In this document: one piece after another, positions 1-64,000 of the stretch
How the letters are laid out: every line of letters begins with the position of its first letter
Numbering within the stretch: the stretch's first letter is position 1
Assembly (NCBI GenBank): GCA_002269645.1
Contig: NIVC01000257.1
Location: 434,001 to 498,000 of the forward strand
DNA length: 64,000 nt
Reading direction: 5' to 3'
Source of the DNA: Macrostomum lignano
Lineage: Eukaryota
Position numbers and translations under genes: made by a program
The notes under the pieces: model-generated
The model's database searches: none
What the model saw: only the letters and a program-made list of their open reading frames with translations
What the model was told of the DNA's origin: nothing

Positions 1-787
1 GTACATTAATTCGCATTGGCATATAGAAAATACACGACTGTTTTGGTATTTCGTATTGCTATTGACAGTGAGTCGAATCCTGTTGCTTCTGCGTTCTTAC
101 TTCTGTCTATGTTAGACTAAATGGGTTATGAAACGACCATTTTGTGATTGTCTTCAGAATAAAAGCTGAAATGGAAAGCTAGCATCTAGTAAGATATAGG
201 GTGGAAAAGAAATAAGATAAGAACAGCTGACGTATCACGCATTGTAATGAAATGCGTACGTTTCTCGGTGTGTATAAGTATCTTCAAAGTACAAAGTACT
301 TCTTTGGTCCAGGGCCCAGGCCCCTCTAATGAGGGAGGCACTCCACGGCGCAACATTAGCAGCAGTAGAGGCTTAGAAGGACGAGAAATATGCAGTGAAA
401 ATTCCTACCCTCTCTATTTCTCTTCCTCTCCCCAACTGGCCCCAGTTTACTGTTTCATTTTCATGGGGTCTGACTCAGCCACCCCACTCCCCCAACCCCC
501 TTTTGGAATAATATATGTACTTCGCCTTACAAGGTCGTAAACAAGTCACGTGACTCCTTGTGTGTTGTTTCAGTGTACAGTTTATTATTTAGGGCCAGGC
601 CAACTATAAACCCACCCCACCACCACCTCTTCCTCCACTTCCCGCGCTAAGTTAAAGTAAGGTATATTAGCGCTGTACCCTGTCCCCTACAACTCTGTTC
701 TTTAACCGCCTTCGCACAGCTGTTTACTTGATTGACTTTATATTGCCTTAAGGCTAAGCTAGAACTCTAAACTTGAGCGTGGAAGCT

Positions 788-3700
788 ATGCTATCCGCTA
801 AGCTGAGCCAATCTGTCCGCCTCCTCTTGCCCAGGGCCGCAGCGGCTGCCGCCCGCCCGCTGTCCGGCGGCCCGGCTATTCCGGAGCCGATTCGCCAACC
901 CGAAGTGAAATTCAACAAACTATTCATTAACAACGAATGGGTTGACGCGGTGTCTGGTAAAACGTTTCCAACTATTAATCCGGCTACGGGTGAGGTCATC
1001 ACCCAGGTGGCCGAGGGTGACAAAGCCGATATTGACAAGGCCGTTGATGCGGCTAATCAGGCCTTTCGCTATGGCTCTGAATGGCGCCGAATGGACGCTT
1101 CTCAACGGGGCAACCTCATGAACAAGCTTGCCGATCTGATGGAGCGGGACAAAGTCTATCTTGCGGTTAGTTAACTAGAAAATATAGGCTTGGGCATAAT
1201 AGTTTAACTAAAATCTATATGGTTTAGTTTTACCCCTTTCGTAAAATGAACTCTTGTATAATTTATTTGTTTCTTTGACCCAGCCACTTTGTCTAGCTGG
1301 TGTACATCTTTTTTCTAATGCCTGAATTATTGTGTTACAGTCGCTAGAATCCTTGGACAATGGCAAGCCGTATCTGTTCTCTTACCTGGCTGACGTTGAG
1401 CTCAGCATTCGTTGCTATCGGTGAGTTTATTGCATCGAGTTGCTGCATTAGCCAGCAGCAGCAGGGTTGAGCTGCACGTTTTCAACTATTTTGCTTTTCA
1501 AACTTCTATACCTTGCAGAGTGGGGTTTGGGGCATTATCCAATTCTCGTATTAGCTATTCTTAAAGCTTGTGTTTGCAAGCACAATAGCCCTTTAATTGC
1601 GCTGTTTCCAGTGGGCCATCGTGCATTATGCATGATTAAATAGTATAGACAGAATTGCTATGTATATATGCATTGCATAACAATATGTTTAAATTAAAAT
1701 ATTGAGTGAGAATTATCACAAATTAGCTGCGTGCCACATGCTCCATCATGTACGCCACCTATGCTTGGCGCCCTTATCAACCATGCTTGACGCCTCTATC
1801 ACCTATGCTTGGCGCCTCTATCACCCATGCTTGGCGCCTCTATCACCCATGCTTGGCGCCTCTATTACCTGCCTCTATCACCTATGCTTGGCGCCCTTAT
1901 CACCCATGCTTGGCGCCTCTATTACCTGCCTCTATCACCTATGATTGGCGCCCTTATCACCCATGCTTGGCGCCTCTATCAACTCTGCTTGGCGCCTCTA
2001 TCACCTATGCTTGGCGCCTCTATCCCCTATGCATGGCGCCCTTATCACCCATGCTTGGCGCCTCTATTACCTGCCTCTATCACCTATGCTTGGCGCCTCT
2101 ATTACCTGCCTCTATCACCTATGCTTGGCGCCCTTATCACCCATGCTTGGCGCCTCTATCAACTCTGCTTGGCGCCTCTATCACCTATGCTTGGCGCCTC
2201 TATTACCTGCCTCTATCACCTATGCTTGGCGCCTCTATTACCTGCCTCTATCACCTATGCTTGGCGCCCTTATCACCCATGCTTGGCGCCTCTATCACCT
2301 ATGCATGGCGCCCTTATCAACCCATGCTTGGCGCCTCTATCACCTCTGCTTGGCGCCTCTATCACCCATGCTTTGCGCCTCTATCCCCTATGCATGGCGC
2401 CCTTATCACCCATGCTTGGCGCCTCTATTACCTGCCTCTATCACCTATGCTTGGCGCCTCTATTACCTGCCTCTATCACCTATGCTTGGCGCCCTTATCA
2501 CCCATGCTTGGCGCCTCTATCCCCTATGCATGGCGCCCTTATCACCCATGCTTGGCGCCTCTATCACCTATGTCTGACGCCCCTATCACCTATGCTTGGC
2601 GTCCCGGTCCCTATCACTGATGCCTGGCGCCCCTGTACCTATGCTTGGCGCCTTTATGACCCATGCTTGGTTGATCTATTGAATCGTTAGATTAACTTGT
2701 TGAGGGCTTCTGGGCCTTTTATTGGTCTTTTATTACCTTGAATAATAAATTTCCATAGTTACTACGCCGGCTGGGCCAACAAGAACCACGGCAAGACCAT
2801 CCCGGTTGACGGCAACGCGTTCTGCTTCACCCGACACGAGCCGGTCGGTGTCTGCGGCCAAATTATTCCGTGGAATTTTCCTCTACTGATGCAGGCCTGG
2901 AAGCTGGGCCCGGCGCTCAGCATGGGCAACACCGTTGTGATGAAGACGGCCGAGCAGACTCCCCTTACTGGGAATTATCTTGCCCAGCTGGCCAAGGAGG
3001 CCGGATTTCCGCCCGGCGTGCTCAATATTGTGCCCGGCTATGGGCCCACCGCAGGCGCAGCTCTGGCGCTGCACAACAAAGTTGACAAGGTGAGCCGCTG
3101 TTCGATGTAGTGAGATTTCTAAGATGGAAAATTGCCTGTCACGCAGCACTATGCCAACCGTTTGGAAAGCTATATATATGAACAGGATATTATTGAATTA
3201 CTAAAATGAATCCATGGTTACTAACAAATTGTGGTAACTAAACCAAAGTTTAAACTTTGGTGTCAACAACAACAACAACAAAATACGCTGTCAGGATGGT
3301 GTCTTTGTTTACCAAAAATATCAACGGGTTTACAAACAGGATATCAAGGTTTGCCAAGCGGAAATCAAGGTTAACCAACCAAGGATAAGTGGATAACCAA
3401 CCAAGGATATGTGGATAACCAACTGAGGATAAGTGGATAACCAACTGAGGATAAGTGGATAACCAACTGAGGATAAGTGGATAACCAACTGAGGATAAGT
3501 GGATAACCAACTGAGGATAAGTGGATAACCAACTGAGGATAAGTGGATAACCAACTGAGGATAAGTGGATAACCAACTGGGGATAAGTGGATAACTAACT
3601 GGGGATAAGTGGATAACCAACTGAGGATAAGTAGATAACCAACTGAGGATAAGTGGATAACCAACTGAGGATAAGTGGATAACCAACTGGGGATAAGTGG

Positions 3701-4969
3701 ATAACCAACTGGGGATTGTGAATAACCAACTGGGGATAAGTGGATAACCAACTGAGGATAAGTGGATAACCAACTGGGGATAAGTGGATAACCAACTGGG
3801 GATAAGTGGATAACCAACTGGGGATAAATGGATAACCAACTGAGGATATGTGGATAACCATCTGAGGATAACAATATCTAGGTTTACAAACCAAAAACAT
3901 GCTTACTCCCTGAATAAAGGATAACAATAGGAGAAAGGTTGTTAAGCCAGCCATATCTTTTAATCCTTTCGTTAATCCTTTTGATTACCTGAACACAAGT
4001 GTCTCTTGAATGTAAAAATAGCCTGAAGTCACAAGCAGCAGGCGTGGCAAATCCATCCATTCCTAATTCGCTTCCCTCACCCTCCCCCCCATCCAGCTGG
4101 CCTTCACCGGCAGCACGGAGGTCGGCCGCCTGATCCCGCAGTACGCCGGCCAGAGCAATCTGAAGCGCGTCAGCCTCGAGCTGGGCGGCAAGAGTCCCAA
4201 TGTGATCTTCTCCGACGCTGATCTTGAGTACGCCGTTGAGAAGTCGCACTTTGCTCTATTCTTCAACCAGGGCCAGTGCTGCTGCGCCGGCAGTCGCACC
4301 TTTGTTGAGGAGTCCATCTACGACAAATTTGTCGAGATGAGCGTCGAACGGGCCAAGAAGCGTCTGGTTGGCGACCCCTTCAATCTCAACACGGAGCAGG
4401 GACCGCAGATCGACCAGGAGCAGATGGGCAAAATTCTTGAGTTGATCAAGAGCGGCAAGAGCCAGGGTGCTAAACTGCTCACTGGCGGTGCTCAGCACGG
4501 CGATAAGGGTTACTTTGTGCAGCCGACTATCTTCTCCGATGTCCAGGTTGGCTTATTTGAACTGCTTGAATATCTTGACTGGCTGACAGTAAAGGCAGCT
4601 TTGAATTTCCTAACCAAATTGCTATCCAAACCCCAGGACGAGATGCGCATCGCCCAGGAGGAGATTTTCGGCCCGGTCATGCAGATCATGAAGTTCAAAT
4701 CTGTCGACGAGCTGATCGAACGCGGCAACAAGACCATCTACGGCCTGGCAGCCGGCATCTTCACCAAAGACCTGGACAAGGCCATGCACGTCAGCCAGGG
4801 CCTGCGCGCTGGCACCATCTGGATCAACGAGTTCGATCATTTCGACGCCGCCGCTCCATTCGGCGGTTTCAAGATGTCCGGCAACGGCCGAGAGCTGGGC
4901 GAGTACGGCCTGGAGGCCTACACCGAAATCAAGTGCGTCATGATACGCCTGGCCGAGAAGAATAGCTAA
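788..4969 (+). CDS. ALDH2: Mitochondrial aldehyde dehydrogenase (ALDH2/ALDH1 class). Exons 788-1165, 1341-1420, 2759-3089, 4097-4546, 4637-4969
   Basis: N-terminal Arg/Ala/Ser-rich transit-like peptide, [36 protein letters not shown], catalytic Glu motif LELGGKSP, catalytic Cys motif [40 protein letters not shown]. All four introns are GT..AG with consistent phases (0,2,0,0). Confidence 0.95.
1752..2670. repeat. 22-bp minisatellite (ATGCTTGGCGCCTCTATCACCY) in ALDH2 intron 2
   Basis: Tandem degenerate units are directly visible and explain the [13 protein letters not shown]-type ORFs. Confidence 0.95.
3374..3871. repeat. 22-bp minisatellite (AACTGAGGATAAGTGGATAACC) in ALDH2 intron 3
   Basis: Tandem units directly visible. 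Confidence 0.95.
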
Positions 4970-5258
4970 ATCTGTTAATGAACCATGTTCGAGCTGTAGA
5001 CGTTAGAAACATTGAACTAGATAAGTCAAATGACTACTTTCGATTGGGCGTCTATTCGGAGTTTTTTGGCTAAATTTGTGCACCGAAGTAATAGACTAAT
5101 GCTAGGCCAATTTATCTGAGGACTAGACTGACTGTAGGATGCTATGTATAGCTCCTGTATCCTCCCTGTAAATTTCTATTGGCTGGTTCCTTTATCGATC
5201 GCTTACCCCCTCCTAGCTCAACCCCCCTCCGGCTGCGTCCGCCTTCCACGCGCAAACC

Positions 5259-5264
5259 AATAAA
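5259..5264 (+). terminator. Candidate polyadenylation signal of ALDH2
   Basis: AATAAA about 290 nt downstream of the stop codon. Confidence 0.45.
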
Positions 5265-6104
5265 CCCCATTCCTCCCCCGTTTTATTGCCCTCGTCTAGC
5301 CATGAATGTACATTCTCAGTGGCGCTTTTGAATGTACATTTTGACTAAACTGCACCCGATACAAGCTGTTTTTTGTATGGCTTGAAAATTTAGAAAGCCG
5401 TGCGCATTCATATGCCTACAAGAAAGTAGGCCTAAGTGTATTATTTTTCTAAATTTGCTAGACGAGTTTTGGAGCGGTACAGCTTACAGCTAATAGTGTT
5501 TCTAATAACTGTGGTTCGACTAAAACCAAGGATTGTGTCGCTTTGATAAAACAAAAACTATTAATGAGAATAATCTCATAATTCTTGCCTTCTGTATTGA
5601 ATTTTATTATAAAACAATACTCAATGGGAGGATTTTTTACAATGAAGTAACTTGTTTTGGGACTCAAATATCTAATTTGATGTTTTCTAAGATTCATTTT
5701 CTCATTAAAAATTCAAAGGTTTTGTGTTCCGGTGTTTTGTTATTACAGTGGCTGCTCACTCAAATGTACTGAACTGTCTGCTGACTTTTCTCCACATTAA
5801 TATTGGCTGGTGTAATCTCACGTGTTCAAATAAAAAAATTTATTGTCCTATTGGTTGATTTTAACCGTCATTAAATAAGAGTTCGTCTTTAAGCTTTCTT
5901 GGTTTTTGATAGAGTGAATTAAGTACTTTGAAGGCAGGTAGGTAACCCTGTGCTCAGGCTTAGGGTGGACAAAATATAATTTAGTCATTATCTATATGAC
6001 TGTTAGCATTGATGATAATATGAAGCGACAGCATCCTTCGCTATCGTAGTTGCTGGGCCACGGTCCTCCTAGATGGCCAGGGCTAGATCACCATCACCCT
6101 CGCA

Positions 6105-6575
6105 GATGATCCTCAGTTGCTGGGCCATCGCCACACTCACAGATCTTCAGTTGCTGGGCCACCCTGGCAGATCTTCAGTTGCTGGGCCAGCCTCCCAGAT
6201 CCTCAATTGCTGGGCCAGCCTTCCAGATCCTCAGTTGCTAGGCCAGCCTCCTAGAGTGTCAGTTGCTGGGCCAGCCTCCCAGAGTGTCAGTTGCTGAGCC
6301 AGCCTCCCAGATCCTCAGTTGCTGAGCCAGCCTCCCAGATCCTCAGTTGCTGAGCCAGCCTCCCAGATCCTCAGTTGCTGAGCCAGCCTCCCAGATCCTC
6401 AGTTGCTGAGCCAGCCTCCCAGATCCTCAGTTGCTGAGCCAGCCTCCCAGATCCTCAGTTGCCACTCTTCCAGATCCTCAGTTGCCACCCTCCCAGATCC
6501 TCAGTTGCCACTCTTCCAGATCCTCAGTTGCCACCCTCCGAGATCCTCAGTTGCCACACCCAGATCCTCGTTTGC
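6105..6575. repeat. 28-bp minisatellite (CAGATCCTCAGTTGCTGRGCCAGCCTCC) upstream of the first RINT1 coding exon
   Basis: Tandem units; the same family recurs at 62323-63092. Confidence 0.93.
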
Positions 6576-6679
6576 TGGGCCACCACGGCCCTCCCGATTA
6601 TCAGTAGTGAGATTTTGGCGCCAGTTAAAATTGAAGATCAGCACAAACAAAACAAAATTGGTGCTCTTTGTGTCCCCAG

Positions 6680-9600
6680 TCGCAGTCGCTAACCGCCCCG
6701 ATCCCGGCCGCTCTGGCTGCCGAGCTGGCCAAGCAGCTGAACGATCGGCTGCCCACCGTGGAGGCGGTCCGCGAGCTCGCGCCCGGCATGCTGCGCGAAT
6801 CCGCGGACCGGCTGGACCTGCTGCGCAAGCAGGCCCGCCTGCACGACTGCACGCGCTACGGACAGGCCAGGCTGGCCTGCCGGCAGCTGCAGACCGAGGT
6901 TGCCGAACTGCTGCAGCTGCACGCACAGCTCGCCGACCGCTGCCAGCGCCAGCTGGACGACTGCCGGCCGCTGCTGGTCGACGGCGGCCTAGCGAAGCGG
7001 GCGGCCGAGCTGGACTTGGCCGAGGCGCGGCTGGAGGCGATGAAGCTGCGGGAACAGCTGGAGTGCCAGGTGAGCTGGCAGGATTGTGTCCGGCTGATTG
7101 TGTCCTACATACATATATGTGTCCGGTTGATTTTGTCCAATAGATGTGTCCGGTTGATTTTGTCCTATAGATGTGTCCGGTTGATTGTGTCCTATATAGA
7201 TGTTTCCGGTTGATTGTGGTCTATATAGATGTGTCCGGTTGATTGTGTCCTATATAGATGTTTCCGCTTGATTGTGTCCTAGATAGATAGAGATGTGTCC
7301 GGTTGATTGTGTCCTAGATAGTTAGATGTGTCCGGTTGTGTCCTAGATAGATAGATAGATCGATGTGTCCGGTTGTGTCCTAGATAGATAGATAGATGTG
7401 TCCTGTTGATTGTGTCCTAGATAGAGAGATGTGTCTGGTTGATTGTGTCCTAGATAGATAGATGTGTCCAAAGCTGTCAGAAGCCAAACCCATTGACCCT
7501 CCGCCCGCAGGCGAGCGCGGTGCAGGCCGCCCTGGTCACTGGCAGCTTCGACCGGGCCGCCGAGCAGTTCCGCCGGCTGGCCCTGATGCGCCGCGATCTC
7601 CGGCCGCCGGATCGCCTGCCCGAAGCCGAAGCTGCCGAGCTCCGCTCGGACGCCGAGGCCAGCCTGGACCACTGGGCCAGCCAGCTGCGCCGGAAGTTTA
7701 GCGCCGAATTCGCCGCCGCCCTGCGCGCCATTGGCTGGCCGTTTAACAGCGGCGGCGGCAGCGGCGGCGGCGGCTCGACCGGCGGCGGTTCCGCCGACAC
7801 CTCCGCTCCGGTGTCCCCTTCCGGTTCCGCTTCGTCCGGCACTTCCGGTAGCAGCGGCGGTAAAGAGCGAGACTTTATAGTGAGCTTTCGCCGATTCGCC
7901 CAGCTGCAGGTTCCGGCCGAGGCTTCCGGCCGGTCGCTGCCGCCTCTGGAGGTGATGCTGGAGCCGTTCCGGAAGAAATTCGCCTTCCACTTTTCTGGCG
8001 ACCGGCCGACTAACGATCCGGCCAGGCCGGAGATCTTCCTCACGCAGGTGCGATTAAGTTGCAGGTGGTTTTAGATTAGAATGGGAGGGTAGCGGAGTCT
8101 ATCAAAGAACAGAGAGGAAGGTAGTGGAATCCACCAAAGGACCCGAGAGGAGGGTAGCGGAGCCCACCAAAGGACCCGAGAGGAGGGTAGCGGAGTCCAC
8201 CAAAGGACCCGAGAGGAGGGTAGCGGAGTCCACCAAAGGACCCGAGAGGAGGGTCGCGGAGGAGTCCACCAAAGGACCCGAGAGGAGGGTAGCGGAGCCC
8301 ACCAAAGGACCCGAGAGGAGGGTAGCGGAGCCCACCAAAGGACCCGAGAGGAGGGTCGCGGAGGAGTCCACCAAAGGACCCGAGAGGAGGGTAGCGGAGC
8401 CCACCAAAGGACCCGAGAGGAGGGTCGCGGAGGAGTCCACCAAAGGACCCGAGAGGAGGGTAGGGGAGCCCACCAAAGGACCCGATATTCCTTTGCGGCG
8501 TTTCCAGCATCCGGCATCAGAAGTAGAGAGAATTAGTGGCGTCCACCAACTTTTAAAGTAAAAATGAAGATTTTATATAGGGTGGTAATCGTCTGTCGCA
8601 TAGTTTTAAACCCCGCAATCACTGTTAACTACCGCCAGGTGCTGAAATGGATCAAAGAGCACGACGCCTTCCTAGGCCAGGTGGTGCAGCCCTGCCTTGA
8701 TCAGGTTGGCATGTCCGCTTGGGACGTGCGCGAAGAATTCGCATCCGGCCTGATGGAGCTGGTCAAACGGAAGCTGGGCCAGTTGTTGGAGCAGTACAGG
8801 TAGAAGTTCGCTCTGGCTCTATTTTGGGGCTTGTGCAGGAATAATTGTCGTGTGGGTTGTCCTACAATTCACACCTATGAGGCCCGACCCCTAAGCACAG
8901 AGTGTTTCTGACAATTAGAAAATATGGCGATGTCCAGGGAAATCGTATAATGATGCTAAGCAATGATTCGCTAAATTTTCCAGAGAGCTGCCCGACAAAG
9001 AGGAGGCTGACCTCCGCTTGGCGCACCTCATCAACGAGCTGCTGGCGCTGGACCGGGAGCTGGCCGCAGTCGGTCTGCCCTCGGCCGCTGCCACCGTCGG
9101 CAGCGTGCTTGGCGAGCCGCGCTGGCTGGCCTGGTGGGAGGGCCTGGAGGCCAAGTTTGCCCAGGCCCGCCTGGACGAGATCCTGCTGGCTGGCGACGCC
9201 TGGAGCCCCGCTGGCGGCGTTGAAGACTCGTCCTCGTCCTCGTCGGCGGCGGTGCCGCAGTGCGCGGAGGCGGTGATGGCGCTGGTGCAGGCGCTGGGCG
9301 GGCGGGCCAACCTGCTGCGCACCGACCTGCACAAGCGGGCCCGGCTGTTCCGCGTGCAGCTGGACGTGCTGGAGGACTTCCGGGTTCGACTGCGGCAGGT
9401 GAGCGGGGTCCTGAGTGACTGGCTGTGCCCGGAGTGACTGGCTGTGCCCGGAGTGACTGGCTGTGCCCGGAGTGACTGGCTGTGCCCGGAGTGACTGGCT
9501 GTGCCGGAGTGACTGGCTGTGCCCGGAGTGACTGGCTGTGCCGGAGTGACTGGCTGTGCCCGGAGTGACTGGCTGTGCCGGAGTGACTGGCTGTGCCGGA

Positions 9601-12600
9601 GTGACTGGCTGTGCCCGGAGTGACTGGCTGTGCCGGAGTGACTGGCTGTGCCCGGAGTGACTGGCTGTGCCGGAGTGACTGGCTGTGCCCGGAGTGACTG
9701 GCTGTGCCGGAATGACTGGCTGTGCCGGAGTGACTGGCTGTGCCGGAGTGACTGGCTGTGCCCGGAGTGACTGGCTGTGCCGGAGTGACTGGCTGTGCTA
9801 GAGTGACTGGCTGTGCCGGAGTGACTGGCTGTGCTGGAGTGGCTGGCTGTGCCGGAGTGACTGGCTGTGCCGGAGTGACTGGCTGTGCCGGAGTGACTGG
9901 CTGTGTCCGGAGTGACTGGCTGTGCCGGAGTGACTGGCTGTGCCGGAGTGACTGGCTGTGCCGGAGTGACTGGCTGTGCATGGAGTGACTGGCTGTGCCG
10001 GAGTGACTGGCTGTGCCCGGAGTGACTGGCTGTGCCGGAGTGACTGGCTGTGTCCGGAGTGACTGGCTGTGCTGGAGTGACTGGCTGTGCCCGGAGTGAC
10101 TGGCTGTGCCCGGAGTGACTGGCTGTGCCGGAGTGACTGGCTGTGCCGGAGTGACTGGCTGTGCCCGGAGTGACTGGCTGTGCCGGAGTGACTGGCTGTG
10201 CCGGAGTGACTGGCTGTGCCGAAGTGACTGGCTGTGCATGGAGTGACTGGCTGTGCCCGAAAGGACTGGCTGTGCCCGAAAGGACTGGCTGTGCCGGAGT
10301 GACTGGCTGTGCCGGAGTGACTGGCTGTGCTGGAGTGTGACTGGCTGTGCCCGGAGTGACTGGCTGTGCTAGAGTGACTGGCTGTGCCGGAGTGACTGGC
10401 TGTGTCCGGAGTGACTGGCTGTGCTAGAGTGACTGGCTGTGCTGGAGTGTGACTGGCTGTGCCCGGAGTGACTGGCTGTGCCGGAATGACTGGCTGTGCC
10501 GGAGTGACTGGCTGTGCTGGAGTGGCTGGCTGTGCCGGAGTGACTGGCTGTGCTAGAGTGACTGGCTGTGCTGGAGTGACTGGCTGTGCCCGGAGTGACT
10601 GGCTGTGCTAGAGTGACTGGCTGTGCCGGAGTGACTGGCTGTGCCCGGAGTGACTGGCTGTGCCGATCAGGCTTTATGACCTATTGCGCCTTTGCTATGA
10701 GTAATTGTGCCGATGGTGCCATTGTATGGCCAATTGTGCTACTGTATGACCAATTGTGCTATTTATGACCAAAATGTCATAAATAGCACACAAATGTTAT
10801 GTGTAATTATTGAATATTATTATGTGTAATTATATGATCAAAATTGTTTTTCCGACCGTCAGTGTGCTCCATTTTTGTGTCTAGATCTGATATCTTTACT
10901 TAATAGTACACGGTCTGGCTTAACTCAATCTCGCGACCTTAGGTGACCCGCCGCTACCCGACCTCCGATCCGCGCTGGTTCGGCGCCCTGAACAGCCTGC
11001 AGTTTGCCCGGGACTCCCTCACGGACTGGGCCGATCAGCTCGATTACGCCGAGCTGTCCCGGCTGCCCGAGTCTGAGCGGAGCATCCACGGAGCTGCCGC
11101 CGCCGCCTCCGGCACCGCTGGTGATGAAGCTGCCAGGTGAAACTGTCATTTGTTGCACAAATGGTCAGCTAGGATTCAATGGTGTCTCTTGGCGTCTATG
11201 GGGGTCTCTAGAGATCTAGGATGTCTCTAGGGATCTAAAGGTGTATATAGATATCTAAGGGTGTCTCTAGAGATCTAGGGGTGTCTCTAGGGATCTGCAA
11301 TCATTCAGAGTCTATCAAAGACACCCTTTGCAATGATTTGCAATCATTTTCCCTAGCAGAGCGCCGGCCGCCGCAGCCGCAGGCCTGGCCGATCTGTCCA
11401 GCGCCGCTATCGCTGACGACGACGACTCCTCCGGGGCGGGCGTTTTCGCCCCGGTTGCTAGGCGCCTTGCCGCCACCCAGTCCGAACTGCTCGAGTCCCT
11501 AGTGCGCGGCATCCTTGACCAGCTGGCCGCCTTGTTGGAGAGCCTCGGCCCGGACACTTTCCTGTCTGGTCGGCCGAGCGACGCACCGGCTTTGGCCGCC
11601 CTGTTCCTGGCCGTCAGAGACTCGCTGCAGGCCTGCCGTGATCGCCTGCAGCCGGCCGTGTTCCGGCCCGTGTGGCGCCGTCTGGCCGCCGGGCTCAACC
11701 GGCTGCTCATGCGACAGCTGCTGGGCATGCGGTTCAGCCACGCCGGCGGCCTGCAGTTCGCGCACACAGTCACCAAGGTGAGCCGGCGCGCGTTCGGGCA
11801 CTGCTCGAGCACCCTAGAGTTTCACATCCCTATAGAGTTTCACATCCCTATAGAGGTTCACATCCTATAGAGGTTCACATCCCTATAGAGGTTCACATCC
11901 CTATAGAGTTTCACATCCCTATAGAGGTTCACATCCCTATAGAGGTTCACATCCCTATAGAGTTTCACATCCCTATAGAGGTTCACATCCTATAGAGGTT
12001 CACATCCTATAGAGGTTCACATCCCTATAGAGGTTCACATCCCTATAGAGTTTCACATCCTATAGAGGTTCACATCCTATAGAGGTTCACATCCTATAGA
12101 GGTTCACATCCTATAGAGGTTCACATCCCTATAGAGTTTCACATCCTATAGAGGTTCACATCCTATAGAGGTTCACATCCCTATAGAGGTTCACATCCTA
12201 TAGAGGTTCACATCCCTATAGAGGTTCACATCCTATAGAGGTTCACATCCCTATAGAGGTTCACATCCTATAGAGGTTCACATCCTATAGAGGTTCACAT
12301 CCTATAGAGGTTCACATCCTGATAAACCTGATAAATCGAACCCAACATCAAATCCATGCAGGTATTCATGCCGGTGTTCGCCCAGTACTGCGGCCGGCCG
12401 GACCGTCTGCTGGCCGAGAGCACCCAGGCCTGCTGCCTGCTCGGCTTGGCGCGGGGCACCGCGGCGCTGCTGCGCCAGGCGCTGGCCGGACCGCCGCGCG
12501 ATGGCGAAGATCCGCTGAGAATGCTGCTGGATCTGGGCGTGTCGTCGCTGACGCCCGAGGAGGCGCTGGCCGTGCTGAAGCGCCGGATTGACTTGGACCA

Positions 12601-12607
12601 GGCGTGA
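6680..12607 (+). CDS. RINT1: RAD50-interacting protein 1 / TIP20 family (NRZ/Dsl1 tethering complex). Exons 6680-7069, 7511-8047, 8639-8799, 8984-9398, 10943-11136, 11357-11777, 12362-12607; start codon not resolved
   Basis: Spliced product of about 788 aa with RINT1-like segments recognised from memory: [118 protein letters not shown] junctions with consistent phases (0,0,2,0,2,0). Confidence 0.9.
7082..7468. repeat. ~29-bp minisatellite (GATGTGTCCGGTTGATTGTGTCCTATATA) filling a RINT1 intron
   Basis: Tandem units start just after the donor at 7070. Confidence 0.9.
8126..8484. repeat. 33/36-bp minisatellite (CCACCAAAGGACCCGAGAGGAGGGTAGCGGAGY) in a RINT1 intron
   Basis: Tandem units; source of the [11 protein letters not shown] pseudo-ORF. 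Confidence 0.93.
9414..10664. repeat. 18/19-bp minisatellite (CCGGAGTGACTGGCTGTG) in a RINT1 intron
   Basis: About 1.25 kb of tandem units; the same family recurs at 12921-13340. Confidence 0.95.
11813..12320. repeat. 17/18-bp minisatellite (CATCCCTATAGAGGTTCA) in the last RINT1 intron
   Basis: Tandem units directly visible. Confidence 0.95.
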
Positions 12608-12704
12608 CCTGCCTGTGAAGATGCTGCAGGTTCTTATATACTACTCATATAGCTACTCATTATTTAGACATGCTGGTTTAGGTTCGCCGTTTATCGATTT
12701 CATA

Positions 12705-12710
12705 AATAAA
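12705..12710 (+). terminator. Candidate polyadenylation signal of RINT1
   Basis: AATAAA about 100 nt after the TGA at 12607. Confidence 0.55.
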
Positions 12711-12920
12711 CTGCTGCTGCTTCGCATCGGGTTATTGAGAGAGCTGTTTTCTTAGTGCAAGCAAAACATTTTCAAACTTGCATGTAAAAAATTAATAGCA
12801 AGAGCACAAAATCTGAGTCGCGGAAAACTGAAATTGACTTTTTTAATGCAATTGGAATCGAAGCAACATGTACTCTATCACAATCTAAATGTACATGTAT
12901 ATCTCGAAATGGTTTATCGT

Positions 12921-13340
12921 CGGAGTGACTGGCTGTGCCGGAGTGACTGGCTGTGCCGGAGTGACTGGCTGTGCCGGGAGGGACTGGCTGTGCCGGGAGG
13001 GACTGGCTGTGCCGGAGTGACTGGCTGTGCCGGAGTGACTGGCTGTGCCGGGAGTGACTGGCTGTGCCGGAGTGACTGGCTGTGCCGGGAGGGACTGGCT
13101 GTGCCGGAGTGACTGGCTGTGCCGGAGTGACTGGCTGTGCCGGGAGGGACTGGCTGTGCCGGAGTGACTGGCTGTGCCGGAGGGACTGGCTGTGCCGGAG
13201 TGACTGGCTGTGCCCGGAGTGTCTGGCTGTGCCGGGAGGGACTGGCTGTGCCGGAGTGACTGGCTGTGCCCGGAGTGACTTGACTGTCCCGGATCGAGTG
13301 ACTGTCTATCCTGAAGTGACTAGCTGTTCCCGGAGTGACT
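12921..13340. repeat. Second array of the CCGGAGTGACTGGCTGTG minisatellite
   Basis: Same unit and orientation as 9414-10664. Confidence 0.93.
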
Positions 13341-13984
13341 GTCTGTCCTATTATCTGTCCTAATCTGCCTCTGTTATAGGGCTGGTTGTGTGAGCCATTT
13401 TATGATTGATTTTTACCATGACCAATTTTACCCTTTTATGACTGATGATGATGCTGATGTTATGATTCATTGTGCCATTAAAAGACCGATAATACCATCA
13501 TACCCTCGTGACTGACAGTGCTTTGGCACCGTCTGTGTGCTCCATTATTGCGCCTGATGTAACACCCGGTGAGTACTGTTGCACAATTTACATGTACGTA
13601 TAAGTCGGAACGGTTTTGATAAATTAGACAAAGTTCTAATTGAATAGTTGCAAAATAAAATTTGGAAGTACGAGGCTGAATAGGTTTACATACATCAACG
13701 TTTTCAGGAAATGATTGTTAGGTGAAGTGTGGCATGACTACTAAAAGCTTGTTTAAAACTCGAACTACATGTAAGTCACTTTATATTGCTATATTCTTCC
13801 ATATACGGGTATACATGTACTTATGGTAATGGAAGGTAAATTATATAAAGCGAGAATTTAACCTAATGGCCAAGGTCCAGTAGGCATTATTATTGCACTT
13901 GCAAGTAGCGAACTCGTGACCTTTGGCCATTACCTTAAATATTCTCGCTTTAAATATTTAACCTTCCATTGATTTGAGGTTGCA

Positions 13985-14282
13985 TTCACAAACTCTAACT
14001 TTCACAACGTCAAAAGCAAATGATTTCACAAGGTCGAAATTTTGCGTCGAAAAACTCGAATGGCAGTGCAGTCACTTTCACAATGTCGAAACTTCATAAA
14101 ACTCGAAATTTCACGACTAACAAGAACCATTCGGTACTAAAGTGTTTCGGTGGGGTGAAATTTTGAGCTTGAGATTGAGAAGTGTAATTCGATCGAGTTT
14201 CGATGCTATGAAGCTCTGACCTAGTGAACAAGGAATTGGTTCGATTGGCATAGACGACGTTGTGAAATTTCGAGTTTGTGAA
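13985..14282. mobile_element. MITE-like element (~300 bp) with 27-bp terminal inverted repeats
   Basis: TTCACAAACTCTAACTTTCACAACGTC (13985-14011) matches the reverse complement of 14256-14282 with 2 mismatches; internal sub-repeats of the TIR. Target-site duplication not clear. Confidence 0.55.
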
Positions 14283-16133
14283 GCCCCCATTTATTGATTG
14301 ACTACAACCCAGGTGATTGAGTAGCGCCCTTCTTACCTAGCCTTTACTACGTAACCTAATAATTTAGGCTATGTCAGATTCTATAAAATGCGGCCCCATA
14401 TCCCAACCCAGCGAGAAGTGCTAGCTTCTGACTTTGTGGGACAGCTGATGAATAAGCAGGGTATCTTATATATTATTCTAACTTCAAGCTGCATTATTCA
14501 GATGCCGACTCATGCTTCAAGACAGTGATTTTGCCATATTCGTGTATTTAAGATCGCGCGTGTCACTTGACTGCAGTCATAAAAGTTCATTAAAGTTTAT
14601 AAAATGAAGCGACATCCAACAAATGTGAAATGTATGGGGTTTTAGGCCTATCAACTTTTCGGTAGGTCCAAGCCTAATTCTTAGGTTCGGCTTTGTACAC
14701 TATTTTTATTGGTAATTCGATCTATTTTAAGTGGCCAGCGCGCTAGCAGTTAATAGGCAGACCAACTTAAATTTAAATTCGTCAGTTAAAAACAACAAAG
14801 TTGGTTTCGCTAACACCTCTTCTGAATAAAAGCAATGCTTGTAACAAAATAGAGTCAAAATTAATGACTACAAGTTTTTCTATCTTGAATAAAATGCTTA
14901 GAAACTTTACCTCATAAGATTTTCGTTTTCGTTTTCGTTTTCAGCTGGAAAGCATGCTCAAATCTCTTGAAACTTAACTAGGCACTCGCCCCCTGCATCA
15001 GGAATCCATCAAATTGGATAAAATCAACATGCTGAACACGTGAAACGTGGACGTCATAGGATACAGTATTATAGTACAGTCAATATCTGAATTAGACTAG
15101 GCCTCCTGAAAAGTTTTGCGGCTAGAACATTGTTAAAAAAATGCACAACATTAACTTTATAGGTTAATTAGCTAGCTTGTCTAGACATATAGTATTATTA
15201 AATTAGGAATTTAGAATATTTGGATTAGGCCTACAATACTTATTGTATTTTCAACTTAAAAACGCTTTCATACTGCATTGTGCCTATTAGACGCAGTGAT
15301 CATTTTTGCCTACTTACTATCAGAAAGTAAAGTAAGTTTTATATTAAATTAGATAGACCTACTAAAAAATGAAAACTTCTATATAACTAAACCTGAAAAT
15401 TTTCTATGTATGTATGTACATAATCGATTTTAAAAGAAATTTATCCACCCAATTTTTTTCAAACTTGTGTTTTACTATTCAATTATCTAAATCTAACTGT
15501 AAATTAGTACAGTTCTCTTGGCTAAGAGATTGCTCCATTATAAAAGGATAAAATATTAAAAAAACATGCTTTTTGCAAAGGTCAAGCAGATTTTTTTGAC
15601 TTGAAGTGTATTGTAAAATGCTAAAGAAAAAACTGACTGGCAAATTCCAATTCTAAAATAGATTTAGCTACACTAGGCTTTTTGGCATAACTATGGTTTC
15701 GTTTGTTATATTATTTTATTTAAAAAAGTGACAAGTTATTAGAGATTACAACAAACCGTATTTGGAGAAGTTCAAATTAGAGTTCGAAGTCACGAGAAAG
15801 ATAATTAGAGGGGATAATAATGTGACACCCAGTAGAGAAAGTTGCCAAACTCATTCCATGGATATAGACGGCATCACAGAAATTCCTACAGATGAGTTTC
15901 AAATAGACCATCACTTGTCCCATACATGTTGCAAAACTTCGCCTTGCAATGTGCCCATGTTCCCTTGATACCAGTGTGTGGATCATGTATCCCTATATGC
16001 CGGAACAAATTCAGGTGTCAAGGACTTTGTACGCCAGTGTACGCCAGCCAGGTTCCAGTTTTACGCCAGTAGAGCGACCGGGGGGGGGTGGGGGTGTACC
16101 ACTGCGGATCCGACAACAAAGGATTATTTTAGG

Positions 16134-16159
16134 ATCCTAACCCTAACCCCCTAACCCTA
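16134..16159. repeat. Short interstitial telomere-like (CCCTAA)n tract
   Basis: CCTAACCCTAACCCCTAACCCTAA. Confidence 0.7.
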
Positions 16160-16384
16160 AAGATGTTTCTTTCACTTTTCACAGTATTTGCCATAACTTA
16201 GATTCATATGGCATTTTTATTATACTTAAAAATCTTTTTTTTAAATTGGCAACTGGCATGGGGAAATGAAGTTGCCAGATTGGCTTCTGATGCCAAAAAT
16301 CCAATTGCCAATGACATTTTCAAGGGACCAAGAAACCCCATATGGCCCAAAAAATAAATCCAGGTGACAAAACTGTTAAAAGTG

Positions 16385-17250
16385 TTAAGTAGCCTCGTGT
16401 GCCGCGCCGACGAAGTCGCACTTCGAGGTCTCCTTCTTGCGCCTGTCAAGTACCTTGCTGACCGTGTAGGTCGTAGCACGCCCGCTCGTAAAAAAAGGTA
16501 ACCGGTGCCTCTGGCTGGGGGTGTCGCCGTAGCCTTTTAGATATAGCGGAACAGCATCGTCTAGCAGGCGCTCGCACGCGTCACTGCCTAGCGGCGGCAG
16601 CATCCAGCGGAGCCTGGTCTGCAGCTGTAGGGTGTCGTTAGACTTACGACCATGCTGCTGCTGGGACCACATCGTTGCATAGAAGGACTCCGCGATGGCC
16701 TCTGAAAAAGCATATGGTTTTTAGGGTGCTGCCTTTACAAAAGGGTACCAAAACAATAAGCTAATAAGGGACTTAGTCATTGATCATAGATCATTTTTCT
16801 TATTTCTTTAAGTCGCAGTGCCGCATATTGTTACACTGAATTCCACGTTAGCCAACTGTTACGGATCTGTACTAAAACGAAATACTTCTGACCATGGGAA
16901 CTTAGTGCAGTGCAATGCGCGCATGTATTGGTTAGCTACTGTAAGCCAAAATAATGAAAACTGCAAAGTCTCACTCACCAGTGCCGCCCCGATTGAGCGC
17001 AAAGTCTAGCAGCATACACGACTGCTAGCAGCGCGGCGGAACACGCGGGGATCGACATAAAATGACTTTATAACTTTCTCCTCGTTGAGGGTAGTGTTGA
17101 AGTCCACCCCGGCATCCGTCTTGCCTGCCAGCCGCAGCTTCATATCCGCTAGGCTGCGCGCCAGGGCCAGGCGCAGCTGCGAAATAGGGCCCTCGACATC
17201 GGGCTCTAGCCAGCCCTCCCGGCCCTCTCCAGAGCAAATGACCTGATGGT
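16385..17250 (-). pseudogene. Remnant of a spliced transposase-like gene, possibly the C-terminal dimerization region of a hAT transposase
   Basis: Two GC-rich minus-strand coding-like blocks (about 17250-17006 and 16704-16385) separated by an AT-rich gap ending in TTTTTCAG. EAIAESFYATMWSQQQHGRKSNDTLQLQTRLRWMLPP loosely resembles the hAT S-x-x-E-R-x-F-S ... L-x-x-L ... GP dimerization motif. No catalytic core is visible. Confidence 0.4.
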
Positions 17251-17454
17251 GTGGTACAGGTTTTGTGGGTTGATCAAGGCTTGATAGTGTTTGTATAAAC
17301 TGTTGGGTCCTGGGGGTCCACAAAATAGAGCCAGTGGTTTATAGATGCGTGATTTGGCAGTGCATTGTATGCAGCCCAACCATCCATTTTGAAACATCCG
17401 TTTTGAAATTTAAAATGAAAAATAATATAATGAATGAAACCATAGTTATGCCGG

Positions 17455-20400
17455 CTTTTTATTTATTCTGTTTATTGGCTAAATTAGACACTAAATTGAA
17501 TTGCATCACAGTGTTAAAAACACAATGTGAAAGCATAGCACTGGCACCAGACTTGATTTAGATTGTGTAACTATATTATTGTCAACTTAATAGAGACAAG
17601 TACCAAATTGCCTAAGCAATTGATTATATTATAACTGACTTAGTGTGAGTATTGAATTATAAGTGTTTAATAGTGCTACAAATTCATTGTATCTATCTAT
17701 TTGTCTGTCTATCTGTCTGTTTGTTCAGTTTGCTTATCCCATTATTCTTAGCATTTCTGCCCAGTTACTATCTGGTAATTTTCTAAAAGCAGGATTTTGG
17801 CTAAGTTGGAAAAGGTAGGACTCAGTCTGTAGGGCCACCCAGCCTAGTCTCAGCCTCATCTTAAGTGGGTGCATAGTCTTCCTATGGCTGACAAAAAACT
17901 GGCAAAAAAAGTTTGAGCAGTGGATAGCAGTAAGGCAAAGATAGCCAAGTAGTGAGAGCTCAGTTTGTTTAAGACAAAAGGTGTGATAGGCTAGGCTTCT
18001 CAACAGAGTTTGGGTTAGCTGTTGCCAAGGGATGCTGGCCCTTGAAAGAGCTAGAGGTGAGAGCTAGAGATGAGATTAGCCTAGAGGTGATTAGGCTGAA
18101 CTGATAATGCAGCAATATGGGTTCAAATTTTTAGAGCATCAAGTTTTATGTAATACAAAAATTAAAAAGAACATTATGTAATACACAAAAGAAGCGTCAT
18201 GTCAAGCATTAAATAAGTGTCATATTAGGCATTAAATAAGTGTCATGTCAGGCATAAAGTAAGCCTCATGTCAAGCACTAAATAAGTGTCATGTTAGGCA
18301 TTAAATAAGCATAATGTCAGGCATAGGATAGACAATGTTAACATAAAAGGAGCATCATGTAAAAAATAAAAGAAGTCCTATATAAAAAAGAAGTGTAATG
18401 TAAAACATAAAGCATCACTTGAAATAGTGCTACAACTCTTGGGGGACATCATAGGGAGACAATAGCTGTCTAAGGTTGCTTATTATATATGGTAGCTGCT
18501 TGCTCTTGGGAGATGCTTGCTTAGGGGAATTGTTAAGATATCAAGACTTACTGCAAGGGAGTTCCTGAGATGGCTAGGCTCATTGGGGGAATTGCTAAGT
18601 TGTTTCAATCAAATAGTTTATTCACTCAAATCAACTATTTGAGTGATTTCTGGACTTTTACATGAGTATTTTGGGGATTCCTTGACATTGTAAGGGGCAT
18701 TTCTGATTTATAAAAAATATACTAAGGCAGGAGACTTTAGATAAAATAAAATAAATATTGACTAAATAAGAGAATCCTTAAGTCAATGGGAATCTAATTG
18801 ACCAAGCAGAATATTAAATGATCAAAAGGACAATTGTGACTATATTTAGGAATTATATTCATTTGTAAAGAATTTATATAGGAGGTAAAACTGTTAAATA
18901 GAATTCGGATTGGGCCCCCCAATGGGAAGGGCAGTTATGCTAGTGTAATACTAATAATAAAAATTGCTATTTAACTTTTTTACTTAATTAATTTACTATA
19001 TAAGTATTTGATTAATTATTTTTACTATATATATTCAATGCTCAATATTTAGGAATCTTAAAGATTAGCAAAATGGGTAGCTGCAGCTTTTTTGTAGCAC
19101 TCATTTGCCAGGTCTGCCTAGCGCAAAGCAAATATTTTTTAGAATGCTATATGAAAAAAGTTGTTACAATGCTATAATAAGTCTTATGAAAGTGCAAGAT
19201 TTTCTGTATTATTCTTTAAATTCTTTTCATCAGCATAAATTATAGAACCAATAATATGTAAAACTTGGCTATTAAACCTACAAGATGATAAAATAATCAG
19301 ATTTACAACCAAAGTAGTCATAAATATTAATAGATTTTTCAAAACTTGCCAATGTATAGTTTGACAGGATTTTATTATAAACATGCTAAGTTTGTTTGTT
19401 GCCTTAGGGCTTAAATAACTTCTCCCTAGAATATATATGAGGAATCAGGCTATGGACAAATGTCCCAAAGGAAAAAATTCTTACAAAGAAAGTTCTTATA
19501 TTCCATCAGGCAAATGCATGAATGAGGAAATTTCCATGCATGATTTTGATGCATTGCTTGCAAAAAGGTTGAGCGCAGGTGATACACAGCATGATACTAT
19601 CATTTTGAAGATAGCCACAGTATGATTGAAGTTCAAAGTACTTTAAAAATGAGGTCATGTCATAATTGTTGAATATCTTCTTAGATTGCCAGTCTATCAA
19701 GTTGCTAAAAGGTCTTCTATGTCTATTATCAATCTCTTACTCACCTTTCTTGTTTTCTAGATCTGCTTGCTATTCTTGCTGCTTAGAAAGAACACTTGAT
19801 ATATCTTTTTGGCACTAGTTCTACTGTGCTATACTATATGGTATAATGAAAAAACCTAGTCTATACCTTCTTTAAAGACATAGCTAAATTGAGCTTGGGG
19901 GACTGGAAATGTATAATAGCCAAATACTAGGTTGCAAAAAGTATGCTTTATAAAAAAATCAGTCAACCTCCTAAAGTAAAACTGTAAAAAGCAAAGTAGC
20001 CTGTCATATGGTCTGAAGGGATATTATTTGATTCTATGCAGCAATATTAAAGCAGTTTTATTACTAGCAAAAGACATGGATGACACTTATACTAAGAAGG
20101 ATAAGACCAGAACAATAATTTTGCAGGCATAAAAGTGAGTAGATGATCAGGATAGAATAATAGCACTGTAGGTAGATGATCAATGATAATATAGTAGTAT
20201 GAGGGCACAGATAGAATATTGGCAAATACTTAAAAACTAAAAGTATGCCACAATAAAAATACTTAAGAGCTTTTTATTATGAAGCTATTATATACTTCCA
20301 ATCTTATGATTTTGTAAGCTTTTGGCCTGGCTAGTTGGTTATTTTTGGGTGCATTGGCAATAGGCCTATGTCATATTTTATATTTGGTTTATATTTTAAC

Positions 20401-22140
20401 CTTGTCTATTAATAAAATTAATTGTAATTATAATACTACTATTAGTAGGATAGCCAAAACCTTTGTAATCAGCCTACTTTGGGTATGTTATACATAGCTT
20501 ACATAGCTTACCATAGTAATATCATTGATTTAAAAACTAACAAACTTGCAATTGCAAATAAGCTTTAAAAACAAAACTGTATCAATCAATAATATAATGT
20601 CTCCTAATATCAGTCATCTTCTCACAGTGCTTATACAGCTTTTTTCCTCAGCTTGCTTTTTCCTTTAGCTGCTAGAATCAATATAATAGCCTATTTGACC
20701 TCTTAATGGTTTGCAAAATTCTTCTTTAAAAAGTTAGCCTTTAGACATTTGAATAGAAATCTACTATACAAGTTGAAGTCTAGGCTATGGGGACTTTGCC
20801 TAGTCCCTAGATTTACTTGCAGTCTAAGTAGAAAATCTAAAATAGCCTTCCTATAGGTGAGCAACTAGGCCTACACATTGTTTATCTATCATAAAACCTC
20901 ATTCAATTAAATTAGATTTTATTAAAGAGTACATTAAAAGTATGCTAGCTAGTATGCCTAGTATGCTACCTAGTATGTATCAAATAAATTGATACTAAAG
21001 TACAAACTATTGACCTTAGTGTTTAATAAAGTTATAGAGATAGACTTAGGTATTCTTCAAGAATTGTTCACTAAACTCTGGCCATTCACTAAGCTCTTGG
21101 CCAATAGTGATGGTCTCCTTTGTCATCTAGGACTAGGTGACACCAGGTTTATAATTAACAACCAGGCAATTTAGGATATTAACCAAGCTCTTGCTATTGA
21201 ACATTTTCTAGATCTATTTGATGCAAGTGTCTTGTTGAAATTCTTAGTGATTTTTGTTCGTTACCATATTGGAATAACTGCTTGTATGATGTACAACCAT
21301 CTGTTCTACAAAGTTGTTAAATTTTGGTTCCATGCTGCAATACTGCAAAATTAATTATATTTATATACAACATTTACTGTCTAAGCAATAAGCATAATGT
21401 TTATAAACCTGTGCCACATATCTGTAGGATCTGAAATTGTATTTCAATAGATATTAATTACATTTTACTAGTTATTAGTTACATTGTGCAGCAAGGCAAA
21501 ATCAAGTCCTTAAAAAGGCTTGAAAGCACAAAGTGTTCTTCCTATTTCTTTATGGTGTCATTGGCTTTGTCATAGTGTAGTTTGTACAGGCATCTGGAGC
21601 ACTTGAGCCATAAACTGCAATATTATTTAGAAATTTATAGAATTAACACTGCAATGCATGCTACTACAGCAGCCATCCCTTTACCAAAAAAAAGAATCCG
21701 AATAAGAGAAGAACTTTCAAACAATTCAAATGAGTGATTAATGAATGGTTTATTAATATTGGTACATATAGTCAGTCAGCCAGCCATACTCGGGTTCAAT
21801 GGCTTTCAACCCTTATACTTCATTGAGCAGCACCTTGCCTTTGCCACTGTCTTGCTCTCTATCTAAGAAATAAATTAGGCTGTTTCTCTTTGCTTTCTCA
21901 ACTTAGCCTTGCCCAGTATATGTGAGCTGCCAAACTGGTAAATCCAACATGATCCAAACTTACAACCTTCTGACATGCAGTCACCAAAAGATTCAATTTT
22001 AGTTTTGTCAGCAATTTTTGCATTTTACCAATGTTTTTCCTTTCATCTAATGTCTGAAATTGACATTAAATAAAATTGCTTAGATTCACAAATGTATAAA
22101 GTTCAATTTTTCACCTTGCAGATTGCTAAAAATGGCAAAT
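17455..22140. other. CpG-depleted, C-to-T hypermutated AT-rich island, probably a decayed coding or mobile sequence
   Basis: About 7 CG dinucleotides found by eye in ~4.7 kb, whereas AT-rich flanks (13.4-15 kb, 23.9-27 kb) contain many; TAG/CTA are abundant. Confidence 0.75.
18192..18330. repeat. Degenerate 23-bp tandem repeat (about 6 units)
   Basis: Units such as AAGCGTCATGTCAAGCATTAAAT, AAGTGTCATATTAGGCATTAAAT and AAGTGTCATGTTAGGCATTAAAT. Confidence 0.8.
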
Positions 22141-23924
22141 GCAGACGCAGATGAGGATTCATTATCTGTAATCGAGCTGCTTACTTGCTCCATATGCAAC
22201 TGCATTGTATCCGATCCTAGGTTTCTTCCTTGCACTCACTCTGTGTGTCTCACCTGTGTGGATTCTATCAGAGATACCATAGACTGGTGCACTGGCAGCT
22301 GTGCTGTCTGCCAGCACAAACTTCAACTGCCTTTTAGTTCGTCTCAGCTAGGTCGCGATCTCGCCAAATCTCAGCTGGCCAAAATAGTTAAGATCAATAA
22401 AAAGAACAGACAGCCCCTCTGCTCAGCTCCTGACTGCCAGAATGCGTGGAAGGCCGTGTCAGGCTTGTCGAGCCGAGCCATGTGCGAGCAGCATCTGCAG
22501 GCGGAGCTGGACCGGCTGGCTGCAGAGGTGGCCTCACTGAGAGAGCCGGTCGCGGCTGCACTGGCGCCAGCAAGCCGTCTCTCAGGAATTTGTGGTCGAG
22601 CGGCAGAGAAGAAGCAGAGTCTGGAGGCCACGCAGCGAGAGGTGGAGTCGAAGTTCGAGAGACTTCGAGAGCAGCTCGAGGACGCAGAGACGCTGGCGTT
22701 AAAGGCAGTTCGGATCGACATTGAGAGGAGCTCGAGCTGCAGCGAGAGTGCAGAGTCGATTCGAGCTCAGCTGGAGCAGTTTCAGAGTATGGGTGAGAGC
22801 TGGTCGGACTTGCAGACTGCAGGAAGTCAAGGTGCAGTGCAGCTGGTCGATGAGACGAAGAGAGCACTGCGTCAGCTTGAGCACCTTGACGACTCGTTTG
22901 CGACAGTCTCTGATGTAGTGAACTCTGCGTCTGAGAGTTTAGTTAGCAGCTTAAAGCCTGAATTAGAAAAATTGTCCGCTAAACTCGAGAATCTTGTTGA
23001 TCGAACGGTTTCGTGCCGGCGTGTCTTGTCGCTTGAAGAATCAAAGTCCGTTAAACTGCAGAGCACACCTGACTTTGTGACTCTGTTATCGGACTGCAAG
23101 TTGATTTTGGACAAAAATTCGTGTTTCCGTGCTATCCCCGAGAAGGGTAAAATTCCTGCTGGAGCTGTGGAAATTCGTGGCTCAGTTTTGTGTTTTCTAT
23201 ATCGAACAATAAAGCTGAGCCAATGGTGCAGTTGTTTTCATTTCCGAGTTGTGACATTATTTTAGGAGGATGTTTCAAGATTCCGTGTTACGATCAGAGG
23301 GGCTATCCGATTTTTCAAAATTTTGAAGTGGAAGCGTTTTTTGGTGTTTCTTCAAAGAGCGTTTTTATTTTAGCTATCGTGGATGCGATTGTTAGTTTTT
23401 CTATCGGAGGCGAGTTCTTAAAACGCATCCTAACTAAGAATTCGTCAGTGTGGTCATTTTGTTCCAAGTCGGAGCAGCTGATAATTTTTTCACCAAATCA
23501 TGGCATCAGCCTGTATGATTCGGAGCTGCAGCTTATGAAATTAATTTCCGTTTCGGATTTGTCATGTCCTTCCGTATTGTCAATGTGCCCGCAGTTTATC
23601 CTGGCAGACTTGGGTGATAGGCAGGTGTCAAGAATCGACGTTAGCAACCGCAGCGTGACCACACTGGCACAGTGCAAGCACCTGAGAGCTCAACTTCAAC
23701 GCGCCAGTGTTATTTGTGAGGCTGAAAGCAAAATGTGCTTTGTACGCGGTGCAAAGTCAATCTTTGTGATGAACGAACAATTTGGTTTAGTTGAAAAACT
23801 GGAAATAAAAACTGCGCTACCAGGCGGCTTCTTCAAGGTCCGCATCTCAAACATGGATTATCTTGTCGTGTGCAGCGCTGCCGGAAAGTCCGTTGACTTT
23901 ATCTCAATTAATAACTATGAGTAG
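22132..23924 (+). pseudogene. TRIM-like copy A (RING-degenerate B-box-coiled coil-NHL-like) with a 1-nt frameshift near 23209-23213
   Basis: C3HC4 RING CSICNCIVSDPRFLPCTHSVCLTCVDSIRDTIDWCTGSCAVC. Two overlapping ORFs (22123-23265, 23190-23924) join into a paralog of copies B and D if one base is restored (ACA ATAAA GCT GAG versus ACA CAGTAT TCT GAG in B). Could be an assembly error. Confidence 0.8.
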
Positions 23925-24563
23925 TGCGCTGTAGAATCAGCTTACTTTTGATGCTTATAAAAATGTTTTGGTGCTTTTTATATGGTGTTTCATTGCACTG
24001 TCTGCTATTCTCAACGACCATAAAACTCGATCCATAAGTGGTAGGGTGGGGTTTCTTCCTAATGGACACATTCATTTCTGAACACAACAGTTGCTGTACA
24101 ACTTGCTTGCTCTTAAGTGTCCTCTGATTTTAAAACTAATTCTAATTAAACTGTACGTGTTAGAAATATGAAGCATTAAGCTGAGACTGGTCTCGGTTTA
24201 AGCTTAGCTTAAGCCACATTTCGATCGAACTGGGGTGGGTGATGGAGGGACCATATTTACATAGCTTTTTCGTCTCATTAGTTGCCTGAACTGGCCCCGA
24301 GATTTGCAGTCTATCTGGGGTAGAACAGATTGTAACAAAATGTGGCTCACATATGCATGTCAATTGCCAAGGTTTTTTCTTCCACTGTTGTACTCAAGTT
24401 TTTCCTTCTTTTCTGAATCTCTGTGAAGATTTTTATTTATAACTTGTATTTTTTGTAATTTATTTTTTCGTATCCCTACAGTGTCTTCTATTTTTGTACT
24501 GGCTATTTTTGCTTTTTATGAGATTTGCGCAAATAACCCTAGAGTTTTTTCCTTCATAACCAA

Positions 24564-25658
24564 CATAGGCGTAGGAACGGGGGGAGCCAGTGGGGCCATG
24601 GCCCCCACTTTTTAAAATGGGGGGGGGCAATAATGGTATCTGGCCCCTCCACATTTTTAATGTAAAATGTAGACTTTTTGCTTATTTTTTGGTTTTTGCT
24701 GCTTTGGATGAATGCATTTTTCTGCAAGGGCGACGCTTGCAGCGCTAAAATGAGTGCCTGCAGCGCTTTATAAAATAAGTGCTGACAAGATGGGTTCCGA
24801 AAATAATCGGTGCATGATAATGTGCATTTTCCATATAAAAAATCTAACTCGACGGGGCGTGCGCCCCCCCCCCCTAAATCCGTCACTGAACCTGCCCCCC
24901 CCCTAAATCCGTCACTGAACCTGCCCCCCCCCCTAAATCCGTCACTGAACCTGCCCCCCCCCCTAAATCCGTCACTGAACCTGCCCCCCCCCTAAATCCG
25001 TCACTGAACCTGCCCCCCCCCGCCTAAATCCGTCACTGAACCTGCCCCCCCTAAATCCGTCACTGAACCTGCCCCCCCCTAAATCCGTCACTGAACCTGC
25101 CCCCCCCCTAAATCCGTCACTGAACCTGCCCCCCCCCTAAATCCGTCACTGAACCTGCCCCCCCCCTAAATCCGTCACTGAACCTGCCCCCCCCCCTAAA
25201 TCCGTCACTGAACCTGCCCCCCCCTAAATCCGTCACTGAACCTGCCCCCCCCCCTAAATCCGTCACTGAACCTGCCCCCCCCCTAAATCCGTCACTGAAC
25301 CTGCCCCCCCCTAAATCCGTCACTGAACCTGCCCCCCCCTAAATCCGTCACTGAACCTGCCCCCCCCCTAAATCCGTCACTGAACCTGCCCCCCCCCCCT
25401 AAATCCGTCACTGAACCTGCCCCCCCCTAAATCCGTCACTGAACCTGCCCCCCCCCTAAATCCGTCACTGAACCTGCCCCCCCCCCTAAATCCGTCACTG
25501 AACCTGCCCCCCCCCTAAATCCGTCACTGAACCTGCCCCCCCCCTAAATCCGTCACTGAACCTGCCCCTCCCCTAAATCCGTCACTGAACCTGCCCCCCC
25601 TAAATCCGTCACTGAACCTGCCCCCCCCCCCACTTTTTGAAACGTTCCTACGCCTATG
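24564..25658. mobile_element. Non-autonomous hAT-type element (1095 bp) with an internal ~27-30-bp tandem array (CCCCCTAAATCCGTCACTGAACCTG, 24874-25630)
   Basis: Perfect 16-bp TIR CATAGGCGTAGGAACG / CGTTCCTACGCCTATG; 8-bp TSD ATAACCAA / TTAACCAA (7 of 8 match); empty paralogous site with a single TAAACCAA at 42720-42727. Confidence 0.85.
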
Positions 25659-27550
25659 TTAACCAAGATTGTTCTGTATATCAGCCACAAATTTTTAATT
25701 TGGTATTATCTAACATTTAATGAATACACAGGATTATTAATACATTTGCGCCTGTAAATTTTTAGCGATTTTAGCGTAATTTATTATTAATTTTGTTGTT
25801 GAACCGCGCCGTATTTGTGTGATTTCCTATGCTTTTACAGACAGGTTTACAAGTTATATTTTAGTTTTGTTATCCAGCAAATATTCGTTAAAGGTCTTTG
25901 TCTTTGCTATTCCAGAAAACTTGGCACCATAGATCTTATCTACACTAGATAGGCCACTCAGTAGCACCCAGCCAAACCATTGAATCTATAGGAAGCTTTC
26001 CAAGAAGCGGTATTTTCATCTAATTCTCAGTAGTTAGTGCGCATATTTGTCAGTAGCTGAAACGAGAATTAAATGCTTTGTTTATTCAGCTGTGTCAGCG
26101 AAGACTTGAAATGCCATTGCATGAATACTGTGAGATTATAATCAGCAGAGTGCGTTTTCAGAGAAAGAAATCGTCTATGCATTTCTTCTGGGTCAGAAGG
26201 CTGTTGGAAAGCAGTGTAGATTTTAAAGAAAACTGAAAGAAGTTGGCGTAAAAAATTACTTTGCGTCATTTTATTGCGATTAAATATATTTTTTCGGCCA
26301 TGTCCATAGGCTACTGACAATTTGTTTTCAGCAGTGCAAGTGAACATGTTATCGTCCACGAGTCATTGTTGGGTGTCATTTTCTACACATTGACTGGATG
26401 GGGAGTGGCCTATCTAGTGTATATGAAATCTATTCTTAGCACTAAAAACCCTAGAAGTGACCAATAGATAAATATAATTGGACGATGTGTTGTTAAGTCT
26501 GAAACCATTTCGCTGTGAATTCTTTCTATGTTGACTTTTGCATTAAGGATGCCGCCTTAAAACATATTTATTCGATAGTTACATACGAGCGTATGTGTTA
26601 GAACACTATAAAGCCAGTTACCCCAGTATAATTTGCACTTTTCAATGATAAAATTGGCTGCCCTAGACAAGTAAAGTCCCAACTATGTTTTCCCGCAACT
26701 TTTCTTTTGACAATTTTTACTTCATATTTATAAATTTTATAACTCGAAAAAAAAATTTATAAAATGTTTGAAAAATTCCATTTTTGATATTAGTTTCACT
26801 GTTAATTTTTATTTTAAGACCCGTCAATATTTTGTTTAGCCTCATTGTTGCACAACACAACAACAACAACAGAATACGCTGTCATGATGGTAAAAGTCAG
26901 CGTCACACAGCACACAGCAAGTTCATTTTTAGTTATAAGTTAGTTTCAAACGGGAGTACCAAGTTTGCTTGTTGAATGGGTTCAGCTTCCGCTACACTCA
27001 ACAAGCAGCTTGTCGAAGTTTCTTGCTGACTACAAAGGGGGTATCTTGTGGCCACAGATTCGTAGTTTATGAGGCTCGCAGGAGCAAGCTATTGGGTGAA
27101 GTGCTTTGCGGTAAAATAAGATGGCATCAGTAAATAAAATTGATGCTCTCTGTCGCCTATCGGTATCAGCGTTGCCATTCTCAACGACTCAATATGAATT
27201 CTAATTTAGCGTCAACGGCAAAGCAACGTTAAAAGTGCGTGGGAAACATTAAAAATAAGCAGGCACCCTATATGTATAGAAATATCCGTAGTGTTGTGGA
27301 ATCTGTGTAACATACACTAGCAAACTTTAACAGCCAAGCTTCATACACCTTTTTTTGAAAATGTCTACTTAAGATTTTTTCAAAACACAGCTGCGGTTTT
27401 GAGACAAGTTTTGCGGCTCTCAATTTAATAAATAATTTGCCAGAAGCTTATCTATTAAAGACGATAGGTTAATAACTAGTCAGTGTCATTCTGTCAATCT
27501 TATATCCAAAGAGTTCAATCTTATCATATATTAATTACTTCATGCCAGCC

Positions 27551-29356
27551 ATGGCCACCGCCTCAGCAGACGCTTCAGGCGACAGTGCTCAGTCTGTGGA
27601 GCAGCTACTCACCTGCTCTGCGTGCTGCCGCATGGTCTCCGATCCCAGACTGTTGCCATGCTCACACTCTGTGTGCCTCAGCTGTGTGGACTCGCTCAGA
27701 GAAGCCACAGACCGGTGCACAGGCAGCTGCCCTGTCTGCCAGCAGAAAATTCAGCTGCCGAATAATTCTTCTGAGCTGAAGCGCGACATCACGAAGTGTC
27801 AGTTTGCCAAAGCGTTGAATATCACAGAGAAGAGCAGAGAGCTCTGCTCAGCTCCTGACTGCCAGAATGCGTGGAAGGCCGTGTCAGCCTTGTCGAGCCT
27901 AGCCATGTGCGAGCAGCATCTGCAGGCGGAGCTGGACCGGCTGGCTGCAGAGGCGGCCTCACTGAGAGAGCCGGTCGCGGCTGCACTGGCGCCAGCAAGC
28001 CGTCTCTCAGGAATTTGTAGTCGAGCGGCAGAGAAGAAGCAGAGTCTGGAGGCCACGCAGCGAGAGGTGGAGTCGAAGTTCGAGAGACTTCGAGAGCAGC
28101 TCGAGGACGCAGAGACGCTGGCGTTGAAGGCAGTTCGGATCGACATTGAGAGAAGCTCGAGCTGCAGCGAGAGTGCAGAGTCGATTCGAGCTCAGCTGGA
28201 GCAGTTTCAGAGTATGGGTGAGAGCTGGTCGGACTTGCAGACTGCAGGAAGTCAAGGTGCAGTGCAGCTGGTCGATGAGACGAAGAGAGCACTGCGTCAG
28301 CTTGAGCACCTTGACGACTCGTTTGCGACAGTCTCTGATCGGATCGAATCAACGGCTAAAAAGTTTGTTGCAAATCTAACTTTGGAAGTTGAGAAGTTAT
28401 CCATTGAGCTGGAAAAACTGGTTGATCAAACGGTTTCGTGCCGACGTGTGTTGTCGTTGAAAAAATCAAAGTCCGTTAAACTGCAGAGCGCACCTCAGTT
28501 TGTGACTCTGTTATCGGACTGCAAGCTGATGTTGGACAAGAACTCGTGTTTCACTTTCATCCCCTTTAACGATAAAATTCCTGCTGGAGCTGTAGCAATT
28601 CGTGGTTCGGTTTTGTGTTATCTATTTCAAACACAGTATTCTGAGCCAACTATGCACTTGTTTTCATTTCCTGGTTGTGACCTTATTTTAGGAGGATTTT
28701 TCAAAATTCCTTATTGGCATCAGGACAGCGCGCTATGGTCAGAAGATCCTGATTACATAGTTAAAGCATGTTTCGGTGTTTCTTCAAGAAGCGTTTTTAT
28801 TTTGGCTTTCTCAGAAGCGATCGCTAGTTATTATGTCGGAGGCAAGCTTTTAAAACGCATCCAAACTAACCATTCGTCAATGTGGTCATTTTGTTCGAAG
28901 TCAGAGCAGCTACTCGTTTTTTCACGAAATCATGGCATGAGCTTGTATGATTCGGAGCTGCAGATTATGAAATTAATTCCGGTTTCGAATTTGTCGTGTC
29001 CTTCCGTATTGTCAATGTGCCCGCAGTTCATCCTGGCAGACTTGGGTGATGGGCAGGTGTCAAGAATTGAGGTTAGCACCCGCAGCGTGACCACACTGGC
29101 ACAGTGGAAACACCTGAGAGCTCAACTTCAAGGCGCCAGTGTTATTTGTGAAGCTAAAAGCGAATTGTGCTTTGTACGCGTTGAAAAGTCAATCTTTGTA
29201 ATGAACGAACAATTTGATTTAGTTGAAACGCTGGAAATAAGAAATGTACGATCAGGCGGCTTCTTCAAGGTCCGCATCTCAAACGTGGATTATCTTGTCC
29301 TGTGCAGTGCTGCCGAAAAGTCCGTTGACTTTATCTCAATTAATAACTATGAGTAG
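27551..29356 (+). CDS. TRIM-like copy B, intronless RING-degenerate B-box-coiled coil-NHL-like protein (601 aa; in-frame upstream ATG at 27542)
   Basis: RING CSACCRMVSDPRLLPCSHSVCLSCVDSLREATDRCTGSCPVC; heptad-rich coiled coil; ~40-aa beta-blade periodicity with NHL-like FILADLGDGQVSRIEV and MSLYDSELQIMKLI; uninterrupted ORF. Confidence 0.85.
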   Translation: MATASADASGDSAQSVEQLLTCSACCRMVSDPRLLPCSHSVCLSCVDSLREATDRCTGSCPVCQQKIQLPNNSSELKRDITKCQFAKALNITEKSRELCSAPDCQNAWKAVSALSSLAMCEQHLQAELDRLAAEAASLREPVAAALAPASRLSGICSRAAEKKQSLEATQREVESKFERLREQLEDAETLALKAVRIDIERSSSCSESAESIRAQLEQFQSMGESWSDLQTAGSQGAVQLVDETKRALRQLEHLDDSFATVSDRIESTAKKFVANLTLEVEKLSIELEKLVDQTVSCRRVLSLKKSKSVKLQSAPQFVTLLSDCKLMLDKNSCFTFIPFNDKIPAGAVAIRGSVLCYLFQTQYSEPTMHLFSFPGCDLILGGFFKIPYWHQDSALWSEDPDYIVKACFGVSSRSVFILAFSEAIASYYVGGKLLKRIQTNHSSMWSFCSKSEQLLVFSRNHGMSLYDSELQIMKLIPVSNLSCPSVLSMCPQFILADLGDGQVSRIEVSTRSVTTLAQWKHLRAQLQGASVICEAKSELCFVRVEKSIFVMNEQFDLVETLEIRNVRSGGFFKVRISNVDYLVLCSAAEKSVDFISINNYE

Positions 29357-30749
29357 TGAGTAGTTTGCGGTAGGATAACCTTGTTTTTCTGCTTACAAAT
29401 GTGTTTTGGCGTTTCATTGCACTGTCTGCTATTCTCAACGACCATATAGAAGTGGACAAGTCACAGGAAAAAGTCGATCGATAAGTGGTAGATGGGGCTT
29501 CTTCCTATTGGACGCATTGGTTTCTGAACTAACAGTTCTGTTTAATTTACTTGCCTTTGCTTTTAAGGGTTTCGTATGGTTCTAAAACTAATTTGAATTA
29601 AAATGGACCTTTTAAAAAATGAAGCATAAAGCCGACACTGTCCTCGGCTTAAGCCCAGCTTATGCCAAATATCGATCGAACTGAGGTGGGTGAAGGAGAG
29701 GCCATGTTCGCATAGCTTTTTGTCTCATTTCTTGACTGCAGTCTTCTCTGGAGTAGAGCATATTGTAACAAAATGTGGCTCAATGTGCATACCAATTGCC
29801 AATGTTCATTTTCTTCCACTGTTGTACTCAAGTTTTTCCTTCCTTTTCCGAATCTTTGAAAGGGAAGTTTTTCATTTATCCATAAGTTTTTGCAAATTTT
29901 TATATTTCCATTCTTTAGTGTCCTTACAGGCTTACAGTCAGTTCGATTTTTATACTATTTTTTGCTTTTTATAAGCATTGTGCAAATAATCCTTACAATT
30001 TGACTTCCATTTTCAATTGCGTTTTTTCTTACTTGACCAATATTGTATCTGTATATCTGCTACAAGTTTTAATTTTTTGTCTGATAATTATTACTTTTAT
30101 TACCTGTCAATTTTAGCCATTTAAGCGTCATTTTTGTTGATTTTGTTGTTGAAACGCCCCATTTTGGAGTGATTTCCTATGCTTTTTCAAAAGCATTTAC
30201 AAGTCATTTTAGTTGTGTTATCCAGCAAATATTCGTTAAAAGTCTTTGTCTTTGCTATGCTAAGAAACTTGGCATTAGAAACTCCAGACTAGAAGTGACC
30301 GATGAGTTCGAGACTCGACGATGTGTTATTAACTCCGAGACCATGTTATTTTCTATATTTTGCGTTGGCAAAGTTCCAGTAGTTATAAGCTAGTTTCTAA
30401 CGGGAGTACCACGTTTGCTTGCTGAGGCTTGCTTGTTGTATGTGTACAGCCTCCGCTACATTCAACAGACGGCTTGTCAAAGTTTTCTTACCGATTACTA
30501 TGGGGATATCTTATGACCACGGATACCTAGTTTATAAGGCTTACAGGAGCTAATTATTGGGTGAAGTGCTATGCGGTATAAAAGGGTTGCATGAATGCAT
30601 AAAATTGATGGACTCTTCCGCCTATTGGCGTTGCCATTCTTGACAAATCAGAGTAAATGCTAATTTAGCCGTCAATCTTTCAGTTGATAAGAAGTGCATG
30701 GGAAACTTGATAATAAGCAGACACCCTGTAGGTATAGAAACGTCGTGTT

Positions 30750-30960
30750 GTTTGTGAAGCTGAAAGCAAATTGTGTTTTATACGCGGTGCAAAGTCAATC
30801 TTTGTGATGAACGAACAATTCGAATTGGTTGAAACACTGGAAATAAAAACTGCGCTACCAGGCGGCTTCTTCAAGGTCCGCATCTCAAACATGGATTATC
30901 TTGTCGTGTGCAGAGCTGCCGGAAACTGTTGACTTTATCTCAATTAATAACTACGAGTAG
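30750..30960 (+). pseudogene. TRIM-like copy C, 3'-terminal fragment only
   Basis: Last ~70 codons of the family (..CEAESKLCFIRGAKSIFVMNEQF..GGFFKVRISNMDYL..NNYE stop) fused directly to upstream non-coding sequence, with an extra 2-nt deletion near 30925. Confidence 0.85.
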
Positions 30961-32723
30961 TGCGCTTTAAGATCAGCTTGCTTTCTGCTTCTAAAAATGT
31001 TTTGTTGTTTCACTGTCTGCTATATTCACAGAATTTATAGAAGTAGACTGATGAAGAGAGGAAAAACTCGATCGATATGTGGTATGTGGGGCTTCTCTCT
31101 ATTGGACGCAATCATTTCTAAGCAGAACATGGCTGTACAACTTGTTTGGTTATGTTTTTGATGGCGTCATCAGATTCCTGAAACAAATTCTACTTTGGAT
31201 CAGCTACTTAGAAATATAAATAAAAGTTATGGATTTTCATTCAAAGGCATAAAATGCATTATTATTCAGTCGTTTTATAACCTGTAGAAATCTTACAGAT
31301 TCAAGATACGCTCGTAGTTGCTATGTGCATTGTGCACTGCTTTACGCTCGTATCTAAGCTCTGTTCCTGTCTAAAGAAATGATAATAGTAGGTTCAGGCT
31401 GTCCTCTGCTTATAGCTTAGCTTATAGCATACCAAAATCGATTGATTTTTACACAGCTATTTTTTGTCGTCATTTACTGGGACTGGTCATCACCGAGGTT
31501 TGCCGTCTTTTTCAGAGGTAGAACATATTGTAACAAACTGTGGTTCACAGATCCATACCAATTTGCTATTTGCCAGGTTTATTTTATCACATTGTAGTTG
31601 TCTAGTCTTTTCCATTCTTTTCTGAAGCTGCGTAAAAAAGAACTTTTTAATAATCCAATAATTTATTTTTTATATAATTAACCTTTCACCTTTTCATGTG
31701 AAAACTGTTACTATTGTTGGTACGGTGTGCTCTGTTTAGAGCTTTGTGCAATAAATAATAAAGTTTTTTGTCTTTTAGTAGCGCTTTTTTTCCTACTTAA
31801 CCAGTAGTATTTTTACTGTATATCCGCCACATTTCATTTTTTTAATCAGATAATTTAATCAGATTACACTGGCTGATTAATACTATTGTACTTGTTGTTA
31901 TTGCAGTTTTTATAGGATTATTTATTGTTGATTTTTTTAAACCGCAATATTCGTGTGATTTATTAGATTTCTTCAAAACAATTTACCAGTCATATTTAAG
32001 CTTTGTTATCCAGCAAATATTTGTTAAAGGTCTTTGTCTTTGCTATGCCAAGAAACTTGGCACTAGAAACTCTGGAAGTGAGCCGGCAAGGGTAAAGAGG
32101 ATTCGGCAATAAGTTGTTGAATCTGAAACCAAGTCGCTATGAATTTTGGTTATTCTGACTTTACGTCATGACACTGACTTGAAATGCATGTATAGGAGTA
32201 GCTACACACGAGGGTGACTGATAGAATGCTATAAAATACTCGTGCTTGAAAAACCAGAAACGTGTATGAAAAATGGCCTTTTTCTTGACAGATAATATAA
32301 TATACTCTTATACTTTGCATATAATATTCAATAATAAACCTTTTTCAATCTGATTTTTATCAGATTTTCGATGTTATTTGTCAATTTAACAGCCGTCAAT
32401 ATTTTATGTAGGCTCATAGTTTGAGTCAGCAAACAAGTTCAAGTATAGAATAACTTATTATAGTTTTAGCTTCAGTACACTACTTTTGCTTGCTGAAGTT
32501 TGCTTGAATGTGTTCAGCTTCCACTGCACTCAACAGGCAGCTTGTCAATATTTTCTTGCCGATTACTAAGGGAATGTCTTGTGGCCACAGTTTTGTAGTT
32601 TATGAGGCTCATGGGAGCTAGTTATTGGGTGAAGTGCTATGCAGTATTTTTAGTGGTCTCTCTGTCACCTATTGGCGTTGCCATTTTTGACGAATCAAAA
32701 TTGAATGCAAATTTCTGATAAAC

Positions 32724-32734
32724 TGCGCATGCGC
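32724..32734. promoter_or_regulatory. NRF1-like palindromic motif upstream of copy D
   Basis: TGCGCATGCGC about 45 nt before a donor-like CAGTAG|GTAAGA; the motif is degenerate in the gene-less paralogous region near 47960. Confidence 0.25.
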
Positions 32735-33079
32735 TACTTTATCGCCAGCAACAAAGCAACGGCTTTCAATGCTTCAGTAGGTAAGATTAGCAATCTGCGC
32801 CCCCTCCGTTTGGGATTGATATGGGCAGTAATGTCTCAACGGTTGTGTGAGTAGGCTACTTCATCCAGAATACGCAGCTTACTCGCAGGTAACTGAAAAG
32901 ATCCCAAATCATATGGGATTTAGTATGCAGGAAGAATAGCATCTGTAGGGCGTAAATGAGTGCCTTTCATTAGCCATGAGGCTGTGTTTTGTGAAGTAGG
33001 ACTTACAAACCTGTGCTTTTTATTCACTCCAAATCGTACTATTTTTTGTTTAACTAATAAACCTTTCTGCAAACTGGCC

Positions 33080-34876
33080 ATGGCAACCAAAGATGACTTA
33101 CCGTCATCTGAGCAGCTGCTGAACTGCTCCGTGTGCCACCGCATGGTCTCCGATCCCAGGCTGCTGCCATGCTCACACTCTGTGTGTCTCCGCTGTGTGG
33201 ACTCAGTCAGAGATGCCACGGACAGGCGCACTGGCAGCTGCCCTGTCTGTCAGGCAAAACTTGAGCTGCCGCAGAATTCAAATCAGCTCCAGCGAGATGT
33301 CATGAAGTTTCGATTTGCGGAAAGTGTCAAGGCCTCCGTAGTCAGTACGAAGCCATGCACTCATTCTGACTGCAAGAAAATGTCAGAAAGCGTGTCAGCC
33401 TTGTCGAGCCGAGCCATGTGCGAGCAGCATCTGCAGGCGGAGCTGGACCGGCTGGCTGCAGAGGCGGCCTCACTGAGAGAGCCGGTCGCGGCTGCACTGG
33501 CGCCAGCAAGCCGTCTCTCAGGAATTTGTGGTCGAGCGGCAGAGAAGAAGCAGAGTCTGGAGGCCACGCAGCGAGAGGTGGAGTCAAAGTTCGAGAGACT
33601 TCGAGAGCAGCTCGAAGACGCAGAGACGCTGGCGTTGAAGGCAGTTCGGATCGACATTGAGAGGAGCTCGAGCTGCAGTGAGAGGGCAGAGTCGATTCGA
33701 GCTCAGTTGGAGCAGTTTCAGAGTATGGGTGAGAGCTGGTCGGACTTGCAGACTGCAGGCCTCAGTGCAGTGCAGCTGGTCGATGAGACGAAGAGAGCAC
33801 TTCGTCAGCTTGAGCACCTTGACGACTCGTTTGCGACAGTCTCTGATGTAGTGAACTCTGCGTCTGAGAGTTTAGTTAGCAGTCTAAAGCCTGAATTAGA
33901 AAAATTGTCCGCTAAACTGGAGAATCTTGTCGATCAAACAGTTTCATGCCGGCGTGTCTTGTCGCTTGAAAAATCAAAGTTTGTTAAACTGCAGAGCGCA
34001 CCTCAGTTTGTGACTCTGTTATCGGACTGCAAGTTGATGTTGGACAAGAACTCGTGTTTCAGTTCCATCCCCGATGACGGTAAAATTCCCGCTGGAGCTG
34101 TGGAAATTCGTGGTTCGGTTTTATGTTTTCTATTTCAGAAACAGAATGCTGAGCCAGCGGTGCACTTGTTTTCATTTCCGGATTGTGAAATTATTTTAGG
34201 AGGATTTTTCAAAATTCCTCGCTACTCTGTCAAGTCGGAAAATAAATTGCCGTTGCTTTTTGGTCGAGATGATTACGAAGTGAAAGCGTTTTTCGGTGCT
34301 TCTTCAAAGAGCATTTTTATTTTAGCTTTCTCGAGAGCGATAGCTACTTATTCTGTCGGATCAAAGTTTTTAAATAGCATCCCAACTAAGAATTCGTCAA
34401 TGTGGTCATTTTGTTCCAAGTCAGAGCAGCTGATAATTTTTTCACCAGATCATGGCATCGGCTTGTATAAATCGGGGCTGCAGCTTATGAAATTCATTTC
34501 CGTTTCGGATTTGTCGTGTCCTTCGGTCTTGTCAATGTGTCCGCAGTTCATCCTGGCAGACTTTGGTGATGGGGAGGTGTCAAGAATTGACGTTAGCAAC
34601 CGCAGCGTGACCACACTGGCGCAGTGGAAACACCTGAGAGCTCAACTTCAAGGCGCCAGTGCTATTTGTGAAGCTGAAAGCAAATTGTGCTTTGTATGCG
34701 GTGCAAATTCCATATTTGTGATGAACGAACAATTTGAATTGGTTGAGACACTGGAAATGAAGAATGTGCTTCCAGGCGGCTTCTTCAAAGTCCGCAGCTT
34801 AAACATGGATTTTCTTGTCGTGTGCAGCGCTGTTGGAAACTCGGTTGACTTTATCTCGATTAGTAACTATGAGTAG
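33080..34876 (+). CDS. TRIM-like copy D, intronless (598 aa from MATKDDL)
   Basis: RING CSVCHRMVSDPRLLPCSHSVCLRCVDSVRDATDRRTGSCPVC; same coiled-coil core and C-terminal propeller-like region as A and B; uninterrupted ORF. Confidence 0.85.
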   Translation: MATKDDLPSSEQLLNCSVCHRMVSDPRLLPCSHSVCLRCVDSVRDATDRRTGSCPVCQAKLELPQNSNQLQRDVMKFRFAESVKASVVSTKPCTHSDCKKMSESVSALSSRAMCEQHLQAELDRLAAEAASLREPVAAALAPASRLSGICGRAAEKKQSLEATQREVESKFERLREQLEDAETLALKAVRIDIERSSSCSERAESIRAQLEQFQSMGESWSDLQTAGLSAVQLVDETKRALRQLEHLDDSFATVSDVVNSASESLVSSLKPELEKLSAKLENLVDQTVSCRRVLSLEKSKFVKLQSAPQFVTLLSDCKLMLDKNSCFSSIPDDGKIPAGAVEIRGSVLCFLFQKQNAEPAVHLFSFPDCEIILGGFFKIPRYSVKSENKLPLLFGRDDYEVKAFFGASSKSIFILAFSRAIATYSVGSKFLNSIPTKNSSMWSFCSKSEQLIIFSPDHGIGLYKSGLQLMKFISVSDLSCPSVLSMCPQFILADFGDGEVSRIDVSNRSVTTLAQWKHLRAQLQGASAICEAESKLCFVCGANSIFVMNEQFELVETLEMKNVLPGGFFKVRSLNMDFLVVCSAVGNSVDFISISNYE

Positions 34877-35629
34877 TTTAAGGAGGATAGGATCAGCTTG
34901 CTCTGGCTGCTAGTAAAATTTTTTGTGCTTTTTTATATGGTGTTTCACTGTACTGTCTGCTATTCCCAACGACCATGAAAAGAGAAAAACTCGATCGATA
35001 AATGTTAAGGTGGGGCTTCTTCCTATTTGACGCATTGATTTCTAAACACAGCAGTTGCGAGTGCTGTCTACGAGTACAATTTGTTTGCTTTTGTTTTCAA
35101 GGCTTTTATCTGATTATAAAACTAATTCTAATTTAACTGGACCTGTAAAAATATAAAGCATGAAGCTGAGACTTATGCCACATATCGATCGAACTGGGGT
35201 GGGGTGAAGGAGGGGCGATGTTTACATTGCTTTTTGTCACTTCGTCTCGCTCTCTTTTGGGGTAGAACATGTAACAAAATGCGGCTCACAGATGCTGCAA
35301 ATTGCCAAGGTTCTTTTTATTACACTGTTGTACTCAAGTTTTTTTACCTTCTTCCGAATCTCTGTTATAAAAACGATTTTTATTTATCCACAAGCTGTTG
35401 AAACCCGCGGATTTTGAACCCGGGGAATTCCAATCCCCAGAACTACTTTTGCATGTATTCTGAAATCTAAGACCATACACAAACAAATTAATGTTAGTAG
35501 GATAGAGGTAGACATAAAATGGAGCACATTCGTGTAAAATTAGAGTTTGAGGCAAACGTTGATATTGTTTGCTGGGGTACTCCACAGAATGCCAGGCAAT
35601 GTCTGTCTGACTCTAAAACATGTATTGGC

Positions 35630-36725
35630 AAACTCTGGCCTCTCCCTGACTCTCCTATGTCCCTTGGATCCTTTAAAATTTCTATCGTCTCTCTGTTTCC
35701 TTTCTTCGCTCTCATCCCTCGTCTCTCGTCTCTCCTCTCTCCTCTCCTCTCTTCTCTCGTATCTTCCCTCATCACTCTTCTCTTTCATCTCTCTTATCTC
35801 ATCTCTTCCCTATTCTTTTCTCTCTCCTTTCCTCTCTCCTTTCTACTTTTCGTTTTCTCTCTGCTCTCCTCTCTCCTCTCTACTCTTTCGTTTTCTCTCT
35901 CCTCTCTCCCATCTTCTTTCGTATATTACCTAATCTTTCTTCTCTTTCATATCTCTTATTTCATCTCTTCCCTCTTCTTTTCTCTCTCCTCTCCTCTCTC
36001 CTCTCTCCCCCTCTTCTCTCGTCTCTTCCTTGTCCTCTCTACTCTTTCCTCTCTCTCTCCTCTCTCCTCTAGTCTCTGTAATCTCTTCTCTCTTATCTCT
36101 CCTCTGTTCTCTCTACTCTCCCATCTCTCGTCTGTTCATCTGCTCTCTCATCTGTCATCTTTACTCTCTTATACGTTCTCTCACTTATCTCCTCTGTACT
36201 CTTCTCTTTCACCTCTTCTGACTCCTCTCTTTCCTTACTCCTTTCTTCTTTTCTCTTCCCTCTTCTCTATACTCTCTCTCCTCTATTATCTTCTCTCGTC
36301 TCTCTGCACTCTCCTCTCACCTTTTTCTCTCATCTCTTCTTTTATCTGTCTCATCTCTACAATCTCATCTCTTTCCTCTCTCCTCCTCTTCCCTTTACTC
36401 TCTCATCTCTCCTTTCTCCCCTCTTCTTTCACCACTCTCTTATCTCTATCTCTTCTCTTCTCACTCCTCTATCCCCCTCAGTCTTATCTCCTCTCTTCTC
36501 TATCCTTTCTACTCTCTCCTCTCCTCTTGACCCTCTGTCATCTTCTTTCTGCTCTCTCATCTCTACTCTCTTCTCAATCTTCTCTACTCTCCTCTCTCAT
36601 CGATCCTCTGTCTCATCTCTCCCCTCTTCTCACCTTTACTCTCTCCTCTCCTTCCTTTCTCCCCTCCTCTCGCTTCTTCCTCCCTTCTTCTCTGCTCTCT
36701 CCTCACCACTTTTCCTTTTCACTCT
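35630..36725. repeat. Homopyrimidine (TC-rich) low-complexity tract inside Helitron unit 1, with similar tracts at 38330-39520 and 40920-41350
   Basis: Almost purely C/T on the + strand; produces spurious Ser/Leu-rich ORFs. Confidence 0.9.
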
Positions 36726-36815
36726 CATCTGGCCCGCAGCCATGAGCTGGATTCTTTATCTGGCCTTTGAGATAAAAATCTGCCAATCCCTGCTTCGAAA
36801 GTACTATCATGGGGA

Positions 36816-36912
36816 CCTTTGAAACTTCGCAATAGCAATCCGGCCCTCGGGTCCTTTGAAACTTCGCAATAGCAATCCGGCCCTCGGGTCCTTTGAAACT
36901 TCGCAATAGCAA
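36816..36912. repeat. 37-bp tandem repeat, about 2.6 units (CTTTGAAACTTCGCAATAGCAATCCGGCCCTCGGGTC)
   Basis: Present in unit 1 and absent from the homologous position of unit 2. Confidence 0.8.
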
Positions 36913-38920
36913 TCCGGCCCCCGTGGGACGTAGTACTATCATGGTTGTTATCATTTCTCATGCTTTAATCACGTCATCTTTCTGGCCAATTAGCAGCCCT
37001 GAGAGGAATTTGTGTATCTCCATTCTCCAGCTCCACCACCAGTCTGCAGCAGTCTAACAACCAAGGAAATACGCATTTCTTAGGAGGCCATTTAAATTTT
37101 AAAGTTACCTTATGCGAATCTTAATGTTAAAATTTTCATGGTGTAACTAATTTAGTAGGATTGCATTGTAATCAGTTATTCTTATTCATTAATTTTTCGC
37201 TATTTTTTTAAACCATCCCATATCGCCTTGATTTGCCATCCTTGTTTAACTGCTGCAGACTTGTCTATACAGAGGACAGTAGTTTGAATCTCTCGCTAAA
37301 CTCTCTCCTCTCCACGCCTCTCCACTCGCGGGGGTACAGAGAAGGCTATTAAAAAGTTATTCCAAAACACTGTACATTCGCTATGTACATTGAGCCCTAT
37401 CGCCTGATCCTTCGTCTGGGGGAATGAGTTGGATGAGCGGCAAACAACAGAAAAAGCAGACAAACTTCACATGCTTACAGTTTCTTTTTCGGTTGAGTTA
37501 CAGAGTTGAAACTTTACATTTAGACAGAGAATGGGTCAATGAAGAATTGTGTCAAGTTTGAAGTCAATCGCTTTACGTGGAGCAAACTTATGGCAGCTGA
37601 AAGTTAGTCAATTTTGAAACCCTTTTACACATCTGGGCCCAGATCGGTATCGGGAAAGAGAGGCAGGCGGGCGGAGGTTGGGGTGGCTGCCTCGCTGAAA
37701 AAAACAGCCTAACTTTAAAAGTGCACAGCGGCTTTCAGGATTAACTTTGAGATTTTAAATTTTACACGATTGTGTCAAAATAGTTTAAAATTGCCTGTGT
37801 CAAATTTGAAGAGAATCGGTAGAAGTGGAGCGGCGCTATGGAGGATTTAGTGAAAAAATCGCGCATTTTGAGCAGTTTTTTGTACTTTTAGGCAGGAAGA
37901 CTTGAGTCTAGGAAATTTAAAGGTAGCCTAAGACATTCTCCGTAGTAAGTTTAGGGTGGGTGTAAGGTTTGGTGTCATTTGGTTGAGCGGTTTGGGAGTC
38001 CATAGCGATCAAAATTGTCCACAGACACACAGACAGACAGACAGACAGACACACAGACAGAGTTTTGATTTTTATATGTAGAGACAAGCTGTTGAAACCC
38101 GCGGATTTTGAACCCGGGGAATTCCAATACCCGGAACTACTTTTGAATGTATTCTGAAATCTAAGGCCATACACAAATAAAAACTTGTTAATAGTTAGTA
38201 GGATAGAGGTAGACATAAAATGAAGCACATTTGTGTAAAATTAGGGTTTGAGACATTGTTGGCTAGGGTACTGCACAGAATGTCAGGCAATGTCTGTCTG
38301 ACTCTAAAACATATATTGCTAAACTCTGGTCTCTCCCTGACTCTCCCTATGTCCCTTGGATCCTTTAAAATTTCTATCGTCTCTTTGTTTCCTTTCTTCT
38401 CTCTCATCCCTCGTCTCTTGTCTCTCCTCTCTCTTTTCTCGTCTCTTCTTTCATATCTTCCCTCATCTCTCTTCTCTTTCATCTCTCTTATCTCATCTCT
38501 TCCCTATTCTTTTCTCTCTCCTCTCCTCTCTCCTTTCTACTTTTCGTTTTCTATCTGCTCTCCTCTCTCCTCTCTACTCTTTCATTTTCTCTCTCCTCTC
38601 CTCTCTCTTCTCTCCTCCTCTTCTCTCGTCTCTTCCTTCTCCTCTCTATTATTTTCTCTCTTCTCTTGACTCTCTCCTATACTCTCTCATCTCTCCTCTC
38701 TACTCTTTCCTCTCTCTCTCCTCTCTCCACTCTTCTCTCGTCTCTTCCCTCACCTCTTTCCTCTCTCTCTTTCCTCTCATCTCTTTTCTTGTTTTATCTC
38801 TTCTCTCTCCCTTCGTTGCTCGTCTCTTCCCTCACCTCTCTTCTCTCTCGTCCACTCTTTCATCTCTCCTTTCTCTTCTTTTATATTTTCTCTCTTATCT
38901 CTTCTCGTTTCTCTCTGCTC

Positions 38921-38967
<47 letters not shown>

Positions 38968-41397
38968 CTACTCTCTCCCCTCTTCATTCTCCTGTTTCCT
39001 CTTCTCTCTCCCTGTCTCTCCTCTCTTCTCTAGTCTCTGTAATCTCTTCTCTCTTATCTCTCCTCTGTTCTCTCCACTCTCCCATCTCTCGTCTGTTCAT
39101 CTGCTCTCTCATCTATCATCTTTACTCTCTTATACGTTCTCTCACTTATCTCCTCTGTACTCTTCTCTTCACCTCTTCTCACTCCTCTCTTTCCTTACTC
39201 CTCTCTTCTTTTCTTTTCCCTTTCTATACTCTCTCTCTCTTCTATTATCTTCTCTCGTCTCTCTGCACTCTCCTCTCACCTTTTTCATCTCTCATCTCTT
39301 CTTTGATCTGTCTCATCTCTACAATCTCATCTCTTTCCTCTCTCCTCCTCTTCCCTTTACTCTCTCATCTCTCCTTTCTCCCCTCCTCTCACTTCTTCTT
39401 CCCTTCTTCTCTGCTCTCTCCTCACCACTTGTCTCTCCTCTTATATTCCATGTTTTCTCATATCCCCCTCTTGCCTCTCCTCTCTTCTAATAGTCTATTC
39501 CTTCTCCTTTCCACTCTCATCTGGCCCGCACATAAGCTAGATTCTTTATCTGGCTTTTGAAGTAAAAGTCTGCCAATCCCTGCTTCGAAAGCCAGTTTGT
39601 GGGACGTACTACTCTCATCGTTATTCTCATGCTTTGATCACGTCATTTTTCTTGCCAATTTGCAGTCCTGAAAGGAATTTGTGTATTTTCAGCTCCACTG
39701 CAGTCTGCATCAGTCTAACAACCAAGGAAATACGCATTTCTTAGGAGGACATTTAAAATTTAAAGTACTTTTAAGAGAAACCTAAAATTTTCATGGTGTG
39801 CCTAATTTAGTAGGGTTGTATTGCATTGCATCGCATCGCCTTTTCATAAATCTTTCGCTTTTACAAACCATGCTGGATTTCCTCGATTTGCCAATTGCCA
39901 TCCACTGTTAAACTGCTGCAGAGTTTGCCAATACAGAGGGGAGGGCAATAGTTAGAATTTCTCACTAAACTGTTATGGCTAAACGTAGCCTCTCCACTCT
40001 CGGGGTGCAGAGAAGGTTATAAATAAAGTTATTCCAAAACACTGTACATTCGCTATGTACATTGAGCCCTATTGCCTGACCCTTCGTCTGGCTCTGGGGG
40101 AATGAGTGAGTGAGTGGCACAAACAACAGAAAAAGCAGACAAACTTCACATGCTTACAGTTTCTTTTTCGGTTGAGTTACAGAGTTGAAACTTTACATTT
40201 AGACAGAGAATGAGTCAATGAAGAATTGTGTCAAGTTTGAAGTCAATCGCTTTATGTGGAGCAAACTTATGGCAGCTGAAAGTTAGTCAATTTTGAAACC
40301 CTTTTACACCCTTTACCCAGATCAGGAAAGAGAGGCAGGCGGGCGGAGGTTGGGGTGGCTGTCTCGCTGAAAAAACAGCCAAACTTTAAAAGTGCACAGC
40401 GCCATTCAGGATTAACTTTGAGACTCAAAATTTTACACAATTGTGTCAAAATAGTTGAAAATTGATTGTGTCAAATTTGAAGAGGATCGGTAGAAGTGGA
40501 GCAGCGCTAAGGAGGCTTTAGTAAAAAAATCGCGCATTTTGAGCAGTTTTTTGCACTTTTAGGTAGGAAGACTCAAATTTAGGAAATTTAAAGGTAGCCT
40601 AAGACATTCTCCATAGTGAGTTTAGGGTGGGTGTAAAATTTGGTGTCATTTGGTTGAGTGGTTTGGGAGTCCATAGCGATCAAAAATGTCCACACACACA
40701 CAGACAGAGTTTTGATTTTTATAGGTATACGAGGCCAACTCCTCCTCTGGAGGAGAAAGGGGAAGAACTCCCATCACCGGAATTCCATTCCCTGAAATCC
40801 ATCAGCTGAAATTCCATGACTTGAATCCCATCTTCCAAATCATCTCCAAATCCTCTGTAAAGCCTTTCAAATACCATATCTTGTTTTCCCTGTTCGCAAA
40901 AACTGACTGCCATTGTCCAGACTCAGATTCTTCTGTCTCCTCTCTTCTCTTTTCTCTCCTCTCACGTCTCTCATCTCTACCACCTTATTTATCTCTTCTC
41001 CCTCGTCTTTCGTCTTTCTCTTCTGTCTCCTTTATCCCCTGTTTTCTCCTCTCTCCTCTCTCCTCTCTTCTCTCCTCTCTCATCTCTCATCCCTCATGCC
41101 TCATCTCACTATTTCTTTCTCCTCTACTCTCAGCTCCTCTCTTCTCTCTCCTCTCATCTCTCCTGTCTCCCTCTGCTATCTCATATATTCCCTCTCATCT
41201 CCTCTCTCCTCTTTTCTTCTCTCTCCCTCTTCGTTCCCGCCTTACTCCCCTCTTCTCTCCCATCTGTCATGTCTAATCTGTCCTCTCTCATCTCTACTCT
41301 CTTTTCTATAATCTCTTCTCTCTTCTCTTTTCACTCTTCTCTTTACTCTCTTTACTGACTGACTGAAGATACCAAATCCATCAAAATCCCTCCGTGA

Positions 41398-41669
41398 AAC
41401 AGAAATCCTCTCCGCGAAACAGAAATCCTCTCCGCGAAACAGAAATCCTCTCCGTGAAACTGGGCTCCATGGAAATCCTCTGAGTGAAACTGACATCCAT
41501 CAAAATCGTCTCCGTAAAACAGAAATACATCTAAATTCTCTCCACGAAAAATAAATCCTCTCCGTGAAACCGAAAACCATCAGAATACTCCGTGAAACTG
41601 GACTCAATCGAAATTTTCTCTGTCAAAAAGAACTTAACTTTCAGAATTCATTGGTTAGGGTTAGGGTTC
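41398..41669. repeat. 20-bp tandem repeat (AAACAGAAATCCTCTCCGYG) followed by a short (GGTTAG)n tract at 41654-41669
   Basis: Directly visible. Confidence 0.75.
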
Positions 41670-43553
41670 GAGCTGCACAGAGCTGCGTGTTGAATTAATT
41701 GAATCAATTAATTGCGCAAACCATTTCTCAGTCAGACAGTATCAGTCTTATTTAAAGTTAAATAAACAGTTGCGCAATCTAAATCAACCCTCCAATACAC
41801 AGCAGCAGTGAGAAGTTGAACCCTCCCCCAACTTTATCTATTACGTCTCGCAAAACTAAGTACAATCTTTGCAGAAAGTTAAAAGTATGAAAATAGTTTT
41901 TCAAATGCTGTGCTTTTTCTTTTCATATATAAAGCAAACAACTTATATCCCCAAACTCAGCGTTGCAAGATCTTTCCAGCAATATAAGTCTCTCCTCTCA
42001 AAGTTTAAAACTCGAGGAACAGTTAGCGTTTGAAATTTACCGATTTCCCGACTGCTTGCTAGAGAAGCTCGCAAGTTTATTCATTGAATTTCACTGCCAA
42101 ACTAATACACAGGGCTGCCAATAATAAAACCAAATGAATCTCGACACAGTCTATCTATTTACACTGTACAACTGCTATGTACACTCAGCCCAAGCCCAAC
42201 CCCCCAGTCTGGGGGAATCATTAAATTGAACTTAACCCCCCAACACGCGGGGGGTTTTATTTGCATTGAACGCAGAACACGCGCACCCACCACCCCTCAA
42301 TACACAGCGGCCCGCGGGCGGAGGTTGGGGTGGCTATTTTTACAAACTGGCTGAAGCCCCAGGCAGAGTGACCAAAGAAGGTTATTGGGGGTTAAAAAAG
42401 CAGTTTTCTGCTTTTTTAGGGATGTTAAAATGTGAAAATTAAAAATTAAAATAGCCTAAAGCCTGCTCCGGAAAATTTGCAGTTTTCCCATATAAGTTTC
42501 GACGTTGACTTGGCAGAATTGTAGGAGTTCACTTGCTACATACAGACAGACAGACATACAGACAGACAAACATCGCGTCGGTTTTAGTATTAGGAGATAA
42601 CTTTTTTGTATTTTTTTCATAATTTATTTTTTGTGTCCTTACAGTGTCTTCTATTTTTGTACTGGCTATTTTTACTATTTATGAGATTTGCGCAAATAAC
42701 CCTAGAAATTTTTTCATTCTAAACCAAGATTTTCTCTGTATCAGCCACAAATTTTTTATTTGTATTTATCTAACATTAAATGAATACACCGAATTATTTA
42801 TACTTTTGAGACTGTAAATGTTTTGCGATTTTAGCGTAATTTATCGTTAATTTTGTTGTTGAACCGTCCTATTTGTGTGATTTTTCAGAAAGGTTTACAA
42901 GTCCTATTTTAGTTTTATTATCCAGCAAATATTCGTTAAAGATCTTGTCTTTGCTATGCCAGAAAACTTGGCACCATAGATTTTATATACACTAGATAGG
43001 CTACTCAGTGACACCCAGCCAAACCATTGAATCTATAGAAAGCTTTTCAAGAAGTGGTAATTTCAGCTATTTCTTAGTAGTTAGTGCGCATTTTTGTCAG
43101 TAGCTGAAGCGAACATTAAATTACCTTTTTTATTCAGCTCTGTCAGCAGAGACTTAAATGCCATTCCATGAATACTGTGGGATTATAGTCAGCAAAGTGC
43201 GTTTTTAGAGAGAGAAATCGTCTATACATTTCTTCTGGGTCAGAAGACTGTTGGAAAGCGGTGTGTAGTTTTTAAAGAAAACTGAAAGAAATTGGCTTAA
43301 GCGATTATACAAATGATATAAGGCAAACTGAACTTGGACAGTTGTATTTAACGAAAACCGTGACTTGAAACGAACAATACGGAAGGCAACACTGAGACTG
43401 TGTTAGTTGAAAATGGGTAAAGCAGACAAGTAGTAAATAAATTACACAAACAGCAGAATAATACACAGAGCCAAAGCAAGGGAAGGCAGCTAGCGTCTGC
43501 TCCACAAATAATTTAGCTGCATCATTTTATTGCCATTTTATTACTGACAATAG

Positions 43554-44177
43554 TGTGACAGTGTGATTCGTAGAAGCGCGTGTATCGTATTTCTTTATTT
43601 TCATATGCATACCGTGCTACTACTGTATTCTTCCATTTATTTTAACAATATTCGTACGTATTATTATCGCGCTATTTTTACTGTTAATTGCTTTGTTTTT
43701 GTAGCCTCGTATGTATTTATTCTATTATTTGTATTTCATTCATATCGTTATTATTTGTCGTAAAGTAGTTCTACCTATGTACTTGTACTGACGTATGTAA
43801 TTCTTGCATGATATATTTATCGATTGATTTGTACATGTACATTGCGCGCCGCGTGGGGGGTTTGTCTGGGTTTTGGATTAGGGTCGCTGTTGTTTGTTAT
43901 CTGTTTACCTTACCAATTAAATATACGCTTGCAGCCAGTCGCCGCTCTCCCCCTGCGCTCCTGAGTTTTCGCTCCGCTTCTCGCGGGCCCCTTAGCCGTC
44001 GCATTCAATTGCTTTAGTCGCACTAAAATTAAGCAGCTACCAATCAAAACCTAACCTTCAATTCAAAATACCAAATCTGAATCTGCAATTTACGCTAAGG
44101 GAAGTCGGCTACTGGCTCTAGATTATCAAATTTAACCGCTACACAAACTGCACGTCTTCCTGCCTTTATTCGTCACA
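43554..44177. mobile_element. Solo LTR (624 bp), probably Ty3/Gypsy type
   Basis: Termini TGTGAC...GTCACA, perfect 4-bp TSD ATAG (43550-43553 and 44178-44181), absent from the paralogous spacer near 26310-26355. Confidence 0.7.
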
Positions 44178-45215
44178 ATAGTCCACGAGTGATTTTTGGC
44201 AGTCATTTTCTACACATTGACTGAATGCGCAGTGGCCTATCTAGTGTATTATTATATGAGATCTATTTTTGGCACTAAAAACCCTGGAAGTGACCAATAG
44301 ATAAATATATAATTGGACGATGTGTTATTAAATCTGAAACCATTTCGCTGTGAATTCTTTCTATGTTGACTTTTACATTAAGGATGCCGCCTTAAAAACA
44401 TCTATATTCAATAGTTACGTACGAGCGTTTGCGTGAGAACACTATAAAGCCAGTTACCCCAGGATAATTTGCAGCCAAATCTCGGTGTCTTTACTGCTCC
44501 CTTGTATCCGATTGCATTCCTTATCATAAATTTTATAGCTCGAAAAAAAGCTTAATATAATGGTAAACATTGCTTTTTTGATATTAGTTTCACTGTTGCC
44601 TTTTATTTAAAAACCCGTCAATATTTTGTGTAGGCTCATTGTTGCAGCAAGTTCAATTATAGTTATAAGTTAATTTTAAACGGGAGAAACAAGTTTGCTT
44701 CTTGAATGTGTTCAGCTTCCTCTAAACTCAACAGGCAGCTTGTCGAAGTTTTCTTGCCTATTACTGAGGGGGATATCTTGTGCTCACAGATTCGTAGTAA
44801 TTATGAGGCTCGCAGGTGCTAGTTATTGGGTGAAGTGCTGTGCGGTATTATAGGATGGCATCAGTAAATAAAATTGATGCTTTCTGTCGCCTGTTGGCAT
44901 TGTCATTCTCGAGTCAAAGTGATTGCTAATTTAGCTATAAAAGCATGGGTAGTGTTGTGGATTCCAAAAGCTTCCACTAGCAAACTTTAGCGAGCAAGCT
45001 TCATGCATTTTTTTTAAATATTGAATACAATATTATACTGCTTAAGATTTTTACCAGTTTTTAAAAAGCAGCTCCGCTTGAGAAAAATTTTGCGGCTCTC
45101 AAGCAAATCTATTGCAGTCAATAGGTTAATAGAAAAATAATTTCACTCTGTCAGTCTTATATCCAAAGAATTCATTTATCTTATTTGTATTGATTGCTTT
45201 CCGTTTCAGCTAGCC

Positions 45216-46410
45216 ATGGCCACCGCCTCAGCAGACGACTCAGGCGACAGTGCTCAGTCTGTGGAGCAGCTACTCACCTGCTCTGCGTGCTGCCGCATGG
45301 TCTCCGATCCCAGACTGTTGCCATGCTCACACTGTGTGTCTCAACTGTGTGGACTCGCTCAGAGAAGCCACAGACCGGTGCACAGGCAGCTGCCCTGTCT
45401 GCCAGCAGAAACTTCAGCTGCCGAATAATTCTTCTGAGCTAAAGCGCGACATCACCAAGTGTCAGCTCGCCAAAGCGTTGAATATCACAGAGAAGAGCAG
45501 GGAGCTCTGCTCAGCTCCCGACTGCCAGAATGCGTGGAAGGCCGTGTCAGCCTTGTCGAGCCGAGCCATGTGCGAGCAGCATCTGCAGGCGGAGCTGGAC
45601 CGGCTGGCTGCAGAGGCGGCCTCACTGAGAGAGCCGGTCGCGGCTGCACTGGCGCCAGCAAGCCGTCTCTCAGGAATTTATAGTCGAGCGGCAGAGAAGA
45701 AGCAGAGTCTGGAGGCCACGCAGCGAGAGGTGGAGTCAAAGTTCAAGAGACTTCGAGAGCAGCTCGAGGACGCAGAGACGCTGGCGTTGAAGGCAGTTCG
45801 GATCGACATTGAGAGGAGCTCGAGCTGCAGTGAGAGTGCAGAGTCGATTCGAGCTCAGCTGGAGCAGTTTCAGAGTATGGGTGAGAGCTGGTCGGACTTG
45901 CAGACTGCAGGCCTCAGTGCAGTGCAGCTGGTCGATGAGACGAAGAGAGCACTGCATCAGCTTGAGCACCTTGACGACTCGTTCTCTATGGTTTCTGACA
46001 GAGTGAAATCAGCTGCCGAGCTGAGTTTCGATTTTTTGTCTTCGGAGTTGAAGAATTTCGCGAGCGAACTGGATGCTCTTGTGGACATCACCTTGCGCGA
46101 TACTGAGGTTCTGCGGTTTAAAGAGACAAAACCTGTACTGTTTAATGGAAATCCGAAGTTTGTGGCCTGCCTCCTACACACCAATCTGTTGCTGAATCTG
46201 TTGGCAAAAATTTTGTTCGCAAGCTGCCAGCTTCTCTCTTACGAGTATTTGTTGTTTGCCAAACAGTTGAGGCCCATATTATGCAGCTGTTTACCTTTCC
46301 AGGCTGTGAGCCAGTCCTTGGTGCCCAGTGGGAGTGTGAGGCCCTTGGCTGGAAGGGAAAAAATAACAGGCTAAACAATTTTTTTTGGAGATTCTGCTCA
46401 CAGCCGCCTG
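45216..46410 (+). pseudogene. TRIM-like copy E, frameshifted and truncated
   Basis: 2-nt (CT) deletion inside the RING at about 45332 (CACTGTGTGTCTC versus CACTCTGTGTGTCTC in F); a further frameshift near 46200 (MQLFTFPGCEPVLG lies in another frame); no recognisable NNYE C-terminus. Confidence 0.8.
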
Positions 46411-49071
46411 CTTAAAGTCGCCACTCTATGCGCCAGTGAGCAGTTTCACTTGAACTATTCTGAGATAAAAGATACGAGAAAACTGATCGGGGTAGCTTTA
46501 ATCCCTCCAGCCCTCACACAACGCTCCCATCTTCATTAACCCAAGTCTGTCGCGTGGCGTAGCTGAGTTGCGTCACTCGCAAGATTGAGAGACTTTACCT
46601 GAACTCTCAAAAGTGGCGACCACAGACGGAATCTTCTCTGATGGCGACTTTTCGATGTTGCATATTCTAAGATATCGGCTTTTTTGTTGTCATTAATTTT
46701 TTGCCTTTGTGTAACACAAATTTGCAACGAAATTTAGTCTCCCCTGAACACTTGCTGTCATAGATTTTAATACATATAAATTTTTTCTTATGTCAATTAC
46801 TTTTTTGGTAACTTCTTGACTAACCGAATTAAACCCGATGACCCGAAGAGTCCATTGTGCAATTATAGAGTATATGATTATCAAGTTATCTCGTATTTTA
46901 AATTGCAATAATATTTCAAGTTGAACACTTTTTTTCACCATAGGATAACTTATAGGAGCTTTAATGTTTGCAGTTCTCGCTATCTTCATTTTGGTTTGTA
47001 TTCTTATAGCTATTTTTTCATTATCTGGATATTTATGACATCAGTGGCATGCTACTTTGAGCAATCTAAGCTTGAATGAGTTTTAGATAAGGCTATTGTG
47101 CTTTCGTTTTATTATGTCAACTTAAATATTTATTTTCAGTAATACTTTTGCTTGCTGAAGTGGCTTGTTGAATGTGTTCAGCTTCCGCTGCACTCAACAG
47201 GCAGCTTGTCGAAGTTTCCTTGTCGATTACTAAGGTGATATCTTGTGGCCACCGATTCGTACTGTAGTTTATGAGTCATGACACCGACTTGAAATGCATA
47301 TATGGAAGTAGTTACACATGAGCGTAACTATGAGAATGCTATAAAATACTTGAAAACCAGGAACGTGTATGAAATTAATGGCCTTCTTTTTCTTGACAGA
47401 TTGTGATTGAGATTGAAAAGACACTGAAGACGAGACTCACTGATGCATCTTTAATGTTCACAATGACAAACATGATTAATTAATAACTCAGTATAATTTG
47501 CAGTCAATTCTCGATTTTTTAACTACTCGTACTTTCTCCATATTGTCGGTTGTGTTACTCATAATTTTATTTTTGTTAACTTTCCAAACTTGTAACGTGA
47601 CAATAACTTGAATGTAATATTCAACAAAGAATTTTTTAATCCGTTTATTTATTCTTTTTGATATGATTTCTTAATTTAACAGCCGTGAATATTTTATGTA
47701 GGCTCATAGTTGGAGTCAGCAAACAAAGTCCAAGTATAGTATAACTTAATTTTAAGCTTTAAAAACTAAGTTTTAAGCACTCAACAGGCAGCTTGTGGGA
47801 GTCTTTTTGCCGATTACTAATGGAATGTCTTGTGGCCACAGTTTCCTAGTTTAAGGCTCATAGGAGCTAGTTATTGGGTGAAGTGCCATGCAGTATTTTT
47901 AGTGGTCTGTGTCACCTATTCGCGTTGCCATTTTTAATAAATGCAAATTTATGATAAATTACGAATGCGCTAATTTATCACCAACAACAAAGCAACTGTT
48001 TTCTATCCTTCAGTAGGTAAGACTAGCAATCTGCATCCCCGTTTGTAAGACAAAGGAATATAAATGTTTGAATTAACTACCTGTTGGTTATGACCTTGAA
48101 AAGTCACCATTTCTAATATATTTGGGGAAAAATGTTTAAAGCATAAAAGCATCCACTATAAAGCTTGTTATTTAGCCTAAGATATCAGATCCTGTATGAG
48201 CTTTGGTTCAAAGCATATTAGGCGCCCCAATAAGCCTCAGCGTTTCAGCAATGTCCCCATAAGCCTTGACATCTCTTTTAAAAATGAGCAAATTACAATA
48301 TTATTTATAAATGCGCACACCTAGACAGCTGATTTTTATATATTGTATGATATATTTGAGGCAAAGTAGTTAATACAACGACAAACTAGTAGGTACAAAA
48401 GCTAGTAAATGAAAATGTTTTTCTACGTAACGGTAGTTCAAATCTCGTGCGCTTTTCGGTTTTTCAGTATGATATGAAGCTTCAAAGTAACTGCATTCTG
48501 GCATGTCACGTCTGAATTTTGCTAGAATTTCATTTACGTATCTTCTTGAGTGACATACTTAACATACTTGACATGCTTAACATACTTAATCCTCTGCAGT
48601 CAGGTTTTTCGATTTCGAAATTTTATCCTCGATTTGCTGTTAAAATTTATCACGAGGTCCGCTAAAAGTTCAGAGGCAGTAAACTTCACTTTCACCCACG
48701 GTCCCATAGCCACTATAAGCAGGTCCTACGTATTCTCGTAAGTAAGGGATATCTTGGTTTCGCAGCAAGCACCCTGTAGGTATAAAAATATCGGTAGTGT
48801 TGTGAAATCTATAACTTCTACTAGCAAACTTTGGCAAGCAAGCGTCATGCACCAATTTTAAAATATGATGCTGCTCAAACTTTTTTACCAGTTTTTTAAA
48901 AGCAGCTGCCGTTGAGACAAGTTTTGCGGCTCTCAATCTTGTCAAACAATCTGCCAGAAGCAAACCTATTGCAGTCAATAGGTTAATAAAGAAATAAGTT
49001 TCACTCATTGAGTCCTATATGCAAAGAGTTCAATAACATTATCGCTATTAATTAATTAATTTCTGCCATCC

Positions 49072-50886
49072 ATGGCCACCGCCTCAGCAGACGACTCAGG
49101 CGACAGTGCTCAGTCTGTGGAGCAGCTACTCACCTGCTCTGCGTGCTGCCGCATGGTCTCCGATCCCAGACTGTTGCCATGCTCACACTCTGTGTGTCTC
49201 AGCTGTGTGGACTCGCTCAGAGATGCCACAGACCGGTGCACAGGCAGCTGCCCTGTCTGCCAGCAGAAACTTCAGCTGCCGAATAATTCTTCTGAGCTGA
49301 AGCGCGACATCACCAAGTGTCAGCTCGCCAAAGCGTTGAATATCACAGAGAAGAGCAGAGAGCTCTGCTCAGCTCCTGACTGCCAGAATGCGTGGAAGGC
49401 CGTGTCAGCCTTGTCGAGCCGAGCCATGTGCGAGCAGCATCTGCAGGCGGAGCTGGACCGGCTGGCTGCAGAGGTGGCCTCACTGAGAGAGCCGGTCGCG
49501 GCTGCACTGGCGCCAGCAAGCCGTCTCTCAGGAATTTGTGGTCGAGCGGCAGAGAAGAAGCAGAGTCTGGAGGCCACGCAGCGAGAGGTGAAGTCGAAGT
49601 TCGAGAGACTTCGAGAGCAGCTCGAGGACGCAGAGACGCTGGCGTTGAAGGCAGTTCGGATCGATATTGAGAGGAGCTCGAGCTGCAGTGAGAGTGCAGA
49701 GTCGATTCGAGCTCAGCTGGCGCAGTTTCAGAGTATGGGTGAGAGCTGGTCGGACTTGCAGACTGCAGGCCTCAGTGCAGTGCAGCTGGTCGATGAGACG
49801 AAGAGAGCACTGCATCAGCTTGAGCACCTTGACGACTCGTTTGCGACAGTCTCTGATGTAGTGAAGTCAACAGTTCAGGCCAGTGTGGAGAGTTTGAAGG
49901 CCAGCAATGAAAAACTATGCAGTGAATTGGAGGTTCTTCTTGATCGGAAAGTTTCAGGTGGCTCGGTGTTATCGCTTAAAGATTCAAAGCATGTTGGATT
50001 TGAGTTCGCTCCTCTATTTGTAGTCTGCTTGTCGGATGTGAAGCTCATGTTGGACTCAAATTTGTATGTCTGTAAACTGAATGGCAGCCTTCCAACTGGC
50101 GCTACTACGCTACCAAAGTCGATCATGTTTGTCATCTTCAAACGGTCGAATTATTTCGATTCCAAGCAAGAATTTCAACTATTTTCGCTTCCTAATTGCA
50201 TCCCAATTTTCGGAGCGCGATTTGCCTTGCAGTTTCCGAATTCGTATTACTCTCGTACTGAAACGATTGAAGCCATTTTTGGCGCTTCTTCTGGGTGTTT
50301 TGTTGTCGCTATTTATGGAAAACTCTTCACTGCAGATGCCAGTGGAAAATTGATAAAGTCCGTTGGCATAGAGGATAGCAAACTGTGGCACTTTTCTCCG
50401 GAATCAGACCAGCTCACGGTTTCTCACTCAAGCTGTGGTGTCCAGTATGTCTCTGTGTTCAACATCAATCTGGAAAAAATTCGAACCGTAGTGATTTCTG
50501 CTTCTTCCATCTCGTCAGTGTTCGCCGTTGGGCCGAAATTCATGTTGGTAGACTTTGGCGACGGCAAGGTGTCGAGAGTTGATGTAGACAGTCGCAGCAT
50601 CTCCGAGCTGGCTCAGCTTGACAGACTGGTTGGTCGACACCGTCGGACCACTGCAGAGCCTGGTGCCTTTGCGCTGTTCTTTGGCGCTGGCAATGCGGTA
50701 TTTGTTGAAGGCAAGCATGCTGTGGCCATGAACAAGAGCGGACAGGTGGTGCAAGCTCTGCAGCTGAAGAACAAGGTGTCGAGAACTGCAACTGTTTTTC
50801 GGATGGCGAACGAGTACTATCTGGTCATGCTCAGTGCATCCTGCAACTCCATGGAGCTTGTGTCAGTTGACCCGACTTGCTTTTGA
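49072..50886 (+). CDS. TRIM-like copy F, intronless (604 aa), with the most divergent C-terminal propeller-like domain
   Basis: RING and coiled coil nearly identical to B and E; C-terminal half only distantly similar (FQLFSLPNCIPIFGA, FMLVDFGDGKVSRVDV, AVAMNKSGQVVQAL); uninterrupted ORF. Confidence 0.85.
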   Translation: MATASADDSGDSAQSVEQLLTCSACCRMVSDPRLLPCSHSVCLSCVDSLRDATDRCTGSCPVCQQKLQLPNNSSELKRDITKCQLAKALNITEKSRELCSAPDCQNAWKAVSALSSRAMCEQHLQAELDRLAAEVASLREPVAAALAPASRLSGICGRAAEKKQSLEATQREVKSKFERLREQLEDAETLALKAVRIDIERSSSCSESAESIRAQLAQFQSMGESWSDLQTAGLSAVQLVDETKRALHQLEHLDDSFATVSDVVKSTVQASVESLKASNEKLCSELEVLLDRKVSGGSVLSLKDSKHVGFEFAPLFVVCLSDVKLMLDSNLYVCKLNGSLPTGATTLPKSIMFVIFKRSNYFDSKQEFQLFSLPNCIPIFGARFALQFPNSYYSRTETIEAIFGASSGCFVVAIYGKLFTADASGKLIKSVGIEDSKLWHFSPESDQLTVSHSSCGVQYVSVFNINLEKIRTVVISASSISSVFAVGPKFMLVDFGDGKVSRVDVDSRSISELAQLDRLVGRHRRTTAEPGAFALFFGAGNAVFVEGKHAVAMNKSGQVVQALQLKNKVSRTATVFRMANEYYLVMLSASCNSMELVSVDPTCF

Positions 50887-52363
50887 GATTTTTTTATATT
50901 GTGTCGGAGACTTTTGGATGCAAATGGTCCTTATCCAGTTGAATGAAGTTTCGCATGTTTGTTCGATTTCACGGTTTCACTTTTGATGACCTTTTCTTCT
51001 CAATATTTACAGTTTTGTTCAGCATTTTTATTTAGTAGCTATCTGTAGTGGGATTTACGAAATTTTTGAGTAGCATTTGGAATATGCAATACTTCATTAA
51101 ATATACTCGTAGCTAGAATACTCGTGTTGAATATCTAATGTTTATTTTATGCAGGTACAAAACTTGAGTCTTCAACGTACTCCTTAACCAAATAGCAATT
51201 AGATTTCGTTTATTTTGTGTAACCACAGAAAACGTATGTACCAGTATGTATTTCATTGGATTATTAATATTTTTGAGCAACAGTATTTACTGATTATTAA
51301 TGGTGGAGGTTTTTCAATTGCTGTTTTTTTTCTCGTAAGAGTCAGCTCAAATGTTTCCGTTGCATTTGATAAAATAGTAAAATACTATTCTTTATTTTCT
51401 ACAATCGAACCAAGCCTTTAAACTATGAGTAGTGTGTTGTTTGAAGTATATTTAGCTTTTTCACTTTCCTAAGCTCGGTGATTTTCGCAGTGCATTATTC
51501 AACTATATTTGATCTTGTTTACCAAATTTAACCATTTTGCACATTTTCAGTGCCAATAAACCGTTTCTACTACTCACTCAGTTTAATTTTTTTGGTTTAT
51601 TTTTTTAATATTTAAAGCAACTAGAATCAGTATATTACGTTATATGTTAATTAGTCAAGAAGCGTTCATTTGTGACGCATTGTGCCTGCCTGTCTTACGG
51701 GCCGACGCACTGCTTCTTGTACATGAGCCGCTGACATTTGAGCATGGATTTCCGCATGGATCTGAACCTGAATGCACTGCTTATCTGTGTGGTTCTGGTT
51801 CTGCCCATAAACTACCATGGAATGTAAAGTACTGCGTTGAGTATTTCTCAATCATGGGATACTTAGGGAAGGAAATAACCGATCAGTCACAAGAGTCTTT
51901 TGATTTTGAAAGCTTTACTGTAAGACAGGCAGCCACCCACAATACGTCACATATTTAGCCAGAACTTTTGAGACGAGTGTGCAAATGAGATTGGGCTAGA
52001 GTACCTCAAATGAATATGAAATGTGCCGCTTTAAGGTGGAACCAATGATGCAGCATTAGCTTTTACGGTATGGGCCCCAGGTTCAAAACTGCCTTTACTT
52101 TCTGGACACCCATCGTATAAATATAATTTTACGAGGCAAAATTATCCCTTAATGAAATTTCCATCTTTGAAAGTTTGTGAGTCTTTTTCGTCTCTGATCA
52201 GACTGCACGTCTTAGCAACTGCGTGTCCTTGTGTTCAACGTGTAATTATTGTTTATTAAATATTATCTGCATTCTATTTTCGTGTTCTTATTGTTATTTT
52301 TATTTCTTTATGTAGATATATTTCAATCAACTTAAATTATTTTCAGCTGTCAGCGAGCCAGTC

Positions 52364-53757
52364 ATGTCCCTAGTCCCGTGGCGTTTCGACAGCCCCTACG
52401 CTGACGAGCGCAACAGTCCGGTACGCAACTTCTGTCTGGCTGGCCATCGTCTGGCCATTGTGCAGGACTTGACTAGCGGACCTATCGGACCGGCTGAGGG
52501 CACCACCGGTAGGCGGCTGTGGAGTGCCGGATTCCTTCTGGTAATTTTGCAAGTGAAGTAGGCGGAGTGAGGTGGGTGTGCAAGTATAGGAGGCGGAGTG
52601 AGGTGGGTGTGCAAGTATAAAAGGAGGTGGAGTGAGGTGGGTGTGCAAGTATAAAAGGAGGCGGAGTGAGGTGGGTGTACAAGTATAAAGGAGGCGGAGT
52701 GAGGTGGGTGTACAAGTAAAGGAGGTGGAGTGAGGTGGGTGTGCAAGTAAAGGATCGGCGGAGTGAGGTGGGTGCCAAATAAACGAGGTGGAATGAGGTG
52801 GACGTAAAAGTAAAGGAGGCGGAGTGAGGTGGGTGTGCAATGAACAGAGCGGATGCGGAGTGAGGTGGGTGTGCAATGAACAGAGCGGATGCGGAGTGAG
52901 GTGGGTGTGCAATGAACAGAGCGGATGCGGAGTGAGGTGGGTGTGCAATGAACAGAGCGGATGCGGAGTGAGGTGGGTGTGCAATGAACAGAGCGGATGC
53001 GGAGTGAGGTGGGTGTGCAATGAACAGAGCGGATGCGGAGTGAGGTGGGTGTGCAATGAACAGAGCGGATGCGGAGTGAGGTGGGTGTGCAATGAACAGA
53101 GCGGATGCGGAGTGAGGTGGGGCTTGCTAGAGACGTAATCAATGACGTAACCCTTAACTATTGGACCATTTCCAGGCCAATTTAATCTCTAAATCAGCGG
53201 ATTGCCTACCACCCGAGCTTCGACGCTCTTTGTCCATCGGCCACCAGCGTCAGCGCCAAGTGCTGGAGCTGGGCGCCGGTTGCGGCCTGCCATCGCTGGT
53301 GTGCGCCTGCCGCGGTGCCCAGGTGGTGGCCACCGACTCAGCCGACTCTCTGCCGCATCTCCGCCGGTCAATCGACGCCAATGCAAGTTCGGCTGACCAG
53401 ACAAAGACCTCCATTGAAGTTGCCACATTAGACTGGGCCAATCCAAACAAAGAGCTGCTACTTGGCCGCGATTGGCTGGCTGTCATCGGCGCCGATTTGT
53501 TCTTTGATCCTGCCGCCTCGGCGACTCTGTTTGACTCGACGCTGCGGCCGCTGCTGCAGTCCCGGCCGGGTCTTGTCTGCGCCTTTGTGTACAAGCGGCG
53601 CGGCCTGGCCGGCGAGGCGGAGTTTCTCGACAGACTCCGGCAGGCGGCTGGTGATGGCCGGCTGGAGTGGAGCAGCGAAGAGCTGCAGCCAATGCCGGAG
53701 TTCGCGGATCCGAGCCAGCACCGTCTGGTGACTGTGCGGTCCAAGGGCTGCGGCTGA
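52364..53757 (+). CDS. Seven-beta-strand protein lysine methyltransferase of the METTL21/METTL23 family. Exons 52364-52540 and 53176-53757 (252 aa)
   Basis: TGRRLWSAGFLL, motif I VLELGAGCGLPSL, VVATD, LDW, GADLFF; GT..AG phase-0 intron. The subfamily is ambiguous, so no symbol is given. Confidence 0.85.
52561..53122. repeat. ~30-36-bp minisatellite (GCGGAGTGAGGTGGGTGTGCAATGAACAGAGCGGAT) filling the methyltransferase intron
   Basis: Degenerate units followed by about 8 exact 36-bp units. Confidence 0.93.
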
Positions 53758-53915
53758 AGCTTATGGATTATTGATTGATGCTGTGCAGTTGCTACTCTTT
53801 ATGGCCTACTGATTAGTAGTATTGTGTATATAAGAAAGTCTTTCTAGTTTCTAGCATGTTTGTTTATATTGTTTCTATTTTATATATCTGAGCTACTATA
53901 ATTACTTTGCATTTA

Positions 53916-54240
53916 GGGGTGGTAGCCTAGTGATTAGAGCGTCGGACTCATGACGGAAAGGTCGGGGGTTCGATTCCCGATCCCACTCGAAACAATTCGT
54001 GTCCTAATTGAGGAAGACACTTTAACTCTGCATTGCTTCAGTTCAACCAGCTGTAAAATGGGTGCCAGCATTAGCTGGGGTAATTGAGGGTGTGTGTGGC
54101 GACCCTCCCCAGTCCTTGGACTGAACAGCCGTACGCAGCCTTCAGATGCGCGGCGCAATAGCTGCGGCTGAGCTGTCGGTTGCACACCTGGCCCAACTGG
54201 GGCAGGTGTAATCAATTATTAATCTTATTATTATTATTTA
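53916..54240 (+). mobile_element. tRNA-derived SINE with a CORE-like central domain and (TTA)n tail
   Basis: A box TGGTAGCCTAGTGATT, B box GGTTCGATTCC (53967-53977), tRNA-Met-like GACTCAT; central GTGTCC..GAGGAAGACACTTTAAC..TGCTTCAGTTCAACCAGCTGTAAAATGGG resembling the CORE domain; TTATTATTATTA tail. Confidence 0.75.
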
Positions 54241-54616
54241 GGCTTCGCGATATTGTAGCCTACCTGTAGAACAAAAAAAACAAAGGCAGACAAAATCAGT
54301 TAAAATCGCCGAAAAATAGTAATACAAGCCTTAAAAATCAAAATATGAAATTATAATTATTCGGAAAGTTCTTGCGCTTGTTGTTTTGGCTGTGTTTGAC
54401 TTTATATACTTCAGAAATTTCAGTATCTGAAAGCAAAATTTGCGTCTTTTTTAATTAGGTTTATTGCACATTTTAATTATTAGTTAAACATACATAATTA
54501 TCAGATAAGAAAATGAACCAAATATGACCATTTTTACAGATCTAGCTTCAAATCGCACCAGCCGCTGAACTCAAATATTTAATGTTGAAATTTCAGCCAA
54601 GTATTATTAAGCCCTG

Positions 54617-57600
54617 ATGAAGCCAAAGCCCGTGCAGCCTCCCCGGCTCGCTTCATCGGCCTCCGAGCTCGGCGTCAAACGGCCGGCCGAGAAGCGCCGC
54701 GAAGCCAAGCAGAAAAAGAAGCAACAGAAAGCCAATGCGAAAAAGCAACTGAAAGAGAAACGCCAGCAACAGTCGGCTGACGTTTCTATGCGAGACCATA
54801 GCGTCCTTGACAACAGTCGCCATAGCAACCGCGAGTCGGCCGATGAAGACGACGACGACGATGAGGTGGCGCTGAACCCGGATTTCAAATTCGACCTGCC
54901 AGCCGCCAAGCCTCATCAACCGCTTTCCCAGCCTCCTGAGCCCAAGCTGCGCGCCCACGGCGAGAAGACCAACGTTGACGCTCTCATACAGCGGCGCCTG
55001 CTGCAGCAGAAGCCCGCTGACGCCGACGCCGACCTGGAAGCGGCTGCCGACGACCCTGCATCCGGTTCGGCCGCTCCGCAGGCCGAAGCCCCGATCGATC
55101 CCGACCTGGTGGACGCTGACGAGGTGAAGCCGAAGGCCAAGAAGGGCCGCAAACAGGCGGCCGGGCCGGCCACGCCTGGCTTTGCGGACGAGATCGACCG
55201 GCCGGACCTGCCGGCCGGGTCCAGCTTCCTGGCTCTCAACCTGTCCCGGCCGCTGCTGCGCGCCCTGGCCGAGCTGTCCTGGTCGCGGCCGACTCCAATC
55301 CAGGCCGCCTGCGTGCCAATCGCTCTGGCCGGCCGCGACATCTGCGCCTGCGCTCGCACCGGCAGCGGCAAGACGGCCGCCTTCCTGCTGCCCGTCATCG
55401 AACGGCTGCTGTACAAGCCGGCGGGACCGCCTGTGACCCGGGTGCTCGTGCTCAGCCCCACCAGGGAGCTGGCCGTGCAGATTCACAGCGTGGCCGAGCA
55501 GCTGCTGCGCTACTGCGGACGGCGGGTGTCGCTGAGTCTGTCGGCTGGTGGTCTGGATCTGCGGGGTCAGGAGGCTGCGCTCAGGCAGGTCAGTCAGGCA
55601 GTCAGATAGTCAGTCAATCAGTCAGTCAGTCAGTCATTCAGTCAGTCAGTCAGTCAGTCAGTCAGTCAGTCAGTCAGTCAGTCAGTCAGTCAGTCAGTCA
55701 GTCAGTCAGTCAGTCAGTCAGTCAGTCAGTCAGTCTGTCCTTACCCGCATTATAAAGTACATTTTGTACTTGATATTATCTGTAGGTTGCTGTATATTTT
55801 CTTCCTAATCCTAATCAACCGCGCAGGGTCCGGACATTGTCGTAGCAACGCCCGGCCGCCTCATCGATCACGCGCACAATGCGCCCAGCTTCCACTTGCG
55901 CAATATTGAAATTCTTGTTCTAGACGAAGCTGACAAACTGATTGACGAGTTTTTTATTGAACAGATCAAAGAGATTGTGCGGCTGTGCTCGCCTACTCGA
56001 CAGGTGCGTCTTGAATGGGTGTTTTATTATTGCTTCAGCTCACTTCAGTCTCATCTACTGATTTTCTGACTTATTCAGACCCATACTGTCTTACTCAGTC
56101 TCACCTACTGTCTCACTCAGACTCACTCACCGTTTCAACCTGTCTCACTCAGACTCTCCTACTGTCTCACCCTGTCTTACTCAGATTCTCCTACTGTCTC
56201 ACCCTGTCTCCACCAGACTCTCCTACTGTCTCACCCTGTCTCCACCAGACTCCTACTGTCTCACCCTGTCTCACTCAGACTCTCCTACTGTCTCACCCTG
56301 TCTCACCCTGTCTCACCCTATCTCCCAGGTGCTGCTGTTCAGCGCCACCATGACAGACGATGTCCGCGAGCTGTCGGCCATGGCGCTGCGCAATCCGGTG
56401 AAGCTGTTCCTCAGCGACAAGGCCGACGTCACCCTCCGCCTGCAGCAGGAGTTCGTGCGCATCCGCGAACAGCGCGAATCCGATCGTGAAGCCATAGTCG
56501 CAGCGCTGGTGCAGCGCAGCTTCAACGAGCGCTGCATCGTGTTCTGCCCGACCCGCCGGCTGTGCCATCGGATGCACGTCCTGCTCGGCCTGCTAGGCGT
56601 GTCGTGCGCCGAGTTGCACAGCTCGTTGAGCCAGGCCCAGCGGCTGGAGGCGCTAGAACGATTTCACAAGGCCGAGGTTGGCGTGCTGCTAGCCACGGAT
56701 CTGGTGTCGCGAGGCCTGGATATTCAGGGCGTGCGGACCGTCATTAACTACAGCCTGCCGGATACGCTCAAGGTGCGAAGAGCTTGGGCTTAGTAGAGTT
56801 TTCTACTATGCATATCGGTAGACTATAATAGACATCTAATATATATTGTATTTGAAGAATTCTACAAATCGTTTCTTTATTGTCTTCCAGTTAGTAATAA
56901 AGTTACCGAACGAGACTCCCACTCTATCGTCCTTCAGATGTACACCCACCCTATCCTCATCCAGGTGTACACTCACCCCATCATTATCCAGGTGTACACT
57001 CCCACAATCCTCATCCAGGTGTACACCCACCCTATCCTCATCCAGGTGTACACTCACCCCATCCTCATCCAGGTGTACACTCTCCCATCAATATCCAGGT
57101 GTACACTAACCTCATCCTCATCCAGGTGTACACTCACCTCATCCTCATCCAGGTGTACACTCACCCCATCCTCATCCAGGTGTACACTCACCCCATCCTT
57201 ATCCAGGTGTACACTCACCCCATCCTTATCCAGGTGTACACTCGCCCCATCAATATCCAGGTGTACACTCACCCCATCAATATCCAGGTGTACACTCACC
57301 CCATCAATATCCAGGTGTACACTCACCCCATCAATATCCAGGTGTACACTCACCCCATACTCATCCAGGTGTACACTCACCCCATCCTTATCCAGGTGTA
57401 CACTCACCCCATCCTTATCCAGGTGTACACTCACCCCATCCTTATCCAGGTGTACACTCACCCCATCATTATCCAGGTGTACACTCTCCCCATCAATATC
57501 CAGGTGTACACTAACCTCATCCTCATCCAGGTGTACACTCACCCCATCCTCATCTAGGTGTACACCAATCCCATCCTCATCTAGGTGTACACTCACCCCA

Positions 57601-58085
57601 TCATTATCCAGGTGTACACTCACCCCATCATTATCCAGGTGTACACTCACCGAGTTGGCCGCACCGCCCGAGCCGGCAAGCAGGGCCTGGCCATCAGTCT
57701 GGCGGGAGAGGCGGAGCGGCCTCTACTGAAGCAGATTGTGCGCAAAGCGCCGATCCCCGTAAAGCTGCGCACGGTGCCAAAGTCGACAGTAGCGGCTTAT
57801 CGAGAGCGCATCGCCGCCCTGGAGCCGGACGTGTCCGCCGTGATGCAGGAGGAGCGTCTCGAGTCCGCGCAGCGGGCGGCCGAGCAGTCGCTGAATCGGG
57901 TTCAGAAGCGCCTGGAAGCGGCTGGCAGCAGCGGCAGTCGGTCGCAACAGCAGCAGCAACTGCAGCGCAACTGGTTCAGAGCCAGGGGCGGCTGCAATTC
58001 AGCAACTGCCGGCGCCGCCAGCGGAGTCCTTGGCGCGGGAAAACTGGGGAAAGCCAAGGGGAAGAAGGCAAAAGGCAGTGCTTGA
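54617..58085 (+). CDS. DDX27: DEAD-box RNA helicase DDX27/DRS1 (60S biogenesis). Exons 54617-55588, 55827-56003, 56329-56772, 57639-58085 (about 679 aa)
   Basis: Q motif PTPIQ, ARTGSGKT, SPTRELA, ATPGRLIDH, LVLDEAD, FSAT, LQQEFVRIR, RGLDI, HRVGRTARAG, and C-terminal RNWF; Lys/Asp-rich N-terminus; all introns GT..AG phase 0. Confidence 0.92.
55589..55738. repeat. (GTCA)n microsatellite starting at the DDX27 intron 1 donor
   Basis: CAG|GTCAGTCAGGCAGTCAG... Confidence 0.95.
56045..56326. repeat. Degenerate TCTCACCCTG/CAGACTCTCCTACTG repeats in DDX27 intron 2, running into the acceptor
   Basis: Directly visible. Confidence 0.8.
56935..57651. repeat. 27-bp minisatellite (CCAGGTGTACACTCACCCCATCCTCAT) whose unit spans the DDX27 intron 3 / exon 4 junction
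   Basis: About 26 units; the last one supplies the true acceptor and the first codons (VYTH) of exon 4. Confidence 0.95.
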
Positions 58086-58153
58086 ATTTTGAGTTTTTTA
58101 AAATTGGATCCTCACGCTGGGTTCCCCTTGGCTCTTGCCTTTGTCTCTCCCCC

Positions 58154-58945
58154 CTGTCCCTACCTGAGTCTCCCCTTCTGTCCCTACCTGAGTCTCCCCT
58201 CTGTCCCTACCTGAGTCTCCCCCCTGTCCCTACCTGAGTCTCCCCCTCTGTCCCTACCTGAGTCTCCCCTCTGTCCCTACCTGAGTCTCCCCCCTGTCCC
58301 TACCTGAGTCTCCCCCTCTGTCCCTACCTGAGTCTCCCCCCTGTCCCTACCTGAGTCTCCCCCTGTCCCTACCTGAGTCTCCCCCTCTGTCCCTACCTGA
58401 GTCTCCCCCTGTCCCTACCTGAGTCTCCCCCCTCTGTCCCTACCTGAGTCTCCCCCTGTCCCTACCTGAGTCTCTCCTCTGTCCCTACCTGAGTCTCCCC
58501 CTCTGTCCCTACCTGAGTCTCCCCCCTCTGTCCCTACCTGAGTCTCCCCCTGTCCCTACCTGAGTCTCTCCTCTGTCCCTACCTGAGTCTCCCCCTGTCC
58601 CTACCTGAGTCTCTCCTCTGTCCCTACCTGAGTCTCCCCCTGTCCCTACCTGAGTCTCCCCCTGTCCCTACCTGAGTCTCTCCTCTGTCCCTACCTGAGT
58701 CTCCCCCTGTCCCTACCTGAGTCTCCCCTCTGTCCCTACCTGAGTCTCCCCCTCTGTCCCTACCCGAGTCTCCCCTCTGTCCCTACCTGAGTCTCCCCCC
58801 TGTCCCTACTTGAGTCTCCCCCTGTCCCTACCCGAGTCTCCCCTCTGTCCCTACCTGAGTCTCTCCTCTGTCCCTACCTGAGTCTCCCCCTCTGTCCCTA
58901 CCTGAGTCTCTCCTCTGTCCCTACCTGAGTCTCTCCCCCTGTCCC
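58154..58945. repeat. 22-24-bp minisatellite (CTGTCCCTACCTGAGTCTCCCC) downstream of the DDX27 stop
   Basis: Tandem units directly visible. Confidence 0.95.
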
Positions 58946-59010
58946 TTAAATTCAGTTTCTAAAAGGGTTGCAGTTAATTTATCCTACTATGCTCGCGATT
59001 CGCATTGTAA

Positions 59011-59020
59011 AATAAATAAA
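59011..59020 (+). terminator. Candidate polyadenylation signal of DDX27
   Basis: AATAAATAAA; first AATAAA seen after the stop, lying beyond the minisatellite. Confidence 0.45.
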
Positions 59021-59204
59021 AACTTTATTTGCGCGTAAATTATTAACGGCATTTAATATTTTCCGACCTGTTTGAATAAATGCTGACTCGATGCAGATTG
59101 GAGCTGAGCTGTGTGGCTCCTCATTCTGCGACTTTGGACCGTCTGGGCTTGTTTGAGGAAACTGCTGGAGTCTATTGATTTTTTTCTGTGAATTAGCTGC
59201 TAGT

Positions 59205-59234
59205 CTGTTTTTCTGTCTGTCTGTCTCTGCTGTG

Positions 59235-59269
<35 letters not shown>

Positions 59270-59509
59270 AAGTGTCTGTCTGTCAGTCAGTGTCTGTCTC
59301 TCTGTCTGTGTGTCTGTCTGTCTGTCTGTGTCTGTCTCTCTGTCTGTGTCTGTCTCTCTGTCTGTCTGTGTCTGTCTCTCTGTCTGTGTCTGTCTGTCAG
59401 TCAGTGTCTGTCTCTGTCTGTGTGTCTGTCTCTCTGTCTGTGTCTGTCTCTCTGTCTGTGTCTGTCTGTCTGTCTGTGTCTGTCTCTCTGTCTGTGTGTC
59501 TGTCTGTCA
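59205..59509. repeat. (TGTC/TC)n microsatellite upstream of RING-H2 gene 1
   Basis: Directly visible; ends at the acceptor-like ATCCAG (59515). Confidence 0.9.
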
Positions 59510-59583
59510 ATCCAGTCGCACAGGATAGGGTAGATACTGCACTAAAAGCAGCCCAGCACTCGCACCAATTGCCCGGTTATTGC

Positions 59584-60663
59584 ATGGCCCCCATCAACTG
59601 TCCAATTTGTCGCGAGCAGCTGGACGGCGAGAGCGAGTGCTCCGCACTGACCAGCTGCGGCCACGTGTTCCACGCCAGCTGCGTGTCAGACTGGCTGGCC
59701 GCCAGCCAGCAGAAGATCTGCCCGGCCTGCAGGGCTCAGTCGCGCGGCCGTCCTCTGCGGCTGTTCTTCTCGGCCGATGAGGGGCTGCCCTCCCTGCCTG
59801 ACCAGCAGCAGCAGCAGCAACAGCAGTCAACGTTGGAGCAGCAGGAGCTGATGCTCATCCAAGAGGAAGAACGAGAAGCCGAACTGCATCAAGTGATGCA
59901 GCTATTGCACATGGAACAGGTGAGAGAAACATTAAACAGTAAAAGCTTTGAGGAAGCATCTAAAGCAGCAGCAAAAGCAGCTGAAGCAGCAGCGAAAGCA
60001 GCTGAAGCAGCAAAAATAGCAGCAGAAGCAACAGCGAAAGCAGCTGAAGCAGCAACAATAGCAGCAGAAGCAGCAGCGAAAGCAGCTGAAGCAGCAACAA
60101 TAGCAGCAGAAGCAGCAGCGAAAGCAGCTGAAGCAGCAACAATAGCAGCAGAAGCAGCCGCGAAAGCAGCTGAAGCAGCAACAATAGCAGCAGAAGCAGC
60201 AACAATGGCAGCAGCGGAAGCATTAGAGTATTGCCTAAAAATTTCCTGAGACCGATACTTTTATAATTAACTGAATCAGTGGTTTTTTGCTACTAACAGT
60301 AGTACATGCAAATATTCCACCGCTTCCTCTTGTCAGGAGCAGCGCCGTTTAGCTGAGCGCCAGTCGCGCGATGCGGAATGGCGCGCAACAGATGCGTCGC
60401 GCCAGCTGACCGAAGCCAATCGGCGCTGCGACAACTTCAAGGAGAGGCTGGAGGAGGCCGAGAAGGAGCTGGCCGCGGCTTGGCGACGCGTCTCCGAGCT
60501 GGAGGCTGCGGCGAGGAAGACGGCCGCGTCGCTGTCATCTCGGCAGGAGGTGGGCAGCGAGGAGAAGCTGCGCAGCGACCTGGCAAATCAGCAGGAGCAG
60601 AACCGGCTGCTGGCTATGGAGCTGGATCTGGTGTCCCGGACTCTGGCGCTGCAGTCTGGCTGA
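59584..60663 (+). CDS. TRAIP-like RING-H2 plus coiled-coil protein, gene 1. Exons 59584-59919 and 60337-60663 (about 220 aa)
   Basis: [50 protein letters not shown] matches the TRAIP-type RING-H2 layout. Donor CAG|GTGAGA and acceptor TGTCAG| are both phase 0; exon 2 encodes a coiled coil ([24 protein letters not shown]..). Confidence 0.75.
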
Positions 60664-60689
60664 GTGCTCATTCTGATTCCACTCCATAA

Positions 60690-61797
60690 GCCCTAATCCT
60701 TATGAGAATCGGTCCTAATCCTCATGAGAATCATCCCTAATCCTTATGAGAATCGGCCCTAATCCTTATGAGAATCATCCCTAATCCTCACGAGAATCAT
60801 CCCTAATCCTTATGAGAATCATCCCTAATCCTTATGAGAATCATCCCTAATCCTTATGAGAATCGGCCCTAATCCTTATGAGAATCATCCCTAATCCTCA
60901 CGAGAATCATCCCTAATCCTTATAAGAATCAGCCCTAATCCTTATGAGAATCAGCCCTAATCCTTATAAGAATCATCCCTAATCCTTATGAGAATCAGCC
61001 CTAATCCTTATGAGAATCAGCCCTAATCCTTATAAGAATCATCCCTAATCCTTATGAGAATCAGCCCTAATCCTTATGAGAATCATCCCTAATCCTTATG
61101 AGAATCATCCCTAATCCTTATGAGAATCAGCCCTAATCCTTATGAGAATCAGCCCTAATCCTTATAAGAATCATCCCTAATCCTTATGAGAATCAGCCCT
61201 AATCCTCACGAGAATCATCCCTAATCCTTATGAGAATCATCCCTAATCCTTATGAGAATCGGCCCTAATCCTTATGAGAATCATCCCTAATCCTCACGAG
61301 AATCATCCCTAATCCTTATAAGAATCAGCCCTAATCCTTATGAGAATCAGCCCTAATCCTTATAAGAATCATCCCTAATCCTTATGAGAATCAGCCCTAA
61401 TCCTTATGAGAATCAGCCCTAATCCTTATGAGAATCAGCCCTAATCCTTATAAGAATCATCCCTAATCCTTATGAGAATCAGCCCTAATCCTTATGAGAA
61501 TCAGCCCTAATCCTTATAAGAATCATCCCTAATCCTTATGAGAATCAGCCCTAATCCTTATGAGAATCATCCCTAATCCTTATGAGAATCATCCCTAATC
61601 CTTATGAGAATCAGCCCTAATCCTTATGAGAATCAGCCCTAATCCTTATAAGAATCATCCCTAATCCTTATGAGAATCAGCCCTAATCCTTATGAGAATC
61701 AGCCCTAATCCTTATGAGAATCATCCCTAATCCTTATGAGAATCAGCCCTAATCCTTATGAGAATCATCCCTAATCCTCACGAGAATCAGTCCTAAT
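60690..61797. repeat. 22-bp minisatellite (CCCTAATCCTTATGAGAATCAK)
   Basis: About 1.1 kb of tandem units. Confidence 0.95.
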
Positions 61798-62322
61798 CTT
61801 TATCTATACTAATACAATGTAAAGAGGCGCCATGGAAACTCAAAATGTTAACCGATTCATACTGTGTTAATGCCAAATATTTATGCCGTGTACAGATGAG
61901 TGAGAAACGCGAACAATTAAAATATTTTTCTTCAATAGTACAAAGCCAGATATGCGGTGATCTTCTTTTTGGCTTTCAAAATTTGCTTAAACTGTTTCGC
62001 CATGAAAGTTTACTCGAATGGAGATGAATTTTACATTTTCACGCTTAGGTTCTTAAAGAATTAACCAGATGATACTCGAACTTCTGTTGCCAAGCTGTTC
62101 TATACTTTTCGATTTGTTGGATTGTTTCTAGAGATGATATGCGTGTACAAACAAACCAAAACAGCTTTTATAATCTATGCCAATGCGATTTTCTGCTATT
62201 TTAATTCGGTTTAACAATAAGTCCGCTTCAATGTATTGATTTCGTATTTCAACTGCAAATTATCGATCAGTGTTGTTTTATTTTTGTTTAAATTTTACTG
62301 CAAATTTCAGCTGGTGGGCTGA

Positions 62323-63092
62323 CCAGATCCTCAGTTGCTGCGCCAGCCTCCCAGATCCTCAGTTGCTGCGCCAGCCTCCCAGATCCTCAGTTGCTGGATC
62401 AGCCTCCCAGATCCTCAGTTGCTGGATCAGCCTCCCAGATCCTCAGTTGCTGGGCCAGCCTTCCTGATCCCCAATTGCTGGGCCAGCCTTCCTGATCCCC
62501 AGTTGCTGGATCAGCCTCCCAGATCCTCAGTTGCTGGGCCAGCCTCCCAGATCCTCAGTTGCTGCGCCAGCCTCCCAGATCCTCAGTTGCTGGGCCAGCC
62601 TCCCAGATCCTCAGTTGCTGGGCCAGCCTCCCAGATCCTCAGTTGCTGGGCCAGCCTCCCAGATCCTCAGTTGCTGGATCAGCCTCCCAGATCCTCAGTT
62701 GCTGGATCAGCCTCCCAGAGTGTCAGTTGCTGGGCCAGCCTTCCTGATCCCCAATTGCTGGGCCAGCCTTCCTGATCCCCAGTTGCTGGATCAGCTTCCC
62801 AGATCCTCAGTTGCTGGGCCAGCCTCCCAGATCCTCAGTTGCTGGGCCAGCCTTCCTGATCCCTAATTGCTGGGCCAGCCTTCCTGATCCCCAGTTGCTG
62901 GATCAGCCTCCCAGATCCTCAGTTGCTGCGCCAGCCTCCCAGATCCTCAGTTGCTGGATCAGCCTCCCAGATCCTCAGTTGCTGGGCCAGCCTCCCAGAT
63001 CCTCAGTTGCTGGGCCAGCCTCCCAGATCCTCAGTTGCTGGATCAGCCTCCCAGATCCTCAGTTGCTGGGCCAGCCTCCCAGATCCTCAGCA
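62323..63092. repeat. 28-bp minisatellite, same family as 6105-6575
   Basis: CAGATCCTCAGTTGCTGGGCCAGCCTCC units. Confidence 0.95.
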
Positions 63093-63175
63093 CTTGCTCG
63101 GGCTGGCAGAACTGATCCAGTGCCCCAACAATCACCCGTTTATTCTCTCAGCTCACCGCGCCGCCCCAACACTTC

Positions 63176-63469
63176 ATGGCGCCCATTACCTGCCTGATCT
63201 GCCAGGGCGGCCTCAATGGCGACAGCATCTGCTCCGCTATGCCCGCCTGCGGCCACGTCTTCCACCGGACCTGCCTGGCCGCCTGGCTATCCTGCCGGGC
63301 CCGCCCAGCCATCTGTCCAGCCTGCAGGACGCCCGCCCCGTCACCCCCGCTCCGGTTGTACTTTTCAGCCGCCGGGGATGATGAGCAGAGCGACGGAGGC
63401 GAGGATGAGACGGCCGAGAGGAGCGCGCGAGAGCAGAGGGATCGTCGGGCTTCTGAGCAGCTAACGCGG
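63176..63469 (+). CDS. TRAIP-like RING-H2 protein, gene 2, first coding exon; probably spliced at 63470, otherwise ends at TGA 63496
   Basis: MAPITCLICQGGLNGDSICSAMPACGHVFHRTCLAAWLSCRARPAICPACR..LRLYF, paralogous to gene 1 (MAPINCPIC); acceptor TCTCAG ends at 63151; possible donor CGG|GTTGGA. Confidence 0.7.
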
Positions 63470-63560
63470 GTTGGAGTTCCACTTCTAATTATTTGATATC
63501 GATAATTAGCGGCTAAATTTAAGGGCCTTAGGCCCGGATGCTGGGATGCCAAGACTCAAT

Positions 63561-63920
63561 TGGGGAATGCTGAGGTGCCAAAGATCAGTTGGGGAATGCT
63601 GAGGTGCCAAAGATCAGTTGGGGAATGCTGAGGTGCCAAAGATCAGTTGGGGAATGCTGAGGTGCCAAAGATCAGTTGGGGAATGCTGAGGTGCCAAAGA
63701 TCAGTTGGGGAATGCTGAGGTGCCAAAGATCAGTTGGGGAATGCTGAGGTGCCAAAGATCAATTGGGGATTGCTGAGGTGCCAAAGATCAGTTGGGGAAT
63801 GCTGAGGTGCCAAAGATCGATTGGGGAATGCTGAGGTGCCAACGATCAATTGGGGAATGTTGAGGTGCCAAAGATCAATTGGGGAATGCTGAGGTGCCAA
63901 TCTTAATGGGGGAATGCTGG
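63561..63920. repeat. 29-bp minisatellite (GGGGAATGCTGAGGTGCCAAAGATCAGTT)
   Basis: Tandem units with period 29. Confidence 0.95.
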
Positions 63921-64000
63921 GAGCGACTCAGCTGCCACAAGAAACAGGCCATTTATTCGTTAAAATTTTAACAAAACTTTTGTAGCAATAAATTTAGCTT

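Follow-up and report, generated by a model that had tools for sequence, protein, structure and literature searches.

Why does a stretch of about 4.7 kb in a CpG-rich flatworm genome hold almost no CpG dinucleotides? Within the window, the 64,000-nucleotide stretch of Macrostomum lignano DNA analyzed here, positions 17455-22140 (GC 32.6%) contain 7 CpGs where composition predicts 124 (observed/expected, o/e, 0.056; Poisson p ~1e-33, even against 80% of the expectation). These lie at 18195, 18906, 19122, 19574, 21259, 21699, and 21791, exactly where the first-pass annotation had counted about seven, with an expectation on the order of 100. That annotation had also described the neighboring AT-rich DNA as CpG-rich and TAG/CTA as conspicuous, and both descriptions hold: the AT-rich DNA of the window (12.8 kb, GC 36%), our control, has a CpG o/e of 0.83, unlike the patch, and TAG/CTA density is 24.2 per kb in the island versus 15.3 per kb in this control.

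Composition, borders, and native origin of the patch

The patch is a patchwork of decayed repeats, comprising a mariner remnant and a Helitron-like element with a copied low-copy host piece. Its parts and neighbors are as follows.

15357-15683, plus strand: left part of the Helitron-like repeat, CpG-poor, 5′ end approximate; joined directly to 17453 both in C3594 and in the family members L023 and L025
15684-17452, unstranded: younger non-autonomous TIR element, 1,769 bp, hAT-like by target duplication length; 34-bp TIRs at 15684-15717 and 17419-17452
15980-17270, plus strand: 1.3-kb insert within the TIR element, mid-decay; sister copy at C2712
17453-22131, unstranded: CpG-void patch of nested decayed repeats, 7 CpG; also CpG-void at the homologous loci G000:C390 and C3594
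17692-18041, plus strand: copied low-copy piece, 0 CpG here; its counterpart (C1525/C27/C28) keeps ∼20 CpG
18188-18325, plus strand: 23-bp tandem array, common to the Helitron-like family by family comparison
18910-18943, plus strand: Helitron-like 3′ end, a GC-rich hairpin-like stretch and then CTAG (18940-18943), read from the sequence; same end in L023 and the young C3594 insertion
18944-20476, unstranded: CpG-void DNA that matches only the two homologous loci in the repeat comparison; no Rfam match
20477-21260, minus strand: Tc1/mariner remnant that retains a single TIR and the 3′ portion of the transposase, by comparison with the intact copy L039:1485-2848
21267-21450, unstranded: short repeat piece, CpG-void in other copies too (L036, L037), by repeat comparison
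22132-23922, plus strand: first gene of a RING-finger/coiled-coil tandem array, first ∼200 bp CpG-decayed; profile match and paralog comparison

The island is repeat-derived, with 1.5 kb of it unassigned, and counterparts of its repeats elsewhere in the genome retain their CpGs. The intact mariner copy has TIRs, a TA target site, and a DDE transposase (DDE_3 E 4.9e-10). The Helitron-like element shares with non-autonomous Helitrons that carry captured host pieces the hairpin-like 3′ stretch with CTAG, subterminal tandem repeats, and a low-copy host piece. Its young relative in C3594 has a 5′ TC end and was inserted between A and T with no duplication of the target, whereas the 5′ end of the window copy is decayed and could be placed only approximately. 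An exon of a TRPV 'inactive'-like gene lies ∼4 kb downstream of the counterpart of the host piece, and copying probably ran from the TRPV-side locus to the patch. No open reading frame longer than 109 amino acids was found inside the island, the one 68-residue island frame scanned against Pfam had no match, and Rfam gave no match in 15000-22500. The RING gene has a frameshift near 23210 that probably stems from misassembly, as C390 and C3594 carry 597-residue frames.

The island had been described as sharp, which is true of its left edge only. The sharp left border (17455) is the end of the younger TIR element, which is flanked by an 8-bp target duplication (GGCTTTTT, at 15676-15683 and 17453-17460) and is missing from the homologous locus C3594. 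CpG-poor DNA resumes to its left, with 1 CpG in 15357-15683 versus 5.6 expected. The right border is gradual and fades over ∼200 bp into the RING gene, where 3 of 11 paralog CpGs are kept compared with 33 of 34 further in.

The island is native to the genome, and its assembly is correct. At two homologous loci (G000:C390 and C3594) it has the same flanks as here, both borders are bridged by contigs from independent runs, and three DNA-type runs cover 30/30 bins. One further run, guessed to be RNA, leaves 4/30 bins uncovered and was not counted as evidence. Sharp borders and a lower GC content might have suggested a segment from a donor with global CpG methylation, or a contaminant or mis-join. 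However, the parts are repeats that belong to this genome plus a low-copy host piece, their other copies in the same genome are CpG-rich, and decay occurs in place, as the insert and its sister copy show. Together with the shared flanks and bridging contigs, this makes a foreign or chimeric origin, which the earlier annotation had raised, extremely improbable.

Position dependence and gradual loss

The insert at 15980-17270 was caught in mid-decay: changes affect 15/164 of its CpG cytosines and 6/56 of its CAG cytosines, but only 1/331 of those in CC/CT. When compared with the C2712 sister, the insert lost 15 CG and 7 CA and the sister none of either, with 5 transversions. The copies of the insert in C257 and C390 have 8 and 10 private CG losses, respectively. 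Similarly, the copied piece at 17692-18041 differs from its donor by 44 C>T/G>A changes versus 4 in reverse. Mariner derivatives of the same age lost 66/343 CGs at 5 sites with CpG-poor flanks versus 62/1778 at 26 other sites (p = 0.0016), while their transversions stand at 0.5% and 0.8%, respectively; CG loss averages 3.5% at 29 of 36 mariner sites. Of the 7 mariner derivatives whose flanks are CpG-poor, L133 lost only 3/67 CGs. A young Helitron-like insertion in the C3594 patch copy has lost 34 CGs versus 5 in a relative and still has a CpG o/e of 1.11, so insertions are not all hit equally. Changes are balanced between strands (97 plus, 108 minus), and same-strand neighbors (99/192, p = 0.72) reveal no one-strand bursts. 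Since everything inside the patch decays and the sister and donor copies elsewhere do not, the C-to-T loss follows position, not family or homology. It is gradual, step by step, and strand-balanced.

These observations do not support the RIP-like process that the first-pass annotation had suggested. Fungal RIP (Ascomycota, RID/Masc1) likewise destroys repeats by C>T, with CpA among its targets. However, RIP is triggered by homology and mutates both duplicates, whereas here the sister is untouched, the donor piece keeps its CpGs, and most copies of a high-copy family are spared. RIP also operates in premeiotic cells and proceeds in one-strand bursts per round. Lastly, its spectrum is CpA-dominated, with TpA/ApT raised and (CpA+TpG)/(ApC+GpT) lowered, whereas the patch is CG-dominant and neither index moves in the RIP direction: TpA/ApT is 1.02 versus 0.93-1.06 in controls, and (CpA+TpG)/(ApC+GpT) is 1.46 versus 1.11-1.27.

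Mutation spectrum and candidate enzymes

Relative to the intact L039 copy, the island mariner has 99/244 C>T changes (plus 52/125, minus 47/119) and 8/224 T>C changes; by context, C>T affected CG at 21/30, CA at 40/94, CC at 21/60, and CT at 17/60, and CTG was changed at 12/33 in this oldest mariner piece. Descent of the island copy from a diverged AT-rich mariner subfamily is unlikely, because T>C is so rare and the same spectrum is found in the copied host piece and the insert. Between homologue pairs, void windows have changes at 24/81 CG, 51/489 CAG, and 14/466 CTG, and normal windows at 114/5215 CG and 26/2331 CAG. In polarised trios, CAG>TAG occurs at 14/167 sites in patches versus 5/895 outside, beside 7/161 for CTG and 37/1261 for CC and CT in patches. 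CAG>TAG thus reaches 8-10% in patches against ∼1% outside. Out-of-patch mariner copies, which are related and not independent, also slightly favor CAG (32/1423). The order of contexts is CG strongest, then CAG, then other CA, with CC/CT weak; flanking trends in patches disfavor G at -1 and favor T at -2. CA sites still mutate once CpGs are exhausted, with 67/426 changed in the island versus 11/235 in the left flank. This second, non-CG signature, a mutation preference for CA with G at +1 that is asymmetric in that CTG is hit less than CAG, is the unexpected part of the pattern. CAG>TAG in transposon patches is shared with plant CHG (CMT3) decay; the mark here is not symmetric CWG, since CTG does not rise above the CC/CT background.

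Void windows also exceed other windows ∼1.5-3-fold in CC/CT changes and transversions. This excess, for which CG/CAG methylation does not account, might follow from a regional bias independent of methylation (absence of GC-biased conversion, poor heterochromatin repair), with AT enrichment and CpG loss as a by-product. Such a bias cannot yield the excess over transversions seen between homologue pairs in patches, 52-fold for CG and 18-fold for CAG beside 5-6-fold for CC/CT, nor the 15 CG and 6 CAG changes of the insert beside a single one at CC/CT, and is scarcely credible. In the oldest pieces C>T is raised whatever the context, CC and CT included, which could instead be ascribed to a single-strand deaminase of the AID/APOBEC type, and a deaminase-driven defence had been among the first suggestions. 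Yet the preference lies 3′ of the cytosine (CG, CAG) with no 5′ TC/WRC preference, changes are not coordinated by strand, and a search for APOBEC_N (PF08210), the deaminase family searched, gave no candidates in the genome. We therefore consider this origin very unlikely.

A profile search of the genome identified DNMT1 (E 2e-64) and DNMT3 (E 2e-20), at least three copies of each, with intact catalytic motifs in the exons read. PF00145 gave at least 12 matches, all DNMT1-, DNMT3-, or DNMT2-like, the third type being presumably DNMT2 by its motif; neither a RID/Masc1-like methyltransferase nor a chromomethylase was among the 12 matches listed. All three DNMT3 copies have TTKRCS in the target recognition loop, compared with TTKSxS in DNMT3B and TTRSNS in DNMT3A. 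They thus carry the DNMT3B-type lysine at the K777 position and a C for N779, without the asparagine that reads the CpG guanine; A replaces N656/I715 and V657/V716. TDG-like and UNG genes, which we take to be such by their motifs, are present, so missing T:G repair was rejected as the cause.

Taken together, these results make it probable (roughly 0.8), as far as DNA sequence can tell, that the patch consists of nested transposon remains whose CpGs and many CAG sites were lost by gradual C-to-T change on both strands, through germ-line cytosine methylation and deamination of 5-methylcytosine. DNMT3 would methylate the patch de novo, probably guided there by repressive chromatin or small RNAs, and DNMT1 would maintain its CG methylation; deamination of 5-methylcytosine would then let C>T/G>A accumulate at CG. 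The CAG component may be a non-CG side activity of this genome's DNMT3. K777 of DNMT3B gives a preference for G at +1 at non-CpG sites (PMC7335073), and the in-patch flanking trends resemble the preferences reported for DNMT3B (PMC7672481). In these and a third source (PMC7335073, PMC7672481, PMC5595995), mammalian DNMT3B mCAG shares the order CAG > other CA > CC/CT, the K777-position lysine, and the disfavored G at -1; it is described there as methylation in ES cells, oocytes, and neurons, whereas here it is known as a mutation signature of transposon patches. The CAG specificity of this DNMT3 is extrapolated from human enzymes by its residues. Targeted methylation followed by deamination, as first proposed, thus fits the both-strand C>T, the predominance of CG, and the presence of DNMT1 and DNMT3; its restriction to one inserted element does not, because the affected DNA comprises a copied host piece along with several nested repeats, and mutation follows position.

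Alternatively, C might be converted to T in marked patches by an enzyme, either a methyltransferase (possibly the DNMT3 described above) or a deaminase acting with it, faster than by spontaneous 5-methylcytosine decay. A DNMT3 with relaxed, CAG-accepting specificity would then act as a mutagenic defence, a position-triggered animal counterpart of RIP that converts CG and then CAG/CA. Patch CG transitions at ∼40-50 times the transversion rate despite TDG and UNG, continued CA mutation, and the altered recognition loops of DNMT3 are consistent with this. In contrast, strand bursts are absent, partner copies carry no such mutations, each homologue has its own, gradually accrued losses, neither index moves in the RIP direction, and the PF00145 matches listed are all DNMT1-, DNMT3-, or DNMT2-like. 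Both the enzyme-driven conversion and its specific form through a relaxed DNMT3 appear unlikely to us. Under the preferred reading of methylation and deamination, the effect is like a slow RIP in that transposon copies are ruined, yet the process is no more than ordinary methylation decay, limited to patches.

Patches across the genome and their meaning

The island is not the singular case it was first taken for. We found 11 patches in 250 kb sampled, and of 411 non-tandem 500-bp windows drawn from 38 loci, 15 have an o/e < 0.15. Heavily eroded patches with sharp bounds make up ∼4-6% of non-tandem DNA, a frequency that rests on a sequence-blind sample of ∼0.05% of the genome. Several patches contain Helitron-like pieces, but many match none of the loci compared, and no single repeat family was shown to have seeded them all.

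That methylation drives the loss of CpG from repeats is textbook knowledge. With animal transposon methylation (vertebrates; the mosaic methylomes of cnidarians, sponges, and some arthropods), the patch shares CpG>TpG/CpA on both strands, repeat targets, and DNMT1 with DNMT3. It differs in several respects: outside its patches this genome is rich in CpG (o/e 0.6-1.1 in most windows), in kb-sized patches CpG is depleted almost to zero, a young family has most of its copies untouched, and CAG>TAG adds a clear heritable component. In cnidarians, transposon methylation reportedly declines with age; here, in contrast, old patches still mutate. The 2015 genome paper reportedly found low methylation; that paper, one on non-CpG methylation across animals, or supplements may already describe repeat methylation. 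A dependence of cnidarian methylation on local environment, as in the patch, has been reported (PMC8857917). A 2022 review considers methylation patterns unknown for free-living flatworms (PMC9246332), and animal non-CG methylation is described mainly for vertebrate neurons, oocytes, and stem cells (PMC10658182, PMC7335073). The literature covered on Macrostomum methylation, animal RIP-like processes, and CAG/non-CG transposon mutation, outside which most subscription papers fell, held no description of such patches or signature.

The sequence can be viewed as a fossil methylome, in which patches are eroded and genes, like most young transposon copies, are spared. For asking what marks a position, the insert at 15980-17270 forms a ready pair with its C2712 sister, which is unmutated. 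If true, heritable CAG>TAG tied to a DNMT3B-like DNMT3 would reveal strong germ-line non-CG methylation in an invertebrate.

A bounded CpG-void patch in native DNA

The island at 17455-22140 is a real feature. We counted 7 CpG in it, at exactly the positions listed by the first-pass annotation, where 124 are expected (observed/expected, o/e, 0.056). Neighboring AT-rich DNA is CpG-rich as had been claimed (o/e 0.83 in the window's AT-rich control), and the TAG/CTA described as conspicuous reach 24.2 per kb in the island versus 15.3 in that control. The left border is sharp and falls where a younger TIR element ends. On the right, the decay tails off ~200 bp into a RING gene, with 3 of 11 paralog CpGs retained in that stretch and 33 of 34 beyond it.

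Neither a mis-join nor a foreign donor, both raised earlier, was borne out, since the island recurs together with its flanks at homologous loci on contigs C390 and C3594, where it is CpG-void to an equal degree, and run contigs cross both borders. Contigs from 3 DNA-type runs (3 studies), one of which may be the source of the assembly itself, cover 30 of 30 bins. None of their pieces spans the whole stretch; the right border is bridged by the listed piece 22098-22446 and the left, narrowly, by 17423-17792 and 17425-17685.

The patch is composed of nested remains of repeats:

~15357 to 18943: Helitron-like element, holding a 23-bp tandem array and closed at 18943 by CTAG after a hairpin-like stretch
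15684-17452: younger TIR element with an 8-bp target duplication, missing from C3594
17692-18041: copied host piece inside the Helitron-like element, matching one other triplicated locus only
18944-20476: CpG-void DNA between the Helitron-like end and the mariner remnant, matching nothing outside the two homologous loci
20477-21260: mariner remnant, by comparison with the intact mariner L039

The host piece gave 8 matches from 6 candidates. At the other locus its counterpart lies upstream, at a distance of ~4 kb, of an exon that resembles TRPV 'Inactive' best (E 1.8e-36). We infer that the Helitron captured it.

Several other repeats were observed. In C3594's copy of the mariner remnant lies a young 4.6-kb non-autonomous Helitron-like element (L017, G000:C3594:44143-48790) with TC...hairpin-CTAG ends, inserted between A and T and with a CpG o/e still at 1.11. 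The C390 island carries an insertion (G000:C390:545474-548121) of a 2.6-kb repeat whose long core is CT-rich; the repeat is present twice in the window, head to tail (35390-38037, 38084-40727). Near-intact mariner copies (L039:1485-2848; G000:C1290, C1135) have a 338-aa transposase frame; other copies are mostly a 974-bp derivative by internal deletion. The pol frame at L020:178-3576, retrotransposon-like, long and open, has a normal CpG content and directly adjoins a CpG-void patch.

Beside the island, five or more RING-finger/coiled-coil genes stand in tandem (22132-23922, 27548-29353, 33080-34873, 45227-46371, 49072-50883). A frameshift in the first, near 23210, is absent both from a contig of one run and from the homologous loci, where the frames are 597 aa long; it is likely an assembly error. 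Bases 22417-22716 of this gene match the next copy at 98% identity versus 73% for the 5' ends, which suggests gene conversion.

Position and family in C>T decay

C>T decay is set by position; family and homology do not decide. The TIR element's 1.3-kb insert (15980-17270) can be compared with its sister at C2712, which shares 97% identity and lies in CpG-normal DNA. The copy in the window has lost 15 CG and 7 CA cytosines (6 of them CAG) and the sister 0 of either, with 5 transversions. Per site, the window copy's losses were CG 15/164, CAG 6/56, other CA 1/109, CC 1/181 and CT 0/150, with T>C at 1/622; the C390 copy lost CG 18/164 and CAG 3/56. Since the window and C390 copies each have CG losses of their own (8 and 10), decay was gradual and continued after they split.

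We also compared 53 copies of the 974-bp mariner derivative, representing 36 independent sites; these are the best-scored of ~270 candidates, selected partly by likeness to the decayed copy, with flanks outside the queries. CG losses were 127/463 where both flanks are CpG-poor and 70/1985 at the remaining sites. With 2 + 3 more diverged sites removed, they were 66/343 (5 sites) versus 62/1778 (26 sites; p = 0.0016), at transversion levels of 0.5% versus 0.8%. One copy, L133, lies in a patch yet is nearly untouched.

The island is a long, clean example among patches and is not unique. We picked 60 stretches of 10 kb by hand, of which 38 existed (373 kb), and 15 of their 411 usable 500-bp windows had o/e < 0.15. 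We found 11 patches of at least 700 bp in 7 loci (14.8 kb of 250 kb non-tandem DNA), with sizes up to 4-6 kb. Extrapolated to genome G000 (764 Mb, 5,269 contigs), in which the window is C257:434001-498000, patches would number in the thousands. A DNMT3 gene copy (L207-L209, L203; G000:C305:360-390 kb; C2545) also has CpG-void patches within 5-20 kb, together with the mariner derivative L127, which is partly decayed.

Substitution spectrum and the CAG signature

Finding other copies and tabulating substitution contexts, as had been proposed, showed that copies outside patches are largely spared and that inside them C>T is position-dependent, gradual and on two strands, in the order CG > CAG > other CA > CC/CT. 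Relative to the intact L039 copy (57 CpG), the island's mariner shows C>T at CG 21/30, CA 40/94, CC 21/60 and CT 17/60, similarly by strand (52/125 and 47/119), with T>C at 8/224 and transversions at 25/468. The host piece differs from its counterpart by 44 C>T/G>A and 4 reverse changes and holds 0 CpG versus 20. Since the three homologous loci split, CA>TA has reached 67/426 in the island and 11/235 in the flank to its left, while transversions are at the same level in both.

Across 25 homologue pairs, with some loci serving in several, CpG-void windows differed at CG 24/81, CAG 51/489, CAT 46/816, CAC 13/327, CAA 28/1145, CC 35/1192 and CT 77/2418 (CTG 14/466), and normal windows at CG 114/5215 and CAG 26/2331. 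Transversions were 113/19,936 and 200/54,201, respectively; against the CAG reading, both these and CC/CT changes are mildly raised in CpG-void windows, and the pooled counts from mariner copies draw repeatedly on one set of reference sites. Polarized in 9 trios, CAG>TAG was 14/167 versus 5/895 (p = 2e-8), with TAG>CAG at 9/258, partly mis-polarized. The A was retained at 198 of 212 CA substitutions, so CA changes are not detours via CG.

The RIP-like process (repeat-induced point mutation) suggested earlier was not supported. There is no homology dependence; strand bursts are absent (97 plus and 108 minus changes in 13 copies, same-strand neighbors 99/192); and the spectrum and indices are contrary, with TpA/ApT at 1.02 and (CpA+TpG)/(ApC+GpT) at 1.46, the latter higher than controls; neither moves in the RIP direction. 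Passages in PMC9246332 place RIP in fungi only.

Methylation genes and a possible mechanism

A PF00145 profile search of the genome gave at least 12 matches, comprising DNMT1, DNMT3 and a third type at three loci each; by its motif, we take the third to be DNMT2. TDG-like and UNG genes, assigned to their families by motif, are present, with TDG-like exons in two distinct sets and four UNG-like copies (L196, L198, L199-L202). An APOBEC_N profile had 0 candidates in the genome.

All three DNMT3 copies (L208:1658-2074, L204, L211, L080:1492-1758) carry several substitutions relative to human DNMT3A/B at DNA-reading positions in both the TRD loop and the catalytic loop. The catalytic loop reads PCSQLSAANP here and PCNDLSIVNP in human. 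For the TRD loop, TTKRCS here compares with TTRSNS (human DNMT3A) and TTKS-S (human DNMT3B); the DNMT3B chain compared has A at 779, and wild-type N779 is taken from passages in PMC7335073 and PMC7672481. Those passages describe K777 of DNMT3B as bonding the +1 G, giving a CAG preference, and N779 as reading the CpG guanine and tempering that preference; PMC5595995 assigns a preference for CAC to DNMT3a and for CAG to DNMT3b. As human DNMT3B joins a lysine at 777 to a CAG preference, so this genome joins TTKRCS to the order CG > CAG > other CA, a suggestive fit between recognition residues and mutation spectrum.

Repeat patches would be methylated in the germ line by DNMT3 and DNMT1, and their methylated cytosines would then deaminate, yielding C>T. 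If de novo targeting continues, this would account for CA sites still mutating after CpG exhaustion. Alternatively, and less probably, conversion of C to T in patches may be enzymatic and accelerated.

In the portions of the literature consulted, methylation patterns of free-living flatworms are given as unknown, with DNMT1 and DNMT3 retained in Macrostomum (PMC9246332), 5mC in Macrostomum is low (PMC11292947, PMC10658182), and methylation of cnidarian transposons depends on age and local environment (PMC8857917). Our literature search, which lay outside the primary 2015 genome paper, found no description of such patches or, for any invertebrate, of a mutation signature at CAG, and a term search of bioRxiv 10.64898/2026.02.02.703326 gave no match. 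Judged from sequence, the island would represent the methylation decay of a transposon patch with a non-CG component, a known kind of process in variant form.

What the first reader, a model, noticed from the sequence alone, without database searches (positions are those of the whole stretch)
22132..50886. Diversifying cluster of intronless TRIM-NHL-like genes built from shuffled modules
Six copies (A-F) share one architecture, but their segments give conflicting relationships. The RING comes in three types (A; D; B=E=F). A ~470-bp coiled-coil core (AMCEQHL..DDSF) is nearly identical in all five long copies, yet an indel splits it as GSQGAVQ (A,B) versus GLSAVQ (D,E,F). The linker after the core is shared by A and D (VVNSASESLVSSLKPELEKL) and differs in B, E and F. 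The C-terminal propeller-like domain is similar in A/B/D and strongly divergent in E and F. A homogenised oligomerisation core with variable ligase and sensor ends is what one would expect of an invertebrate immune or anti-transposon receptor family under birth-and-death evolution. The functional reading is inference.
Basis: partly seen in the sequence, partly recalled or inferred. Interest (0 to 1): 0.8.

Follow-up and report, generated by a model that had tools for sequence, protein, structure and literature searches.

The report
Flatworm RING-ligase gene array swapping halves
A tandem cluster of flatworm-specific RING ubiquitin-ligase-like genes keeps one 465-bp coiled-coil segment almost identical by gene conversion and uses it as the crossover point for swapping front and back halves between copies. 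This is a clean example of a well-known way gene families evolve, and there is no evidence yet for the proposed immune role.

Summary
The window is Macrostomum lignano DNA (contig NIVC01000257.1). It carries three intact single-exon genes (B, D, F; about 600 aa), one copy with a 1-nt frameshift (A), one truncated pseudogene (E) and one fragment (C).

Segment histories conflict at 99-100% bootstrap. The 465-468-bp core is 95.5-98.7% identical among copies. Its synonymous divergence is 0.02-0.09, against 0.75-1.1 in the RING and 0.23-2.1 in the C-terminal domain. That pattern indicates gene conversion, not protein-level constraint.

The two other copies of the locus in the same assembly carry a single D/F fusion gene whose switch point lies inside the core. 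This is the signature of an unequal crossover. Variants private to one array and shared by its paralogs show ongoing homogenisation.

"TRIM-NHL-like" is only loosely right. The RING is TRIM-type and the heptad coiled coil is supported, but there is no B-box and no NHL or WD40 Pfam hit. The C-terminal domain has no homologue outside this species among 1.84 billion representative proteins. It is probably a beta-propeller, on low-confidence models.

No window of the C-terminal domain has dN/dS above 1. The immune or anti-transposon reading is untested speculation.

The parts
22132..23924 (+). Copy A: A-type RING, core, A/D-type linker, A/B/D-type C-terminal domain. A 1-nt deletion in an A-run near 23211 splits the frame.
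   Evidence: The ORFs 22123-23265 and 23190-23924 lie in different frames. The alignment shows the deletion relative to the intact counterparts A1 and A2.
27551..29356 (+). Copy B: intact single-exon ORF of about 601 aa from MATASAD (604 aa from the upstream ATG at 27542). It has a B/E/F-type RING, the core, a private linker and an A/B/D-type C-terminal domain.
   Evidence: RING Pfam hits; best PDB RING hits are TRIM2 and TRIM3.
30472..31119 (+). Copy C: a fragment in which upstream-like sequence is joined directly to the last ~75 codons of the C-terminal domain (CDS remnant about 30747-30960). It is present in all three copies of the locus.
   Evidence: blastn and tblastn; profile positions 234-304 only.
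33074..34876 (+). Copy D: intact ORF (likely ATG near 33080). It has a D-type RING, the core with the 3-bp-shorter indel allele, an A/D-type linker and an A/B/D-type C-terminal domain.
45216..46412 (+). Copy E: pseudogene. It has a B/E/F-type RING with a 2-bp deletion near 45333, the core, and a private linker. Only the first ~90 positions of a third type of C-terminal domain remain, after another frameshift near 46146, and then the gene is truncated.
49072..50886 (+). Copy F: intact 604-aa ORF with a B/E/F-type RING, the core, and an F-type linker and C-terminal domain (about 33% amino-acid identity to B).
   Evidence: GenBank annotates only its last 383 aa (P0004).
27872..28339 (+). Homogenised core (coiled-coil coding), shown here for B. 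The equivalents are A 22447-22914, D 33383-33847, E 45535-45999 and F 49393-49857. It is the tract of gene conversion and the crossover site.
   Evidence: 95.5-98.7% identity. dS is 0.02-0.09 against 0.75-1.1 (RING) and 0.23-2.1 (C-terminal domain). Fisher tests. The D/F switch falls inside it. Array-private shared variants. Heptad periodicity z = 5.3.
33400..49859 (+). The roughly 16-kb interval (D 3' half, CT-rich repeats at 35.4-41.3 kb, E, F 5' half) that is absent from the other two copies of the locus, where a single D/F fusion gene stands instead.
   Evidence: L001 and L006 are collinear with the window up to 33855 and resume at 49120. The site-by-site switch is shown.

Best explanation
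This is a tandem array of Macrostomum-specific, single-exon genes. Each gene encodes a TRIM-type RING, a coiled coil of about 180 residues, and a 305-residue orphan C-terminal domain that is probably a beta-propeller. The products are presumably E3 ubiquitin ligases whose C-terminal domain selects the target.

The family evolves by two linked recombination processes centred on the 465-bp coiled-coil core:
1. Ectopic gene conversion between paralogs keeps the core nearly identical. The sequence on either side has diverged too far to be converted.
2. The identical core serves as the homology tract for unequal crossing over. These crossovers join the promoter-plus-RING half of one copy to the linker-plus-C-terminal half of another. 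They also add or delete copies.

Shown here: the mosaicism, the synonymous-site homogenisation, array-specific shared variants, and a D/F fusion gene of the haemoglobin-Lepore type (an unequal-crossover fusion of two tandem paralogs), with its switch inside the core, in two other copies of the locus.

Inferred: E3 ligase activity, coiled-coil dimerisation, the propeller fold, and the direction of the D/F event (a deletion from a long form like the window).
For: Species and context:
- All homologues are M. lignano proteins. The window is NIVC01000257.1 of assembly Mlig_3_7.
- About 85% of that assembly exists as three paralogous copies (PMC10733133). This explains loci L001 and L006.

Mosaicism:
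- Neighbour-joining bootstrap gives RING (D,DF1) 1.00 and (A*,D*) versus (B*,E,F) 1.00. It gives linker (A*,D) 0.99 and (DF1,F) 1.00, and C-terminal domain (DF1,F) 1.00.
- PHI p <= 0.001 for the whole gene and for the A/B/D C-terminal domains.

Conversion rather than constraint:
- Core dS is 0.02-0.09. RING dS is 0.75-1.1, linker dS exceeds 1.2 (A-D 0.28), and C-terminal dS is 0.23-0.26 among A, B and D and 1.6-2.1 against F.
- Fisher p = 2e-9 to 6e-18 (core versus RING) and 1e-3 to 1e-6 (core versus C-terminal domain).
- The core tree groups A2 with B2 (0.93), that is, by array and not by orthology.
- At core column 254, a T is private to A2, B2 and DF2.
- DF1 carries the indel allele of its neighbour A1, whereas its orthologue DF2 carries the D/F allele.

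Unequal crossover:
- DF1 and DF2 match D at nearly every D-versus-F difference up to about 33,400 (at most 2 per 50-column block match F). They match F at nearly every such difference from about 49,859 on.
- Both hybrid genes are intact ORFs.

Protein:
- RING Pfam hits; best PDB RING hits are TRIM2, TRIM5, TRIM3 and RNF135.
- Heptad periodicity z = 5.3.
- Both C-terminal models are all-beta, and all of the top 50 Foldseek hits for each are beta-propellers.
- There is a weak WD40 profile match.
- RING omega is 0.25-0.37.

Transcription:
- The GenBank gene models of this assembly come from RNA-seq and transcript assemblies (PMC5730564), and models exist at all three loci.
Against: - The C-terminal models are poor (pLDDT 41-44, TM about 0.2), so the propeller fold is not established.
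- No Pfam repeat family matches the C-terminal domain.
- The WD40 E-value of 1e-7 comes from summing one blade matched against many near-identical blades. Each individual match is insignificant.
- No biochemical or expression data specific to these genes were available.
- Several copies are damaged: A (frameshift), B1 (TGG to TAG), C and E. C-terminal omega is 0.54-0.70. Part of the family may therefore be decaying.
- The direction of the D/F event rests on parsimony. The three contigs come from a draft PacBio assembly of a neopolyploid, whose copy-number errors are documented.
- GC3 is high in both the RING and the core, so it gives no specific signal of biased gene conversion.
Confidence: 0.75

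Rival explanations
1. One reading: an innate immune or anti-transposon receptor family. Its sensor (C-terminal) and ligase (RING) ends would be under diversifying selection, and its oligomerisation core would be kept uniform by selection.
For: - The architecture resembles antiviral TRIM-type restriction factors (own knowledge).
- The array is tandem, has pseudogenes and shows module exchange.
- C-terminal omega (0.54-0.64) is higher than RING omega (0.25-0.37).
- The domain is lineage-restricted.
Against: - No 30-codon window of the C-terminal domain has pN/pS above 1; the maximum is 0.97.
- The family is small: 3-4 usable genes per locus and no other members in the protein databases.
- No expression or infection data are available.
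- Core uniformity extends to synonymous sites, which recombination explains without any selection for uniform oligomerisation.
Confidence: 0.1
2. The mosaic is an assembly artefact: haplotypes or subgenome copies wrongly joined or expanded in a draft assembly of a neopolyploid.
For: - Copy-number errors are documented for Mlig_3_7.
- The 465-bp identical core could mislead short-read polishing and transcript assembly. The GenBank models P0001 and P0005 are indeed chimeras joined inside the core.
- The frameshift in A lies in a homopolymer.
Against: - The copies differ by 20-50% outside the core, so they are not haplotypes of one another.
- The order A, B, C-fragment is reproduced in three independent contigs.
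- Two contigs share the same D/F structure, with hundreds of concordant diagnostic sites on each side.
- The D 3' half and the E modules are unique sequences that must exist somewhere in the genome.
- A 465-bp repeat is much shorter than PacBio reads.
Confidence: 0.06
3. The core is conserved by strong purifying selection on the protein, or on an RNA or antisense element, and the mosaic dates from ancient exon-shuffling-type events rather than ongoing conversion.
For: - The core encodes a coiled coil, which is likely needed for dimerisation.
- Antisense ORFs of 157-176 aa overlap the core in A and B.
Against: - Synonymous divergence in the core is 10-50 times lower than in the flanks.
- Variants are shared by paralogs of one array and absent from their orthologues.
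- The core tree groups by array.
- The antisense ORF of at least 150 aa is not kept in D, E or F.
- The DF fusion shows that recombination in the core happened about as recently as the three locus copies diverged.
Confidence: 0.04
4. The cluster is a decaying, largely non-functional young gene family. The intact ORFs are recent duplicates that have not yet been disabled.
For: - Damaged copies: A (frameshift), B1 (premature TAG), C (fragment), E (truncated).
- C-terminal omega is 0.54-0.84, including between orthologues.
- No homologues exist outside the species.
Against: - Three ORFs of about 600 aa are intact in the window, and A1, A2, B2, DF1 and DF2 are intact elsewhere.
- RING omega is 0.25-0.37, with all eight zinc ligands kept in A, B, D and F.
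- A, B and D have stayed open despite dS of about 0.25-1.
- Transcript-based gene models exist.
Confidence: 0.05

Closest known systems
TRIM-NHL proteins (TRIM2, TRIM3, TRIM32, TRIM71; Brat, Mei-P26)
   Same: - The N-terminal C3HC4 RING has TRIM2 and TRIM3 as its best solved-structure matches (E = 2.5e-7 and 1.7e-5).
- A long heptad coiled coil follows.
- Next comes a C-terminal domain of about 300 residues. Its low-confidence models hit the NHL propellers of Mei-P26, TRIM2 and Brat among other propellers.
   Different: - No B-box and no filamin domain.
- No NHL repeat match in Pfam even at E <= 10.
- The C-terminal domain has no sequence relative outside M. lignano.
- The genes are single-exon, species-restricted and tandemly arrayed, unlike the conserved single-copy TRIM-NHL genes (own knowledge).
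RING-coiled-coil-WD40 E3 ligases (COP1/RFWD2, RFWD3, TRAF7)
   Same: - Same domain order without a B-box (own knowledge).
- The only sequence-level hint for the C-terminal domain is to WD40 blades: 2ymu_A with summed E = 1e-7, and 6r60.
- The COP1 RING appears among the weak hits.
   Different: - No Pfam WD40 hit, and the individual blade matches are insignificant.
- No orthology to any of these conserved genes.
Hybrid genes made by unequal crossing over in tandem families (haemoglobin Lepore delta-beta fusion, red/green opsin hybrids, GYPA/GYPB hybrids, KIR domain shuffling)
   Same: - The window has two tandem paralogs (D, F). The other copies of the locus have one fusion gene with the 5' part of one and the 3' part of the other.
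- The switch lies within a tract of near-identity.
- Conversion occurs in the same tract.
   Different: - The homology tract is a short internal coding segment flanked by strongly diverged sequence, so each crossover recombines two functional modules (RING and target-binding domain).
- The comparison is between subgenomic copies of a neopolyploid, not between alleles in a population.
Expanded, fast-evolving TRIM families of vertebrates (teleost finTRIM; the mammalian TRIM5/6/22/34 cluster)
   Same: Lineage-specific tandem RING-coiled-coil genes with a variable C-terminal recognition domain and pseudogenes (own knowledge for the vertebrate side; here).
   Different: - The vertebrate families carry a B-box and a B30.2/SPRY domain with documented positively selected loops (own knowledge).
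- Here there is no SPRY domain, no window with omega above 1, and only a handful of copies.

Membership tests
TRIM (RING-B-box-coiled-coil) family | N-terminal C3HC4 RING finger | tested here: met
   Pfam zf-C3HC4 and zf-C3HC4_3 match residues 24-71 of B, with better scores in D. The best PDB hits are TRIM2, TRIM5, TRIM34 and TRIM3 RINGs. All eight Cys/His ligands are aligned in A, B, D and F.
TRIM (RING-B-box-coiled-coil) family | One or two B-box zinc fingers between the RING and the coiled coil | tested here: not met
   There is no zf-B_box hit for whole proteins at E <= 1 or for the isolated inter-domain segment at E <= 10. Only a conserved C-x4-C ... C-x2-H pattern is visible, which is too few ligands for a B-box.
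TRIM (RING-B-box-coiled-coil) family | Coiled coil after the zinc fingers | tested here: met
   A home-made heptad a/d contrast over residues 116-295 of B is 0.48 against 0.28 in shuffles (z = 5.3). The segment is 59% E/Q/K/R/L/A and 3% P/G. Many weak hits to coiled-coil Pfam families also appear. No structure was modelled for this part.
TRIM-NHL subfamily | C-terminal six-bladed NHL-repeat beta-propeller (Pfam NHL) | tested here: not met
   There is no NHL hit at E <= 10. Foldseek lists NHL domains only alongside WD40, BamB and other propellers, at TM about 0.2, from models with pLDDT 41-44. A propeller fold in general remains plausible but inconclusive.
RING-coiled-coil-WD40 ligases (COP1, RFWD3, TRAF7 type) | WD40-repeat propeller recognisable by sequence | tested here: inconclusive
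   The C-terminal profile against PDB hits the repetitive WD40 protein 2ymu_A with E = 1.1e-7. However, the per-blade independent E-values are 3 or higher. There is no Pfam WD40 hit.
Tandem multigene family under concerted evolution with unequal crossing over | Paralogs of one array more alike in the converted tract than orthologues; synonymous sites homogenised | tested here: met
   Core dS is 0.02-0.09 against 0.23-2.1 in the flanks. A2 and B2 group together at 0.93 bootstrap. Array-private shared variants and an indel allele switch between DF1 and DF2 are seen.
Tandem multigene family under concerted evolution with unequal crossing over | Hybrid gene with its breakpoint in the homology tract, and copy-number difference between haplotypes or homeologues | tested here: met
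   DF1 and DF2 are essentially D-like upstream and F-like downstream, with the switch inside the core. The window carries about 16 kb more than L001 and L006.
Diversifying immune receptor families (finTRIM / TRIM5-like) | Positive selection (omega above 1) concentrated in the recognition domain | tested here: not met
   Nei-Gojobori omega is 0.54-0.64 for the A/B/D C-terminal domains, and the sliding-window maximum is 0.97. The test is crude: few sequences, and recombination is present.
Diversifying immune receptor families (finTRIM / TRIM5-like) | Induction by infection, or restriction activity | not testable with these tools
   No expression or functional data are accessible. No paper mentions the gene identifiers.

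The most novel reading that the evidence does not exclude
The near-identical coiled-coil core may not be just a by-product of recombination. It could be a selected 'junction cassette' with two roles. First, it would let any RING half be recombined with any target-binding half at the DNA level. Second, it would let all paralogous proteins heterodimerise. Together these would give the worm a combinatorial repertoire of E3 ligases used against non-self (pathogens, transposons or allosperm). The repertoire would be built on a propeller-like domain with no relatives outside Macrostomum.
Probability: 0.08. Interest if true: 0.75.

Novelty: new variant of a known kind. Interest (0 to 1): 0.35.

Why it matters
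This locus is an unusually clean natural example of how a short internal tract of identity can drive both concerted evolution and module swapping in a gene family. The "before" state (D and F) and the "after" state (the DF fusion) are preserved side by side in the subgenomes of a neopolyploid flatworm.

For Macrostomum genomics it has two practical consequences. It flags a species-restricted RING ligase family that current annotation misrepresents, with chimeric models joined inside the core and only a partial model for F. It also shows that the three subgenomic copies differ by gene-creating rearrangements.

It does not yet bear on invertebrate immunity.

Tried and rejected
- **NHL, WD40 or any Pfam assignment of the C-terminal domain:** none at E <= 10.
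- **B-box:** none.
- **Homologue search with a C-terminal profile** against 1.84 billion representative proteins: only the family itself was found. The word-indexed search with B found only M. lignano proteins.
- **AlphaFold2 of the B and F C-terminal domains** with the shallow family alignment: pLDDT 44 and 41. The Foldseek results therefore indicate only a fold class.
- **Internal repeat detection by hhalign self-comparison:** only one weak off-diagonal hit, at 4% probability.
- **Biased gene conversion as a core-specific GC3 signal:** rejected, because the RING of B, D, E and F has equally high GC3.
- **Antisense ORFs over the core as a reason for conservation:** rejected. An antisense ORF of at least 150 aa is present only in A and B.
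- **Transposon ORFs between the genes:** none of at least 90 aa with any family signal in 41.3-48.9 kb.
- **Exact-protein look-up of the neighbouring methyltransferase** to reach the third contig: found only the window's own contig. The third contig was reached through cluster members instead.
- **Literature:** no paper names these genes or describes such a family in flatworms.


Full report
**What is there**

The region holds six related units on the + strand:
- B (27551-29356), D (33074-34876) and F (49072-50886) are uninterrupted ORFs of about 600 codons.
- A (22132-23924) has the same layout, but a 1-nt deletion in an A-run near 23211 shifts the frame.
- C (30472-31119) is a fragment in which upstream-like sequence is joined to the last ~75 codons.
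- E (45216 to about 46412) is a pseudogene. It has a 2-bp deletion in the RING and a second frameshift near 46146. Only profile positions 2-91 of the 304-position C-terminal domain remain.

All database relatives are hypothetical proteins of the flatworm Macrostomum lignano. The window is part of contig NIVC01000257.1 of assembly Mlig_3_7.

The flanking genes are ordinary:
- an aldehyde dehydrogenase exon (4202-4969);
- a lysine methyltransferase (53176-53757);
- a DEAD-box helicase (from 54617);
- a RING-H2 gene (59272-60249).

Per 60-column blocks of a nucleotide alignment:
- The RINGs of B, E and F are 95-100% identical. A and D are each 46-88% identical to the others.
- A core of 465-468 bp is 95.5-98.7% identical in all ten pairs.
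- The start of the linker is 97% identical between A and D, but 47-60% in every other pair.
- The C-terminal domains of A, B and D are 63-97% identical, while F is 40-70% identical to them (about 33% in amino acids).
- The indel GSQG versus GLS divides A and B from D, E and F.

Neighbour-joining trees of the segments conflict at 99-100% bootstrap. A home-made PHI permutation test for recombination gives p <= 0.001 for the whole gene and for the A/B/D C-terminal domains, and p = 0.023 within the core.

**Why the core is uniform**

Nei-Gojobori estimates show that the uniformity extends to synonymous sites:

| Segment | dS between paralogs |
|---|---|
| Core | 0.02-0.09 |
| RING (A, B, D) | 0.75-1.1 |
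| Linker | above 1.2 (A-D: 0.28) |
| C-terminal domain (among A, B, D) | 0.23-0.26 |
| C-terminal domain (against F) | 1.6-2.1 |

The deficit of synonymous differences in the core is significant against both flanks. Fisher p = 2e-9 to 6e-18 against the RING, and 1e-3 to 1e-6 against the C-terminal domain. Constraint on the protein cannot erase synonymous differences, but gene conversion can.

**Three copies of the locus**

About 85% of the Mlig_3_7 assembly is present as three paralogous copies, roughly 2% apart (PMC10733133). The two other copies of this locus were recovered:
- L001/L004, from NIVC01003594.1;
- L002/L006, from NIVC01000390.1.

Both carry A, B and the C fragment, followed by a single gene (DF1, DF2) and then the same methyltransferase and helicase.

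DF1 and DF2 agree with D at nearly every position where D and F differ (at most 2 per 50-column block match F). This holds from 600 bp upstream to about window position 33,400. From about 49,859 to 300 bp downstream they agree with F at nearly every such position. The switch lies inside the core. Both are open reading frames.

This is the structure expected of an unequal crossover between D and F. It removes the D 3' half, about 6 kb of CT-rich repeats, E, and the F 5' half.

I judge the long form ancestral. The D 3' half (dS about 0.25 to A and B) and the private E modules are much older than the divergence between the three locus copies (dS 0.00-0.12). This direction is an inference.

**Conversion is ongoing**

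In the core, three lines of evidence point to continuing exchange:
- One variant (column 254, T) is private to the L006 array and shared by its three full-length paralogs.
- DF1 carries the indel allele of its neighbour A1, whereas its orthologue DF2 carries the D/F allele.
- The core tree groups A2 with B2 at 0.93 bootstrap.

Smaller exchanges are visible by eye in the C-terminal domains. The end of A2 looks B-type, and the middle of A1 looks D-type. PHI for that domain is significant.

**What the proteins are**

- **RING.** It is a C3HC4 finger of TRIM type with all ligands kept. Omega is 0.25-0.37.
- **B-box.** None is detectable.
- **Coiled coil.** Residues about 116-295 show strong heptad periodicity in a home-made test (z = 5.3).
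- **C-terminal domain, sequence.** The 305-residue domain matches no Pfam family at E <= 10. A profile search finds no protein outside M. lignano among 1.84 billion representatives.
- **C-terminal domain, weak hint.** A profile search of PDB sequences gives a summed E of 1.1e-7 to a highly repetitive WD40 protein. Each blade match is individually insignificant.
- **C-terminal domain, models.** AlphaFold2 models of the B and F domains are all-beta but of low confidence (pLDDT 44 and 41). All of their top 50 Foldseek hits are beta-propellers of several families (WD40, BamB, NHL), with E about 1e-4 but TM about 0.2.

So the domain is probably a propeller of about seven blades. Its family is undetermined, and "NHL" is not supported.

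The architecture is as close to RING-coiled-coil-WD40 ligases (COP1, RFWD3, TRAF7; own knowledge) as to TRIM-NHL proteins.

**Selection and function**

C-terminal omega among A, B and D is 0.54-0.64, and no 30-codon window exceeds 1. This suggests relaxed or mixed constraint. It does not demonstrate diversifying selection, although the test is crude.

The GenBank gene models of this assembly derive from RNA-seq and transcript assemblies (PMC5730564), so the loci are transcribed. Two of the models (P0001, P0005) are chimeras that jump from one paralog to a downstream one inside the identical core. These are most likely artefacts of short-read assembly.

M. lignano genes average 4.9 introns, so the single-exon coding sequence is atypical for the species.

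Nothing here bears on an immune or anti-transposon role, and no paper mentions these genes.

**Verdict**

The finding is real and the mosaic reading is right. The mechanism is the classical pairing of gene conversion and unequal crossing over in a tandem family. Here it is centred on a short coding tract, so each crossover recombines a ligase module with a target-binding module.

The protein family is a species-restricted variant of RING-coiled-coil-propeller E3 ligases, not a demonstrable TRIM-NHL member. Interest is moderate. The locus is a neat evolutionary example and calls for corrected annotation, but it is not a new kind of system.

Noticed in passing
L001 10001-16965 (P0001); L006 10001-23998 (P0005): Two GenBank gene models are chimeras. 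They take the 5' part from the A-type copy and the 3' part from a paralog 5-12 kb downstream, through an 'intron' whose ends lie in the identical core. In the window's own contig only the last 383 codons of F are annotated, and B and D are not annotated at all.
   Followed up: partly
L001 about 15480 (copy B1, codon 108): The orthologue of B in contig NIVC01003594.1 has TGG changed to TAG, a premature stop. Otherwise it is 99% identical to B, so the same gene is open in one subgenomic copy and closed in another.
   Followed up: partly
window 35400-41300; L006 3902-6547: About 6 kb of CT-rich low-complexity repeats (periods 2-19 bp, strong negative GC and AT skew) lie between D and E. They give spurious Ser/Leu-rich ORFs of up to 408 aa. 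A related block (84% identity) lies upstream of A2 in the third copy of the locus, but not upstream of A in the window.
   Followed up: partly
window 24866-25629: A minisatellite of 26 copies of a 29-bp unit (C9TAAATCCGTCACTGAACCTG) at 95% match lies between A and B.
   Followed up: no
window 1756-13346 and 52548-63900: The rest of the window is studded with more than 15 minisatellite arrays of 17-47-bp units. Examples are 9413-10665 (18 bp x 68), 60689-61803 (22 bp x 51) and 58146-58946 (23 bp x 35). They account for the GC-rich stretch at 6-12 kb and for many long spurious ORFs. The 18-bp unit recurs at 12921-13346, and a 28-bp unit recurs at 6136-6462 and 62323-63090.
   Followed up: no
window 22394-22867 (-) and 27822-28352 (-): Antisense ORFs of 157 and 176 aa run across the core in A and B. 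No antisense ORF of at least 150 aa is listed over the cores of D, E or F. They are probably a by-product of the GAG/CAG/GCN-rich sense codons.
   Followed up: partly
window 59272-60249 and beyond 63000 (L005 16412-17488, 20007-20582): Two unrelated RING-H2 (zf-RING_2 / zf-rbx1) genes lie downstream of the helicase. The neighbourhood therefore holds several RING genes of different types.
   Followed up: no
codon alignment columns 440-500 and 565-600 (A1, A2 versus B, D): Short patches in the C-terminal domain look exchanged between paralogs by eye. The end of A2 reads like B (DLVETLEIRNVRSGG) and the middle of A1 reads like D (FSPDHGIGLY...FISVSD). This suggests conversion tracts outside the core as well.
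   Followed up: partly
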